Notes: generated by a model from the letters alone, not told the origin. Counted from the stretch's first letter, positions 1 through 64,000 are shown. The stretch is 64,000 nt of DNA from an uncultured Verrucomicrobiae bacterium (GCA_963762565.1 CAVXLD010000001.1:768001-832000); one strand, 5' to 3'. Program-made: numbers and translations.

Positions 1-458
1 CGCACATCCAAACCGAACCGCTCTTTAGCGAAGAACTTCTTCTCTGCCTGCCGATTGATCATCCACTGGTCCACCAAAAGGCGGTGGTGGCCGCGGATCT
101 GCGCCAAGAGAAATTCATTCTGATGCATGACAGCCACTGTTTGGGAGCGCAGGCGCAGCAGTTCTGCCAATCGAAAGGTTTCAAGCCCCAGATTAGTTGC
201 CGAAGCGCCCAAGTTGGGACGGTTCTGGCAATGGTCAAAGCTGGATTGGGCATCTCGTTAATACCCGAGATGGCCCGGGAACACGGAGCTGAGGAAGGAA
301 TTGTCTACCGCTCGTTGGATGGTGTCCGGCCGAAACGAGTGATAGCGCTGGCGCTGTCCAGCCAGCGAAAACCTTCCCGTGGCACTAGTGAGCTTTCGCA
401 GTTCATTCGGAATTCTTGCGAGCCAAGGCCACGGAAAAAGGATGGAGCTCGGCGGTAA
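1..458 (+). CDS. LysR-family regulator, C-terminal substrate-binding domain (5' part outside window)
   Basis: ...LAMVKAGLGISLIPEMA... is typical of a LysR C-terminus; the frame is open to the window start. Confidence 0.85.
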   Translation, partial: HIQTEPLFSEELLLCLPIDHPLVHQKAVVAADLRQEKFILMHDSHCLGAQAQQFCQSKGFKPQISCRSAQVGTVLAMVKAGLGISLIPEMAREHGAEEGIVYRSLDGVRPKRVIALALSSQRKPSRGTSELSQFIRNSCEPRPRKKDGARR

Positions 459-792
459 ACAAGCCGGCAGCCACCGCGGGGTCTTCTTTAACAAATTCTG
501 ACGCCGCCTCCTGATCTTTCGCCTCGAAGACCAGGATACCGAAAGTCTTGTCCAGAGATTCAGCCGTACGGCCTGCCAGAATCAGCTGACCACGATCAGC
601 CGCTTCCTTAAGCCGAGCGAAATGTTTGTCTACGACCGCGCTATCATCTTTGGTCCAGGCGTTCTCGTCATATAAGCGAGGGATCGGATGTAAAACGCAG
701 ATAAATTGAGAGAGCTTAGCAGGGGTTTGATTTTGACCGAATGAACAACCGGCCCCGACAGATAGCAGCAGGATCATCAGAAAGCGGTTCAT
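403..792 (-). CDS. YciI-family protein with N-terminal signal peptide
   Basis: HFARLKEAA...LILAGRT...FGILVFEA...FVKEDPAV pattern; start moved to ATG 792 (MNRFLMILLL). Confidence 0.75.
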   Translation of the reverse strand: MNRFLMILLLSVGAGCSFGQNQTPAKLSQFICVLHPIPRLYDENAWTKDDSAVVDKHFARLKEAADRGQLILAGRTAESLDKTFGILVFEAKDQEAASEFVKEDPAVAAGLFTAELHPFSVALARKNSE

Positions 793-961
793 AGGGCGAC
801 GGTAGAGATTTCGGGTAGAAGCGGCAACGCGATTCGCAGGAGGATAGCTGCCTAGGTTTGGATGAGTATAAATAGGTGTTTGGATGACGGGCATCAATGA
901 TCAAGGACGACCTCAATAATAATATATCATTTTACTTGCATGTTATTACAACTGATATATA

Positions 962-2920
962 GTGTGTTTTAATAATGTGAACTCCGTCGATTCTTCCATC
1001 CTGGCCACACTTAAGAACGTCTTCGGCTTCGACCAATTTCGAGACGGACAAGCCAAGATCATCACGAAAATTCTGGAAGGAAAATCCGCGTTAGCGGTCT
1101 TCCCTACCGGCAGCGGTAAGAGCCTCTGCTACCAACTCAGCGCGCTGCATTTACCAGGTTTGACTCTCGTCATTTCGCCGCTCATCGCTTTGATGAAAGA
1201 TCAAATCGACTTTTTGAAAGCCCGAAATATTCCGGCAGCTAGATTGGATTCCACGGTCGATCTAGAGGAAATCCGGCGGACAGACGCGGCTTTACGAGCC
1301 GGACGTTTGAAGCTGCTCTATGTGGCGCCGGAACGTTTCTCAAACGAGCGGTTCATTCAGAAATTACGGCAACTCCAAATTTCTCTGGTGGTCATCGACG
1401 AAGCCCATTGCATCTCTGAATGGGGCCATAATTTTCGCCCGGAATACCTAAAGCTGGCTCAAGCCGCAAATAACCTCGGCATCAGCCGGGTGCTGGCGCT
1501 CACTGCGACGGCAACGCCCGCGGTAGCCGATGATATCTGTCGAGGGTTTAAGATCGACGGCGACGCTTTCGTACACACCGGATTTTACCGGCCGAATTTG
1601 ACGCTCCGAGTCACTTTTTGCGCCAACGGCGGCAAGACCGATATTTTATTGGACCGTTTAAAAGATCGTCCATCGGGCCCCGTGATCGTTTATGTCACCT
1701 TACAGCGAACCGCCGAGATGGTGGCCGGCTCTCTGAGCAAAAGAGGCTTCCCGGCTCGCCATTATCATGCCGGATTGAGCGGAGATGAACGGGCTCAAGT
1801 ACAGGATTGGTTTATGAAATCGTCCAACGCGATCGTCGTGGCGACGATCGCGTTCGGCATGGGGATCGATAAATCCAATATCCGCTATGTCTACCATTAT
1901 AACCTGCCGAAAAGCCTAGAGAACTACTCGCAAGAAATCGGCCGGGCTGGGCGTGACGGCCAGGAGTCGACCTGCGAAATGTTAGCCTCAGTCGATGATG
2001 TGACGGTGTTGGAAAATTTTACTTATGGCGACACTCCCGATAAAGGGAGCATTGGCGCCATCATCGATTGGGTTCTGGCCAAGGAGAACCAGTTCGATGT
2101 TTCCGTATACGAGTTGTCCCGGACCTACGATGTGCGACCCCTGGTGATCGAGACCTTGCTCACTTATCTGGAGCTAGAGGATGTGGTCGAAGCCACTGAG
2201 CCATTCTATAACGAGTACCAATTTGTGCTCCTTAAATCGGCGAAAGAGATCTTGGGCCGGTTTGATGCGGAGCGAGCAAACTTCGTTCGCGGCATTTTTG
2301 CCAACGCTACTAAGCACAGCAAGTGGTCTTCGATCGACATTGATGAGACAGAAGGGCGGCTCTCGACGAACCGGGCGCGTATCCTCAAGGCGCTCATGTA
2401 TCTCGAAGAGCGTGGCGACCTGCAGCTAAAGGTGGCAGGGCTCCGGCAAGGTTACCGCCGAAAACCGTGGCTTTCGGACCCGACGGAACTGAAAGGTAAA
2501 ATGGCGGAGCGCTTCGAGGTCAGGGAGAAAAACGACGTGAAGCGGGTCCGACAGGTGGGTCAGCTGGCAGAACATGCCGGATGCATTGTACGCTATCTCC
2601 TGCAGTATTTCGGTGAAGAGCTCGGGCGGGATTGCGGACATTGCGAAAGTTGTCTCGGTAGTTCCCAAAGAACGTTTCTGACCCAACGGACTAAGAACGT
2701 CCCCGCGCTCGATCATCAGTTCAGCGTCCTACGGCACAACTATCTCGACGCGCTTTCTTCTCCGAGGCAAATCGCCCGTTTCCTTTGCGGGCTGAACTCG
2801 CCTCTGCTAACACAAACGAAGTTAAATCGACATGCAGACTTTGGGGCGCTGGCGGAAATCCCGTTCCAGAACGTGATACAGGCCGCGGAGGAGTTGGTGC
2901 TGAACGGGAAGACCGCTTAA
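962..2920 (+). CDS. recQ: RecQ-family ATP-dependent DNA helicase
   Basis: PTGSGKSLCYQL, DEAHCISEWGHNFRP, ATIAFGMGIDK, QEIGRAGRDG, CGHCESC; the start could be GTG 977. Confidence 0.93.
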   Translation: MCFNNVNSVDSSILATLKNVFGFDQFRDGQAKIITKILEGKSALAVFPTGSGKSLCYQLSALHLPGLTLVISPLIALMKDQIDFLKARNIPAARLDSTVDLEEIRRTDAALRAGRLKLLYVAPERFSNERFIQKLRQLQISLVVIDEAHCISEWGHNFRPEYLKLAQAANNLGISRVLALTATATPAVADDICRGFKIDGDAFVHTGFYRPNLTLRVTFCANGGKTDILLDRLKDRPSGPVIVYVTLQRTAEMVAGSLSKRGFPARHYHAGLSGDERAQVQDWFMKSSNAIVVATIAFGMGIDKSNIRYVYHYNLPKSLENYSQEIGRAGRDGQESTCEMLASVDDVTVLENFTYGDTPDKGSIGAIIDWVLAKENQFDVSVYELSRTYDVRPLVIETLLTYLELEDVVEATEPFYNEYQFVLLKSAKEILGRFDAERANFVRGIFANATKHSKWSSIDIDETEGRLSTNRARILKALMYLEERGDLQLKVAGLRQGYRRKPWLSDPTELKGKMAERFEVREKNDVKRVRQVGQLAEHAGCIVRYLLQYFGEELGRDCGHCESCLGSSQRTFLTQRTKNVPALDHQFSVLRHNYLDALSSPRQIARFLCGLNSPLLTQTKLNRHADFGALAEIPFQNVIQAAEELVLNGKTA

Positions 2921-2943
2921 TGGGATCTCGCGCGGCAGGAACT

Positions 2944-3121
2944 GGGAGGGATCGCTGCCTGTCCGACATAGCCTTCTCTTCCTGGTTTCTTTTCTCCCAG
3001 AGTTGGCGACGTCGGATCCTCGCGATCCGTTGTTCGCAGAGCCCCGTGCAGACCAGATAGAGTGTTTGCATATGCCGACGACACAGACCTGTTCGCGGCG
3101 CGCGAGGACACGCGCCTCCCC
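2944..3121 (+). repeat. Family B palindromic element, copy 1
   Basis: GGGAGGGATCGCTGCCTGTCCGACATAGCC...GGCGACGTCGGATCCTCGCGATCC...CGCGGCGCGCGAGGACACGCGCCTCCC; homologous to 5257, 34612 and 54368/55979. Confidence 0.9.
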
Positions 3122-3249
3122 GGGGCTCCGCTCGACCGGATTCGAGGACGGGGACGAGAACGAAGCGCCCGGCTAGCGAGGCTCTCCACCGGTTCCTACT
3201 TGAAAAAAACGACAAACCAGTAGAATACAGGTCGAAATTTTTGCTTCGT

Positions 3250-3951
3250 ATGACAAAACCCCGCCTCCGTGCCCTCTTCCTGGGAGCTGCCTCCGGTATA
3301 GCCCTTTTGACCGGCTGCACCACAACCGAAACGACCTCAACCAGCGGTACGTTCCCAGGCAACTATACAGTCGTAGCCTACAAACCGAAGGACCCCAGTG
3401 CGGTCCGGGTTAAAGTGTCGCTCGAAAACGCGATGATTTACGTGATGGAGGGTGACCGTCCGTTACTGGTGACGCCCTGCACGGTTGGCGTTCCGGGTAA
3501 ATCAACTCCGACCGGCACCTACCACGTGCTCGACAAGGAAAAGGACAAACGCTCCGCTTCATACGGGTTCTGGGTCAAAGGCGGTGAAATTATCGTTGGA
3601 GAAAGCACCAGGGCGCCAGGGAGTGGATATCACTACGTTGGCTATCCGATGCCATACTGGGTCGAGTTTAAACCGGAATACGGATTTCACGCCGGAGCCG
3701 TTTGGCCAGTCCCGCGTAGCCACGGCTGCATTCACGTACACCCGAACGTCGCACCAAAGTTTTTCGCCCTGGTCCATAGCGGCACGCCGGTCACGATTTC
3801 CAGATCCCTTCCGGAGGATGCAACCATTGGAAAGAACGTCGGGCGACCGAGAGACTATACCTGGAAAGACCCGGCAGCCTCACTGCTGATCTCAGGTCCT
3901 TCAAGTCACGCGTTCACCGGGCCGCAAGAGCCAGCTTTGGCGAATCAGTAA
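3250..3951 (+). CDS. L,D-transpeptidase (YkuD-like) lipoprotein
   Basis: Lipobox LLTGC; YGFHAG...SHGCIHV catalytic His/Cys motif. Confidence 0.85.
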   Translation: MTKPRLRALFLGAASGIALLTGCTTTETTSTSGTFPGNYTVVAYKPKDPSAVRVKVSLENAMIYVMEGDRPLLVTPCTVGVPGKSTPTGTYHVLDKEKDKRSASYGFWVKGGEIIVGESTRAPGSGYHYVGYPMPYWVEFKPEYGFHAGAVWPVPRSHGCIHVHPNVAPKFFALVHSGTPVTISRSLPEDATIGKNVGRPRDYTWKDPAASLLISGPSSHAFTGPQEPALANQ

Positions 3952-4000
3952 CCACTTTTTTAGTAGCTGCGAACCGGCATAGCCGGGTTTAGCCTTATCA

Positions 4001-5248
4001 ATGTCCGCACCCGAAAGTACTGCTCCCGCCAAAGCAAGGAAGATCAACCTGCGTACGCCAGATGTAATGGCGAAAGTGCAGGAGCAGGTAGAGTCCCATT
4101 ATCGTAGTACGATTGTTGAGAAGATCCGAGCTAACGGCGGGATCCTTCGCGTGCAGGACACAACCGTCTTCTTGGCGAAGCAATTCGGCTTCTGCTACGG
4201 GGTGGAACGGGCTATCGACTTAGCTTATGCCGCGCGCAAGGTCTTTAAAGACAAGCGTTTATTCATTCTCGGCGAGATTATTCATAATCCGCTGGTGAAC
4301 GACCAGATCGCGACGATGGGGATTAAGAACCTTATCGGTAAGAACCGCGAAGCGAAGATCGAGGATTTGACGGCTGACGACGTCGTCATCGTTCCGGCCT
4401 TTGGCACTGATCTGGAAACCTTACGGCAAATTAACGAGCGCGGTTGTCAAATTGTGGACACAACCTGCGGCGATGTAATGAGCGTCTGGAAGCGAGTGAG
4501 ACAAAACGCTACCGAGAACGTTACTTCCATTATTCATGGGAAAGCCGAACACGAAGAGACGAAAGCGACGGCATCCCGTGCGCTCGGTCTGGGTCATGGC
4601 CATTATCTCGTAGTCTTGACCTTAGCTGACACCGATTACGTCTGTGACTACATCCGCCACGGCGGGGACAAAAATACTTTACTCGAACGGTTTGAAGACG
4701 CGTGCTCGCCCGGGTTTGATCCCGATATCCATCTGAAAGCGGTGGGCGTCGCCAACCAAACGACGATGTTGCGGGGCGAAACCGAAGAAGTCCAAAGACG
4801 AGTTCGAGCAGCCATCATTGATCGAGACGGACCAGAGAAGGGAGCCCAGAACTTTCGTTTCTTCGACACCATTTGCGGAGCCACACAGGAACGGCAAGAT
4901 GCGCTGCGAGTGCTCATGAAGGAGAAGATGGACCTGCTCTTGGTTGTTGGCGGTTACAATAGTTCGAACACTTCCCACCTGGCGGAGATGGGAGAAGCCG
5001 AGTTGCCGACTTATTTCATTCGCGGGGCGAACAAGCTCGAGAGCACCAATCGGATTACCCACTTCAATCTGCACAGAAAGGCCGAAACCACGACGGACGA
5101 TTGGCTTCCGACTGGGCCAGCCGTTATTGGAATCACCGCCGGCGCCTCCTGTCCCAATAACCTCATCGAAGAGACTATTTTGCGTGTTTACCAGCTACGC
5201 GGGGTGGCAGCTGAGGAAATTTTGGGGACTAATCTGGAAGTCGAGTAG
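4001..5248 (+). CDS. ispH: 4-hydroxy-3-methylbut-2-enyl diphosphate reductase
   Basis: FGFCYGVERA, DTTCGDV, TICGATQERQ, SSNT, ITAGASCP. Confidence 0.95.
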   Translation: MSAPESTAPAKARKINLRTPDVMAKVQEQVESHYRSTIVEKIRANGGILRVQDTTVFLAKQFGFCYGVERAIDLAYAARKVFKDKRLFILGEIIHNPLVNDQIATMGIKNLIGKNREAKIEDLTADDVVIVPAFGTDLETLRQINERGCQIVDTTCGDVMSVWKRVRQNATENVTSIIHGKAEHEETKATASRALGLGHGHYLVVLTLADTDYVCDYIRHGGDKNTLLERFEDACSPGFDPDIHLKAVGVANQTTMLRGETEEVQRRVRAAIIDRDGPEKGAQNFRFFDTICGATQERQDALRVLMKEKMDLLLVVGGYNSSNTSHLAEMGEAELPTYFIRGANKLESTNRITHFNLHRKAETTTDDWLPTGPAVIGITAGASCPNNLIEETILRVYQLRGVAAEEILGTNLEVE

Positions 5249-5256
5249 CGTCCGTC

Positions 5257-5443
5257 GGGAGGGATCGCTGCCTCGCGATCCGTTCGAAGCCGAGGACGGG
5301 TTGTGATCGCATGAAAATACACCTTTGGGGTTGTGGCACGTTCTCGCAGCGCGCGGGGATCCGACGTCGCCACGCTCGGTGAAAAATCGATTGGATGCGT
5401 CAGGCTATGTCGGACAGGCAGCGCGCCCTCCCCGATTTGCACC
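5257..5443 (+). repeat. Family B palindromic element, copy 2 (sub-module inverted, in right arm)
   Basis: GGGAGGGATCGCTGCCTCGCGATCC...ATCCGACGTCGCC...GGCTATGTCGGACAGGCAGCGCGCCCTCCCC. Confidence 0.88.
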
Positions 5444-5636
5444 TTGCGATGCCGCGGGGTCGATTCACGCAACCGCGACGGACAGACAGAGCGCATACCC
5501 GGTTCGAGTTACCCAAGCCTGAGGCCTGGGCTAATCTCGGTAACCCGCCGCGGCGGGTAGACCCATCGGAGACCAGCCTCAACCCTCCCCGCTTTTCGTC
5601 TGTTCTTCAGCCACCGACAACGGTTAATTTTCGTAC

Positions 5637-6077
5637 GTGTCCGAGCGTTTTCTGATCGTCGACGGCCATAGTATTATTTTTGCCTGGCCGGAGTTGCTTG
5701 CGTTGCATCAACGCAATACGGCGGGAGCGCGCGACAGCTTAGTGAGGACGTTGACCGCTTATCAGGACGTATCAGGGACTCACGTGGTGGTAGTTTTTGA
5801 TGGTAAAGGCGCCATGGTTAACAAAATCGAGGAACCGGGCGGAATTCAGATCTTTTATTCGAACGCCGGTCGTACAGCCGATGAGATCGTCGAGCGTTTG
5901 GTCGCTAAGTACGGCAAAAAGTTTTCGATGACGGTAGCAACGGCCGATTTGCTAGAGCAGCAAACGGTGACCTCTTTCGGAGCTCAACCAATTGGATCTG
6001 AGGGACTACGTCGAATGATTCAGGATGCTCAAGTGGAGTTCGCAGCGGAGCTGAAGCGGCGACGACGCAGGAGCTAG
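5637..6077 (+). CDS. NYN-domain (YacP/Rae1-like) ribonuclease
   Basis: LIVDGHS, VVVVFDG, IFYS...TADEIVERLV, VATAD. Confidence 0.85.
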   Translation: MSERFLIVDGHSIIFAWPELLALHQRNTAGARDSLVRTLTAYQDVSGTHVVVVFDGKGAMVNKIEEPGGIQIFYSNAGRTADEIVERLVAKYGKKFSMTVATADLLEQQTVTSFGAQPIGSEGLRRMIQDAQVEFAAELKRRRRRS

Positions 6078-6418
6078 GAGCTAGAATCTAGGAGCTAGGA
6101 GAGGAGCCGCTGGGCGTAGGAAAGCGCTGGGCAGGGGCGGCGCGACCGGCGCCGCGAACGGATGGGACCTATACGACATATACGACCTATAGGACATATA
6201 GGACTTATATGACGCGGGAGACATATAGGTCCTATGGTCCGATAAGCCTGTCGCGCCGTAGGCTTGGCGAAGGCGGATCCTATCCGTGCCACTCTTCGCT
6301 GCGGCTGTCGCCAAAGTGACCGCCAACACACCTGAACGCCCCAAATCGAGGACGAGAACGAGAACGATTCCTGCCGCGGTAGCCTCGTCTAGCTCCTAGA
6401 TTCTAGCTCCTAGCTCCT
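6069..6418. repeat. Inverted heptamer arrays (TAGGAGC) enclosing a 9-mer array and other repeat modules
   Basis: Perfect 30-bp IR 6069-6098 / 6389-6418; GACMTATAS-like 9-mers at 6166-6213. Confidence 0.9.
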
Positions 6419-6426
6419 AGCTCCTT

Positions 6427-7425
6427 TTATCCGGTCCGATAGATTCGGATCTGGGAATCGAGCTCGCCATCAAGGAGGTCACAGAACTCACGAGGAGACT
6501 CCAACGCAGCGAAGACTCCGGCCTTATCCAAAACGACGAGATTACATTGGCGAGCCACTTCCCGGAGCCGGTGACCTACATGGACGGGCGGGAACTTTGC
6601 TTCTTCTCCCCAAACCAGCGTAACCGGCTGAGTCACTTCGGCTAAATGCCGCTCCAAATCAACGTTGAGCCTGCCCCGAATCGAATAGAGAGCGGCACGG
6701 TTGGCGCCAAACTGGCGGGAGTAAGTCCAGATAACGTCGACTATCTCGTCATCGATCTTCTCTGGGTCGGCAAAACAAGCCGTGGCCAGCCAAAGGCGGA
6801 TCCGAGCTTTGGTCGCCAGAAACCGATAGTAATAGGTTTGCCGGGCCAATGGGAGTGCAGCCAACCACCGACTATAGCCAAAGAAAGAGCGCCGGCCGTG
6901 GTTCTGCGCCCTACCGCCGGGCATCACTAGAACCAATCTTTGGATCAATTCCGGATGACGTTCGGCCAACAGAGTCGCGAAGGCCGCACCTAAGCCGCTA
7001 GCGACGATTACTGAGCGCGTTTGTCCGGCTTTTGCGCGAAGAAATTCAGCTAGAATCTCTGTGTGTTCCGAAGGACTGAATGGCCGATTCGGCCGGGATG
7101 ATTCGCCAAACCCGAGGAGGTCCGGCGCCAGGACCTGGAACCGATCTGCAAAATGGGGATAAACTCGTGACCACTCAAACGACGATGCCCCCGTGTAGAC
7201 GCCATGGATGAAAACCAGCGGTTCGCCCTTCCCAGACTCGTGATAAACCAGATGGCCTCTACCAGTATAAAAGATTCGGGTCGCAAAAATCGCGGGAGCG
7301 ACTGTGTCCGGGATTTTCGCAGATTTCGGCGTTTTGAAGGCGTAACGGAGCGCCAAGACGACCGCGCCGAGCAAACCCGCGCCCAGGCCTACGCCCCAGA
7401 ACCGATACTTCGAAAGAAATTTCAA
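6427..7425 (-). CDS. Alpha/beta-fold hydrolase with N-terminal membrane anchor
   Basis: PLVFIHG, APDLLGFGES, VIVASGLG; the usual nucleophile-elbow and His motifs look degenerate. Confidence 0.8.
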   Translation of the reverse strand: MKFLSKYRFWGVGLGAGLLGAVVLALRYAFKTPKSAKIPDTVAPAIFATRIFYTGRGHLVYHESGKGEPLVFIHGVYTGASSFEWSRVYPHFADRFQVLAPDLLGFGESSRPNRPFSPSEHTEILAEFLRAKAGQTRSVIVASGLGAAFATLLAERHPELIQRLVLVMPGGRAQNHGRRSFFGYSRWLAALPLARQTYYYRFLATKARIRLWLATACFADPEKIDDEIVDVIWTYSRQFGANRAALYSIRGRLNVDLERHLAEVTQPVTLVWGEEAKFPPVHVGHRLREVARQCNLVVLDKAGVFAALESPREFCDLLDGELDSQIRIYRTG

Positions 7426-8447
7426 GTCAGCAGCACCCTACCCGAGCCGGGCGTGATCTGTCCAATCACCTTTGAGCCCGTCTTCGCAGCGACCTCTTCA
7501 ACGTGATGCCTGGCGACAACCAAGACCATGCCGATCCCCATATTGAAGACCTCAAACATTTCCTGAACGGAGATATCTCCCCCGCGTTGGATGAGGCGAA
7601 AAATCGGCGGCACTTTCCAAGAGGCCGTATCGACCAACGCGTCGCAAGTTGGAGGCAATACTCTTGGAATATTATCGATCAAGCCACCGCCGGTGACATG
7701 GGCTGCTGCTTTGATGCGACCCGAGGGCACACCGGCTAGCAGTGGTTGATAATTCTTATGAATCCGCAGAAGCTCTTCTCCCAGCGGCCGAGTCAGGCCT
7801 TCGGCTTTAGCCGCCAGATCGAGGCGCATTTGCTGTAACAAAACTTTGCGAGCCAGGCTAAATCCGTTCGTATGCAATCCGTTCGAAGGAAGCCCGAGTA
7901 AAACGTCGGATGGGACGATGCGTAAGCCGTCCAAGATCTTCGGACGATCAACCACTCCAACAATACAACCAGCGAGGTCATACTCGCGAGGGTGATAAAG
8001 GTCGGGCAACTGCGCCGTCTCTCCGCCGATCAAAGCGCAATTCCCCGCTTTGCAGGCCTTGGTAAAACCCGAGATCAGTTGATCAAAAACCTCGGGATCC
8101 AATCGTTCGGACCCGATATAATCCAAAAAGAAAAGGGGCCGAGCGCCGGTCACCGCGATATCATTGATACAGTGATTCACCAAATCCTGCGCAACTGATT
8201 CATGGCTGTTCAACGCGACCGCTATCTTCAGCTTGGTGCCAACTCCGTCGATACTGGAAACCAGCACCGGCTCTTTCATTTGTCCAAACTCGGCCCGAAA
8301 CAAGCCACCAAAACCACCGATTCGGCCTAAGACCTCAGGTCCGTAGGTTCGTTGGACTTTATCCTGCAGGCCCTGCTTTACCTTATTGCCAAGTGCGATA
8401 TCGACGCCGGCGGCTGCGTAGGCCTTCTTCTTTGAGACAGGTCTCAT
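7422..8447 (-). CDS. purM: Phosphoribosylaminoimidazole synthetase
   Basis: YAAAGVDI, DGVGTKL, IGGETAQLP, FNMGIG. Confidence 0.97.
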   Translation of the reverse strand: MRPVSKKKAYAAAGVDIALGNKVKQGLQDKVQRTYGPEVLGRIGGFGGLFRAEFGQMKEPVLVSSIDGVGTKLKIAVALNSHESVAQDLVNHCINDIAVTGARPLFFLDYIGSERLDPEVFDQLISGFTKACKAGNCALIGGETAQLPDLYHPREYDLAGCIVGVVDRPKILDGLRIVPSDVLLGLPSNGLHTNGFSLARKVLLQQMRLDLAAKAEGLTRPLGEELLRIHKNYQPLLAGVPSGRIKAAAHVTGGGLIDNIPRVLPPTCDALVDTASWKVPPIFRLIQRGGDISVQEMFEVFNMGIGMVLVVARHHVEEVAAKTGSKVIGQITPGSGRVLLT

Positions 8448-9904
8448 TTAGACGGAACGAATAGTCGAGGCTGGGCGATATCTTCCTGCAAAAGCTGCGA
8501 TCGCCCTTTGCGACGTTCCATGATGAATTTGTCCAACACACCATTAAACGGAACCGGATATTCGCCGTCGAAGCATGCCAGACAAAAATTGTCCCTGGGC
8601 AGGCCAGTTGCCCGAACCATGCCTTCAATGTCTAGGTAGCCGACGGAATCGACTCCGAGATAGTCCTCAATCCCGTCAGGAGGACACTGATTGGCTAAGA
8701 GATTCTTGGGGTCAGGGAAATCGATGCCGTAAAAACAGGCAAACCGATGGGGAGGACAGCTAATCCGGAGGTGTACTTCCTTCGCGCCGGCCTCCCTCAA
8801 GTTCACTACCCGCGCTCGCGCCGTGGTCCCGCGCACAACCGAATCATCCACTACTACTACTCTCTTGCCTTCCACTAACTCTTTGATCAGGTTCAGCTTC
8901 ACTCGCACATTGAAGTCACGAATGAGTTGGGTTGGCTGAAGGAAGGTTCGCCCGATGTAGTGATTTCGAACGAAAGCAGGCTCGTAAGGAATTCCCAGCT
9001 CGTGACTGAATCCGAGAGCGGCATAGTTACCGGAGTCGGGCACAGGCACCACGATGTCGGCTTCCACGGGATGCAAGAGCGCAAGTTCCCTTCCCATTGC
9101 CACCCGAACTTTACTGACATTGCGGTTCTGGATCATGCTATCCGGCCGCGCAAAGTAGACGAACTCAAACATGCAGAACGCTTGCCGCTCTTCCTTGAAC
9201 GGCCATTCGGAGTGGATGCCATCGTCGTTGATGATGATCACCTCGCCCGGCTCTACCTCGCGAACAAACTCGGCGTGAATCAGGTCAAACGCACAGGTCT
9301 CTGAAGCTAAAATAAAGGCATCGTCTAGTTTCCCTAGAACCAAGGGCCGGAAGCCATACGGGTCACGCACCCCAATAATTTCTTTCTCGCCCATAACCAC
9401 AAACGAGAAGGCCCCATGGAGTTGACGAAGGGCGGTTAGCACATTCCGATGTCCGCTAGGCTGAGCTAACAAATGCAAAACGATCTCGCTATCGACAGTC
9501 GTCTGAAAAATCGAGCCCCGACTCTCCAGTTCGTCGCGCAAAGGCGCCGCATTAATAAGGTTACCGTTGTGAGCGATCGCTAACTGGCCGCGAGCGCAAT
9601 CCACCACAAAGGGTTGAGCATTTTTTAAGGTACTCGAACCGCTGGTGGAATATCGAACATGGCCGATCGCTCGAGACCCTCTTAGTACCTGCAGTTCCTT
9701 TTCCCCAAAGACCTGGGAGACCAAGCCCATTCCCCGATGAATATGAAATGGCTGAGACGACCCCTCGGCGGTAACAATACCGGCACTTTCTTGACCCCGG
9801 TGCTGGAGGGCGAATAACCCATAGTACGTCAGCATCGCGGCGTCGGGATGCCCGTACACCGCGAAGACACCGCATTCGTGGGTGGGTTTATGGTGCGTTT
9901 TCAC
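8444..9904 (-). CDS. purF: Amidophosphoribosyltransferase
   Basis: [31 protein letters not shown] 9904 overlaps the purL stop. Confidence 0.97.
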
Positions 9905-12156
9905 AAGTCTTGCTGAGACAGAGCCAGCGCTACAGAAGAATACCACGTCTCGTGGAGTTGATCCAAAGACCAAGATAGAGTGCCATCGGGCCCCTCGATC
10001 GCCAATTCACTGCCGCCCACCAAACCGAGCCTGAACAAGGCAATTCCCATCTGAGCAGCTTCTTGTTGAACCTGCTCAACCGCCTCGCTGGGAACGCTCA
10101 CGACGATGCGGGATTGCGATTCGTTGAATAGACTAATGTCCAGACGCTGATTCGGTAGAGATGAGCTCAAGGTCATCCCAGGGAGCCGGACCTGGGCGCC
10201 GATTTTTTCGGGGCCGCTCATGCAACATTCGGCCAGCGCTACGGCTAAGCCTCCATCCGAGCAGTCGTGGGCGCTCTTTACAAAGCCTTTTCGAATCAGC
10301 GCCCGTAAGAATTTCTGGACCGCTAGCTCCTGATCAAAATTCAAACGAGGAGGCCGGCCAGCCTTCTTTCCATAAATGGCTTTGAGATACAATGAACCAC
10401 CAATCTCCTCCCCAACGTCGCCAATAAGAAAAATCACATCTCCCTCGTTACGAAAGTACTGACGAGTGATCCAGCGCTCGTCTTCAATTAAACCGATCAT
10501 ACCAACCGTTGGTGTTGGATCGATCGTTCCTTCGGGACTTTCGTTGTATAAACTGACATTTCCTCCCGTCACCGGCGTTTCGAAACGGCGGCAGGCTTCC
10601 GTCAGCCCTTCCACGGCCTCTCGGAGCTGCCAAAAGTTCTCCGGCCGGTAAGGGTTGCCAAAATTGAGGTTGTCCGTTACTGCCAGCGGAATAGCACCAG
10701 AACAGGTCAGGTTGCGCGCAGCTTCCGCAACGGCAATTTTGGCGCCTTCCCGCGGGTCGAGACGACAATACAGATTGTTACAATCGGTGGTCGCGGCCAA
10801 GAACCTGTCTGCCTCTCGCACGTAGAAGACGGCCGCATCGGAGCCCGGTGGAACAACGGTTCCTGCCCGGACCGTGTGGTCGTACTGCCTGAAAACCCAA
10901 TTCTTAGAGGCAATGGTCGGATGGGCTAGGAGTTGCAACAAGCTGTCCTTCGGGTCGCGCCAGGCGAGATCCGAAACCGCTATCGCTTCGGGCCCTGCAG
11001 GGGTCGTCACCTCGCGTTCGTAGACCGGTGCGTCATCCGCTAACTGTTTCGCAGGGATCTCAACTGCAACTGCACCATCGTCCAGAACCCGCATAAAGCC
11101 GTCATCCGTCACTTTACCGACACGCGAGTAAGGTAGATCCCATTTTTCGAAGACCTCCTTGACACGCTCTTCCTCACCGCTGCGAACGATGATCAACATC
11201 CGTTCCTGGGATTCGCTGAGTAAGATCTCATACGGAGACATGCCAGTTTCGCGTTTCGGAACCAGCGCCAGGTCGATTTGGACGCCGGTGCCTCCACGGC
11301 TAGCCGTTTCACAGGTGGAACACGTGAGTCCAGCGGCTCCCATGTCTTGGATCCCGGCGACTGCGCCGCTGTTCAGGAGCTCGAGACAAGCTTCTAAAAG
11401 CAATTTTCCGCGGAATGGATCACCGACCTGGACCGCCGGCCGGTCTGCCTTTGATTCTTCTGTCAGATCGCGAGAAGCAAACGCCGCTCCCGCCAAACCG
11501 TCCCGCCCCGTCTCGGAACCGACGTAGAATACCGCGTTCCCGACACCAGAGGCGGCTCCGCGGGCGATCTCAGATTTCTTCAAAATGCCTAAACAGAGGA
11601 CATTTACCAAAGGGTTGCCGTTATACGACTCATCGAAGCCGATCTCTCCCCCAATGGTGGGAACACCAATGCAGTTCCCATAATGCGCAATTCCAGCAAC
11701 TACGCCGCGGAGCAGTTTTCGATTTTTGCGGGCCGCGTCATTATGACCGTGGATCGGCCCAAATCGGAGCGAGTTCATCAGGAAGACAGGCCGCGCTCCC
11801 ATAGTGAAAATGTCTCGGATTATCCCCCCAACCCCGGTCGCGGCTCCCTGGAAAGGCTCCACGGCACTGGGATGATTGTGACTCTCCATTTTGAAGGCCA
11901 CGGCCCAGCCGTCACCGATATCGATCACCCCGGCATTTTCTTCACCAGCCTTTACCAAGACTCTGGGGCCGGTGGTCGGAAATTTTCTGAGCTCTCTCCG
12001 GGTGTTCTTATAGGAGCAATGCTCGCTCCACATGACTGAGAAGACGCCCAACTCGGTAAAGTTCGGTTCACGCCCTAGAATCGCTTTGATGCGTTCGAAC
12101 TCCTCCTCCGACAGACCATGTTGCCGTACTAGTTCGGGCGTTAGAGTAGGAGTCAT
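9901..12156 (-). CDS. purL: FGAM synthase large subunit
   Basis: [27 protein letters not shown] 12156 overlaps the purQ stop. Confidence 0.97.
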
Positions 12157-12854
12157 GCCGCAACTGATAGCAGGGTATCCACCAAGGATCTGAATAGTTG
12201 CAAACCGTCTTCGCTGCCTAGCCGGTGATCCCAAGACCGATCCGGGTGAGGCATCAGCCCGAGGACGTTCCCAGCGAGGTTGCAAATACCGGCGATATTG
12301 TTCCGGCTTCCGTTCGGGTTCGCCTCGGAAGTAGGCAGACCGTTCGCATCCACGTACCGAAACACCACTTGCCCTCCCTCTTCGAGTTCTCTTAAGGTTT
12401 GGTCGTCCGCATAGTAGGCGCCTTCGCCATGGGCAATTGGCATTCGCAGGATAGCGCCCTCATCAGACAGCCGGGTAAAAGGCGTCCGATTGTTTTCCAG
12501 CTTCAAGTAGACTGGCTGGCACAAAAACAAGAGAGCGCGATTCCGGATTAGAGCACCAGGCAAAAGACCAGTCTCGCACAAGATCTGAAAACCGTTGCAG
12601 ATACCGAAAACCGGCATCCCTGCGTGTGCTGACTTAATGACAGACTGCATCACCGGTGAAAACGTGGCGATGGCGCCGCAGCGGAGGTAATCACCGTACG
12701 AAAAGCCGCCGGGGAGGATGACAGCATCATAACCGGCGATCGACGTTTCTTTGTGCCAAACGTACTCGGCCTTGACGCCAAGGCCGTCGGTTAAGGCGCG
12801 CAAACAGTCTTGATCGCAATTTGAGCCGGGAAAACGAACAACGGCAATTTTCAT
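12153..12854 (-). CDS. purQ: FGAM synthase glutaminase subunit
   Basis: [31 protein letters not shown]. Confidence 0.97.
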
Positions 12855-13114
12855 CGCGATGTTATTTCAGAAACAGCGCCTAGGATGCGGTAGTCTTCGA
12901 TCACTTGGTTACAAAGAAGGTCCCGGCAGATTTCATCGAGTTTCGCCTCGTCCGGTTCACCGGTAAACTCTATCTCAATAATCTTCCCGACGCGAACCGT
13001 GCCAACGTTACTTAAACCGAGCTCGCGGACGGCGTTACGGACGGCTACCCCCTGCGGATCAAGCACATTCCGCTTTGGCATCACGACAACCTCGAGTTTC
13101 ACGGCGAAAACCAT
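12851..13114 (-). CDS. purS: FGAM synthase subunit PurS
   Basis: VLDPQG...VRVGK...[10 protein letters not shown]; adjacent to purQ. Confidence 0.93.
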
Positions 13115-13249
13115 CAGGGGAGACGGGGCCTGCGTAAAGAAAAAATTGAAAAAGCGTCCGGGGAGCGGCTAGGGCGAAAATCTCGGCGCTTCAGGGCTTC
13201 GTTCTCGTCCTCGTCCTCGAATGGTGTGAAGCGGTGATGCGATGTGCGA

Positions 13250-13540
13250 TTCCCAGCGCCTGGAGGGGAGCCGCTTTGGAGCGTATCTTTCCGCCCCGGC
13301 GAATTTAGTCTCAACACTTATCCGACCGAAACGGGCAAAAACAGGCGGCTCCCGGGAACGGCCCAGCGGTTCACAGCTCTAAGCCGGGGCAAACGAATCG
13401 GAGCCACGGGGTAAATCATCACCCTGGGTTATTCCCGGGAGCCGCTAGTTGCGACATTTTTTGGTCCGATTGAGTGCTGAAACAAATATCGCGAGGTCGC
13501 ATGCTACGCGCAAAAGCGGCTCCCCTCCAGGCGTTGGGAA
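13250..13540 (-). repeat. Family A four-box palindromic element (long type)
   Basis: CCTGGAGGGGAGCCGCTTT / AGGCGGCTCCCGGGAA / TTCCCGGGAGCCGC / AAAGCGGCTCCCCTCCAGG; flanked by an IR at 13200-13221 / 13569-13590. Confidence 0.93.
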
Positions 13541-13687
13541 CAAAATGCCTGGGCGACGTGCCACGCCTTTCGAGGACGAGGACGAAAACGCTCGTCGCGG
13601 AAGCGTTTGCCCCTATCGGAATCCCAAGATAGCAAATGAGAAACACGTCGTAGGGCTGGACAGGTACGCCTCTATTGATAAACTGCG

Positions 13688-14533
13688 GTGCATATGTCCC
13701 CTCCGTGGAAGTGGCTTTTGCCGAGCATCATCGCCATTTTGGCAGTCGAACCTTCGGGTGCACAGCAAGCCGCCGCGGGTGGTTCCGCGACCCCAGCGGC
13801 TTCACCGTTGCCCGAGGCGGAACTGAAAGCAGCCGTCACTGTCGACTCACTCACCGTCCCGACGCCGGGAGAATTTTTCAAAGCGATCGATAAGACCGGT
13901 AAACCAAACTGGGCCTCTCAATTTCGCCCGCCTACTCCGATCGGAGGGGTGAATCGAGCCCAAATGGCCCTAAACCTGGGTACCTTGATCGCGGACGGGT
14001 ACATCGCAGTCGAGGCGCAGGACGGTCAACAGGTCAAAAATATCGGACGAGATGTACTAGCCCTGGCGAAAAAACTCAGCGTGTCCGATAGCGTCTTAGC
14101 CCGCGGTAAGAGCATAACCCAATTCGCTGAGGACGGATCCTGGGATCAGCTGAATGAAGAGTTGGAAGCTACGCAAAACGAGGTAAAAAAGGCGCTCGAA
14201 GAGAACCGCGATAACGACTTAATTACTTTGGTGAGCATTGGAGGCTGGATCCGCGGTACCCAAGTTGTGACTGGGCTTCTAGTCGAAAGCTATAACCCGG
14301 AGACGGCGAAGCTTCTGCGACAGCCTGCTTTGGTTGACTATTTGCGAGGCAAATTGGATCAACTTCCAACCAGGCTCCGTCAGGACAAACTCGTCGTTAA
14401 AGTGAATGGCGACCTTAAGAACATCGCGACTCTGGTCTCATTCCCCGCGGATCATGTTCCCACAGCGGGTGAGGTGAAGACTCTTAACCAGGCTTCTGCA
14501 AAATTGACCAAGGAAATCTCGGCCGGCGAATGA
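13688..14533 (+). CDS. Exported hypothetical protein
   Basis: 281-aa ORF with a signal peptide; overlaps the next ORF (ATGA). Confidence 0.8.
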   Translation: MHMSPPWKWLLPSIIAILAVEPSGAQQAAAGGSATPAASPLPEAELKAAVTVDSLTVPTPGEFFKAIDKTGKPNWASQFRPPTPIGGVNRAQMALNLGTLIADGYIAVEAQDGQQVKNIGRDVLALAKKLSVSDSVLARGKSITQFAEDGSWDQLNEELEATQNEVKKALEENRDNDLITLVSIGGWIRGTQVVTGLLVESYNPETAKLLRQPALVDYLRGKLDQLPTRLRQDKLVVKVNGDLKNIATLVSFPADHVPTAGEVKTLNQASAKLTKEISAGE

Positions 14534-15000
14534 AACGTCTCTTACACACTCTTGCCTTTTTCTTACCGTTTCCGGCGTTCCTGCTCGCTATCGGCGTTAC
14601 CATGAGCGGGCCTGCATCGCTGTTCGGCGCAGACACCGACGACCAAACGAAAGCTCACAGTGAGGTCCTGGATCTGGCCGGCGCTTTTCAAAATGACGGT
14701 TTCAAGCTCCGCGATGGAACTTGGTACGCGCAGGTTTCTAAGGACCATCCTCAAATACTCCAAGTCAATCTCTATACCGGCAACGCTTATTGGTTTTCCG
14801 TTGCCGAAGCCGATAGTTCAACGGGTTTGAACGTCTCGGTGTTTGACGATCATGGAAATCCAGTCGACGTTCAGGTCTACCAAAAGGACAACAAAGCTGC
14901 GGCGGGTTTTAGCCCAGACGCCAGCGGATTATACTACGTCGAAGTCTCGAGCTCCGCTCCAGTAGCGGCGACCTTTTGTTTGATCTACTCGTACAAATAA
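14530..15000 (+). CDS. Exported hypothetical protein (beta-rich)
   Basis: Hydrophobic N-terminus; coupled to the upstream ORF. Confidence 0.78.
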   Translation: MKRLLHTLAFFLPFPAFLLAIGVTMSGPASLFGADTDDQTKAHSEVLDLAGAFQNDGFKLRDGTWYAQVSKDHPQILQVNLYTGNAYWFSVAEADSSTGLNVSVFDDHGNPVDVQVYQKDNKAAAGFSPDASGLYYVEVSSSAPVAATFCLIYSYK

Positions 15001-15016
15001 AGTTTTTGCGTTTTCG

Positions 15017-15487
15017 ATGGCCACGGCCGGAGCTCAGGTTAGAGAAACCACGTCTGGACCAACCGTTAAACAGTTCTCTGTTTTTCTGTTGAATAAAGTT
15101 GGGGCTCTCCTCGAGATAATTCGAATACTGAATGAAAGTGAGGTTCACGTCATCGGTCTAAACTCCCAAGACTCGACCGACTCGGCGATAGTCCGGATCA
15201 TCGTGAGCGATCCGGAAGCGGTTGAACAGATTTTCGACCTCCACGAGGTCGCCTACAGCATCTCAGAGATCTTAGTAGTGGAGATGCGGGAAGTTGCCGT
15301 AGACCTGAAGAAGCTGCTCTCTTGCCTTCTGATGGCCGAGGTTAATATCCAGGTTTGCTACCCGCTTTTGCTCCGTCCCCACGGCCGTTCTGCCCTGGCT
15401 CTCCACTTGGACGATGTCGAGTGCGCCAGATCGGTCCTGGGGGGCCGAGGATTTACGATTTTGAATCAGACGGATCTTTCGCGATAG
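15017..15487 (+). CDS. Tandem ACT-domain protein
   Basis: KQFSVFLLNKVGAL...IVRIIVSDP...AEVNI. Confidence 0.85.
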   Translation: MATAGAQVRETTSGPTVKQFSVFLLNKVGALLEIIRILNESEVHVIGLNSQDSTDSAIVRIIVSDPEAVEQIFDLHEVAYSISEILVVEMREVAVDLKKLLSCLLMAEVNIQVCYPLLLRPHGRSALALHLDDVECARSVLGGRGFTILNQTDLSR

Positions 15488-15531
15488 CCTGCGTAGCCGG
15501 AAATGCGTACGCATTTCCGGCTACGCAGGCT
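15486..15531. repeat. Perfect 46-bp palindrome between convergent genes (possible bidirectional terminator or collapsed REP pair)
   Basis: AGCCTGCGTAGCCGGAAATGCGT|ACGCATTTCCGGCTACGCAGGCT. Confidence 0.9.
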
Positions 15532-15533
15532 GG

Positions 15534-17507
15534 TCACGCCGATTTCCGCCGATAACTCGGAAAACTTACTATTGCCTCCGATTCCTTCTCGCTCTCGGCT
15601 TCCAGGTCGCTGAAACCAATGCCCAGCCGATGGTCTCGATAGAGCGTGATCGCCACGTTCCGATTTACCCGGATGCACTGTTTGATTGCTTCCGGCTCTT
15701 TCTCGCAGAACAGGACGGTCTTCCAGGAGAAGATGTGTTTCGGCTTATGAAAATCGCTATTCGCGACAAACGGTAGCCGCTTTAGCCCGATGGGATTGAA
15801 GATGTCGTCACGATTGGCGACCTCCCAAGCGTCGAGCAGTGGGGCGTACTGGTCGATATGTTCCCAAAAATAGAGCGTGTTTTTCCCCCAGTGAGTCTTG
15901 AATTCATGGGGGTGAGAAGCGATCGCCAAGGCGCCCTGACCGTGAATCTCCGCAATGGTTCGAGTTATACTCAGGCCCGGATCAATCGGGCCTTTCAGAT
16001 CAACCGCTAATAAATGTGCAGAAGACCGCTTGGTCAGCCCATCCTTATTGAACTCAAGACCGCCCATCAGGATCATCCGGTATTTGTCGAGCGCCCTTTT
16101 CTTTTCCTTTTCGATGATGTCGAAGTACTCGGGCACCAGATCCAGAGTCAAAACCAAGCCGCTAAGGTTAGTAACTCTTCCAATCAATCGCGTGTAGTCA
16201 CAAATATGGTCGGTCACGCACAGGACATCAAAACCGCGTTGGCCATAGAAATCGACCAGCTCAGGGATGGTCAACTTGCCATCCGAATAGACCGAATGGG
16301 TATGCAGGTCGCAAAGGAGAATCGAGGGTGATTTTTTCCGGGCCGGCCTGGCAGATTCTATCTTTGGAACCAAAACCTTGCGGTTGGGTTCTGTGACTTC
16401 GAGACTAAGAATAAATCGAGCGATCTGTAAGGAAGCCGCGGGTCGACTCAACTTAGAGACATTTTGCGTCCACCGGGCCAGTACCACACCGCCGTTGGTA
16501 AAGGCATCGTCGAGCGTTTCAACGATGGAGTCCGCATCCGGAGCTAGCTGTCCACAATCGTTTTCTACGATCAACCTGGCGTTACCCTCTTCCTGGCCCG
16601 GCACCACTTGGCTAATCAGTACCGGGGTTCGCGCAGCGATTGCTTCTTGGATCGTCGCCCCACCGGCCTTCGTAATGACCAAGTGGTGACTCGTCAATAG
16701 CTCCGGCATCTTGGTCGTCCACCCTAGAATCTCGACCCGATGGCCAGGCGCCCTGACTTCGGCCTCAATAGCCCGCCGAAGAGCGGTATCGCGACCAACC
16801 GTCACCGTAAGCCGGATATCGTCACGCTTGCTTAGGCGTCTAACAAGAGAAGGAGCCTCTTTTTTGCCCGAGTTGATAAGGTACAAGACCCGTTTCGGCC
16901 CCACGTCTTGGCTCGTAAATCGATGGTCGACCATCTCGGCAAACCGATGAGTAACCGGAAAACCGAAAGTATGGATCCGATCATCGGTTATCCCGGCAGC
17001 CCGCAGAACCGCCGCAGTGTCGTCATTTGCAACAATAAAGTGATCGCTTGCACACCGGTACCAGATCGAATTCACCGTGATCGAATCAGTGACCACCGTG
17101 ATGTGCGTGAAGGCCCGGGGCTCACCGGCCGGCAAAACCTGGTCAATCACATAGCCGTACAGCGGATAGGTGGAAATCACCGCGTCGGGTTCAAACTGGC
17201 GAAGGAGGTCGGCCATCGCTCGTTTGAATCTGATCAGCATGGGCATGTTTGTTTCCACGAACTGCGTCCCATCGATGACATTGTAGATCTTGCCCCAGAC
17301 TCGGGGGGTACGATTGATGGCCGCAATGTAAGCGCGCCGCAAAAATTCGTTCAATCGACCGTAACACCGATCGAACAGATCGATGATCTGGACCCTGACC
17401 TCATTGCCGGCGACAACTTCCAAGGCATCCCGAATGTTTCGAGCTGCCGTGTTATGGCCTTCGCCGAATCCAGCAGTGAAGATCAGAATCTGCTTCATGC
17501 GCCGCAA
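15534..17507 (-). CDS. MGDG-synthase/UgtP-like glycosyltransferase fused to a PHP metal-dependent phosphoesterase
   Basis: TAGFGEGH, ITKAGG, PGQEEGNA; C-terminal DLHTHSVYSDG, VTDH, SHPH, NSDFH. Confidence 0.88.
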   Translation of the reverse strand: MRRMKQILIFTAGFGEGHNTAARNIRDALEVVAGNEVRVQIIDLFDRCYGRLNEFLRRAYIAAINRTPRVWGKIYNVIDGTQFVETNMPMLIRFKRAMADLLRQFEPDAVISTYPLYGYVIDQVLPAGEPRAFTHITVVTDSITVNSIWYRCASDHFIVANDDTAAVLRAAGITDDRIHTFGFPVTHRFAEMVDHRFTSQDVGPKRVLYLINSGKKEAPSLVRRLSKRDDIRLTVTVGRDTALRRAIEAEVRAPGHRVEILGWTTKMPELLTSHHLVITKAGGATIQEAIAARTPVLISQVVPGQEEGNARLIVENDCGQLAPDADSIVETLDDAFTNGGVVLARWTQNVSKLSRPAASLQIARFILSLEVTEPNRKVLVPKIESARPARKKSPSILLCDLHTHSVYSDGKLTIPELVDFYGQRGFDVLCVTDHICDYTRLIGRVTNLSGLVLTLDLVPEYFDIIEKEKKRALDKYRMILMGGLEFNKDGLTKRSSAHLLAVDLKGPIDPGLSITRTIAEIHGQGALAIASHPHEFKTHWGKNTLYFWEHIDQYAPLLDAWEVANRDDIFNPIGLKRLPFVANSDFHKPKHIFSWKTVLFCEKEPEAIKQCIRVNRNVAITLYRDHRLGIGFSDLEAESEKESEAIVSFPSYRRKSA

Positions 17508-17668
17508 AAAAAAGAAGTCCGGACCGGTTTATGTTTTGGGAGCGGAAATTGTTCGGATATAATAATGAGCCGGTGAGAGTAACTGAATGACCCACTGCCT
17601 TCCAGTGAATTTCGCACAACGCAAGATCAAGCGGGCCATCGGAGAAGGTATCAGCAAAGGAGTAGCCT

Positions 17669-18718
17669 TTGGTTTGTTTTAGCGTGCGAAACCTCAGCCG
17701 CCATTTTCGCAGGAGCTACTTCATACTCGGACTAGCTTGGTTTTTTGCCACCTCATTTTCGCCTGGCCAATCCTCGGACGAGGAGCAGCGCCTGAAGGAA
17801 CTATTCTTGAAGAGCCGGCAGGAAATGCAAATCGTTCCCAGCCCGACTCCTACGCCGAAGGCGACGCCAGTGCCGGCGGCGCCGGCTCACAAACCCTTCC
17901 ATCACCGCGCCAGCGAAAGTGAAACTCCGGCCAACCGATCCGAGGAAAAGTCTGAAGAGAGAAGTGAGCATGCGGCTGAGACGACGAAGCCGACGCCGAT
18001 GCAAACCCCGATACCGGCGCCAACTGAAAAGGTTGAAGAGCCTCCGGCTCGATCAGCGGCAACGCCCAAAGAGGAAAGTTGGGTTGCACCGACCCCAAAG
18101 AAGCGTCACAGCTTCCTCTTTTTCCATTGGGGTTCTGACGACGACGAAATCGTGGTTCAAAAGTCAGGGCGCCAGGGTGAATCCGTTCCGGTCGGACACT
18201 ATAATGGCCGATGGCGATACCTAACTCCGGCTGTGCGACGGGCGATCGATGAAGCGCGTGTCGCCAGGAACCGCTGGAAATATATCGTGGTGCACAACAG
18301 TGGAACCCGCCAAGGAAACGCGAGGATCTTTGACTATTATCACCGGCACGTCAGGCGTATGCCCAATGGGCTTGCCTATCATTTTGTTATTGGAAATGGG
18401 ACCTCATCAGGGGATGGCCAGATCGAGATTGGGAATCGGTGGGTGGTCCAACTCGCCGGCGGACACGTCCACAGCGACTATCTCAATTACATCGCCCTCG
18501 GCATCTGTCTGGTCGGCGATTTCAATCGCGATCTCCCCACCAGAGCGCAATACGACGCCTTGGACGAGCTGATCCGGTATCTTCGACAGCGAGTCGGCAA
18601 AATCGACGGACACTACTCGATTGTCCTAGGTCACAAAGAGATAAATCCGGTGCCAACGGATTGCCCTGGCAATCGTTTCCCTCTTAATTGGCTGCATCGG
18701 ACTTTTCCTAACAATTAA
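17669..18718 (+). CDS. N-acetylmuramoyl-L-alanine amidase (Amidase_2) with Pro/Glu-rich linker
   Basis: YIVVHNS, AYHFVIG, GICLVGDF, GHKE...TDCPG; start uncertain. Confidence 0.87.
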   Translation: MVCFSVRNLSRHFRRSYFILGLAWFFATSFSPGQSSDEEQRLKELFLKSRQEMQIVPSPTPTPKATPVPAAPAHKPFHHRASESETPANRSEEKSEERSEHAAETTKPTPMQTPIPAPTEKVEEPPARSAATPKEESWVAPTPKKRHSFLFFHWGSDDDEIVVQKSGRQGESVPVGHYNGRWRYLTPAVRRAIDEARVARNRWKYIVVHNSGTRQGNARIFDYYHRHVRRMPNGLAYHFVIGNGTSSGDGQIEIGNRWVVQLAGGHVHSDYLNYIALGICLVGDFNRDLPTRAQYDALDELIRYLRQRVGKIDGHYSIVLGHKEINPVPTDCPGNRFPLNWLHRTFPNN

Positions 18719-18730
18719 GCAAGCCCTCCG

Positions 18731-18818
18731 GAAATGACAGATGACAGAATAACAAATGACAGATTCCGCGTCAGGGGAAAACCTCATTTGTCATTTGGCA
18801 TCTGTAATTTGTCATTTC
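18731..18818. repeat. Inverted heptamer arrays (AATGACA / TGTCATT)
   Basis: About 4 units at 18731-18764 facing about 5 units at 18784-18818. Confidence 0.85.
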
Positions 18819-18855
18819 TATGGGCTTGGGATATTGAATCCGCTACCATCGTAAA

Positions 18856-19746
18856 ATGGAGATCGGCCTAACCGGAGCCTCGGGTTTTCTAGGTAGGCAA
18901 ATTATCGATCAAGCCGTTGCCAGCGGTTGCAAGGTGGTCGCTTTCTCGCGAAATCCACATCACCCAGTGCCGGGTTGTGTCCGAACGGAATCGTTCAGCC
19001 CGGGGCTACATCTCAATGGTCTGAGCGCGGTCGTTCATCTGGCTGGAGAATCGATTTTCGGCCTTTGGACCAAGGCAAAGAAAGACCGCATCCTCCATAG
19101 CCGGGTGGAAGGAACCCGCTGGATCGTCAAAGCGATCCAAGGTGCACCTGACCCTCCCAAGGTGTTAGTGTGTGCCTCCGCCATTGGGATTTACGGAGAC
19201 CGCGGCGAGGAAGAGCTAACCGAAAGGCACACGGCTGGGACAGGAGCGTTTCTCACCGAGGTGAGTCGGGCTTGGGAGGCTGAAACCCAAGGAGCGACTG
19301 CCGCCGGCACTCGGGTCGTCAGCATTCGCACCGCGTTAGTGCTCGGGGAAAAAGGTCCGTTGGCTCTAATGCAGCCGGTTTTTAGTCTCGGACTCGGAGG
19401 CCGGTTCGGGAAAGGCGACCAGTGGATGTCGTGGGTCCATATTCGCGACATCGCAAATATCTTCCTGTACGCAATCCAAACAGACTCCCTATCCGGACCA
19501 GTGAATGGCGCAGCGCCTAATCCGGTTCGAAACAGTGAATTCACTCAGGTCTTGGGGACGATGTTTAACAAATCCACGGTCTGTACAGTCCCGTCATTCG
19601 TTTTGAGGACAGTATTTCCCGAGCAATCCACATTGGTGCTCGATAGCCAGAGAGTGATCCCGGAAAAACTTCTGGCTTCTGGCTACCAGTTCCAATTTCC
19701 GTTTTTGGACGGGGCACTAAAGGATCTGGTCAAGCCGAAGAGCTGA
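18856..19746 (+). CDS. TIGR01777/YfcH-like NAD-dependent epimerase
   Basis: TGASGFLG, VHLAGE, SAIGIYG, GDQWMSWVH. Confidence 0.9.
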   Translation: MEIGLTGASGFLGRQIIDQAVASGCKVVAFSRNPHHPVPGCVRTESFSPGLHLNGLSAVVHLAGESIFGLWTKAKKDRILHSRVEGTRWIVKAIQGAPDPPKVLVCASAIGIYGDRGEEELTERHTAGTGAFLTEVSRAWEAETQGATAAGTRVVSIRTALVLGEKGPLALMQPVFSLGLGGRFGKGDQWMSWVHIRDIANIFLYAIQTDSLSGPVNGAAPNPVRNSEFTQVLGTMFNKSTVCTVPSFVLRTVFPEQSTLVLDSQRVIPEKLLASGYQFQFPFLDGALKDLVKPKS

Positions 19747-19843
19747 GTAGGGGTGGCCACCCGTGGAGCGTTGCCTCGCTTGCGAGGCCGTTCTCGCCGT
19801 CGCCCTCGACAGGCGGGTGGCGCGTCAATGCAATGCTCGACTA

Positions 19844-20130
19844 CCCAGCGCCTGGAGGGGAGCCGCTTTGGCGTTCATCTCTCCGCCCTCGCGAATTTCG
19901 TCGCAACCCTCATCCGGCCGAAACTCGCAAAAACAGGCGGCTCCCGGGAACGACCGAGCGGTTCGTAGCTCTACGGCCGGGTGTAAACGAGTTGAGCCAA
20001 GGGCAAATCATCGCGCTGGATTATTCGCGGGAGCCGCGTGTTGCGACATTTCGTGGTCGGATGAAGCACTGAAACAAATATTGCGAGGTCGTCTGTTACG
20101 CACCAAAGCGGCTCCCCTCCATGCGTTGGG
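19844..20130 (-). repeat. Family A element (long type) inside further IR layers spanning 19747-20226
   Basis: Same four boxes; linkers align with the 13250 copy. Confidence 0.93.
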
Positions 20131-20229
20131 AACAAACATACGTTGTCAACGGGCCACGCTTTTCGAGGACGAGAACGGCCCCGCAAGCGAGGCAGCGGTA
20201 CACGGGTCGCGACCCTTCGCCCTACCAAC

Positions 20230-21276
20230 TTACACCAGCTCTCGAAGCGACTCCTTTAATGCTTCGATCCCTTCGTTCTTCTCAGCAGAAATGGGAACGA
20301 TCTTCCGCTCGGGGAATCGCTGTTTTAGCGCACTGAGGTTTTGTTTCGCTTCGGACAAATCCATTTTGTTAGCCACAATTACCCACGGCCGCCGGCTCAG
20401 CAGAGGGTCATATAAGTCTAGCTCCCGTCGCAGCGTCTGCAGATCGTTGATAGTATCCCGTCCCTCACTACCGGCGGTGTCCACGACGAAAACCAGCAGT
20501 TTGCACCGAACAATATGCCTCAGGAAATCGTGCCCTAGCCCGACGTTGCGATGGGCGCCCTCAATCAATCCAGGGATGTCAGCCACCGTTAGCCGGCGAT
20601 AATCATTAAACTCAACAACACCCACGATCGGATTTAACGTTGTGAACGGATAGGGAGCTACCTTGGGGTGGGCTGCGGATAATTTTCCTAAGAGGGTGGA
20701 TTTGCCGGCATTGGGATATCCCACCAAACCGACGTCTGCGATAGTTCTGAGCTCTAAAAGGAAATCGCCTTCCTCGCCTGAGTCGCCCGGAGTGGATTGT
20801 CGCGGTACACGATTGCGTGAACTCTTGAAATGGGTATTGCCCTTTCCTCCAGCGCCGCCTCGACAGAGAACGAACCTTTGGCCTGGATCAGCTAGATCCG
20901 CTAACATTTCGTGGGCTGAAGAGGCTTCAGTTGCCTCGCCCTGCGTCGATTCACCGTTTCCGGAATCATTGGTCCTGGATGAATAGCGATACGCTACCGT
21001 GCCCACAGGTACCTTAAAGACCGCGTCTGCTGCCGCCCTCCCATACATATCTTTGCCCATTCCATTTTGGCCTGACTTCGCTCGAAGGAGGGGCCGGTAA
21101 AAGAAATCCACCAGGTTGTCAGTCTGAACGTCCGTTTCCAGGATAATGTCTCCTCCCCTTCCGCCGTCTCCCCCGTCAGGGCCGCCCTTGGGCACAAATT
21201 TTTCCCGACGGAAACTGACACAGCCATCGCCGCCGTCTCCGGCCTTTGCGTGGATTTTTATGCGATCGACAAACAT
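20230..21276 (-). CDS. obgE: GTPase ObgE/CgtA
   Basis: MFVDRIKI, GGPDGGDGG, GYPNAGKSTL, YPFTTL, DIPGLIEGA, NKMD. Confidence 0.97.
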   Translation of the reverse strand: MFVDRIKIHAKAGDGGDGCVSFRREKFVPKGGPDGGDGGRGGDIILETDVQTDNLVDFFYRPLLRAKSGQNGMGKDMYGRAAADAVFKVPVGTVAYRYSSRTNDSGNGESTQGEATEASSAHEMLADLADPGQRFVLCRGGAGGKGNTHFKSSRNRVPRQSTPGDSGEEGDFLLELRTIADVGLVGYPNAGKSTLLGKLSAAHPKVAPYPFTTLNPIVGVVEFNDYRRLTVADIPGLIEGAHRNVGLGHDFLRHIVRCKLLVFVVDTAGSEGRDTINDLQTLRRELDLYDPLLSRRPWVIVANKMDLSEAKQNLSALKQRFPERKIVPISAEKNEGIEALKESLRELV

Positions 21277-21323
21277 CAGACTGAATACCTCACACTTACT
21301 GCCAGGAGCCCTAGAGACCATCA

Positions 21324-21406
21324 GAATGACAAATGACAAATGACAGATGACAAATAGCCGGTCCCGGCCACATATTTGTCATGTGTCATTTGTCATCTGT
21401 CATTTC
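21324..21406. repeat. Inverted heptamer arrays (AATGACA / TGTCATT)
   Basis: 21324-21356 versus 21373-21406. Confidence 0.87.
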
Positions 21407-21416
21407 TCATCCACTC

Positions 21417-22619
21417 CTAGCCAATCAATTCCTCATAGAGTTGCTTCGTTTGGTGGGCGATCGCCCCCCAACTGAACTTGTCGACTGCTCGTTTTCGGCC
21501 GGCCTCCCCGAATCGACGCCTTAGTTCCGGATCTCTCATTAATACGTTAATTTTGAACGCCAGATCATGAGAAAAGGTGTCCGGGTCAAGCGGCTCAAAC
21601 GGGCTCTCCTGCATTTGCTCGAGTGGCACCAAAAATCCGGTCTCACCGTCGACAACAACCTCTTTGATGCCACCAACCGCACTCGCCACCACGGGCGTCT
21701 CACAGGCCATCGCTTCCAGATTAATGATTCCAAAAGGCTCATAGATGGATGGGCAACAGAAAACGGCGGCGTGGCTGTAAAGTTGGTAAACAGCCGACTT
21801 GGGAACCATGCTATCGATCCAGACGACGTGAGAATTCTGAGTCCGAGCCGCTTCGACCGCCCGCAACATTTCGGCTGCAATTTCGGGGGTATCAGGAGCA
21901 CCAGCGCAAAGAACCACCTGGATGTCCGGGTCCAAATAACGTATTGCGCGTACGAGGTGGATGATCCCTTTCTGACGCGCAATCCTGCCTACGAACAGAA
22001 CGTATGGCTTGGTCATGTCGACCCCGTACTGCTTCAAAGCACTAGTTTCAGTAGTCGGCCTGTATTCGTCAGGATCGATTCCATTATAGATAATTCGGAC
22101 GCGGTTCTCATCCACGTTGAACAAGCGCATAACGTCCGTCTTTGTCCCCTGTGACACTGCAATGACCGCGTCGGCCATCTCGATCGCCGTCTTTTCCACC
22201 CAACTACTGAAATCGTAGCCATGGCCAAGCTGTTCTCGTTTCCAGGGCCTCAAAGGTTCTAAAGAATGAATCGTGATAACCAACGGGATCCCGTAGTTCA
22301 GCTTGGCCAAAATTCCCCCGAAATGAGTGTACCAGGTATGGCAATGAACAATGTCGGCGTCGGTACCGGCGGTATTGAAGTCCGTACACCTGCGCACTGC
22401 GCCAAATATCGAGACTAGATTTTTCGGGCACTGAAACGAGGACGTGTCCAGGGCGAAGCCCCGCACGCGCAAGTTGACCTCATCCGAGCGTTGATCGCCG
22501 AACGCTCTCACATCAACCTGCATGAGCTTAGCTAACTCGCGACTGAGATAATCAACATGGACCCCGGCGCCTCCATACGTAGATGGGGGGTATTCGTTTG
22601 TGAGGAGGAGCGTTTTCAT
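21417..22619 (-). CDS. glgA: GT4 glycogen synthase / maltose-1-phosphate synthase (actinobacterial GlgA/GlgM type)
   Basis: TNEYPP..YGGAGVHV, HSLEPLRPWKREQLG, YEPFGIINLEAMAC. Confidence 0.88.
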   Translation of the reverse strand: MKTLLLTNEYPPSTYGGAGVHVDYLSRELAKLMQVDVRAFGDQRSDEVNLRVRGFALDTSSFQCPKNLVSIFGAVRRCTDFNTAGTDADIVHCHTWYTHFGGILAKLNYGIPLVITIHSLEPLRPWKREQLGHGYDFSSWVEKTAIEMADAVIAVSQGTKTDVMRLFNVDENRVRIIYNGIDPDEYRPTTETSALKQYGVDMTKPYVLFVGRIARQKGIIHLVRAIRYLDPDIQVVLCAGAPDTPEIAAEMLRAVEAARTQNSHVVWIDSMVPKSAVYQLYSHAAVFCCPSIYEPFGIINLEAMACETPVVASAVGGIKEVVVDGETGFLVPLEQMQESPFEPLDPDTFSHDLAFKINVLMRDPELRRRFGEAGRKRAVDKFSWGAIAHQTKQLYEELIG

Positions 22620-22625
22620 AGCCTT

Positions 22626-22737
22626 GGACTCGCCTGAAGCTCGCCCAGGAATAGCCAATAGCCAATAGCCAAAAGGTAGCTTCAATCGGCTATTGGCTAT
22701 CGGCTATTGACGATGCGGACGAGCCTGAGGCGAGTCC
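22626..22737. repeat. Inverted heptamer arrays (AATAGCC / GGCTATT) nested in a 21-bp IR
   Basis: Arrays 22650-22672 / 22686-22709; outer GGACTCGCCTGAAGCTCGCCC / GGACGAGCCTGAGGCGAGTCC. Confidence 0.87.
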
Positions 22738-22743
22738 GCTGGT

Positions 22744-24825
22744 TTACCTGAAGATAATCGGGATGATTAGAATCGCGACGATGTTTGCGACCTTGATCAT
22801 CGGATTGATGGCAGGACCGGCGGTATCCTTATACGGGTCGCCCACTGTATCACCGGTTACAGCGGCCTGATGAGCGGGAGATCCTTTGCCGCCGTGCGCG
22901 CCATCTTCAATCAACTTCTTCGCGTTGTCCCAAGCACCACCGCCTGAGGTCATTGAGATCGCAACGAAAAGGCCGGTCACAATTGTCCCGACCAGAACTC
23001 CTCCGAGGACCATCGGACCGAGGAAAGCTGCTGCTATCACAAAAATCACGGGCAACAGCGCAGGGACAACCATCTCCCGCAGAGCGGCCTTGGTCACGAT
23101 ATCAACGCAGGCTCCGTACTCGGGATCAGCAGTGCCATTGAGAATACCCGGCTTGGCTTGTAGCTGACGGCGGACCTCCTTGACGACGGCGCCGGCTGTC
23201 TTTCCTACTGCTTCCATACTGAGCGCGCTGAAAAGAAAGGGCAGCAACCCGCCAATGAAAAGACCAATAATGATTTGAGGCCGCTCAAGCGAAAAATCCA
23301 ACCCGTTTAAGGCATCGCTGCTGCCGTGACTAAAATGGGCTCTCAGCTCAGCAACATACGAGCCGAATAAGACGAGCGCAGCCAGCCCGGCCGAAGCGAT
23401 CGCGTAGCCTTTAGTGACCGCTTTCATGGTATTGCCTATTGCATCAAGGTTGTCAGTGACAAGTCGCGTCTCCTTTGGCATATCGCTCATCACCGCCACT
23501 CCGCCGGCGTTATCGGTGATGGGACCGAACGCGTCCAAAGAGATGATAATTCCCGCCATCGAAAGCATGCTAGTGACGGCCACCGCCACCCCGTAAAGAC
23601 CGGCAGCCGCATAACTGAGCAAAATGGCCAACGAGATACATACCACCGGCAAAGCCGTAGCCTGTTGACCGAGGGCCAGCCCGGCGATGATGTTGGTAGC
23701 ATGTCCGGTCTCGGACGCTTGCGCGATCTTCTTAACCGGAGAGCACTCTTTGGATGTATAATAGTTGGTGATGACAACGATCAGACCCGTCATCGCTAAT
23801 CCGACCAGAGCGGCAAGGTAGATTTGGAATGAGCTGTGAGTCTGGTCACCGATCTTGAAGCTGCCTGGGAATAGGAAGGTTGTAACCGGTAGATAAAGAA
23901 TTGCTGAAACGACCCCGCTGGCGACCACCGCTTCGACCAGCACTCGACCCGGAGCCGTCTTTCTTTTGTTTACATAGAAGATCCCCGCGATTGCTCCGAT
24001 TACCGATATCCCGCCTAAAAGAAAGGGGTAGATCACGGCTTCAGGGACCTCTTTGAGAGTGAGGAAACCGACCAGCATCGCTCCAATAATACTGATGGCG
24101 TAGGTTTCAAAGACGTCTGCAGCCATGCCGGCACAGTCGCCCACGTTATCCCCGACGTTATCCGCGATCGTGGCGGGGTTGCGCGGATCATCTTCGTCCA
24201 AATTGCTCTCTATTTTGCCGACTAGATCCGCACCGACATCGGCCGCCTTTGTATAGATACCGCCTCCCAGACGAGCAAAGACGCTGATCAAACTCGCACC
24301 CAACGCTAGTCCGACCAAACTACTGATTGCCCTATCCAATCCAAAGATCTGCTCACCCACCAAAAAAAAGATCCCTACTGAAAGCAATCCTAACCCTACC
24401 ACCAATAGCCCGGTAACGGCTCCTCCATTGAAGGCTACCCGCAACGCACCTTCGGTTGAAGTGGTTGCCGCTTGAGCCGTACGACAGTTCGAGATGACTG
24501 CTATCCGCATCCCGATATACCCCGCGGCCATCGAGCAGCATGCGCCAATCAGAAATCCGAGTGCCGTAAAAAAATCTCGGGTAAACCCGAGCACGAAAAA
24601 GATCACCACGGCTATAATGCTAACCGTGAAAATTTGGCGATTCAGATAGGCCTTGGCTCCCTCTTCGATGGCGCCCGCAATCCGGCGCATGGTTTCGTTC
24701 CCAGGCGAATAGCCAATGATCATCTTGATCAGATACGTCGCTGCTCCTAGCCCAATTACAGCGCAAATTAAGGAAATCCAGATTCCAATGCCGAGGGGGG
24801 AAGTGGCTAAGGAAGTAGCAATCAT
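22744..24825 (-). CDS. hppA: Membrane pyrophosphatase, predicted K+-independent H+-translocating
   Basis: [26 protein letters not shown] has Lys at the K+-dependence determinant. Confidence 0.92.
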
Positions 24826-24989
24826 AGGGGTAGGTATAAGGGAACAACAGATGCGCAGGGTGCGACATTTTTGCAACCTGAACTAATAGTCGAGAACAAC
24901 TTTTTAGAGAGAAGTTCGGTTTTTTGTTGAAAGCCTATCAACTTTGGCTGTCCGTCGGGGAGGTTATGGGCGGGGAGGGAGAGGAGTTT

Positions 24990-25883
24990 TTATTCCATCA
25001 ATGCGGCCACGATCGCCTTCTGCGCGTGCAAGCGGTTTTCAGCTTGCTCAAAAATGGTGTCGGCATGCGCCTCAAAAACCGCTTCGGTGATTTCTTTCCC
25101 CCGATAGGCAGGTAAACAGTGCATCACCAACGCTCCAGGTTGCGCAACCCCTAGTAACTCTTCGTTGATTTGATAAGGAGCGAACTCCGCTAAACGGTCC
25201 TGCAGCTCCGTCTCTTTGCCCATGCTCACCCAGACGTCCGTGTAGAGCACGTCAGCTCCGGCAGCAGCATCCTTAGGCGATTCGGTAAAAACTATTTTTC
25301 GGCTTTTCAGTTTAGAACGCACCTCTTCGCCCAATGCATATTTGATTGGAGCGGCAATCCTAAGCTCAAAACCAAGGTGTTCAGCCGCCCACGCCCAAGA
25401 CCGGGCTATATTGCAGTCGCCATCGCCAACAAAACAAACCTTGATATCGTGTAGCTCTCTGCGCTCAGAGATCGTAAAAAGATCAGCCACGATCTGACAA
25501 GGATGCTCTTGATCCGTCAAGGCGTTGATAGTGGGCACCTGGCTGAATTTAGCAAAATCCTCTACATCATGTTGGGCGAACGTCCGGATCACGGCGCCGT
25601 GTATCATTCTGGCGAGAACCCGGGCTGTATCCTTGATTGGCTCCCCGCGTCCGAGTTGAATGTCCTGCTGGGCCAAAAACAAAACCCGAGCACCCAATTC
25701 CTGGAGACCGACCTCAAAACTGATTCTGGTCCGAGTAGACGGTTTGCTAAACATCAAGACCCAGCTTTGATCTGCAAGCAGATCTGAGCCGTAACGCCGG
25801 TCCGCCTTAAAAGTCTGCGAACTGCTCAGCAGTGCGAGAATGTCCTTCTGATGACACTCCTCGATTGAAAGGAAATGCTTCAT
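24990..25883 (-). CDS. argF: Ornithine carbamoyltransferase
   Basis: STRTR, HPCQ, DVWVSMG, HCLP. Confidence 0.96.
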   Translation of the reverse strand: MKHFLSIEECHQKDILALLSSSQTFKADRRYGSDLLADQSWVLMFSKPSTRTRISFEVGLQELGARVLFLAQQDIQLGRGEPIKDTARVLARMIHGAVIRTFAQHDVEDFAKFSQVPTINALTDQEHPCQIVADLFTISERRELHDIKVCFVGDGDCNIARSWAWAAEHLGFELRIAAPIKYALGEEVRSKLKSRKIVFTESPKDAAAGADVLYTDVWVSMGKETELQDRLAEFAPYQINEELLGVAQPGALVMHCLPAYRGKEITEAVFEAHADTIFEQAENRLHAQKAIVAALME

Positions 25884-25896
25884 AACCGGGTTGAAC

Positions 25897-27174
25897 TCAG
25901 CCGATGGAAGAAAGCAATGAGCGCAGCGTCAATTGAATGATCTCCAGCGCTTGTTGAACTTGTTCCTTATCGACAATCAGCGGAGGCAACAGACGGATTA
26001 CCCTCGGCCCGGCAGGAATCGTCAAAAGGCCATTTTCCATCAGTCTATTGACCACGATCTGGGACGGCAGACGTTTCCCATCCTTTAAGCTCTCAAAGCG
26101 GGCATCGAGCTCCATGCCGATCAGCAATCCTTTGCCCCGAACCGCGCTGACGCCCGGGATCGCAGCAAGCTCGCTGGTAATAAAGGCTCCCAGAGAAGCA
26201 CTTTTTTCTACGAGACCGTTGCTGAGTATCGTATCCAACACGGCCAAAGAAACCGAACAGGCCAGCGGCGTACCGCCATAGGTGGTGGCATGATTTCCCG
26301 GCTGCAAGACGTCGCACAGCATCCCCTCTGATCCGTCTTCGCGAGCAAATGATTTTTCTCGGAACCAGGAAGCGCCCAGAGGAAAACCTCCGCCGATCGC
26401 CTTTGCCCAGCTGACCGCATCGGGAACAACTTCTGGGGCGACCGTTTTCCAGGCACACCAGTTACCGGTTCTCCCCAGGCCGCACTGAATCTCATCAAAC
26501 ATCAACAACAGACCACGCTCATCACAAAGGCGCCGCAACCCCGTCAGAAACTCCGGTGTGGTTGGGTTGATTCCGCCTTCTCCTTGGATTGGCTCAACCA
26601 GGACGGCAACAGTTTGCTCAGAGATTCCGCGCTCTACCGCAGCCAAGTCATTGAAAGGCAAATGCCGGAAACCAGGCAACAGCGGTGCAAATCCAACCTT
26701 GACCTTCTCCTGACCGGTTGCGGAAATGCCGGCCATGGTCCGGCCATGGAACGACTGTTCAAAGGTGATGATTTCAAAACGCGCCGCGGCTGATCTCCGT
26801 TTTTCGTCGTTTCCGTACTTTCTGGCCAGCTTGATTAGCGCTTCATTTGCCTCGGCCCCACTATTTGAAAAGAACACCTTTCCAGGGCTACCCACGATCT
26901 CGACCAGGCGTTTCGCCAATTCCCCTTGAGGTCTAGTGAAATAGAGGTTCGACGTATGAATCAATCGCCGACTTTGCCGGCTGAGCGCCTCTACTATTGC
27001 GGGGTGTCCGTGCCCAAGAACTGACACAGCGATTCCGGCACCAAAATCTAGGTAACATTTCCCGCGCTCGTCCCAAACCCGTACCCCTTCACCACGTTCT
27101 AACACCAAGTCATATCGGCCGTAGGTAGGGGCGACATAGTCGGCGAACAATTGTTTGGTTTCTGGGTGGCTCAT
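25897..27174 (-). CDS. argD: Acetylornithine aminotransferase
   Basis: NSGAEANE, FHGRT, EPIQGEGG, DEIQCG, AKAIGGG; arg operon context. Confidence 0.94.
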   Translation of the reverse strand: MSHPETKQLFADYVAPTYGRYDLVLERGEGVRVWDERGKCYLDFGAGIAVSVLGHGHPAIVEALSRQSRRLIHTSNLYFTRPQGELAKRLVEIVGSPGKVFFSNSGAEANEALIKLARKYGNDEKRRSAAARFEIITFEQSFHGRTMAGISATGQEKVKVGFAPLLPGFRHLPFNDLAAVERGISEQTVAVLVEPIQGEGGINPTTPEFLTGLRRLCDERGLLLMFDEIQCGLGRTGNWCAWKTVAPEVVPDAVSWAKAIGGGFPLGASWFREKSFAREDGSEGMLCDVLQPGNHATTYGGTPLACSVSLAVLDTILSNGLVEKSASLGAFITSELAAIPGVSAVRGKGLLIGMELDARFESLKDGKRLPSQIVVNRLMENGLLTIPAGPRVIRLLPPLIVDKEQVQQALEIIQLTLRSLLSSIG

Positions 27175-27222
27175 GGAAAAAGGGGGAGGATAAGCTCGGG
27201 AGTTCAGGAGTTCAAGGAGTTC

Positions 27223-27449
27223 GGTAGGGCGAAAACCTCGGCGCGCCTTTGACGCCGCCACTTCACATCGATTGAACGCGCCGGGTTTGAGCCGCGCCGT
27301 GCGGCGATCATGCCCAATGTCAACAAAGTCCGCGCCTTGGTTCGGTTCTGGTCCATGAGTATCGGCTGCGCTGGATCGCGGCTCAAACCCGGCGCGGCCA
27401 GACTATAGAGTAAACGGCACCCTCGACGCGCCGAGGTTTTCGCCCTACC
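27223..27449. repeat. Family C GTAG-headed nested palindrome (REPIN-like)
   Basis: Perfect 23-bp IR 27223-27245 / 27427-27449 and perfect 20-bp inner IR 27277-27296 / 27377-27396. Confidence 0.92.
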
Positions 27450-27453
27450 ACCT

Positions 27454-28329
27454 TCAAGGAATGATCTCTGTCCCGATCCCTTCAGCGGTGAACACTTCCG
27501 CCAAAAGAGCGTGCGGAAGTCGACCATCAACCAGATGTACTTTACTCACTCCCTGCTCGAGTGCGGACAGAGCTGATTGCACCTTTGGGATCATGCCGGC
27601 CTCGATGATCCCTTCGTCCATCAATTTCAGGCTTGATTCGCGATCCAAGCGCGGAATGAGAGACGACGGATCTTTTACATCGCGCATCACTCCTAGGACG
27701 TCGCTCACATAAATCATTTTCGACGCTTTTAACGCTCCAGCCATAGCGCCGGCCGCCACATCCGCGTTCACATTCAAAAGAGCGCCATCTTCAGATCGAG
27801 CAATCGGAGAGATAACCGGAACTACTTCCCGTTCGATCGCTTCTCGAACCTGCTCGAGTACCAACGATACGACTTCACCAACGTACCCAACGTCCACCAT
27901 GACGCCCCCGTCCGGCATCGGTGGCAACCGTTCAGCCAGAAAAACGTCGCGGCCGGAAAAACCTTCGGCGTCACCGTTGAAGCTCTTCACCGTTGAGACG
28001 ATGCGAGGCAGAATCACCTGGTCCAGAACGTCCTCCACAATCGCTATCGTTTCAGCATCGGTAACCCGAAGTCCGCTAATGAAACGGGGCACTTTCCCAA
28101 TTTCGCGCATCCGCTGGCTAATCGCTTTGCCGCCCCCGTGAATCACTACCGGGTTAATGCCAACCGCTTCCAGAAAGACGACATCACGCAACAGGCGTTC
28201 CACTAAGTGGTCGTCCTCCATGGCGGCGCCCCCGTACTTGATGACAAAGGTGTGGCCCCGGAACTTTTGGATGAAGGGCAGGGCGTCGATTAAAGACTCT
28301 GTTTTCTCGGTATCAATTCGTTTCTGCAT
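27454..28329 (-). CDS. argB: Acetylglutamate kinase
   Basis: VIKYGG, HGGG, NVNAD, GMIPKV. Confidence 0.96.
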   Translation of the reverse strand: MQKRIDTEKTESLIDALPFIQKFRGHTFVIKYGGAAMEDDHLVERLLRDVVFLEAVGINPVVIHGGGKAISQRMREIGKVPRFISGLRVTDAETIAIVEDVLDQVILPRIVSTVKSFNGDAEGFSGRDVFLAERLPPMPDGGVMVDVGYVGEVVSLVLEQVREAIEREVVPVISPIARSEDGALLNVNADVAAGAMAGALKASKMIYVSDVLGVMRDVKDPSSLIPRLDRESSLKLMDEGIIEAGMIPKVQSALSALEQGVSKVHLVDGRLPHALLAEVFTAEGIGTEIIP

Positions 28330-28356
28330 TCTCAGTCTCCCCGAACCCACGCCCAG

Positions 28357-29571
28357 TCACTCGGACATGTTTAAGCGAACATATTCGGGCGTCAGGTCTG
28401 TTGTGAATACCTTGTATTCAGCTGAGCCGAGGTGCAGGTCAACGGTGACCGTGAATTTTTCGTTCTCGAGGATCTCTTTCAGCTTTTCTGGGGGAGTCGA
28501 ACTCGCCATGCCGTGCTCGACCGCAACAACCCCGTCGAAAAAGATGTCCAGCATTTCTTCTCTGACTTTTGCTGAGGAATAACCAACCGCCGCCATTATC
28601 CGGCCCCAGTTGGGATCTTCGCCGTACCAACTGCATTTAAGTAGCTTCGAATTGGCAATTGCTTCCGCGGCTTTCCGCGCATCCTGATAAGTAGCAGCGC
28701 CTTTCACATGGACCTCTACGAACTTGCTGACGCCTTCGCCGTCTTCCACGATCATTCTGGCAAGATTGCGAGTCACAAAGTTTAGCCCCTCGCCAAAGGT
28801 CTCGTAGCTCTGGTCTTCCGGTGAAAGCACCGGAACGCCTGCCTGGCCGTTAGCCAAACAGATGGCGGTATCGTTAGTGCTCATGTCGCCATCCACTGTG
28901 ATGCAGTTAAACGATTGCTCGACACTCTGCAAAAAAAGGCGTTGCAGGTCCCGTTTCTCGATCGCGGCATCGGTAGTCACAAAACAAAGCATCGTCGCCA
29001 TATTCGGGTCGATCATACCTGCTCCTTTGGCGGCGCCTCCGATCCGGATCGCCTTCCCCCGCACGGGAAATTCGATCGCGACCTCCTTGTGAAAAGTGTC
29101 ACTAGTCATGATGGCACGCGCAAAGGCAGAACCTGCCTGGCTATCCAGCCCGGCGAACAGCTCAGGAATTGCCCGCTCAATCTTCTCGATTGGCAGTTGC
29201 CGCCCGATCCGTCCGGTCGAACAGACTAAAGTATGGCGTTCCCTCCAGTGGCCGTTTTGTCCTACCACTTTCGCCATGCGTTTGGCGCTTTGAATCCCCG
29301 TCGTTCCGGTACAAGCATTAGCGTTCCCGCTGTTAACGACGACGGCTCTGATCTCAGCCGAACGCACATGGCTAGCCGATACCCGGACCGGGGCGGCTTT
29401 TATGCGATTGGTGGTAAACGTGGCGGCTGGTACTGCCGGCACATCGGAAACAATGAGGGCAAGGTCAGGGCCCGCTTTCGTGTCGCCCTTTATACCGCAT
29501 CGGACCGCGGAAGCTCGGAATCCTCTGGGCGCCGTGACACCCCCAATGATCTCAGTAAAAGCGAAGGCCAT
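28357..29571 (-). CDS. argJ: Ornithine acetyltransferase / N-acetylglutamate synthase
   Basis: NSGNANACTG, KGAGMIDPNMATML, DGDMSTND, DGEG, NWGR. Confidence 0.96.
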   Translation of the reverse strand: MAFAFTEIIGGVTAPRGFRASAVRCGIKGDTKAGPDLALIVSDVPAVPAATFTTNRIKAAPVRVSASHVRSAEIRAVVVNSGNANACTGTTGIQSAKRMAKVVGQNGHWRERHTLVCSTGRIGRQLPIEKIERAIPELFAGLDSQAGSAFARAIMTSDTFHKEVAIEFPVRGKAIRIGGAAKGAGMIDPNMATMLCFVTTDAAIEKRDLQRLFLQSVEQSFNCITVDGDMSTNDTAICLANGQAGVPVLSPEDQSYETFGEGLNFVTRNLARMIVEDGEGVSKFVEVHVKGAATYQDARKAAEAIANSKLLKCSWYGEDPNWGRIMAAVGYSSAKVREEMLDIFFDGVVAVEHGMASSTPPEKLKEILENEKFTVTVDLHLGSAEYKVFTTDLTPEYVRLNMSE

Positions 29572-29641
29572 CAGTGAATCCTCTCAAATACCTCAGAGCG
29601 GGCGTTGGAACGAAGACAATAATCTTATGTTTTTTTATAAC

Positions 29642-29945
29642 GGTAGGGCGAAAATCTCGGCGCGCCGAGGACGCGCCAACGAATAACCCCGATTTCGCGC
29701 CGGATTTGAGCCGCCGCGTGCGACCGGCACCTGGAGGGGAGCCGCTTTGTCGGTTGACAGCTCTGCAGGATAGCAGCAGGCGGCTCCCGGGAATTACCCA
29801 TCGTCTCGTGTATGCCCCAGCGCACTCGGTCCGTCGGGAATAAATCGTTCGCGGCCCGTAGAATTGCAACGCGCTGGACCGTTCCCGGGAGCCGCCTGCT
29901 GACAAGCCTACAGAACTAGCAACTTATAAAGCGGCTCCCCTCCAG
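29642..29945 (+). repeat. Left half of a family C element (29642-~29716) fused to a family A element (short type, 29730-29945)
   Basis: GGTAGGGCGAAAATCTCGGCGCGCC...CGCGCCGGATTTGAGCCGC, followed by the four family A boxes. Confidence 0.9.
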
Positions 29946-29988
29946 TCTTGGAAGCTGCATCACGTCGAGACCAACGAACGCTCCCCGC

Positions 29989-31026
29989 CTAATTCAACCC
30001 CAGCGCTTCATCCCAGCCCTGCATGATATTTAAGCATTGGATCGCTTGGCCGGCAGCGCCTTTAACGAGATTATCCTCAGCTGACATCAAAATGACTTTC
30101 CCGGTCCTGGGATCCACTCGCCACCCCACCTCAATCGCGTTCGTGTAGGCCACGTTTTTCACGTCCGGAAATTGGGGCGCAGATAAAAGCCGTATGAAAG
30201 GTTCTTCACCGTAGGCGGAGGTCAGCGTGGCGCCGACTTGCTCCTCAGTCACCGGCGATGAAGGATCAACATGGATCGTGGTCGCAATTCCGCGATTTAA
30301 CGGTACGAGGTGAGGGGCAAACTGGATCTGCACCTTATCACCAGCTGCCAGAGAGATCTCTTGTTCGATCTCGGCAAGGTGCCGATGGGCGGGTAAGCCG
30401 TAGGGGCGCACACTTTCATTACATTCGACAAACATTAGCCGCGACTCGACAGTCCGGCCGGCGCCGCTCACGCCGCTCATGCTCACCGCCACGATTGAGG
30501 GCGGACGAACTTGCCCGGCCAATATTAAAGGGAGCAAGGGAATGAGGACGCTGGTCGGATAGCAGCCAGGACAGGCCACTAGGTTCGCCGTCCGGATCGA
30601 CTGCCGATGCCGCTCTGGCAGACCGTAGACTGCGTTTGCCAGCAGACGAGGCACGGGATGCGTGTGCCCGTAGAATTGCTCGTAAACCTGCGGGTCTTTG
30701 ATCCTGAAATCGGCACTGAGATCGACCACTCGGATGCCTGCCTCCAGCAAGGGCGCCGCCTGTTCTGCGGCAACACCATGTGGCAAGGCGAGAAAGGCGA
30801 CTTCGGCCCGACCTTTCAAACTAGCCACCTCTGGCGATTCGAACTGAAGCTTGCCCAAAGCGCTACGACGATCGAGCCAAGGAAAAATCTCAGAGGCCGT
30901 TTTGCCCGCTGCTTGTCGCGAGGTCAGAGCCACGATCTCGACCAGCGGATGCTTTGCCAATCGGCGCACGAGCTCTTCCCCCGTATAACCGGTGGCGCCA
31001 ATGATAGCAGCATTCAGTTTATTCAT
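29989..31026 (-). CDS. argC: N-acetyl-gamma-glutamyl-phosphate reductase
   Basis: GATGYTG, DLSADFR, PGCYPT, SGVSGAG, DNLVKGAAGQA. Confidence 0.97.
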   Translation of the reverse strand: MNKLNAAIIGATGYTGEELVRRLAKHPLVEIVALTSRQAAGKTASEIFPWLDRRSALGKLQFESPEVASLKGRAEVAFLALPHGVAAEQAAPLLEAGIRVVDLSADFRIKDPQVYEQFYGHTHPVPRLLANAVYGLPERHRQSIRTANLVACPGCYPTSVLIPLLPLILAGQVRPPSIVAVSMSGVSGAGRTVESRLMFVECNESVRPYGLPAHRHLAEIEQEISLAAGDKVQIQFAPHLVPLNRGIATTIHVDPSSPVTEEQVGATLTSAYGEEPFIRLLSAPQFPDVKNVAYTNAIEVGWRVDPRTGKVILMSAEDNLVKGAAGQAIQCLNIMQGWDEALGLN

Positions 31027-31100
31027 CGGACGTGTTGAGAAATGTGGTTGTTAAAAAGAAGAGCGACCATCGGCCTGCGAGGAGATGGTTGCAAGACGAA

Positions 31101-31319
31101 CCGGAGGGGAGCCGCTTTGTAGGTTGGCATCTCTATCGGTTGGCAGCAGGCGGCTCCCGGGAATAACCCAGAGCAATCCTCGCACCCACGGACTCCGTTC
31201 TTTCACGTCAATCCATCCGAGCGCTACCGATAGAACTGCAGAATCGGGTGACGTTCCCGGGAGCCGCCTGTTAAATAGCCGACAGACCTTTGCCACAATA
31301 CAAAGCGGCTCCCCTCCAG
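31101..31319 (+). repeat. Family A element (short type) in the divergent argC/thrS gap
   Basis: Four boxes; arms align with the 29730 and 47161 copies. Confidence 0.93.
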
Positions 31320-31406
31320 TCTCCTGGGCCCTCCAAAACGCGCTCCCGTTCGTCGAAAAAACCATCTGGTCTTCGGCTTTGTTACATGTAAGTTCCCTCC
31401 CCTTTG

Positions 31407-33275
31407 ATGAGCGACAAAAATACAGCTGCAAAACCGATGACTGATCTCGAGCGGTTAAGGCACTCAACCGCTCATGTGTTGGCCACCGCTATCCTGCGCA
31501 TTTGGCCAGAAGCCCAGTTCGCTGCTGGGCCACCGGTGGACAACGGCTTTTATTATGACCTGGAGCTGGATCATCACATTACCCCGGACGATTTCGGCCG
31601 CATCGAGGCAGAGATGGGTAAAGTCATCCAGGAAAACCAGCCCTTTGAGCGAATCTCGGTCGATAGAAAAGAAGCGATCAATTTAGCTCAAAAGGGAGCA
31701 CTGGCTGCACTCGGGCCCCGCACTGTGCCCAGCAAGTATAAGTTGGATATTCTGCGAAGAATTCCAGACGACGAAGAAATTACCCTTTACCGTAACGGGA
31801 ACTTTACCGACCTCTGCGCCGGGCCGCATGTTTCCAAGACCGGGGATATTGGCGGTTTTAAACTGACGAACGTCGCCAGCGCTTACTATCAAGGGGATGA
31901 GAGCCAGCCCCAATTGCAACGCGTCTATGGCACTGCTTTCAAAACCGAGCAGGAACTCAACGACTACTTTGCCCGGTTAGAAGAAGCCAAGAAACGCGAC
32001 CACCGAAAGTTGGGCCGCGAACTGGATTTGTTTCACATCGATGAGGATGTTGGTCCCGGCCTGGTCCTTTGGAAGCCAAAGGGAGCAGTGGTCAGACGAG
32101 AATTACAAAATTTCATTTCGGAAGAGTTACGCAAGCAGGGGTACACTGAGGTTTTCACACCGCATATTGGCAAACTGAATCTTTACCGAACTTCAGGCCA
32201 CTACCCCTACTATCAAGACTCCCAGTTCCCGCCGTTGATCGAGCCGGAGATGCTTCACCATTTGGCAGAAGAGGGGTGTTCCTGTGCGACCCTGTCAAAC
32301 ATGCTGAAAGACGGGAGTGTCGAAGGTTTCCTGCTGAAACCGATGAACTGCCCGATGCACATCAAAATTTTTGCATCGTCACCGCATTCATATCGGGATC
32401 TGCCGGTTCGGTTAGCCGAGTTCGGAACTGTCTACCGCTGGGAACAGTCTGGCGAGTTAGGCGGCTTGACCCGGGTGCGGGGTTTCACCCAGGACGATGG
32501 GCACATTTTTTGTACTGATGAACAACTCCCGGAAGAACTATTCCGCACGCTGGACGTTGGCATCCGGGTTCTTAAGACTCTTGGTCTGACTGACTTTCGC
32601 GCCCGCCTTGGGCTGCGAGATCCCGATTCATCTAAGTATGTCGGTGCTCCGGAACAGTGGGACATAGCCGAGGATGCGCTTCGGCAGGTGGCTAAGAACG
32701 CCAATATTACCTTTACCGAAGAGCGAGGAGAGGCGGCCTTCTACGGCCCAAAAATCGACTTTGTGGTTAAGGACGTCATCGGCCGGGAATGGCAGCTTGG
32801 CACGGTCCAAGTGGATTACAATTTACCCCAACGCTTCGATCTCCACTACGTCGCCAGCGACAATTCACCAAAACGCCCGGTCATGATCCATCGCGCCCCA
32901 TTTGGTTCGATGGAGCGATTCTGCGGTGTGTTAATTGAGCATTTCGCCGGCAGTTTCCCGGTCTGGCTGGCTCCGGAGCAGGTCCGAGTATTGCCCATAT
33001 CCGATAAGCACCTTGAATACGCGCGTAAAATCGAGCACATGTTAGTGGAAGTGGGCGTACGGGCCACAGTTTCTGACACTTCGGACAAAATTGGAGCCAA
33101 GATTCGCCTTGCTCAGCTCGACAGGGTTCCTTATATGTTGGTGCTCGGCGCACGAGAAGAACAGGCCGCTAACGTGGCGGTGCGGAGCCGTTCCGGCGGC
33201 GACGAGGGAGTTGTCAGTGCGCAGCAATTCGTGGAAAGGGTTCAGAGAGAAATTAAGGAAAAGAAACTTGAGTGA
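31407..33275 (+). CDS. thrS: Threonyl-tRNA synthetase (no N-terminal TGS domain)
   Basis: RHSTAH, DLCAGPH, KPMNCP, RVRGFTQDD, FYGPKID, HRAPFGSMER. Confidence 0.97.
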   Translation: MSDKNTAAKPMTDLERLRHSTAHVLATAILRIWPEAQFAAGPPVDNGFYYDLELDHHITPDDFGRIEAEMGKVIQENQPFERISVDRKEAINLAQKGALAALGPRTVPSKYKLDILRRIPDDEEITLYRNGNFTDLCAGPHVSKTGDIGGFKLTNVASAYYQGDESQPQLQRVYGTAFKTEQELNDYFARLEEAKKRDHRKLGRELDLFHIDEDVGPGLVLWKPKGAVVRRELQNFISEELRKQGYTEVFTPHIGKLNLYRTSGHYPYYQDSQFPPLIEPEMLHHLAEEGCSCATLSNMLKDGSVEGFLLKPMNCPMHIKIFASSPHSYRDLPVRLAEFGTVYRWEQSGELGGLTRVRGFTQDDGHIFCTDEQLPEELFRTLDVGIRVLKTLGLTDFRARLGLRDPDSSKYVGAPEQWDIAEDALRQVAKNANITFTEERGEAAFYGPKIDFVVKDVIGREWQLGTVQVDYNLPQRFDLHYVASDNSPKRPVMIHRAPFGSMERFCGVLIEHFAGSFPVWLAPEQVRVLPISDKHLEYARKIEHMLVEVGVRATVSDTSDKIGAKIRLAQLDRVPYMLVLGAREEQAANVAVRSRSGGDEGVVSAQQFVERVQREIKEKKLE

Positions 33276-33318
33276 GCGAGCTTTCCAGCTCCCAAGCCCG
33301 CTCTGTAGGAGATAAGCT

Positions 33319-33912
33319 ATTCAGCAACAGCAGATTCGAGTAAACGGCAGAATTCGCGCTCGTGAAGTGCGAGTCATTTTGAGCGCTTCCAACGAACAGT
33401 TGGGAATAATGAAACTCCAGGACGCTTTGCGTCGAGCGCAAGCACTGGGACTGGACTTAGTCGAGGTCGCACCAGGCGCAAACCCTCCAGTTTGCAAGAT
33501 CGTCGACTTCGGCAAGTATCGTTACGATCTTTCCAAACAAGACAAGGACCGTAAATCCACCGGCTCGAGGTTAAAGGAGATCAAGTTCCGCGTTAATATC
33601 GACCCGCATGATTATGGGATTAAGGTGCGGCACGCGGAGGAATTTCTGGACAAGGGAAACAAAGTGAAAGTCCACCTCCAGTTCCGTGGCCGCGAGTTGA
33701 GTCATAAAGAACTTGGGTTCCAGTTAATGCAGCGTCTCAAGGATGACCTTTCCACAATGGGACAGGCGGAAATGGAACCAAAACTAATGGGTAAAAGCAT
33801 AGGGATGACAATCTCGCCGTTACCATCCAATAAACGAAAGAGACGCTTTGCGCCTCCGACGGAAGAGCTTCCTCCCGAACCTGATGATTCGGATTCGGAT
33901 TCGGAGGAATGA
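33319..33912 (+). CDS. infC: Translation initiation factor IF-3, ATT start codon
   Basis: IRVNGRIRAREVRVI, LDLVEVAP..PPVCKIVD; in-frame stop at 33313, SD AGGAG at 33307-33311, ATT at 33319. Confidence 0.93.
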   Translation: MQQQQIRVNGRIRAREVRVILSASNEQLGIMKLQDALRRAQALGLDLVEVAPGANPPVCKIVDFGKYRYDLSKQDKDRKSTGSRLKEIKFRVNIDPHDYGIKVRHAEEFLDKGNKVKVHLQFRGRELSHKELGFQLMQRLKDDLSTMGQAEMEPKLMGKSIGMTISPLPSNKRKRRFAPPTEELPPEPDDSDSDSEE

Positions 33913-34586
33913 AACTCTTTCTTTTTGATATTGATGGCACTCTTTTGACCACGGATGGGGCCGGCCGCGCCGCTCTGAAATCTGCGGGAGCCGATTTGTT
34001 TGCGATTGAAGAGGACCTGAAAACGATCAGTGTGTCCGGGAGCACCGACACCGCGATCGTGCAAGAGATCCTTCAACACCATGCTCTGGAAGTGTCGACA
34101 GCGAACGTAAACCGCTATTTGGGCGGCTACCTGGTGTGGCTCAGACAACATCTGGCATCTCAATCCGGGGCAATCTTGCCCGGGGTGATCTCTTTTCTAG
34201 GTGTGTTGGCACAGGACGGGCATGCCATCGGGTTACTGACCGGTAACGTCCGGCGCGGCGCGGAGATCAAGCTGACGGCCCACGGCATTTGGGATCGATT
34301 CAGTTTTGGCGCTTTTGGGGACGATCACTCCGATCGAAATCAGCTCGGCCCGATTGCCAAGCGGCGAGCAGAAGCTGCCTTTAATACGGAATTTGCTGAG
34401 CACGACATTTTCGTAATCGGTGATACGCCCAAAGACATTGCCTGTGCGCGGGCATTCGGCGCTGTCGCCGTGGCCGTAGCAACCGGTAGATATTCATCAG
34501 CGAATTTGAGCGAACATCATCCGGATCATCTGTGCCGGGATCTATCAGACAGCAAGGATTTGTTATTTCGGTTTGGGTTGAGGTAG
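33909..34586 (+). CDS. HAD-family phosphatase
   Basis: FDIDGTL, LTGN, IGDTPKD. Confidence 0.9.
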   Translation: MKLFLFDIDGTLLTTDGAGRAALKSAGADLFAIEEDLKTISVSGSTDTAIVQEILQHHALEVSTANVNRYLGGYLVWLRQHLASQSGAILPGVISFLGVLAQDGHAIGLLTGNVRRGAEIKLTAHGIWDRFSFGAFGDDHSDRNQLGPIAKRRAEAAFNTEFAEHDIFVIGDTPKDIACARAFGAVAVAVATGRYSSANLSEHHPDHLCRDLSDSKDLLFRFGLR

Positions 34587-34611
34587 GTGGGAGGCATGGC
34601 ACCTGATCGCC

Positions 34612-34792
34612 GGGAGGGATCGCTGCCTGTCCGACATAGCCTTCTCTTACTGGTTCCTTTTCTCCCAACTTAGGCGACGTCGGATCCCCGCGATCCGGTG
34701 TGACCGGAGCCGGGCGCGTTCGCCAACGAGGGATCAACCGCACTGGTAGGCCTTGAACGTCTTCGCGGCGCGCGAGGACGCGCGCCCTCCCC
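34612..34792 (+). repeat. Family B palindromic element, copy 3
   Basis: First ~75 bp nearly identical to the 2944 copy; same right arm. Confidence 0.9.
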
Positions 34793-34878
34793 AATCAGCG
34801 GCCGATCACGCGGTTCCTTCTGTTGACGCCTTCAAACAGTTGCCGCTCCTGGCAAAGAATGGTAATTAACTAACTCCA

Positions 34879-35202
34879 ATGTCTGCCGAAGTCCTGGAAT
34901 TAAGGGGCGACATCGATCTCAACGAGAAACCGAAAGTCGCAGCTCAGCTCGAGCCTCTGATCGAACGTCGGATCACTGGTATCGTGATCGATCTGACACA
35001 TGTCCCTTATGTGGACAGTTCCGGGCTAGCCATCTTTATCGATGCCCTACAAAGAGTGAAACAATATGGGGGTAGGCTCGCATTGGCGGGTTTGCAAGAT
35101 AACGTCAGGCTCGTATTCCAGATCTCGAAATTAGACAAAGTCTTCAAGATTTTTGACGACTCCCAATCGGCACTGGCAGCAGTCACCGTTCAGCACCAGT
35201 AA
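34879..35202 (+). CDS. STAS-domain anti-sigma-factor antagonist
   Basis: LRGDIDL, DLTHVPYVDSSGL. Confidence 0.9.
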   Translation: MSAEVLELRGDIDLNEKPKVAAQLEPLIERRITGIVIDLTHVPYVDSSGLAIFIDALQRVKQYGGRLALAGLQDNVRLVFQISKLDKVFKIFDDSQSALAAVTVQHQ

Positions 35203-35228
35203 CAGGCGGTTCACCGGTTTTGGAGATC

Positions 35229-36239
35229 ATGCTTCCTTGGTTTAACAGCCCTTTCTGTCCTCTGTACTTGGCTCCGATGGCGGGGGTCACGGACTCAGTT
35301 TTCCGTCGTCTGTGCAAAGAACAGGGTGCTGACGTGATGGTCTCCGAGTTTGTTTCTGCTGATGGGATCCTCCATCGCAACGAGCGAACCCGTGAGATGA
35401 TCTACTTCCAACCAGTCGAGAGACCGCTTGGCATCCAGCTATTCGGAGGCGACCCGGAAAGAATGGCCGCCGCCGCGCAAGCGGTAGTTGGATGGGTCGA
35501 GCCGGATTTCATCGACCTCAATTTTGGCTGCCCGGTTAACAAGGTGGTCTGTAAACACGGCGGTTCAGCTTTGCTACGGGATTGTCCTTTGCTGGAAAAG
35601 GTTGCGAGCACTGTCGTCCGTAAGCTTCATCCTTTTCCAGTTACCGCGAAGATCCGCTTGGGGTGGGATCAATCCTCGATCAACGCCGAGCAGACCGCCA
35701 AGATTCTGGAAGAAGCAGGTGTTCGAGCAATCGCGATCCATGGACGCACTAAGGACCAAGGTTATTCCGGCGAGGCGGACTGGGATCAAATCGCGCGAGT
35801 GGCTGGCACCGTTTCAGTTCCCGTAATCGGTAACGGCGACCTGCGATCGGTCCCCGATATCGGCCGCCGGATTCGAGAAACCGGAGTACGCGGTTTGATG
35901 ATTGGCAGAGCCGCAATGAACAATCCTTGGATTTTTCGGCAGGCACGCGCGTTCCTGCGATCGGGCACTGTGGTTCCTGAAGTCAGCTTGGAAGAAAAAT
36001 GGGCGCACATCCTAAGACATTGTCGGATGGCGGTCGCCGAAAACGAAGCAGAGGAATTCACCATGGCCAGTATGCGAGGCCGGCTGATGGCCTATTCCAA
36101 GGGTATGCCCAACGGACGACCACTGCGCAGCGAACTGCAGCAGGTGACACGGATCGCACAGCTTGAACAGATCCGAGAAAGGCATCTGCGAGAGAGCAAA
36201 GAAGCGGCGGAGTTAGCGGTCGATCTGTCTGAGGCATAG
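35229..36239 (+). CDS. dusB: tRNA-dihydrouridine synthase
   Basis: LAPMAGVTD, DLNFGCP, KIRLGW, IHGRT, GNGD, IGRAA; start TTG 35220 or ATG 35229. Confidence 0.92.
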   Translation: MLPWFNSPFCPLYLAPMAGVTDSVFRRLCKEQGADVMVSEFVSADGILHRNERTREMIYFQPVERPLGIQLFGGDPERMAAAAQAVVGWVEPDFIDLNFGCPVNKVVCKHGGSALLRDCPLLEKVASTVVRKLHPFPVTAKIRLGWDQSSINAEQTAKILEEAGVRAIAIHGRTKDQGYSGEADWDQIARVAGTVSVPVIGNGDLRSVPDIGRRIRETGVRGLMIGRAAMNNPWIFRQARAFLRSGTVVPEVSLEEKWAHILRHCRMAVAENEAEEFTMASMRGRLMAYSKGMPNGRPLRSELQQVTRIAQLEQIRERHLRESKEAAELAVDLSEA

Positions 36240-36352
36240 GGAGGCCTCGAATTCGTCCGGCAGCACAATCGAACTGCCCATCGCTCGGACGCAAATGCAT
36301 TTGCTATTTGCTATCTGCTATTTGCTATACTAGGAGCCTAGGCGACTAGGTC

Positions 36353-36973
36353 ATGCGGTGTACCCTTCGTTTTGAGAAAGCACTTTATCGAGAAGGTGCG
36401 GAACGAATCGCCGGCATCGATGAAGCCGGTCGAGGACCACTGGCCGGTCCTGTAGTTGCCGCCGCTGTCATTCTTCCTCAAAGATTTTCTCTGTCCGGAT
36501 TGACCGATTCGAAACAGCTCTCGCCGCAGATTCGAGAAGAGTACTACCTTAAGCTCACCGCCAATGAAAAGATCGAGTTCGGCGTCGGTATCGCATCCGT
36601 CGAGGAGATCGACAGGCATAACATCTTGCGTGCGTCCTATCTCGCCATGGAACGAGCGATCTCATCGCTAAGAGCGGCTCCAGGGCATTTGTTGATTGAT
36701 GGACTACCCGTCCCGGTCTTCTCTCTCCCACAGACAGCCATTGTGGGTGGCGATATGAGATCGCTCAGCATCGCAGCTGCTAGCGTCATTGCCAAAGTAA
36801 CCCGGGATCGTATGATGCGAAGCTGGCATGAGGAATTTCCGGTTTACCAATTCTGTGACAACAAAGGATATGGTACGCCAGAACATCTCGCATCCCTTCG
36901 CATGCACGGCCCCTGCCCGCTTCATCGGAGATCATTTGAGCCAGTGGCGCAGACTTATTTCCCGTTTGTATAG
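36353..36973 (+). CDS. rnhB: Ribonuclease HII
   Basis: GIDEAGRGPLAGPV, DSKQL, AAASVIAKV, HRRSF. Confidence 0.97.
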   Translation: MRCTLRFEKALYREGAERIAGIDEAGRGPLAGPVVAAAVILPQRFSLSGLTDSKQLSPQIREEYYLKLTANEKIEFGVGIASVEEIDRHNILRASYLAMERAISSLRAAPGHLLIDGLPVPVFSLPQTAIVGGDMRSLSIAAASVIAKVTRDRMMRSWHEEFPVYQFCDNKGYGTPEHLASLRMHGPCPLHRRSFEPVAQTYFPFV

Positions 36974-37382
36974 ACGGCTCCGGTTACGAGGGGCCATAGC
37001 TCCGCACCTTAGACTAGGAAGACAAGGCGAAGCAGCAGCGGAACGCTTTCTAAAGAAACAATCGTTTAAAATCCTTTATCGGAATTTCAGAGCCCGCAGC
37101 GGCGGTGAGATTGACCTCGTCTGCCGCGACCGCAAGGAACAGGTCTTGGTCTTTGTCGAAGTGAAAACGCGGACAAATGAGCTTTTCAGAACGCCCCATG
37201 AAGCGGTTACTTGGCGTAAACGAGCCAGAATCATCCGGGCCGCCAAAGAATGGCTCCGCCTACTCGATCGCCCCGAGGTCCCATTTCGGTTCGATATCGT
37301 CGAGGTCGTAATAAAGCCACAGCAGCAAATTCGCCTGATCAGAGGCGCATTCGAAATGGAGGAAGGCATCTACTCGCCTTAG
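36936..37382 (+). CDS. yraN: YraN-family putative endonuclease
   Basis: LGRQGE, RNFR..GGEIDLV, VFVEVKTR, RFDIV; TTG start at 36936 is a guess. Confidence 0.88.
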   Translation: MSQWRRLISRLYRRLRLRGAIAPHLRLGRQGEAAAERFLKKQSFKILYRNFRARSGGEIDLVCRDRKEQVLVFVEVKTRTNELFRTPHEAVTWRKRARIIRAAKEWLRLLDRPEVPFRFDIVEVVIKPQQQIRLIRGAFEMEEGIYSP

Positions 37383-37388
37383 GCTCGT

Positions 37389-37472
37389 AGAATAGTCGAT
37401 AGCCGATAGCCAATAGCCAACTCAGCAAATGGCGCATTGCTTGGCTATTGGCTATAGGCTATTGGCTATTCT
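37389..37472. repeat. Inverted heptamer arrays (ATAGCCR / TGGCTAT)
   Basis: 37389-37420 versus 37441-37472. Confidence 0.87.
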
Positions 37473-37475
37473 CGA

Positions 37476-38549
37476 ATGAGCCTGGGGCGAATTCGAGATG
37501 TCGACTATCTGATCGTGGGCCAAGGCTTGGCCGGGACTGTCTTCGCGGCACTACTCTTCGAGCGTGAACGATCGTTCGTGGTAGTGGACGATGATCATCA
37601 GACCGCGGCTTCGAAATCTGCTGGTGGCATTATCAACCCGATTACTGGGAAACGCTTGAATCGTCCCGCTATGATCGGCGAGTTGCTGCAGGAAGCGTTT
37701 TCGACTTACCCGATGATTGAGCGGTTGTTGGGCGGTGCCCCCCTCTTCTCCCGACGCAACGTGCTCCGCCTTTTTACTGACGACAGCGAACAACAACGCT
37801 GGGAGATCAAACGGAAGCTCTCAGAACATAAACAGTACGTTAGTCCAACCTATCCCGAGGTCCCAGCGAACCTTGATGACACGCACGGCGGATTCGAGAT
37901 CACTATCGCCGGCCAACTCGATATCCGGCAACTAATCACCCGATTTCGCTCTCTTTTGAAAACGCAAGATCGATTGCTGGAAGTGCCTTTCCATTACGAC
38001 CAGCTCCGGATTTCTTCGACTGCCGTTGAGTGGCGCGATGTCCGCGCCCAGTACGTCATTTTCTGTGAAGGTTATCGCATGCGCCAGAACCCGTACTTCA
38101 ACACGATCAAGCTTAACCCGGCAAAAGGCGAAGTTCTGACCTTGGAAGCACCGGATTTTGGGGATTCGCGAATCATTCAGTGCGGTAAATGGATTTTCCG
38201 CAACCGGTCGGGTGAGATCCTTGCCGGCACTACCTATTCCTGGGATCGGCTGGACGAGGCTCCCACCTATGCGGCTCTAGATCAGATCCGAAAAGGGATC
38301 CAAAGCTTTTGCAAGTTTCACTTCGAAGTGAGAGATCATCGAGCCGGTGTCAGGGCAGTAACCAAGGCCGACAATCGGCCGATTGTCGGAGTTCATCCAA
38401 ATTGGCCGAGACTCGCCATTCTAAATGGGTTCGGCTCTAAGGGCGCCCTGCAGGCGCCATTTTCGGCGCGACAGCTGCTAGAGAATTTGGAGCGGAACGC
38501 GTATCTTCATCCTGAAATTGCTGTATGTCGTCCATCACTTTGGAAATAA
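37476..38549 (+). CDS. FAD-dependent oxidoreductase (DAO family, like the MnmC oxidase domain)
   Basis: IVGQGLAG, AS..AGGIINP, KGE, RAGVRA...PIVG, NGFGSKG. Confidence 0.85.
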   Translation: MSLGRIRDVDYLIVGQGLAGTVFAALLFERERSFVVVDDDHQTAASKSAGGIINPITGKRLNRPAMIGELLQEAFSTYPMIERLLGGAPLFSRRNVLRLFTDDSEQQRWEIKRKLSEHKQYVSPTYPEVPANLDDTHGGFEITIAGQLDIRQLITRFRSLLKTQDRLLEVPFHYDQLRISSTAVEWRDVRAQYVIFCEGYRMRQNPYFNTIKLNPAKGEVLTLEAPDFGDSRIIQCGKWIFRNRSGEILAGTTYSWDRLDEAPTYAALDQIRKGIQSFCKFHFEVRDHRAGVRAVTKADNRPIVGVHPNWPRLAILNGFGSKGALQAPFSARQLLENLERNAYLHPEIAVCRPSLWK

Positions 38550-39112
38550 GCCAGGTCCGGTTGACCAGGGTCGCAGCCAACTGGATCACCGCCTCCCTTC
38601 CGGAAGGGGGCTTCGCTGTAGATGCGACCGTCGGAAACGGCTACGACACCCTGTTTTTAGCCGATCGCGTTGGCAAGAACGGAAGGGTTCTTGGCTTTGA
38701 CGTTCAGAAAATGGCGTTGAATAACGCCTCCGAGCTAATCCGGTTCGCGGGGAACCTCGATCGGGTTAGGCTCGTTCTGGGGTGTCACTCGGGACTGGCG
38801 CGGGCCTTGATGGGCTATCCACGAGTCGACGCCGCGATGTTTAACCTCGGCTATTTGCCGCGTGGCGATCGTCGAATCGTGACCAGGCCTTCAACAACCA
38901 TTCCGGCCATCGCCGCCTTGGTCGAGCGACTGGCGCCAAACGGCAGAATCTCGATCATAGCGTATCGAGGCCACCCGGAAGGTCCCGAAGAATATCAGGC
39001 GGTTCGAGATTTCTTAGAGCAAAGAACTGAGCTCGATGTGCGCGAGTTGACCGGCGATCCCGAAAACGAAACCGGACCAAGGCTTTTTCTGGTGAAGCTT
39101 AAGGGTCCCTGA
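38525..39112 (+). CDS. YtqB/MnmM-like SAM-dependent methyltransferase
   Basis: VDATVGNGYDTLFLA, GFDVQ, FNLGYLPRGD, YRGHPEG..E. Confidence 0.85.
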   Translation: MSSITLEISQVRLTRVAANWITASLPEGGFAVDATVGNGYDTLFLADRVGKNGRVLGFDVQKMALNNASELIRFAGNLDRVRLVLGCHSGLARALMGYPRVDAAMFNLGYLPRGDRRIVTRPSTTIPAIAALVERLAPNGRISIIAYRGHPEGPEEYQAVRDFLEQRTELDVRELTGDPENETGPRLFLVKLKGP

Positions 39113-39441
39113 GAGATGCCAGGGAAGATGCTGGACCTCGCACTGGTAACGTTCCCCGGCGTGGAGTCCGAGTGGACAACTGGACGTAGTAGGCGGGCGT
39201 GGACATTACTAGAGAGATAAGCGCATCCGGCGTCCACTAAGTCTACTAAGTCCACTCCGTCCAGTCCCTTCCGCGCAAACCGCTGTCGGCCAATCAGTTG
39301 ATACGTCATCAAGTGAAAGTTTTCACAAACTCTTTGACTTATTCCCCTTATCGTAGCAAGTAGTGCACGTTAAGTGTTGCTGATGAGGGTTTCACCCGGA
39401 GCGCAAGCTTAGGGTGAGCACAAGTGAAAGGTGAAACCCTT

Positions 39442-39714
39442 ATGGAACACAAAACACTAGATACAGAAGTAGTAGGGACTAAGCGAGTACTGACGTTGAT
39501 CGCCGGGGTTAGCGCGATCCTGAGCGTCGTCGCGGCTGTCATCCGAGGGATCGCTGGATCACAGATACACGATTACTCCCAACCGGTGATCGGGTTTTTG
39601 GGAGTCTTCATGGTCCTCGGTCTATTCGTCGCATTGCTAGCGCTCAATACGCGTCTGCAGGTTGCCTTCGACGAAGCGGAAAATCGTTCGCTAGCGGAAA
39701 ACGCAGAAGGATAA
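39442..39714 (+). CDS. Small two-TM membrane protein, hypothetical
   Basis: Two hydrophobic stretches; SD-like AAAGGTGA before ATG 39442. Confidence 0.6.
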   Translation: MEHKTLDTEVVGTKRVLTLIAGVSAILSVVAAVIRGIAGSQIHDYSQPVIGFLGVFMVLGLFVALLALNTRLQVAFDEAENRSLAENAEG

Positions 39715-39718
39715 CTCC

Positions 39719-39997
39719 GTGCCAGCAACTAAACCCTCCCCCCGGAACGTGGAGAAGAAACTAGACGCAAGTCGAGAATTAACGGGAGGGAATATGGATA
39801 TTTTTACACTTCTGATTGCTCGGTCTTTAAGACATCCGTTCAAAGTGAATTTGGAGGGAACAGAGAAGCGGGCGCAGGCTGAGCCGGAACTACCGGCAAT
39901 TGATTTCAGGCTATTGTCGAAAGTTACGCGGGATAACGAGCAGCCAACTCACAGCCGGGAGTCGTTTGCCGGCAGACCAGTCACAGCGACGATGTAA
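39719..39997 (+). CDS. Small hypothetical protein (may start at ATG 39794)
   Basis: ORF only; GGGAGGG precedes the internal ATG (MDIFTLL). Confidence 0.4.
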   Translation: MPATKPSPRNVEKKLDASRELTGGNMDIFTLLIARSLRHPFKVNLEGTEKRAQAEPELPAIDFRLLSKVTRDNEQPTHSRESFAGRPVTATM

Positions 39998-40171
39998 CGA
40001 ACCCGAGAGCTTCGCCCCGGCGTCGTGAATGCTACCATTTGAGCGAAGCAACCAACATCACAGGCTTACAAAAGCCAGCCTCGAGAAAATCTCGAGGCTG
40101 GTCAGCCCGCTTCTCACGCGCATACATAGGCATTTGTGAGGAACGCAGGCTCGCGTAAAATAAGAGCGCAT

Positions 40172-40750
40172 ATGTCGGTCCTGCGATTCTCAATCCTTTG
40201 CGTTATAACCTGCTGCTCGATCAACGCGCGTGCAGACCAAATTCTCGAGGGGTTTACCGTCCTCAAAGGGGACGGTTACGCGTTCGAGCTGAAGGCCCCA
40301 CTTGGATGGGTGTTAGACGATAAGGTCGGCAACGATCAGGGGATAAACGTCGTCTTCTATCCGGAACACTCGAGCTGGGATAAGGGCGATGCGGTGTGTT
40401 TTGCTAGGGTCCGCAGTTTGGACAGCCGCATAACCAACGTTGAGGACCAAGTGAAAGATACCGTGAAGACTTTGCGCCAGAACGGCAATCCTAAGCTGGA
40501 CGCGAAGTTCATCAAAACCTTAACGACGCAAGACGCCAGCAAAGCTAAGATCTATTACTATTCGGGGGATCAGTTTGGGAACACTGAGGCGACCGCGTAT
40601 ATCCAAGCCAAAGGATCGGTCCACTACATCACGCTTTCGGCCAAAAGCGCGAAAGCTTTTCACGGTGCATTACCGGCTTTTGACGCGCTGGTAACCTCTT
40701 ATGAGGACTTGACCAGACCGCCAGCCGAGGTCAGCTCCTTTTATCGCTAG
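40172..40750 (+). CDS. Exported hypothetical protein
   Basis: Signal peptide ending ARA-D; abuts the NUDIX gene. Confidence 0.75.
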   Translation: MSVLRFSILCVITCCSINARADQILEGFTVLKGDGYAFELKAPLGWVLDDKVGNDQGINVVFYPEHSSWDKGDAVCFARVRSLDSRITNVEDQVKDTVKTLRQNGNPKLDAKFIKTLTTQDASKAKIYYYSGDQFGNTEATAYIQAKGSVHYITLSAKSAKAFHGALPAFDALVTSYEDLTRPPAEVSSFYR

Positions 40751-40751
40751 T

Positions 40752-41378
40752 GTGATTCTCGAACCACAATGGTTAAGATGGGCGCGAGAATTACAGGCGC
40801 TCGCTCAGACCGGTCTTCATTTCACCACATCAGACTACGACCGCGAGCGCTACCAGCGCATATCCGAGATCGCGGCGGAGATCTTTGCCAGGCAGGGAGA
40901 TATTGATGGGTCCAAGATCCGGACCATATTTGAGGCCCAATCCGGGTACGCCACCCCAAAGGTTGACGTGCGAGCGGCCGTTTTTCGAGACGGGAAGATC
41001 CTGCTCGTGCAAGAGAGATCAGACGGCCTGTGGACGTTACCGGGAGGATGGGCTGACGTAAACGATTCCCCATCTGAAGCGGTAGAGAAAGAGGTCTTAC
41101 AAGAGAGTGGCTTCAATGTCCGCACAGAACGTCTGCTAGCCGTTCTCGACCGGGCAAAACATCCGCATGAGCCTCCTTTCCCCTTTCACATTTATAAGCT
41201 TTTCTTCCTATGCGTGATCGAGAGCGGAGAGGCTACGCCTTCCACAGAAACTGCCAGCGTGGACTTTTTTGATCGGGACGCCTTGCCTCCGCTATCGCTG
41301 TCACGGATCACTCCAGAGCAGATCCGATTTTGTTTTGATGCCGAGTTGAATGGCCCTAAGCCGGCGGCGTTTGATTAA
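40752..41378 (+). CDS. NUDIX hydrolase with Nudix_N domain
   Basis: ALAQTGL...YDRERY, GYATPKVDVR, PGGWAD..KEVLQESG. Confidence 0.9.
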   Translation: MILEPQWLRWARELQALAQTGLHFTTSDYDRERYQRISEIAAEIFARQGDIDGSKIRTIFEAQSGYATPKVDVRAAVFRDGKILLVQERSDGLWTLPGGWADVNDSPSEAVEKEVLQESGFNVRTERLLAVLDRAKHPHEPPFPFHIYKLFFLCVIESGEATPSTETASVDFFDRDALPPLSLSRITPEQIRFCFDAELNGPKPAAFD

Positions 41379-41390
41379 AGAGAAAATTGA

Positions 41391-41579
41391 ATGTTCACGG
41401 CGCTTCTCCCCGGGCTAATCATCGTTGCATTTACGATCCTCGCGATTCGCTTTGTGTTGGGCTACTTAGTGCGCCCGGCCGGCTTCAAGCGGCCGCCAAG
41501 GAAGAACTTCGGGATCCGGACCCGCATCGTGCGAGGGTCGGCATACATCGTGAGTCACGTCGCGCATCGTTTGCGGTAG
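41391..41579 (+). CDS. Small single-TM hypothetical protein
   Basis: 62 aa with hydrophobic N-terminus and basic tail; follows the NUDIX gene. Confidence 0.45.
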   Translation: MFTALLPGLIIVAFTILAIRFVLGYLVRPAGFKRPPRKNFGIRTRIVRGSAYIVSHVAHRLR

Positions 41580-41661
41580 GGAAGCGCGTTAGCGCCTCGT
41601 TCCCGCCCTCGCCGTCGTCCTCGTTCTCGAAGCGTTTGCGACCTGATGCGATGCGCGAACG

Positions 41662-41951
41662 CCCAGCGCTTGGAGGGGAGCCGCTTTAGTGGTTATCGGG
41701 AGACCTCGCGCATTCGTCTCAGCGCTTCATCCGGCCAGAGAATGTCGCAACGGGCGGCTCCCGGGAGTAAGCCAGCGCGACGCATTCAGCCACGGCTTTC
41801 GATTCGCTTATACCCGGACCACAGAGCTGCGAATCGATGGGTCGTTCCCGGGAGCCGCCTGTTTTCGCCCGTTGCGGCCAGACTAGTGATGAGACGAAAG
41901 TTTGCAGGGTCGCCAGATACACGCCAAAGCGGCTCCCCTCCAGGCGTTGGG
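41662..41951 (+). repeat. Family A element (long type, opposite orientation to 13250/19844)
   Basis: Four boxes; flanked by a GAGGAC-repeat IR at 41608-41632 / 41965-41989. Confidence 0.93.
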
Positions 41952-42001
41952 AACGTGCCGACCCCTTCGAGAACGAGGACGAGGACGAGTACGCTGCCCA
42001 C

Positions 42002-43318
42002 CTACCCCTGCAACAACAACCTCGTTGGATCCTCAATACAATCTTTGACCCGAACCAGGAAAGTCACGGCTTCCTTGCCATCAACAACTCGGTGGTCGTA
42101 GCTGAGGGCCAGGTACATCATCGGACGGACCTCGATCTTATCACCAATCGCCACCGGGCGGTTTTGGATCTTGTGCATCCCAAGAATACCGCTCTGTGGT
42201 GGATTCAAAATCGGAGTGCTCAAGAGCGATCCATAAATCCCGCCATTCGTAATGGTAAACACGCCGCCAGTGAGCTCATCCAGTTGGAGTTTGCCATCTC
42301 GCGCTTTGGTCGCGAAACCGGCGACCACGCTCTCTAACTCGGCAAAGCTCTTTTTGTCCGCATCGCGAACCACTGGTACTACGAGGCCGCGCTCAGTACC
42401 CACCGCGACCCCAATATCGTAGTAATGATTCTCAACCAGATCATCCCCGTCGATTCGCGCGTTCATCGCGGGAACAACCTGAAGGGCGTCGACCACGGCC
42501 TTAATGAAGAAGGACATGAATCCAAGCTTGGTGCCGTGCCTCTTCTGGAAAACTTCTTGATAACTCGATCGCAGACGCATCACCGCGGTCATGTCGCACT
42601 CGTTGAATGTCGTTAGCATGGCCGCGTTCTGCTGGGCCATGACCAGCTGGGCCGCGATTTTCTTCCGAAGCGGTGACATTTTCCGGCGTACGCTTCGCCC
42701 ATCGCTCGAAACCGGCGCCAGTGGCACCGCTGGCTTACTCTCCACCACTGCAGCACCCTTTTGGGCGGGTTGCGGCTCCTCCCTCGCTGAAGCTTCCTCC
42801 CTCGCCGAGGACTTCGGCGAGCTCAGTCGAGCCGCTTCGGTGGACGAGTCTGCAACCTCTTTTTGCGCCGGCCGCTCTAAATAGTTGATCAAGTCCTCTT
42901 TCGTAACTTGACCGTGTTTTCCGGTTCCGGTCACTTCGGTCAACGAGATTTTCTCATCAGCCGCTAAACGGCGAACGGCCGGACTAAGCGCAGATTCTTC
43001 CTTGGCAGATGCCTCCGCTTTTGGGGAAGCCGTCACGGTTGCACTAGGGCCAGCCTTTGTCGATTCCGGTTTGATGGCGCTGCCGGTAGCATCAATCATT
43101 GCCACGATTTGACCGATCTTTACCTCTTCACCGGCAGCGACCATGATTTGCAATGTCCCGGAAGCTGGAGCTGGCACCTCGGTAGCAATTTTGTCGGTCT
43201 CCAGTGAGAAGATCGGTTCACCGTCCTGAACGGAGTCGCCATTTTGTTTAAGCCATCCAGATAAGACACCGGAGGTAATCGACTCGCCGACGGCTGGAAT
43301 TTTGACTTCGGTACTCAT
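42002..43318 (-). CDS. sucB: 2-oxoglutarate dehydrogenase E2
   Basis: Lipoyl domain [13 protein letters not shown]. Confidence 0.96.
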
Positions 43319-43332
43319 GTTCGATCGCTCGG

Positions 43333-46086
43333 CTAAAAGGAAAAAGCTTGCTCCAACAACTCTCTCTGCTGGCGGTCATGCCAAGCCTTGGATCCTACTG
43401 CCGGGCTGGCGGCCCGAGGCCGGCCAGCGTAAAGAAGCGGACGCGGTGTCAATGTGCTAAGCGAAGGTGAAATGTAAGTCCACGCACCCATGTTCCTTGG
43501 CTCTTCCTGGCACCAGACCCATTTCTCCGCCTTTGCCAACGGCGCGATAATCTCTTCTAAACGTTCGGTGTTGAGCGGATAGAGCTGCTCGACCCGAACC
43601 AGGGCGACGTCCTTGATCTTGGTCGTCTCAGCCTGCTTCAACAGGTCATAGTATATCTTGCCAGAACTGAAAATAACGCGGCTCACATTGCCCGGCTTAT
43701 CGAAGAGTGTGGGCCCAAGAATCTGTTGAAAAGAAGAAGCGGTAAAATCCTCCAGGTGCGAGACCGCTCGCTCGTTTCGAAGCAGCGACTTTGGCGTCAT
43801 CAGGATCAGCGGCTTCCGGAAATCTCGCTTCATCTGCCGCCTGAGCACATGGAAATACTGGGCCGGCGTGGTCAAGTTACACACCTCCATATTTTCCTCA
43901 GCGCAGAGCTGAAGGAATCGTTCCAAGCGAGCGCTCGAATGCTCCGGACCTTGTCCTTCATAGCCATGCGGTAATAACAGAACGATGCCGCTCGGCCGCT
44001 GCCATTTGGACTCTGAGCTAGCGATGAACTGGTCGATCACTACTTGAGCGCCATTGGCAAAGTCACCAAATTGCGCTTCCCACAAGCAAAGCATCTTAGG
44101 GAAATCGAGTGAGTAGCCGTAGTCGAAGCCCAGTACGGCAGCTTCTGAAAGCATGCTGTTATAAACGCAAAAACGCGCTTGATCCGGGGTAAGATTTGCT
44201 AACGGGATGTAGCGGTCGCGCGTCTCGACATCGTAAAGTACTGAATGACGCTGGCTGAACGTACCCCGGCGACTGTCCTGACCCGAAAGCCGGACCGGGG
44301 TCCCCTCTACCAACAATGATCCGAAAGCGAGCGCCTCACCATAAGACCAATCGTATGGGCCACCGCTCGCGTGCTGACTGCGGCGCCGGTCAAGCAGCAT
44401 CTTCCGGATCTGGGGCTGGATCCTAAAGCCGTCAGGCACTTTCGTGATGCCGTCCACAATCAGGTCGAAAAGCTCTTTAGAGATCTGAGTGACAGGTTCG
44501 CGATGGGTGTACTCAGGCTGAAAAACTGCGGTCGATTCTTCAAAGCTGCGATGGAGGTCTTTACGCGAGGTGACTTCGGTGGTTTGCACCTCGTTGAGAG
44601 CACGTTCCAGCAAATGCCTAAACTCTTTTTCCAGGTTGTCCGCATCTTCCTCAGTCAGCACTCCGGAAGCGAGCAGCTGGCGTTCAAAAATCTTGGTTAC
44701 GGCAGGATGCACTTGGATGGTTTTGTACAACCGAGGTTGGGTGAAACTCGGTTCATCCGTCTCATTGTGCCCATACCGCCGATAGCAATACATATCGATA
44801 ACGACATCGCGTCCGAACTGCTGTCGAAACTCGAAAGCGGTTTTCGCTACAAATGCCACTGCCAGAGCATCATCGCCATTCACATGGAAGATGGGCGCTT
44901 CAATCATCTTGGCCACGTCGGTGCAATAAGCACTCGAACGGGCGTCTGCCGGCAAGGTCGTAAAACCAATTTGGTTGTTGACGATGATGTGAACGGTGCC
45001 GCCGGTTTCGTAGCCGGGAAGTTGAGATAAATTCAACACCTCCGCCACCACACCTTGGCCCGCGAACGCGGCGTCTCCGTGAATCAAAAGCGGAAGCACT
45101 TTTGTGCGGTGCTCGGTGTCGCCTACGATCCGCTGGCGCGCCCTGGCTTTCCCTTCCACCACCGGGTTTACAATTTCCAAATGACTCGGATTGCCAGCCA
45201 AATGGATACCAACCTCGGCCCGGCCCTCGAAGACCCGGACGCTCTCGTAGCCAAGGTGATATTTGACGTCTCCATCACCAGCGACCAAGTCAGGAATATA
45301 GTTTTCCGAAAATTCTTTGAAAATTGTTGGATACGATTTCTTCAAAAAGTTCGCCAGGACAGTCAGACGCCCACGATGCGCCATTCCCATGACGATATCG
45401 GAGACGTTGACAGCAACGCACCCGCTCAAGATGGTCTCCAGAATCACCATCAAACTTTCGCTGCCCTGCAACGAAAAACGTTTTTGCCCGATGAACTTCG
45501 TATGAACGAACTGTTCAAAGGTCTCGGCTTCCATCAGCCAACGAAGAAGCTGTTTCTGTTGGTCCGCGTCCGGTCGGAACATCTCAAGACGAGTTTCAAT
45601 TCTCTCCCGCACCCACTCCCTTACTTGTTCATTCTGAATGTGCATGAACTCGACCCCGACGGTGCCCGAGTAGATTGCGTTAAGGGCGCTGAATAACTCA
45701 CTCAGTTCGAGCGATTTACCATTCTGAAAGTAACGAGAGGCTACCGGCGTCGAACCCGGCACGCCGGCCAAGCCCAGCCCTTCGAGAGTTAAAGCCGGTT
45801 GAGGCGGGGCCGGCGCAGTCAGCGGATCCAACTTCGCCTGCGTATGGCCCAAAATCCGGTAATTAGTGACCAGCGCGTCAACTCGGTTCTGCAAATCAGC
45901 GTCAACCGGCGGAGCGTAAGGAGCGGTTACCGTTTTATGCCCGTTACGAGTCGATGAATTCCCGAGTTCAAATCCTTCGAAGAAAGCTGACCACGTCGCG
46001 TCGACCGATGCCGGATCTTTTTTCCAACGTTGATGATATTCGTCCAACAGATCGGCGTTCCAATCGTTCAAATACGATGTTCTCAT
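43333..46086 (-). CDS. sucA: 2-oxoglutarate dehydrogenase E1
   Basis: [41 protein letters not shown]. Confidence 0.97.
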
Positions 46087-46349
46087 ATTTTTGCTCGGAG
46101 AGCAGAGGACCAGAAATCTAAACGAATAAGCAGACTCCCCAAACGAATTTTGATTAAAAAATTGGAGAGCCCAAGCGTTATTGCAAACCGCAAGTAACAA
46201 CGCCATCAGCGCCCCCGCCCCGCGCAACGGCTCAGCGGGTTTTATCGGCGAGTCCCACGCAACGTCAAGAAACGCGCGGCCCTTTGCGAACTCTGTATAT
46301 TGTTCCGGAGCCTCGCCTTACCAATCACTAATCACTAATCACCAATCAC

Positions 46350-47102
46350 ATGAAAGCCTCCCCCAGCGACTATCAACTCGACTTCAAGCGTCGTCGTGCG
46401 CTCGTAACGGGCGCCGGCAAGGGTATCGGCCGTGAAATTGCTGTCCAACTCCACCGGTTCAATGCCCAGGTTGTCGCGGTCGCACGCACCGATTCGGATC
46501 TGAAAGCACTAAAGGATGAAATCGGCTGCGAGACGATTATTGCCGAGCTTGGTGATCCGGCTGAAGCGAAGCGGGCGGCCGAGCAAGCCGGCGATATCGA
46601 TCTCTTAGTCAACAATGCGGCAATTGCCATCTTACAACCTTTCCTAAAAACAACCGTAGAGGCCTGGGACACGACCATGGCGGTCAATCTGCGGGCGATT
46701 GTGATTATTTCCCAGATTGTCGCGACCCGGATGATCGCGCGGGACGTCCGCGGTTCGATTATCAACGTCTCCAGTATGGCCCGCTTCCAAGCCTTGCACG
46801 ATCATGCCGCCTATTGCGCTTCGAAGGCCGGTTTGGATCAACTCACGGCGGTGATGGCGATTGAGTTGGGCGAATATGGTATTCGGGTCAACTCGGTTAA
46901 CCCGACGGTCGTTTTGACTGAGATGGGTAAACGGGCATGGAGCGACCCGGCAAAAGGCGGCCCGATGCTAGCCCGTATCCCGTTAGGCAGATTTGCCGAA
47001 TGCGAAGATATCGCAACCGTGGTCTGTTTTCTTCTCAGCGATGCCGCCGGGATGCTGAATGGTCTAGCCCTGCCCATCGACGGTGGCTTTCATACGACGT
47101 AG
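46350..47102 (+). CDS. Short-chain dehydrogenase, L-xylulose/dicarbonyl reductase (DCXR)-like
   Basis: TGAGKGIG, NNAA, YCASK, VNPTVVLTEMG..AWSDP. Confidence 0.88.
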   Translation: MKASPSDYQLDFKRRRALVTGAGKGIGREIAVQLHRFNAQVVAVARTDSDLKALKDEIGCETIIAELGDPAEAKRAAEQAGDIDLLVNNAAIAILQPFLKTTVEAWDTTMAVNLRAIVIISQIVATRMIARDVRGSIINVSSMARFQALHDHAAYCASKAGLDQLTAVMAIELGEYGIRVNSVNPTVVLTEMGKRAWSDPAKGGPMLARIPLGRFAECEDIATVVCFLLSDAAGMLNGLALPIDGGFHTT

Positions 47103-47160
47103 GGTCTGGCAGTTGGCGGTTCGCAGTTCGCGGTTCGCGGTTGGCGGTTCATCGGTTGGC

Positions 47161-47415
47161 GGTTGCTGACCCAGCGCCTGGAGGGGAGCCGCTCTGTAGG
47201 ATGGCATCTGTATTGGTTGGCAGCAGGCGGCTCCCGGGAATTAACCAACGCGTCAACTTCAGCCCAACGTGCCCACGAATCGCTTGCGTCCACCCCTGAA
47301 AACAAATGCGAGGAAACGTGGCGAATCAGGGGCGGTTCCCGGGAGCCGCTTGCTAGATACGGCTAGAGCTGCAACGCGACAAAGCGGCTCCCCTCCAGGC
47401 GCTGGGTCGGCAACC
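47161..47415 (+). repeat. Family A element (short type) nested in heptamer arrays (GCGGTTS / CAACCG)
   Basis: Four boxes; extended arm GGTTGCTGACCCAGCGCCTGG / CCAGGCGCTGGGTCGGCAACC; heptamers at ~47108-47165 and ~47410-47437. Confidence 0.93.
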
Positions 47416-47443
47416 GTCAACGGCAAACTGCGAACCGGCGCGC

Positions 47444-48991
47444 CTATTCCCCCGCCGCTCCCATTCGCGTCTCGTTCACAAACTGCTCCATCGAATTGTC
47501 GATTTGGCGAGCGGTGCGTCCGTGAGCGGCATGGATGTACATACTCTTTCGGTCAAAATTTTCCGAACGAGCAGGAGGCAGCGAAATCTCATATTTCACC
47601 GGCTGATTGTGGTCCGCGATCTGGAGCTCGGGGTTGTACACGCTGTTAAATTTCCACAGCATGTTGACGAAGTTTGTCTGGCCGCGCAGCAATCGAGCCG
47701 CGGCCATCCCTGCCGCTTCTCGCAACGCCGAAAGCCCGAGATGTTTGATGCTTAGCACTCGCTGAGTTTCCACTAGCTCCCGGTAAAACTCGGGCAAGGG
47801 CAGGTGCGTAGGCATTACTGCGTGTTGGATATCAAATAAGCGATAGTCCCGAGTATTGATATTCCGCGATTCTGTCCGCCAGCTCTCGGTTCCGGGGTAA
47901 GGAGTGTTGACGCTGATGTTTACGATCTCTGGGATTTCCATACACCAATCCCGGATCACTTTGAAGCGCTCCCGATCCCAAGACGGATCCGCAATGATAT
48001 TGATCGCAACAGAAATCCCAAGTGAGCGGGCAAAGTCCAACGCCTCAAAATTCTTGGAAAGACTGACGCGCTTGCGGAATTGTTTAAGCCCCTCTTCATC
48101 AATCGCTTCGATCCCAAGAAACATGTATTCCAGGCCGATTTTGCGCCAAAACTGGAATACTTCTTTGTTGCGAAGCAGGATGTCGCCGCGGGTCTCCAAA
48201 TAGTACTGTTTGCGAATCCCTTTGCTGGCGATCATTTCGCCGATTCGCATGCCATGCTCTGCTTGGATGAAAGCGACGTCGTCCAGAAGAAAAACGCCGG
48301 GTTCCCGAATCGTGGCAAGCTCTTCAATCACTCTCTCAGGTGATTTTGTCCGGTAGCTGCGACCGTAAAAAGTCCACGCACTACAGAAGACGCAATCCCA
48401 CGGGCACCCGCGACTGAATTCTATCGAGGCGCAGGGATCGAGCACTCCGATGAAATAGCGGCGGCGATGCCGCAACAAATCTCGGGCTGGAAGCAGATTG
48501 TCAAGGCTCTCCACGAACCCGGGTCTGGGACCTTCGCCGTCTAGCGTAACAACGCCCGGCACCTTGTTCAGAGAGGCACGGTCACTTTGCGCCGCCTCGA
48601 GTAGAGCGGTCATCACGGGCTCTCCCTCGCCTTTCAAGATGCAATCCAGGGCGCCTCCTCCGTGCTCCAGTAACTCCTGGGCGGTAAAAGACGCGCTGTG
48701 GCCACCCACCACAATCAGGCTCTTCGGAAGCTTTGTCCGAGTGGCCTTGGCCAGATCAAGGATTTCCGGGACATTTGCCAGGTAATTGCATGAATAAGCA
48801 ATCACATCGGGTTGCCATTGATCAACAATGCGGAAGTAGTCTCGATGGGTTTCTGCCTGTAAATCGATGATTCGAACCTCGTGTCCCGCTTCCTGGCAGG
48901 CTGCGGCGACCAGTTCGAGGCCAAGCGGCTCTAGCCGCAGATAGATCTTTGAATACATCAAACAACTCGGATGGACAGCGAGTAGTTTCAT
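47444..48991 (-). CDS. hpnR: Hopanoid C-3 methylase (B12-binding radical SAM)
   Basis: N-terminus LAVHP..LMY.KIYLRLEPLGLELVA recalled as characteristic of HpnR; CPWDCVFC motif. Confidence 0.85.
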   Translation of the reverse strand: MKLLAVHPSCLMYSKIYLRLEPLGLELVAAACQEAGHEVRIIDLQAETHRDYFRIVDQWQPDVIAYSCNYLANVPEILDLAKATRTKLPKSLIVVGGHSASFTAQELLEHGGGALDCILKGEGEPVMTALLEAAQSDRASLNKVPGVVTLDGEGPRPGFVESLDNLLPARDLLRHRRRYFIGVLDPCASIEFSRGCPWDCVFCSAWTFYGRSYRTKSPERVIEELATIREPGVFLLDDVAFIQAEHGMRIGEMIASKGIRKQYYLETRGDILLRNKEVFQFWRKIGLEYMFLGIEAIDEEGLKQFRKRVSLSKNFEALDFARSLGISVAINIIADPSWDRERFKVIRDWCMEIPEIVNISVNTPYPGTESWRTESRNINTRDYRLFDIQHAVMPTHLPLPEFYRELVETQRVLSIKHLGLSALREAAGMAAARLLRGQTNFVNMLWKFNSVYNPELQIADHNQPVKYEISLPPARSENFDRKSMYIHAAHGRTARQIDNSMEQFVNETRMGAAGE

Positions 48992-49161
48992 AATTCCTGA
49001 GGAGATCCCTTTCTTTAAATCAACGTATTGTGCCGCGAAAAGGTTTCAATTTTGCGCTGGAAGCATTTATCAAGCCGGTTATGGCGACAGGTAGCCTCTT
49101 ATCATTAATACTTGGCTCGAGCGGCACTCCCCTTTATTCTCCGGTCTCATTCGTTTCCCGG

Positions 49162-49235
49162 CAGCCCGGATTTCTCATAGAAGCGCCAATTCAAGAACTT
49201 TGCAACCGCTCGGCTTCTGTGAGAGATCCGGGCTG
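49162..49235. repeat. Family E hairpin repeat
   Basis: CAGCCCGGATTTCTCATAGAAGC...GCTTCTGTGAGAGATCCGGGCTG; homologous to 62625-62695. Confidence 0.8.
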
Positions 49236-49331
49236 TGGCCAAGCTAATGCTCGTGCAAACACTCAGCAACATCAGGCTTTTTGTGGGAACACGCACAACC
49301 CGGATCTTCGGGCACTCATCTCTTACTGTCG

Positions 49332-50264
49332 ATGATCAAAGTTGAACATCTGACGAAGGAGTATGCAGGGATCGTGGCGATAAAGGAGATCAGCTTCGAG
49401 GTTGCTCGCGGTGAAATCGTTGGATTCCTAGGCCCGAACGGAGCTGGTAAGAGCACGACGATGAGAATCCTTGCGAGCTACCTTCCTCCGACTGCAGGAC
49501 GGGCCGTGGTGGCCGGCTTTGACGTATTTAAAGATTCGCTGAAGGCTCGACGCCGTCTCGGGTATTTGGCAGAAAACGTTCCCCTCTATCACGATATGCG
49601 GGTCGACGAGTATTTACGATACCGGGGGACTCTCAAAGGTCTGTCCGGCCGGAAACTGATTGGTAGAGTAGGCACCACAAAAGAACTCTGTGGGCTAAGA
49701 GAGGTCGGCCGCAAAAAGATCGCCGGGTTGTCGAAGGGTTTTCGGCAACGAGTAGGACTGGCGGAGGCGATGATCCACGAACCGGAACTGCTCATTTTAG
49801 ATGAACCGACCATCGGATTGGATCCAAATCAGATCCGCCAGGTACGTGAATTAATAAAATCGTTGGGAGAACGTCACACCATCCTGCTTTCCACCCACAT
49901 TTTGTCCGAAGTGGAGGCAACGTGTAACCGGGTACTGATCATCAATCGGGGGAAAATAGAAGCTTCCGATACCCCGCAGAATCTCGTAAATCAGCTGCGC
50001 ACCGCGGGTTTGGTGAACCTTGAAATTAAGACCGGAAGCGAGGATCCTACGCAATACTTGCTGAAAATCCCAGGGGTTAAAGATGTTCAGCTTAAAACCG
50101 ACGGTCTCTGGCGAAAGGGCTCGATCCGCATCGAGGCTAACTCAGATCTGCGAGAAGAAATCTTTAGTCTGGCCGTCGAACGAAAGTGGGTTATTCGGGA
50201 ATTGAGCAAAGAACGAGCAACACTGGAGGACGTGTTCGTGGAGCTCACGCACGCAGAGGGTTAA
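49332..50264 (+). CDS. ABC transporter ATP-binding protein (GldA-like)
   Basis: GPNGAGKST, LSKGFRQR, ILDEPT. Confidence 0.93.
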   Translation: MIKVEHLTKEYAGIVAIKEISFEVARGEIVGFLGPNGAGKSTTMRILASYLPPTAGRAVVAGFDVFKDSLKARRRLGYLAENVPLYHDMRVDEYLRYRGTLKGLSGRKLIGRVGTTKELCGLREVGRKKIAGLSKGFRQRVGLAEAMIHEPELLILDEPTIGLDPNQIRQVRELIKSLGERHTILLSTHILSEVEATCNRVLIINRGKIEASDTPQNLVNQLRTAGLVNLEIKTGSEDPTQYLLKIPGVKDVQLKTDGLWRKGSIRIEANSDLREEIFSLAVERKWVIRELSKERATLEDVFVELTHAEG

Positions 50265-50278
50265 GTGTCCCGTCCCGT

Positions 50279-51037
50279 ATGATTAGAAGATTTTTCGCCC
50301 TGCTACTCAGAGAGCTTTCCGCGTTTTACTTTTCGCCGATTGCCTACGTGGTGTTGTTCTTTTTTCTAATCCTCAATGGCTTGGCGTTTTGGTTTTCTGT
50401 TGCGCCGTTGAGCCACGGACCATCCGAGCTCACTGTGGTGCAGATCTTTTTCAACAAACTTACATTCTGGATCGCCTACCTGTTGATCTTCCCGGTCATC
50501 ACGATGCGGTTGTTTTCTGAAGAATTTAAGCTCGGCACCATCGAGACTTTGATGACAGCTCCGGTTCGCGATTGGGAAGTGGTCGGTTCGAAGTTCTTGG
50601 CGGCGCTTGTGTTTTATCTAACCCTTTGGCTACCGAGTTTGCTGTATTTCCTGCTTTTCGGTTGGCTGATAAACCGGGATGCAGCCGGCACGGGCGCCCA
50701 ACTCTGGGCCCCGTATCTTCTGCTGCTGATAATGGGCATGTTCAACTTGTCGCTCGGTTGTTTGGCGTCGTCGCTCACTTCTAACCAGATCATCGCAGCA
50801 ATGATGGCGTCGGTTCTGGTTCTGGGGATTTTCTTTCTGACGATGATCGGGTATGCGCTAAGCGGTAGCTCATCGATATTGCGAGAAATAACCTCGTACG
50901 TTTCGCAGCTCGACCACATGGACACTTTTTCCCGCGGCGTAATCGACAGCCGGCCCCTGGTCTTTTACCCGACCTGTACCGCTTTCGTGTTACTCATCAC
51001 CTATCACGTTTTCCAATATCGCAGGTGGAAGATTTAG
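50279..51037 (+). CDS. ABC-2 permease (GldF-like)
   Basis: FYFSPIAYVV, TMRLFSEE.K.GTIE.L.T.P; multiple TM segments. Confidence 0.9.
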   Translation: MIRRFFALLLRELSAFYFSPIAYVVLFFFLILNGLAFWFSVAPLSHGPSELTVVQIFFNKLTFWIAYLLIFPVITMRLFSEEFKLGTIETLMTAPVRDWEVVGSKFLAALVFYLTLWLPSLLYFLLFGWLINRDAAGTGAQLWAPYLLLLIMGMFNLSLGCLASSLTSNQIIAAMMASVLVLGIFFLTMIGYALSGSSSILREITSYVSQLDHMDTFSRGVIDSRPLVFYPTCTAFVLLITYHVFQYRRWKI

Positions 51038-51058
51038 TGCCTTAAAGAGCAGACCTTC

Positions 51059-52573
51059 ATGCGTGAAAAAGCGTCTCGCCAGATTCCCAGAGTCAGGATT
51101 GCTCTGAATATCGGTGTGCAGATTGCGCTCGCCGCGGTAATTGTTTTTCTGCTGAATTACCTGAGTTTTGAGCGGTTTAAACGCTGGGACCTTTCTCACA
51201 ATCGCAAGTATACCCTTTCGCCGCTAACCCGGCGGGTTTTAGGCTCACTAAAAAAGGAACTCAAAATTTATGTTTTCTCGTCGCCACGCGGAGCCAAGTC
51301 CCCTGGGTCGCAGGTGTTCGATGAAACCGAAGCATTGCTCAAAGAATATGAATACGCAGGCGGGCACCGAGTTCGGGTCGAGACGATTGATCCCTACCTG
51401 AGTCTGACGCGGATGCTGGAGCTGCGGGACAAGTACAAATTCGGGCCGAAGGATAGTACCGATAACATGGTCCTCTTGGACTACGACGGAAGACACAAAA
51501 GCATTCCGACCTCAACGATGGCAGACTACGGGGATACCGAAACCCTCCAGTCGGATCAACCCCCAGTCATGAAAGATTTCAGGGGAGAACAGGTTGTTAC
51601 TAGCGCCTTGATTCAGCTAACAGAAGAAAAACAGGCCAAAGTCGGGTTGATCAGCGGCCATGGGGAGCTTCCGGTAACAGATGATGCCGATCTGGGCCGT
51701 TTCCGCAGCGCGCTTGAACATCAGAATATCGCCCTGCAAGAGCTTGGGTTGGAAGGCCTGGACAGGATCCCGTCCGAATTCACTGCCCTGATTTTGGCAG
51801 GACCACAGTACGATTTATCCGATCACGACGCCGCTATCCTGCATCGTTACTGGGAGGAAGGCGGCCGGCTGTTGATCCTCCTGAATGGACGCGCTAGGAC
51901 CCCGATTCTGGACAATTTGCTGAATCAGTTCGGCGTCTCGCCGGCTAGGGATTTGATCGTTTCCAATTTTCAAACGCAGACGGAGGATAGGGTGACCCTT
52001 GACGTCTATACTCGCTTTTTGGGTGGAACGCCTTTTTTGAAACCGCTCGCCGGGGTTATCGGATTCTTTCCGGGTGGCACTCGCTCAATTGAGGCCAACG
52101 AGAGCCGGCTCAAGGAAGACGCCATTCGGGCAACAAAAGCTTTGGCGCCGGCGATCGATTCTTATTGGGGCGAGAAGGATGACTTCCTAGCCAACAATGC
52201 CGACCCCGTTTTCCATCCCGGCGTAGATTTAAAGCCACCGCTGACGGTTGGTTGGGCTCTAGAGAAAGGCGCAGTAGAGGATCAGAGTATTCAGGTACGA
52301 TCTTCTTCAAGGCTGGTGGTAATCGGGAATGCCGATTTCATTCGTGACGAATGCCTGAATCGCTCGGTCCCGGACATAAACTTTCTGTTTCTCAGCATCA
52401 ATTGGCTCTCGGACCGGCAGACATTGCTCGCTATTCCCCCTAAGGAGACGGCTATCTATACGCTGGATTTGAAGCCCGGCCAAATAGACCAGATCGTTCT
52501 GATCGTTGTAGTCGGTATACCGATGTTTGCCGCCATATTCGGCACTCTCGTTTGGGCCGCGCGGCGGCGTTAA
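51059..52573 (+). CDS. ABC auxiliary component (GldG-like)
   Basis: RWDLS..RKYTLS, GHGE, RLVVIGNADF, NWL; N- and C-terminal TM. Confidence 0.88.
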   Translation: MREKASRQIPRVRIALNIGVQIALAAVIVFLLNYLSFERFKRWDLSHNRKYTLSPLTRRVLGSLKKELKIYVFSSPRGAKSPGSQVFDETEALLKEYEYAGGHRVRVETIDPYLSLTRMLELRDKYKFGPKDSTDNMVLLDYDGRHKSIPTSTMADYGDTETLQSDQPPVMKDFRGEQVVTSALIQLTEEKQAKVGLISGHGELPVTDDADLGRFRSALEHQNIALQELGLEGLDRIPSEFTALILAGPQYDLSDHDAAILHRYWEEGGRLLILLNGRARTPILDNLLNQFGVSPARDLIVSNFQTQTEDRVTLDVYTRFLGGTPFLKPLAGVIGFFPGGTRSIEANESRLKEDAIRATKALAPAIDSYWGEKDDFLANNADPVFHPGVDLKPPLTVGWALEKGAVEDQSIQVRSSSRLVVIGNADFIRDECLNRSVPDINFLFLSINWLSDRQTLLAIPPKETAIYTLDLKPGQIDQIVLIVVVGIPMFAAIFGTLVWAARRR

Positions 52574-52576
52574 GCC

Positions 52577-54337
52577 ATGAAGATAAGCACAACGCTGGCT
52601 CTCTTGGTTATCGCCATCGGATTAGCTGTTTTCGTTTGGATCCTCGATCGTCGGAACCCGGGAAACCGAGAAGCACTAGCTAACAAAGCCTACTTAGTCG
52701 ACCTCGATCGAAACGACGTCACCGAACTGGAAATTGAAAACGGGGATACGAAGACTCGGTTAGTAAAAGCAAACGATGGTTGGCGCCTAACAGCGCCGGT
52801 TGCCGATCGGGCGGATGCAAAGGTAATCGACACCCTCCTCTATTCCACCCAATTCTTGAAAAGGGATGATACCCTCGGCAACCTCGGAAAAGGGGAGCAG
52901 AAGCGGACCTATCTAAAACAGTTCGGGGTCCTGCGCTCGCACCTGATTTTACGTTGCATCGGTAAGCAGACACACGTTGAGCTCGAGTTCGGGGGAGAGA
53001 CAGCGGTAGAGGGCTCGTGTTACGTGCGCATTGACTCAAAAGACCCCGTTTTTGTTACGGAAGATGACTTGAAAAACCTGATCTCCAAGCCTCCTGATTT
53101 TTTTCGAGACCACCGGTTGAATCCCTTTCTCGACCCTGAAATCGATCGGATTGTTTTAACCCAGGCTGCGGGGGAGATCGAGCTAACCCGGCAACAGGAC
53201 CAGTGGCAAATCGAGCGACCAATAAAGGCTCGAGCTAGTCAGGTAGCGGTTAGTCGTATGCTCAAGAAAATTAGCGACACACCGGTGCTTCAGTTCCAAA
53301 ACGAAGAAAGCGGCGGAGAAATTGAAACTGAGAATGCTCCAGGCGCGATTACCCTCTTTTCAGGACAATCAAAAGTTAAGATTGCCTGTGGCGCTCCCGT
53401 TTCGAACCAGCCTGGTCACATCTATGTCCGGGTATCAGACCGGCCTTCCACTTTCATCGTGGACGATAGCTTGGCCCAAACCCTGGAACAAAAACCGGAC
53501 GATCTGCGCGATCGTAAAATAGTGCGGCTTAACCCGGATCTAATTGACCGAATTACGATCACTACCAAGGGCCAAACCACTGCTCAATTGGGCCGGCAAG
53601 AGGGGCGCTGGGTGATTACAGACCAAAACAACGCGCCGGCAGATGCCGATGCGGTGGACAGCCTGCTCAACACGCTCAACTCCAACGATGTTAGTCGTTT
53701 CGTATCCGACAGCGCCAGTGACCTCACTAGTTATGGACTGGACACACCCGCGCTGGTATTCGCCTTTAGTTCTTATTCTTCAGAGAACACCGCCGAAGAA
53801 AACGCGGGAGAGACGCGGCTTGCCACGCTAGCTATTGGTCGCCAGGAAGATGAGAATTACTACGCTCGAGTCGAAGAGGAACCCTATATTGTCGCGTTGC
53901 CTAAACGAGTCGTTGATCAACTCCCGACCAATGACTTTAGCTTTAGGTCTCATGAGATCCTCAATATCCCCCGAACTGACCTAGTATCCGTTGACGTCAC
54001 TAAAAACGGGTCAACGGTTACACTAACGCGCAACCCGAAAGGACAATGGATCGTCCAAGGGCAAAACGGTTCTCAGAACGATCTAGCCATCCAGACCTTT
54101 CTGAATACCCTGAGCGGTCTGCAGACTTCGGCATGGGTGTCGGAAAAAAGCCTGCCTGGCGAACCGCCGGTAGAAGCGATCGTTATTCATAGGAAGAGCG
54201 ATCAAAAGGAGATCGTTCTCCACATCGGCGAAAAAGCCGCCCAAGGCGATGAATACGCCACCGTCTCGACACTGCCCGGCACGTTCTTAATCCACGCGTT
54301 AGACTTCCAAAACCTGCAGGATTCGTTGGTGCACTAG
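52577..54337 (+). CDS. DUF4340-type repeated-domain protein
   Basis: About three W..P...AD repeats, YGLD.P; usual position after GldG-like genes. Confidence 0.8.
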   Translation: MKISTTLALLVIAIGLAVFVWILDRRNPGNREALANKAYLVDLDRNDVTELEIENGDTKTRLVKANDGWRLTAPVADRADAKVIDTLLYSTQFLKRDDTLGNLGKGEQKRTYLKQFGVLRSHLILRCIGKQTHVELEFGGETAVEGSCYVRIDSKDPVFVTEDDLKNLISKPPDFFRDHRLNPFLDPEIDRIVLTQAAGEIELTRQQDQWQIERPIKARASQVAVSRMLKKISDTPVLQFQNEESGGEIETENAPGAITLFSGQSKVKIACGAPVSNQPGHIYVRVSDRPSTFIVDDSLAQTLEQKPDDLRDRKIVRLNPDLIDRITITTKGQTTAQLGRQEGRWVITDQNNAPADADAVDSLLNTLNSNDVSRFVSDSASDLTSYGLDTPALVFAFSSYSSENTAEENAGETRLATLAIGRQEDENYYARVEEEPYIVALPKRVVDQLPTNDFSFRSHEILNIPRTDLVSVDVTKNGSTVTLTRNPKGQWIVQGQNGSQNDLAIQTFLNTLSGLQTSAWVSEKSLPGEPPVEAIVIHRKSDQKEIVLHIGEKAAQGDEYATVSTLPGTFLIHALDFQNLQDSLVH

Positions 54338-54417
54338 GTGCAAGACTGGTGGGGCATGCCCATCGCCGGGAGGGATCGTCCGGCAGCCGCCCATGCGCGT
54401 CAAGATAAGGAGTCGAC

Positions 54418-55677
54418 TCATAAAGCTGCGAGTCTTTGAAAGAGGTTGGTTCGATCGGAACGGGAGTCGTAACGGCAAAAGTAAAAGAAATGTTGAAGCC
54501 AGTCTTGGTGAGGGGAAGCGGCGATTAAGGGAAGCAAACGACTCAAATAGGCAGCGATTTTGAGTGGACTGAGAGCGTTTAGTTCAACGCCCCAAGGCTG
54601 AAGGGCAAAAGCGGTCTGCAGCAAGGCAATGGCTAGTAGTTTTGCTAAGAGTTGAATCTGGACCCAGAGTGGATTGCGAGCAGGAAGCTGACCGAGCTGA
54701 AAATGAGATTTCCAACTTTTGAAAAGCACTTCGATTTGCCACCGAGTGCTATAGACTTCCCAGAGTTGCTGAGCACTGAGTTGTTCAGGGGTGACGTTGG
54801 TTAATAGGATGGTCCAACCTAAAAGTTTGAGATAACGTTTGGTGAGCTTTAGCGAGCGATCTTTTTTGGCGTTGGCCCGAGCGCGCCGCCGACGCTGAGC
54901 GGCTAAGGCTGGGGGCAAGCGCAAAGCCACTAAACGCACCGGGAGTCGCTCTTCGGCGCCTAACAGCAGCTCGACACTGAGTTGACAATGGTTTTGGACT
55001 AAAGCCAAAAGCTCGACCGGCTTTTGAGTTTTGGGATCAAAGAAAACAAAATCGCTGCGGCAGCGACTCAAGAAATAGGCTCCGGCCTGGATGATCTGGC
55101 GCCAAACTTTAAAGACGGCGTAGCCCAAGTCGCGAATGACCAAGTCTCCGGGTTGGAGCAAACTTAAAATCAAGCTCGAGGCCTTCTGATCGTTGTCGGT
55201 CAGGGCACCGAGTTGGAAATGAAGCCAGCGTTGAGAACGCAGTTCAAAGACGGCTTGGATTTTGACGCTGGCAAGCTTTGCTTGGTGTTGATTACCACAA
55301 GCCGGAAAACAACTTGCCAGTCTGGGATGGAGGGCTAAAGCGGTGCTGTCCTGGAGCAAAACTCGGCCGAAAGGTTCCAACAGCCGACTGGGGCAAGAGC
55401 GGTGCATAAAATTGGCTAACAAGCTGGCCAAACAAAGTTGCAGAAAACCTAGCAGCCTTCTGTCGCAGCGCTGATGCAGAGCTTGTTTAGAGAACAGTCC
55501 GGCTTGCAAGGCACTTAATTGGGCCGCCCAGCTTTGGAAAGAATAGGCTGGGTAGCACAGACTCAAGAGGATGGATTGAAGGAATGCTTCCAGAGAGAGT
55601 TTTTTAGGGCGACGTAAGACAAAACCAGAGCTTCTAGCCAAGGTTTGCAGAGGCAAATAGGAAAAGCGTTGCAGCAT
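54418..55677 (-). CDS. IS4-family DDE transposase
   Basis: LLQDST, RDLGY, Y..RWQIE..FK (YREK signature); start ATG 55677 or GTG 55710. Confidence 0.93.
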   Translation of the reverse strand: MLQRFSYLPLQTLARSSGFVLRRPKKLSLEAFLQSILLSLCYPAYSFQSWAAQLSALQAGLFSKQALHQRCDRRLLGFLQLCLASLLANFMHRSCPSRLLEPFGRVLLQDSTALALHPRLASCFPACGNQHQAKLASVKIQAVFELRSQRWLHFQLGALTDNDQKASSLILSLLQPGDLVIRDLGYAVFKVWRQIIQAGAYFLSRCRSDFVFFDPKTQKPVELLALVQNHCQLSVELLLGAEERLPVRLVALRLPPALAAQRRRRARANAKKDRSLKLTKRYLKLLGWTILLTNVTPEQLSAQQLWEVYSTRWQIEVLFKSWKSHFQLGQLPARNPLWVQIQLLAKLLAIALLQTAFALQPWGVELNALSPLKIAAYLSRLLPLIAASPHQDWLQHFFYFCRYDSRSDRTNLFQRLAAL

Positions 55678-55765
55678 ATGATATATAGTATAAAAACTAT
55701 ATATTTGCACCGCTTTTTTTCGCTCTCTTTCTTGCTCTTTAGAGCGTTAGACTTCTTTCCTAACC

Positions 55766-55957
55766 ATGGGCTATCCGGTCAAACTCCAAAAAGTCGATCG
55801 TCCCACCAATCGCAGCTTCTATGTCAATTTGCCTGCCGCTCTGGCCGACGCTATTGAACTGGACAAAGGAGAAGAATTAGAGTGGTTCGTCGAAGACAAA
55901 AACACCCTCATCCTGCGTCGAAAGAAACCGACTAAGCCCCTCAAACTCAAGCACTAA
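55766..55957 (+). CDS. AbrB/MazE/SpoVT-like DNA-binding protein inside the IS
   Basis: VKLQKV....SFYVNLP..LA.AIEL.KGEELEW.V....LILR swapped-hairpin pattern. Confidence 0.75.
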   Translation: MGYPVKLQKVDRPTNRSFYVNLPAALADAIELDKGEELEWFVEDKNTLILRRKKPTKPLKLKH

Positions 55958-56212
55958 CTCCTTATCTTGACGCCTATGGGCAGCCGCCAGGCAGCCGCCG
56001 GATCCGACATAGCCTTCCCTCGCGCGTCTTTGCTTCTCGGCGCTGGCGACGTCGGATCCTCGCGATCCTTTGTAACCGAAGCCGCGAACGTGCTGAGTCG
56101 GGAGACGAAAATACAGCCTTCGGTCGTGGCACGCCCTCGCGGCGCGCGGGGACGCGCGCCCTCCCCGATTTGCACCCGGCGACCGCGCGGTTGCGGCCCT
56201 CGCCCTACCAAA

Positions 56213-56905
56213 CTACCTTCGTTCCGCCAAATAAGCCGTCACAATCCCACCGGATAGCGGCCGTGCGATTGCATCCACGAATCCAGCTTGCTCAATCAGC
56301 GCTGTCATCGCGGCTCCCCGAGGGAAACTTTCGATGCTCTCCCCAAGATACTGATAAGCGGCGGGCTCACCCGTTAGCCAACCCGCAAGCCGGGGAAGAA
56401 TGAAGTGCAGATAGAATCGATAGGCCGGTAGCAGAGGTCCTGACGGCAATGAGAAGTCTAGTATGACGATGTGCCCACCTGAACGTGTGGTTCGAGCCAT
56501 TTCAGAAAGGGCGCGTTCCAGGAGAGCCATGTTCCTCAATCCAAACGCAACCGTAATCACGTCGAACGAAGCATCCGCGAAGGGGAGAGCCAATCCATCA
56601 GCTGCGACTAAGTGCTCAACGTTTCGCTTCTGCGCCACTTTGAGCATAGGGATGCAGAAGTCAGCCGCCACCACCAAAGAGCCGTCATTCGTTGTCGCCA
56701 ACTCCTCGGCCAGAACTCCGCTACCCGTCGCTAAGTCGAGGATCCGGGCCGGCTTCCATGCGGCCACCCGCTGACAGACGAATTTCCGCCAACTTCGATC
56801 CAGACCGAAACTGAGGACCTGATTGGCCAAATCGTACCGTGGCGCCACACCGGCAAACATCTCTCGAATCGAACTCGAGTTGGTCGCGGAAAAAGACGAT
56901 GGCAT
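56213..56905 (-). CDS. ubiE: Demethylmenaquinone/ubiquinone C-methyltransferase
   Basis: MF..VAPRYD..N..LSFG, LDLATGSG, FGLRN, AYQYL.ESI..FP. Confidence 0.92.
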   Translation of the reverse strand: MPSSFSATNSSSIREMFAGVAPRYDLANQVLSFGLDRSWRKFVCQRVAAWKPARILDLATGSGVLAEELATTNDGSLVVAADFCIPMLKVAQKRNVEHLVAADGLALPFADASFDVITVAFGLRNMALLERALSEMARTTRSGGHIVILDFSLPSGPLLPAYRFYLHFILPRLAGWLTGEPAAYQYLGESIESFPRGAAMTALIEQAGFVDAIARPLSGGIVTAYLAERR

Positions 56906-56915
56906 TCTGGATTTA

Positions 56916-56997
56916 TGCTCACGAGAGGACTCGAACCTCCACGGGTTTCCCCATACGGTCCTGAGCCGTACGCGTCTGCCAATTCCGCCACGTGAGC
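56916..56997 (-). tRNA. tRNA-Leu(CAG), CCA not encoded
   Basis: GCTCACGTGGCGGAATTGGCAGACGCGTACGGCT-CAG-GACCGTATGGGGAAACCCGTGGAGGTTCGAGTCCTCTCGTGAGCA; all stems pair, long variable arm. Confidence 0.96.
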
Positions 56998-57040
56998 GAG
57001 GATGCGAAAACTAGCTAACAAATTACGGATAGCAAGGACT

Positions 57041-57292
57041 TGGTAGGGCGAGGCTCCGGATTAGCCGAAACGGCGAATGGGCGCACTGGCGAAAGGGCGA
57101 AGAAGTGAGCGATAGGAAGAAAAGGAGCGTTTTCTCGGTTCCAGACCGATTGTCAAAACACCCGTCCGCCAACAATCAGGACGAAAGTGAAAATCTTAGT
57201 AGATAGCAGGCCATCTTCCTCATGCCGAATCCTTCGCCCTTTCGCCGGCGCGCCCATTCGCCGCCTCGCTGATCCGGAGCCTCGCCCTACCA
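57041..57292. repeat. GTAG-headed nested palindrome (REPIN-like)
   Basis: Perfect 21-bp IR 57041-57061 / 57272-57292; inner imperfect 32-bp IR 57071-57102 / 57232-57263. Confidence 0.92.
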
Positions 57293-57295
57293 GGC

Positions 57296-58390
57296 TCAAC
57301 TCAGCCTCATCGGCATCAGCACATAGAGGAAAGCGCCATGGATCTTGATCACCCCGGGACTCATCTCATCGATAAGATCCAAAAACACCTCGTCATTCGG
57401 AAGGTTCCGAAGCGGCGCCATCAGAAATTCGGGATTGAACGCGATCGAGAAATCTTTGCCCTTGTACATAACCGTTAACGACTCTTTCGCCTCGCCGACG
57501 TCAGGAGTGACCGCCACTATATCCATATTCCCTTTGCTGAATATGAGTTTCACCGAGTTCGACTTTTCACTGGCCAGCAACGCAACCCGCCGGACCGCAT
57601 TCAAAAACACCTCTCTCTCCAGCGTGATTCTTTCTTTCGCTTCCGCTGGGATTACTTGCCGATAATTCGGATAGTTGCCTTCTATCAGCTTTGAAACCAG
57701 GAGCGCATCGTTTAGCTCAAAAGCGATCTGGTTCTCGCCGATGCTCACCTTTACATCACCTTCCTCTTTGACCAGCCGCTGCAACTCCAAGACGGCCTTA
57801 GTGGGAACAATGACATCGATTTCCTGGCTCCGAGGAAACTCCAACTCGAGATCGACTAGCGCCAGTCTCCGGCCATCGGTTGCCACCGCGGTGAGTTTAT
57901 TTTCCTTGAACGAAAAGAGGATGCCATTCAGAACGTAGCGCGTTTCGTCGGTGGAAATGGAATAAGAAGTCTTACGAAGCGCATCTTTCAGATCTTTCTG
58001 CGCGATCGAAAATTCCTTTGCATTTTCGAACCTAGCCAGTGGAGGAAATTCCTCTTCTGGTAATCCCAGGATCTTGAAATAGCTCGAGCCGCTCCGGATG
58101 GAGGCGAGATTCTTTGTATCTACCTCGGCGTAGATCTCTGCCGCTGGTAGCTCCCGAACGATCGAGAATAGGCGGCGCGCCGGTAAAGTAGTCGCTCCGG
58201 TTCGTTCCACATTGGCCTCCACCCGTCCTCGGACTCCCACATCCAGATCGGTGGTTGTTAATCTTAACTCACCCTCGACAGCTTGGAGCAGCACATTGGA
58301 CAAGATTGGTAGAGTCGTCCGGGTACTGACCACATTCTGAACGGTAGAGAGACCCTCGAGTAGCTTGTCCTTGCTGACGCTAAATTTCAT
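57296..58390 (-). CDS. dnaN: DNA polymerase III beta clamp
   Basis: LPILSNVLL, DETRYVLNG, ATDGRRL, IEGNYPNY, YVLMPMR. Confidence 0.97.
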   Translation of the reverse strand: MKFSVSKDKLLEGLSTVQNVVSTRTTLPILSNVLLQAVEGELRLTTTDLDVGVRGRVEANVERTGATTLPARRLFSIVRELPAAEIYAEVDTKNLASIRSGSSYFKILGLPEEEFPPLARFENAKEFSIAQKDLKDALRKTSYSISTDETRYVLNGILFSFKENKLTAVATDGRRLALVDLELEFPRSQEIDVIVPTKAVLELQRLVKEEGDVKVSIGENQIAFELNDALLVSKLIEGNYPNYRQVIPAEAKERITLEREVFLNAVRRVALLASEKSNSVKLIFSKGNMDIVAVTPDVGEAKESLTVMYKGKDFSIAFNPEFLMAPLRNLPNDEVFLDLIDEMSPGVIKIHGAFLYVLMPMRLS

Positions 58391-58650
58391 GGTTGAGCTT
58401 AATCAAATCACGCGCGAACTGGCTCCGCAAGTTGTTGGCAATAAGCGTGAGGGACGCAAAGGACCAAGAATGTAAATGCAGAAACCTCCTCGCTGATTAA
58501 AGAAAATCTCTCACAAGGTCAATCTTTCACAAACAAGAAAGGCTTTTGAATACCTATATTGGCGGTGTCGCCGGAGGCGCCGCGATAGCCGCGAAGCGGC
58601 GCTTTCGGCGCTGGTCGCTCTCTACCTGCTTTCGTAGGGCTTCCACCATA

Positions 58651-59024
58651 GGTGTCTGTCGGACTTGCCGCGAAGCGGGTTAAGAACATAGCCCAGGCTT
58701 CAGCCCTGGGTAAGTTACGCAGCGAAACCGCCCTGAAAGTGGCGGCTGAGATGGTGGCGCGTACGAGAATTGTGTGTTTGAGCCAGGCGATCGCACTAAG
58801 AAGTCGAGATAACACACCAAAGCCTGACCAGCCACGTTCGGGCACCACTTTCAGGGCGCGTCTCACCGCACGACAACCCAGGGTTAAAACCCCGACTCCG
58901 CAAGGCCTACGTCGCGGCCAGTTATTTGACTATGCCAACCTCTAGACGAGGGCGCGCCAAAGCGTAGCGACGGCGGCCTGGGCTATTCTGTATAGCCGCT
59001 CCGCGGCAAAATCCGACAGACACC
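58651..59024. repeat. Multi-layer palindromic element in the dnaA-dnaN gap
   Basis: Outer IR 58651-58679 / 58996-59024, ATAGCCCAGG / CCTGGGCTAT, inner CGCCCTGAAAGTGG 58729-58742 / 58845-58858. Confidence 0.85.
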
Positions 59025-59130
59025 GAGGCTATCTTCAACCGCCGCTTCGCGGCTGAACCCCGTTGCTCAGCCGCCCATTCGCCTATTCGCCCATTCGCCG
59101 GCGCGCCCATTCGCTCGATCGCCCCTCCCC

Positions 59131-60504
59131 CTACCTCTCCAGCTGGCTGGTTAACAGAAAAACCAACTGCCGGATTTGGTCCTCCCGGCCCATTCTCTCC
59201 TGCACGGTCTTACAGGCATGCAGAACCGTCCCGTGGTCACGTCCGCCAAAGGCATCGCCGATTTCGTTCAGCGAAGACTTGGTATGCTTGCGGGCAAGGT
59301 ACATCGCGACTTGCCGCGGGAAGGCAATGTTTGCCGGACGCCGCTTACTGGTCATATCGGCAAGTCGAACGTCGAAATGCTCCGCCACCTTTCGCTGGAT
59401 TTGATCGATGGTGATCATCTTCCTGGCTTCTTCCTGCAGGATGTCTTTGAGAAGCTGCTCCACGACTTCTTTCGTCACCGCACGCCCGCTCAAGGACGCG
59501 AACGACGCCACCCGCATAAGAGCTCCTTCCAGGCGACGAACATTAGTTCGCACTCTTTGAGCCAGAAACTCGAACACATCGGGTGCAAGTTGGACTTGAA
59601 GCGACTGCGCCTTCTTCCGCAAGATCGCTAACCGGGTCTCGATATCCGGGGGCTGGAGCTCTGCCGTTAACCCCCACTCAAACCGTGACACTAAACGCTG
59701 TTCCAGATTAGCGATTTCGCTGGCAGGCCGATCACTGGAAAGAACAATCTGCTTTCTGCCGTCGAACAAGGTATTGAACGTATGGAAAAACTCTTCTTGG
59801 GATCGTTCCTTGCCCGCTAAAAAATGGATATCGTCGATCAGCAGAACATCCGCTTGCCGATATCTTTTTCGGAATTTGACCAACGTATTGTGCTGAATCG
59901 CGTCGATGAACTCGTTGGTAAATTTCTCGCTAGACAGATACATCACCTTGAAGCCCTTCTTCCGATCTGCCACCTGCTGACCAATCGCCTGCATCAGGTG
60001 CGTTTTCCCAAGTCCGACACCCCCATATATAAATAAGGGATTGTACGTTTTGGAGGGGGATTGAGCCACCGCCAAAGACGCAGCATGCGCAAACTGGTTG
60101 TTCGACCCAACCACAAACGTATCAAACGTGTTGCGGGGGTTCATCCCAAGAACTGTGGCTGCTTCAGGATCTTTATCGGCCGTCTTGGCACCCTTGGTCT
60201 CGGGTTCGGCCCGTTGTTCCGGTTCCGCCAAAACAGGGCCGACCGCAGGTTCAGCTACGCAAAACTTGATTTCGCGTTCCCCACCAAGCACCTGCATAGT
60301 CGCAGCCTGCAGTAGCTGCAGATAATTACTTTCGATCCAAAGCTGATAGATGGTGTTCGGCACCTGGAATATCAGCTGTTTTTCGTCGGCGTGCGCCAGC
60401 TCGATAGCCGCAAACCATCGCTGAAATGCGTCCGAGCTAACATGAGGGCGAATACCCGCGGCGACTTCTTCCCAGGTCTGTCGAAAGCTTTGTTCTATCG
60501 GCAT
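59131..60504 (-). CDS. dnaA: Chromosomal replication initiator
   Basis: YNPLFIYGGVGLGKTHL, QEEFFHTFN, SRFEWGL, FGGRDHGTV; start uncertain. Confidence 0.97.
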   Translation of the reverse strand: MPIEQSFRQTWEEVAAGIRPHVSSDAFQRWFAAIELAHADEKQLIFQVPNTIYQLWIESNYLQLLQAATMQVLGGEREIKFCVAEPAVGPVLAEPEQRAEPETKGAKTADKDPEAATVLGMNPRNTFDTFVVGSNNQFAHAASLAVAQSPSKTYNPLFIYGGVGLGKTHLMQAIGQQVADRKKGFKVMYLSSEKFTNEFIDAIQHNTLVKFRKRYRQADVLLIDDIHFLAGKERSQEEFFHTFNTLFDGRKQIVLSSDRPASEIANLEQRLVSRFEWGLTAELQPPDIETRLAILRKKAQSLQVQLAPDVFEFLAQRVRTNVRRLEGALMRVASFASLSGRAVTKEVVEQLLKDILQEEARKMITIDQIQRKVAEHFDVRLADMTSKRRPANIAFPRQVAMYLARKHTKSSLNEIGDAFGGRDHGTVLHACKTVQERMGREDQIRQLVFLLTSQLER

Positions 60505-60758
60505 TTTATGCACATTTACATCGCCCACACCCATCCTCCCGTTGATGACATTTCCCTCAATGGAATGCCCAGAAAATCTTACGTTTAAAGAAGTGGAATG
60601 ATTCAGCACTTGAGATTGAGACCCGCTAACTCCCTGTGGTCTAGAGGGTTACCGTTATCGACGCCCGGTGGCTGATCCTGCGCGCCGGTTTTCGTCACCG
60701 TTACATCCAACCCGTTGTGTCCCTCCTTCCCCCTCGGATTGACCATTGCTCAACATTC

Positions 60759-60778
60759 TTATTCACAAGTTATTCACT
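60759..60778. promoter_or_regulatory. Tandem DnaA-box-like sites upstream of dnaA
   Basis: TTATTCACA (60759-60767, fits TTATNCACA) and TTATTCACT (60770-60778), 2 bp apart. Confidence 0.55.
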
Positions 60779-60921
60779 ACTGCCTCTCCGCCCTCTACCC
60801 CGTCGAGCAAGGGATAGACTACTTACCCCCGGAATCAGCGGCAAGAAAAAATTCGGTCCTACCATGCAATATATTTTATCCCGCCCTCAACTACCGCTTG
60901 ACGACCCAAATTCCCCTCTTT

Positions 60922-62601
60922 CTACCCGCTTTTCGTCTCTTCCAAGCTGCGTAACTGCTCTTTTGCCCTCTCCATCTGGCTGGCTGGCGTCCTAAACATC
61001 GAACTAACAAGGAAACAGATCACGCATCCGATGAAGACCCACCAGGAGAAGGCCACGTTGGGGAAGGCCGCCGGCAGCCAACCTCCCAAATTCACCCCAG
61101 TTAACTCCCATTTACCATGCTGCAGAAGCTCACCGATATCTATCCAAGGCACTTCTACCCGTGCTACTATCACAACGATCACTATCGAGATCAGCATAGC
61201 CACGATGTTAGTGCGATCGTTACCGCGCGTCTTGGTTAACATCCCCACCAGAAAAACGCCCAATAGCGCACCATAGGTGTAGCCGATGATTCCCAAGGCA
61301 ATCGGCAAAATCGTCAACTTGGCGTCATGCAGCACACTGTTCGCGGTCGCTGTCGCCACCAGAATCATCAGTCCGCCAAAAACGAATGTCGCCAGCCGAG
61401 CCGCTCTAATAGCGGATTCAGCGCTCTGGCGCCGACCGAAATAGGGCAAATAGAAATCTTTGGTGAAGCTGGTGGCCAGCGCATTCAGCGCGGCTGAGGT
61501 CGATCCCATCATGGTGGCGAAGACGCCCGCCACGATAATGCCCCTCACCCCGATCGGCATCTGGGTTACGATGTACTGAGCAAAAATTTCATTGTCGGCC
61601 GGCGCTGGCGTTAGCGACGGATTAACCTGATAATAAACCCACAACAAAATGCCGACTAACAGAAAACTGATGGCCAGGGGTATGTCAGCTAAGCCGCTAA
61701 GGATTAGCGAGATTTGGGACCGCTTAAAATCGCGGGCAGTTAACATTCGCTGCACCATATCCTGGTCCGTACCATGAGTGGACATGGTTATAAAAGTAGA
61801 GCCAACTAACGCGGCCGCTAAGGTATAGGGATCCTCCAAAATCGACTTCAGACCGGCCCAAAAATTTTCAGGATGATTGAGTCCGGTCTGGAACAAGGGA
61901 GGAATACCTCCTAACTGTTCCGTTACTGTGCTTAAGCCGCCGGGGATGTGAGTTAGGATGAGGCCAATAGCGAGCAATACCGAACTAACCATTAACGTCG
62001 CTTGGATCATATCGGTCCAGACCACGGCCTTAATTCCGCCGATTGCGGTATAGATGGTAGTTAACGCGGTCACGAACACGATCCCCCAGAAGTAGATCCA
62101 GATGTCGATAGGCGTCCCCGGAAAAAGGTATTCCCAAATTACTTTGATGATCACTCCGCCTAGATAGAGCCGGACCCCAATTCCCAGGACCCGGGTCAGC
62201 AGAAAGATCCCGCTGGCCAGATTTTTCGTTAAAGGACCAAATCTGATGTCTAGAAACTCGTAAATACTCTGGACACCATAACGGTAATAGGGCCGGATAA
62301 AGGTGAAGGCGACGATGATTCGGGCCAAGACCGTGCCTATCGCCAATTGGGCGAAGACGAAACTGCGGGTTTTGAAGCCCTCGGCGGGCGTTCCCAGGAA
62401 CGTGGCCGCGCTAGTCTCGGCGGCCACAATGGACGCCAACACCGCCCACCAGGGAATCGTGCGCCCACCTAGAGCGAAATCGGTCAGGTTCCGATTTCTT
62501 CGGCCAGCCCAGAGCCCGATCCCGACAATCCCAAAAAAGTAAAGACAAAGGACGATGACATCTACGCTTAGAGCAAAGGGGCTGTGCCCAAAATCGGCCA
62601 T
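60922..62601 (-). CDS. Sodium:solute symporter (SSS family)
   Basis: LGGR.IPWW, GGIKAVVWTD, GTDQDMVQR; about 13 TM. Confidence 0.92.
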   Translation of the reverse strand: MADFGHSPFALSVDVIVLCLYFFGIVGIGLWAGRRNRNLTDFALGGRTIPWWAVLASIVAAETSAATFLGTPAEGFKTRSFVFAQLAIGTVLARIIVAFTFIRPYYRYGVQSIYEFLDIRFGPLTKNLASGIFLLTRVLGIGVRLYLGGVIIKVIWEYLFPGTPIDIWIYFWGIVFVTALTTIYTAIGGIKAVVWTDMIQATLMVSSVLLAIGLILTHIPGGLSTVTEQLGGIPPLFQTGLNHPENFWAGLKSILEDPYTLAAALVGSTFITMSTHGTDQDMVQRMLTARDFKRSQISLILSGLADIPLAISFLLVGILLWVYYQVNPSLTPAPADNEIFAQYIVTQMPIGVRGIIVAGVFATMMGSTSAALNALATSFTKDFYLPYFGRRQSAESAIRAARLATFVFGGLMILVATATANSVLHDAKLTILPIALGIIGYTYGALLGVFLVGMLTKTRGNDRTNIVAMLISIVIVVIVARVEVPWIDIGELLQHGKWELTGVNLGGWLPAAFPNVAFSWWVFIGCVICFLVSSMFRTPASQMERAKEQLRSLEETKSG

Positions 62602-62624
62602 AGGTGTCGAGTATTGCAGATTTT

Positions 62625-62695
62625 AGCCCGCATTTCTCACAGAAGCGCAGCCCGGAGACGTAGCAGACGCCAGGCTTCTGTGAGAAATGCAGGCT
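62625..62695. repeat. Family E hairpin repeat
   Basis: AGCCCGCATTTCTCACAGAAGC / GCTTCTGTGAGAAATGCAGGCT. Confidence 0.82.
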
Positions 62696-62700
62696 GCGGG

Positions 62701-64000
62701 CTAGCCGGGAACGGTCAACAGCTTCGCCGCCGACTCAGGCAGGAGATTCTTGATCAGAACCCGCGAGTTTCTGCCGCTAACCTCATATTTTGCCCTCCGA
62801 GCAGGGGGCAGTACCTCTGGACCGGCCTCAGAGAAGCCCCCTTTCTGCTGTAGATAGACAAAGGCTTGCGTCGACAGAGCAAATAACCGCTCAAAACCGC
62901 GCTCACGCGCCAGGTTCTCTACAAAGGACATCAATTTGCGGCCTAGCCCCTGGTTTTCGCTCGAACGGCTCACGTAAAGACAAGCCAGTTCCGCCATCTT
63001 CTCTTCGGGGAATGGGTATATCGCGACACACCCGACAATATGGCGATCGATTTCCAGGACCCAATAATGTTCTATATCGGCGATAATTTCAGAACGGGTT
63101 CGCCTGACCAGTTCGTCATCGCGAATGGACTGTTGGATTAGGGAAACCACCGCCCTTACGTCCTTCTTGTACAACCGTCGAATCTGCTCGTACTCGTTGG
63201 AGTAGATCATCGTCCCGATCCCGCCGTTACTGAAAATCTCGGCCAAGAGCGCTTCGTTAACGTTGCCGTTTACCAGATGAACCCGGGGTATACCGTACTG
63301 GCACGCTCGGACTGCATGTTCAAGTTTGGACATAAGGTTCGTTGTGAGCTCCGCTTTCCGTTTTCGAATCACGTCCGCTACCTCGGTCGAAAGGATGTGA
63401 CCGATTCTCTCTCCGTCCAAAACCAACCCGTCGTGAGCCGATAAATAGATCAACTTTGTGGCATGCAACGCCTCTCCCACTTCGAGCGCAACCAGATCCG
63501 AGTTGACCCGATAGGTTCGGCCTTCGCCATCAAATCCAAGCGGGGGGATCACAGGGACAAAATCCTCCCTTAGCAACAAGTCCAACGAGTGAGTGTCAAC
63601 CCTCTCGATTTTTCCAGAATATTGGTAGTCGATTCCATGGATAATTCCGGTGGGGTGGGCGATGACGCAATTTGCGTAGGCGGCCCGGAGATCCACTTGG
63701 GTGAGACCCTCCATGATCTCGTTCGTTAACCGTATTCCCACATCGATCGATAGCTGGAGGGTGGGTGCATCAATGATCCCGGTCCCGTCAATGTTGGAAA
63801 CCGGCATCCCACGCTGAGCGGCGGCCCTTTGGATCTGGAAAGCCGCCCCATGCACCAGAACCACCTTGATGTTCAACGACCTGAGAACCGCGATATCCAG
63901 CAAGATGTTCGGAAAGTTTTCCGACTCCAGGATCTCGCCATTAATCGCAATAACAAAAACCTTATCTCGAAAACGCGTGACGTACTGCAGAATGCCACGG
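62701..64000 (-). CDS. argA: N-acetylglutamate synthase (kinase-like plus GNAT domains), 5' end outside window
   Basis: VLVHGA, AELACLYV, ALSTQA, SGRNSRV; frame open to the window end (RGILQYVTRFRDK). Confidence 0.92.
   Translation of the reverse strand, partial: RGILQYVTRFRDKVFVIAINGEILESENFPNILLDIAVLRSLNIKVVLVHGAAFQIQRAAAQRGMPVSNIDGTGIIDAPTLQLSIDVGIRLTNEIMEGLTQVDLRAAYANCVIAHPTGIIHGIDYQYSGKIERVDTHSLDLLLREDFVPVIPPLGFDGEGRTYRVNSDLVALEVGEALHATKLIYLSAHDGLVLDGERIGHILSTEVADVIRKRKAELTTNLMSKLEHAVRACQYGIPRVHLVNGNVNEALLAEIFSNGGIGTMIYSNEYEQIRRLYKKDVRAVVSLIQQSIRDDELVRRTRSEIIADIEHYWVLEIDRHIVGCVAIYPFPEEKMAELACLYVSRSSENQGLGRKLMSFVENLARERGFERLFALSTQAFVYLQQKGGFSEAGPEVLPPARRAKYEVSGRNSRVLIKNLLPESAAKLLTVPG

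Follow-up and report, generated by a model that had tools for sequence, protein, structure and literature searches.

Repeat pairs in the window and their neighbours

The window, that is, the whole stretch of 64,000 nucleotides analysed here from the genome of an uncultured Verrucomicrobiae bacterium (G000; 6.1 Mb, 15 contigs), contains six copies of a four-box palindromic repeat, designated family A. All six copies are intergenic and lie among ordinary housekeeping genes. The four boxes were found in the window sequence in the order claimed by the original prediction in 6/6 copies, and this recurrence is not a product of chance, as box A has 365 exact matches genome-wide compared with 0 for a reversed control pattern. 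Each copy consists of two REP hairpins paired head-out (a REPIN) and is listed below with its coordinates given from head to head.

13262-13528: REPIN copy 1, long/long; arms 13262-13353 (+) and 13437-13528 (-), 83-nt spacer; located by box search
19854-20120: REPIN copy 2, long/long; arms 19854-19945 (+) and 20029-20120 (-); located by box search
29733-29943: REPIN copy 3, short/short; arms 29733-29788 (+) and 29887-29943 (-); in the argC/argJ gap
31103-31317: REPIN copy 4, short/short; arms 31103-31158 (+) and 31259-31317 (-); in the gap of the divergent argC and thrS
41672-41941: REPIN copy 5, long/long; arms 41672-41762 (+) and 41850-41941 (-); located by box search
47180-47396: REPIN copy 6, short/short; arms 47180-47235 (+) and 47341-47396 (-); located by box search

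Copy 1 sits between the divergent purQ and an unnamed ORF and is enclosed by a TCGTCCTCG/CGAGGACGA inverted-repeat pair. The neighbours of copy 2 are a convergent epimerase gene and obg, and copies 1 and 2 are 85% identical over two blocks of 136-138 nt. Copy 5 is flanked by a convergent Nudix gene and sucB, and copy 6 occupies the gap between convergent SDR and B12 radical-SAM genes, where it is enclosed by inverted heptamer arrays. The loops between the stem halves measure 70/70, 70/70, 34/35, 34/37, 69/70 and 34/34 nt in copies 1-6, respectively, and the spacers between the arms measure 83-105 nt. Conserved anchors had been proposed for these centres; this holds in part, but TAACCCA is present in just 46/166 spacers and TAGARCTG in just 34/166 across the genome. 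An origin of TAGARCTG as a relic GTAG repeat was unsupported, since its 313 genome copies have no dominant context. As regards a possible MITE of a DDE insertion sequence, the DDE gene present in the window (54418-55710) has no family-A boxes adjoining it.

Arms, loops and folds of the family

A genome-wide search gave 249 box clusters, 141 of which are complete four-box clusters. Under a looser rule, 397 arms were obtained; 332 of them form 166 head-out dimers and 65 are unpaired. The repeats are thus abundant extragenic palindromes that exist mainly as hairpin-forming inverted doublets. The basic unit is the box1-box2 arm, which occurs in dimers, unpaired, and in tandem around the RAYT gene described below. 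An arm reads GGAG (the head), GGGAGCCGC, a loop, GCGGCTCCC and G(G/C/A)GAA, where the stem is 9 bp and the loop, of about 34, 57 or 70 nt, starts with TT and mostly ends with CAG; the spacer follows. Arms are 56-92 nt and dimers 200-290 nt in length. Two linker size classes had been recognised from the window, and both the short (32-40 nt, n=140) and the long (66-80 nt, n=227) classes were confirmed, but a third one of about 57 nt (52-62 nt) accounts for 24/397 arms. Six of the 397 arms fall outside the three classes, and no arm in G000 has a loop shorter than 20 nt. The mid class corresponds to a short (34-nt) loop plus a hairpin insert of about 23 nt, a composition that, judging from relatives, would reflect insertion into the 34-nt class. 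Within dimers, the loop classes pair assortatively, with 88 long/long, 54 short/short and 10 long/short dimers (expected: 53, 24 and 72).

The description of the boxes as almost invariant proved correct, and the stems are near-invariant even when the search does not require them. When arms were anchored via the other box pair, the stems were perfect in 285/305 and 272/292 arms, the latter being arms located through the inner boxes in which the GGAG head was perfect as well. Similarly, a profile built on the loops only retrieved both boxes in perfect form in 130/151 and 152/175 matches. The loops themselves show a mean identity of 56-64% between copies, and the nearest other loop is only 80-82% identical (median).

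Two folds had been proposed for the element, namely one long rod (1:4 and 2:3) or two hairpins (1:2 and 3:4). Both can be drawn, and the rod is the calculated minimum-energy fold in 165/166 dimers, with an advantage over the hairpins of 25 (DNA parameters) or 36.5 kcal/mol (RNA parameters) over 60 dimers, but compensation supports only the 1:2/3:4 hairpins. Compensatory changes were counted directly, the stems barely varying within the family: 45 arms carry a stem mismatch, five of these are changed in both halves, and four of the five keep the 1:2 pair. The compensated arm at C6:40259 has an unchanged partner arm, by which the rod pairs are broken. Two of the four compensated arms look like sister-family arms. 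The sister stems GGGCGCCGC and GGGCGTCGC contain compensated pairs within arms, and one dimer of genome G012 combines two arms whose stems are compensated differently. The loops of partner arms resemble each other no more than unrelated loops do (0.57 vs 0.56; 0.67 vs 0.64), and partners agree at the variable base that follows the stem in 78 cases compared with 85 after shuffling. Selection for a cargo-free rod was rejected, owing to the lack of partner matching and of cross-arm compensation.

These data bear on the proposal that the element is a bistable structured RNA switching between the long rod and the two hairpins, which appears highly improbable. Such a switch would accord with the fact that both folds are drawable and with the matching loop lengths of partner arms, but it is unsupported because the compensatory changes favour only the two hairpins, and the gap of 36.5 kcal/mol argues against equilibrium switching. 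Short and long loops show no folding advantage over shuffled sequences (z +0.14 and -0.06, respectively; 60 loops sampled per class), and structure within these two loop classes was therefore rejected. A search of Rfam with the whole window at the gathering score returned tRNA only, and a search with 29500-31500 at E<=1 returned only a generic microRNA hairpin (50.6 bits vs a 268-bit threshold). Neither an Rfam family nor a covariation-supported fold beyond the REP stem was found for the element.

Outside G000, exact copies of box A number 145-365 per genome in 6/6 genomes of the genus, including 197 in G005 (81% complete), 23 in one sister-genus genome and 0-7 in the other 54 genomes outside the genus; the reversed control gave 0 copies in all 61 genomes. 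One element searched against plasmids and phages gave no match. A compact form with the same head, stem and tail and a 2-nt TT loop is present in 13/55 genomes outside the genus and in 0/6 genomes within it. In G012, 32 compact TT-loop copies were found, together with three arms that have 63-66-nt loops in the seven stretches looked at. Comparison with these relatives suggests that the long loop may be filler gained at the tip of a compact TT-loop REP, which in this genus would amount to 32-68 nt. In E. coli, the upper stem-loop is described as having only a non-specific role (PMC8266576), which fits the drifting loops observed here.

The cognate RAYT and the GGAG head

A cognate RAYT gene, which the original prediction had advised seeking beside the same boxes, was found on the same contig outside the window.

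C1:579808-580269 (locus L012:1432-1893), + strand: cognate RAYT, 188 kb before the window start

Among the 12 Y1_Tnp matches in G000, this gene is the only one (1/12) immediately flanked by family-A arms, with heads outward; two full arms and one partial arm lie upstream and one arm lies downstream. With 89.4 bits, its product exceeds the cut-off of 80 for NF047646 (NCBIfam REP-associated tyrosine transposase); it contains the motifs DHIH and YVRNNP and aligns in sequence to E. coli TnpA-REP. The best structure match of its predicted fold (pLDDT 92) is 4ER8 (E 1.6e-9, TM 0.72). Several other Y1 transposases in G000 have repeats of their own. The best RAYT matches in G001-G004 (68-74% identity) are flanked by the same arms in 4/4 genomes, as tandem arrays, with loops of 71 nt in G001 and 34-35 nt in G002-G004. 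The same arms thus accompany the best match in 4/5 congeners; in G005, arms of a sister stem family flank the best match instead, and the same is true of a frameshifted RAYT paralog in G000. One and the same neighbour gene adjoins a RAYT copy in G001, G002 and G004, a comparison made without G003, whose contig is too short. The copy at this position in G004 is broken and a second, intact copy lies elsewhere in that genome; the G000 RAYT is beside the same neighbour gene in the opposite orientation. The RAYT is therefore low-copy and vertically inherited, with one family-A-flanked copy in G000, and family A is a genus-wide REPIN family with a cognate RAYT.

The relation between head and guide pocket was surveyed at 63 RAYT loci chosen by likeness to the query, excluding L013 (a sequence duplicate) and L020-L032 (weak partial matches), where heads were assigned from the flanks by a fixed counting rule. 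Among the 47 proteins that lack His at the position of E. coli H101, the flank head is GGAG in 41, GTAG in 2 and neither in 4; among the 16 proteins with His, it is GTAG in 14 and GGAG in 2. G000 itself encodes two His-bearing paralogs, and these are flanked by GTAG/GTGG. In the cognate RAYT, the guide pocket is WQRSFWDRQIR, compared with WQPRFWEHAIR in E. coli TnpA-REP. Taken at the sequence level, the GGAG head appears to track the loss of the guide-pocket His, possibly as one event. A quick RAYT tree suggested repeated independent switches of head and His. However, a single His clade was not rejected (p-AU 0.635; the constrained tree scored higher), and several switch events are for this reason not claimed.

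According to the text of Quentin (2018; PMC6006769), H101 is among the guide contacts, and Arg also occurs there in subclasses with GT[AG]G REPs. The report on the E. coli TnpA-REP structure (PMC3479197) places W99 between A3 and T2; because the text consulted names no T2 contacts, a link of H101 to T2 is suggested here only tentatively. The same report describes A3G4 of the head as selecting the CT cleavage site. These two bases are unchanged in GGAG, and cleavage at CT is thus predicted for family A. CT directly precedes the head in 245/397 arms.

Copying of dimers and competing explanations

The comparison of empty and filled sites in related genomes, proposed at the outset, showed that the element is polymorphic. 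The six window sites gave 26 comparisons with congeners, in which 5 sites are filled, 2 collapsed and 19 without family A, the last often holding another repeat family. Family-A boxes are absent at the site of copy 1 in 4/4 informative congeners, at that of copy 2 in 4/4 and at that of copy 6 in 5/5. The copy 3 site is filled in 3/5 congeners, though the loop class differs (two have long loops and one has a mid-class arm), and has no boxes in two. At the copy 4 site (argC-thrS), a centrally collapsed form with shared flanks is found in 2/4 congeners and no boxes in two, and the copy 5 site is filled in 2/4 congeners and occupied by another repeat family at the same place in two. In the reverse comparison, 21 congener sites mapped in G000 comprise 8 filled, 1 half-filled and 12 empty sites. 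The loop class differs between genomes at three shared orthologous sites. Stems at shared orthologous sites are intact, and matching loops are 46-82% identical.

Recent copying is documented by four near-identical long-loop dimers on three contigs. Their arm-spacer-arm sequences are 92-99% identical in register vs 50-59% out of register, showing that the whole dimer was copied as one; the doublet is thus the replicating unit. The common sequence of these youngest copies extends 25-35 nt or more past the heads, into pieces of other repeat families. Other groups of related copies share more sequence beyond the heads, and as the boundaries differ between groups and empty sites usually hold other repeats, no clean target site is readable. 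No fixed target-site duplication was seen at the ends of related copies. Double-headed single hairpins at four places in G000 represent deletions between direct-repeat cores (box 1-3 or 2-4).

The cognate RAYT, the filled and empty orthologous sites and the recent whole-dimer copies bear out the REP/REPIN-with-RAYT branch of the original prediction. It is very likely that the elements are head-out REP pairs, whose RAYT would recognise the GGAG head and stem and would copy or replace the dimers. The RAYT probably recognises the head and the 9-bp stem on single-stranded DNA, and intergenic dimers are probably copied or replaced by it as a whole. By analogy with E. coli TnpA-REP, CT would be the cleavage site, selected by the final two bases of the head, and a cut at variable distance would carry along flanking DNA and neighbouring repeat pieces. 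Drift of the loops would follow from an enzyme that likely reads the head and lower stem alone. Several points weigh against this reading. The stems are far more conserved than neutral decay predicts, for which passive copying alone is no explanation; the link between RAYT and arms is of a genomic kind; the rod, which is the predicted minimum-energy fold, hides the head; and all arms beside the G000 RAYT are of the short-loop class, though long-loop arms are the majority (227/397), long-loop flanks being confined to the G001 RAYT, while the G005 RAYT is flanked by the sister family.

The stem conservation invites the explanation that the dimers began as RAYT substrates and are now mainly kept by the host, as binding sites or as RNA stability or attenuation hairpins, with stems under selection and drifting loops. 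The perfect stems, the limited identity of even the nearest loops, and the retention of stems at shared orthologous sites where matching loops have diverged would all be expected in that case. On the other hand, 19 of the 26 orthologous sites are empty or hold another family, and the orientation bias with respect to crude ORF calls is weak, with dimers in 38/745 convergent, 27/741 divergent and 80/2721 tandem gaps (17/166 dimers overlap such ORF calls); a terminator role was rejected on the same figures. Moreover, in-place replacement of REPINs by a resident RAYT, already proposed in the text of the REPORTH preprint (10.1101/2024.10.14.618302), would give the same stem conservation. Predominant host maintenance is thus possible but doubtful, and it is compatible with the RAYT-REPIN explanation.

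The flanks of the youngest copies raise a further alternative, in which family A would be mostly a passenger of nested inverted-repeat composites copied by the transposase of another repeat, its own RAYT being incidental. All four youngest copies share flanks belonging to other repeat families, a GTCCTCGA-type outer repeat lies on both sides of 37/166 dimers, and the other Y1 transposases with their own repeats could provide the activity; some copying may therefore go through an outer element. However, 110/166 dimers have no outer repeat on either side, the boundaries differ between groups of related copies, and the RAYT-arm linkage is kept in five genomes, making this alternative quite unlikely as a general account.

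Relation to known REP systems and significance

Family A works like a REPIN-RAYT system and displays its testable defining features. As described for P. fluorescens SBW25 (Bertels & Rainey 2011, PMC3116915), its REPs form inverted doublets with a less conserved spacer that can fold into one long hairpin, doublets dominate and constitute the replicating unit, and the RAYT is flanked by REP arrays. The RAYT shares with E. coli TnpA-REP (4ER8; y/z REPs, BIMEs) the fold and the HUH and Tyr-x3-NP motifs (PMC3479197) and has a shorter C-terminal tail (153 vs 165 aa). The tetranucleotide is at the 5' foot of the stem, as in E. coli REPs (PMC3479197, PMC8266576). Head-out dimers and Verrucomicrobia hosts are also reported for GTAG families and HH dimers, including those of Opitutus terrae (Di Nocera 2013, PMC3733652). 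Family A shares with the families described in PMC3733652 and PMC6006769 the insertion into other palindromes and the "double-foot" REPs formed by central dimer deletion; double-foot-type forms are present here at four places in G000 and, in two congeners, at one site. The RAYT motifs are closest to those given for TnpA-Y1 class 2 subclasses 2.4 or 2.7 (Quentin 2018, PMC6006769).

Two features set family A apart from canonical GT[AG]G REP families, namely the head and the loop size. The head is GGAG instead of the GTAG/GTGG tetranucleotide, in contrast to the GT[AG]G of SBW25 (PMC3116915) and to E. coli, for which each single change of GTAG is reported to abolish activity (PMC3479197, PMC8266576). 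The heads listed in the texts of PMC3733652 and PMC6006769 are GTAG, GYAG/GYRG/GTRG/GTMG/GTGG or CnGA. GGAG is absent from the main texts of PMC3733652, PMC6006769 and PMC8266576, whose figures or supplements may list such families, and in PMC2817692 it appears inside GTGGGAG/GTAGGAG sequences. As for size, the arms of 56-92 nt, loops of 34-70 nt and dimers of 200-290 nt differ from those of SBW25 (PMC3116915), and the longest loop interior mentioned in the texts of PMC3733652 and PMC6006769 is 27 bp. The 20-40-nt short-loop hairpin of canonical REPs is absent here and is represented by the compact form in sister genera. Literature searches found no paper on this repeat family, which the figures or supplements of related papers may list. 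The view that it is not a named family therefore stands as regards the sequence, whereas elements of this kind, REPINs, are known.

A more far-reaching idea is that the guide pocket of this RAYT lineage was altered (His to Arg/Thr) to fit GGAG, and that in this genus the enzyme needs an opened hairpin tip and rewrites or swaps loops at resident sites. This is unlikely as a whole. If true, it would explain the contrast between stems that are about 99% conserved and loops that are about 60% alike, the absence of compact copies from the six genomes, and the changes of loop class at orthologous sites; the REPINs would in that case be fixed-frame, fixed-length cassettes of variable DNA with enzyme-repaired stems.

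Family A offers two natural comparisons for studying how RAYTs read the guide tetranucleotide and how REPINs spread or are replaced. First, GGAG heads go together with a changed guide pocket across a broad RAYT group, whereas any change in GTAG stops the E. coli enzyme. Second, the same head and stem carry a 2-nt loop in sister genera and only 34-70-nt loops here. What stands out is the combination of a GGAG guide and an altered pocket, a long loop that appears to be obligatory, and stem conservation of about 99% alongside drifting loops; family A is a large and unusual version of an element already described. Such systems would escape searches that demand both GT[AG]G and a short loop.

Position of the window and tandem-repeat arrays

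The window's gene content, with dnaN-dnaA alongside a DDE_Tnp_1 transposase gene and a tRNA gene, probably places it near the replication origin.

54418-55710, DDE_Tnp_1 transposase gene
56916-56997, tRNA gene
57296-60609, dnaN-dnaA
6069-6104/6383-6418, 18786-18826/21315-21407, 47117-47162/47392-47437 and 57066-57303, inverted arrays of short tandem repeats (mostly 7-9-nt)

These inverted arrays bracket genes or intergenic regions in the window. A dimer elsewhere in the source genome, G000:C12:107660-108092, has its final ~53 nt, outer box included, in four tandem copies.

RAYT loci and other palindromic families

The family-A RAYT (REP-associated Y1 transposase) region of the source genome, G000:C1:579544-580374 (L012:1168-1998), is oriented opposite to the same locus in three congeners (L150, L151, L103), and inverted REP arrays lie on both sides of the gene. 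A REPtron inversion relative to the three congeners is likely.

Further palindromic families occur in the window.

13167-13200, 27222-27255 and 29641-29674, second family, GTAG-headed, GGTAGGGCGAAAATCTCGG
19751-19802/20164-20215, family GCCTCGCTTGCGAGGC
2944-3134, 34612-34804 and 56035-56178, family GGATCCTCGCGATCC with CGCGGCGCGCG

The GGTAGGGCGAAAATCTCGG family also flanks another RAYT paralog, G000:C7:542274-542711, which retains the His at the E. coli TnpA-REP H101 position, and a further paralog (G000 C10:17399-17836) has GTAG/GTGG flanks. The GCCTCGCTTGCGAGGC family is also found on the flanks of a His-bearing paralog in the congener G004 (L155), for which the head can be read as either GTGG or GGAG. 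The paralog at G000:C4:78543-78997 (L010; about 62%) carries a frameshift but is intact in G003, G004 and G005. On its flanks lies a sister GGAG family, which has the stem GGGCGTYGC and loops of 67-68 nt.

Five other short Y1 transposase genes of G000 with a Y-x3-Q motif are each flanked by their own palindromic repeat family.

C7:408.8 kb, C3:712.5 kb, C3:55.5 kb, C9:102.3 kb and C1:119.0 kb, short Y1 transposase genes

The genome also contains Y1 genes of 350 aa, three intact and one broken, with GGGGTC-type inverted ends.

Outer repeats around family A

Family A is enclosed by outer inverted pairs of a CGAGGACGAGAACG-type repeat.

13196-13234 with 13571-13595; 41974-41998; 3143-3167; 6347-6371, CGAGGACGAGAACG-type repeat

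At the corresponding site in congeners, such pairs enclose different repeat families; therefore, the inner cassette is interchangeable.
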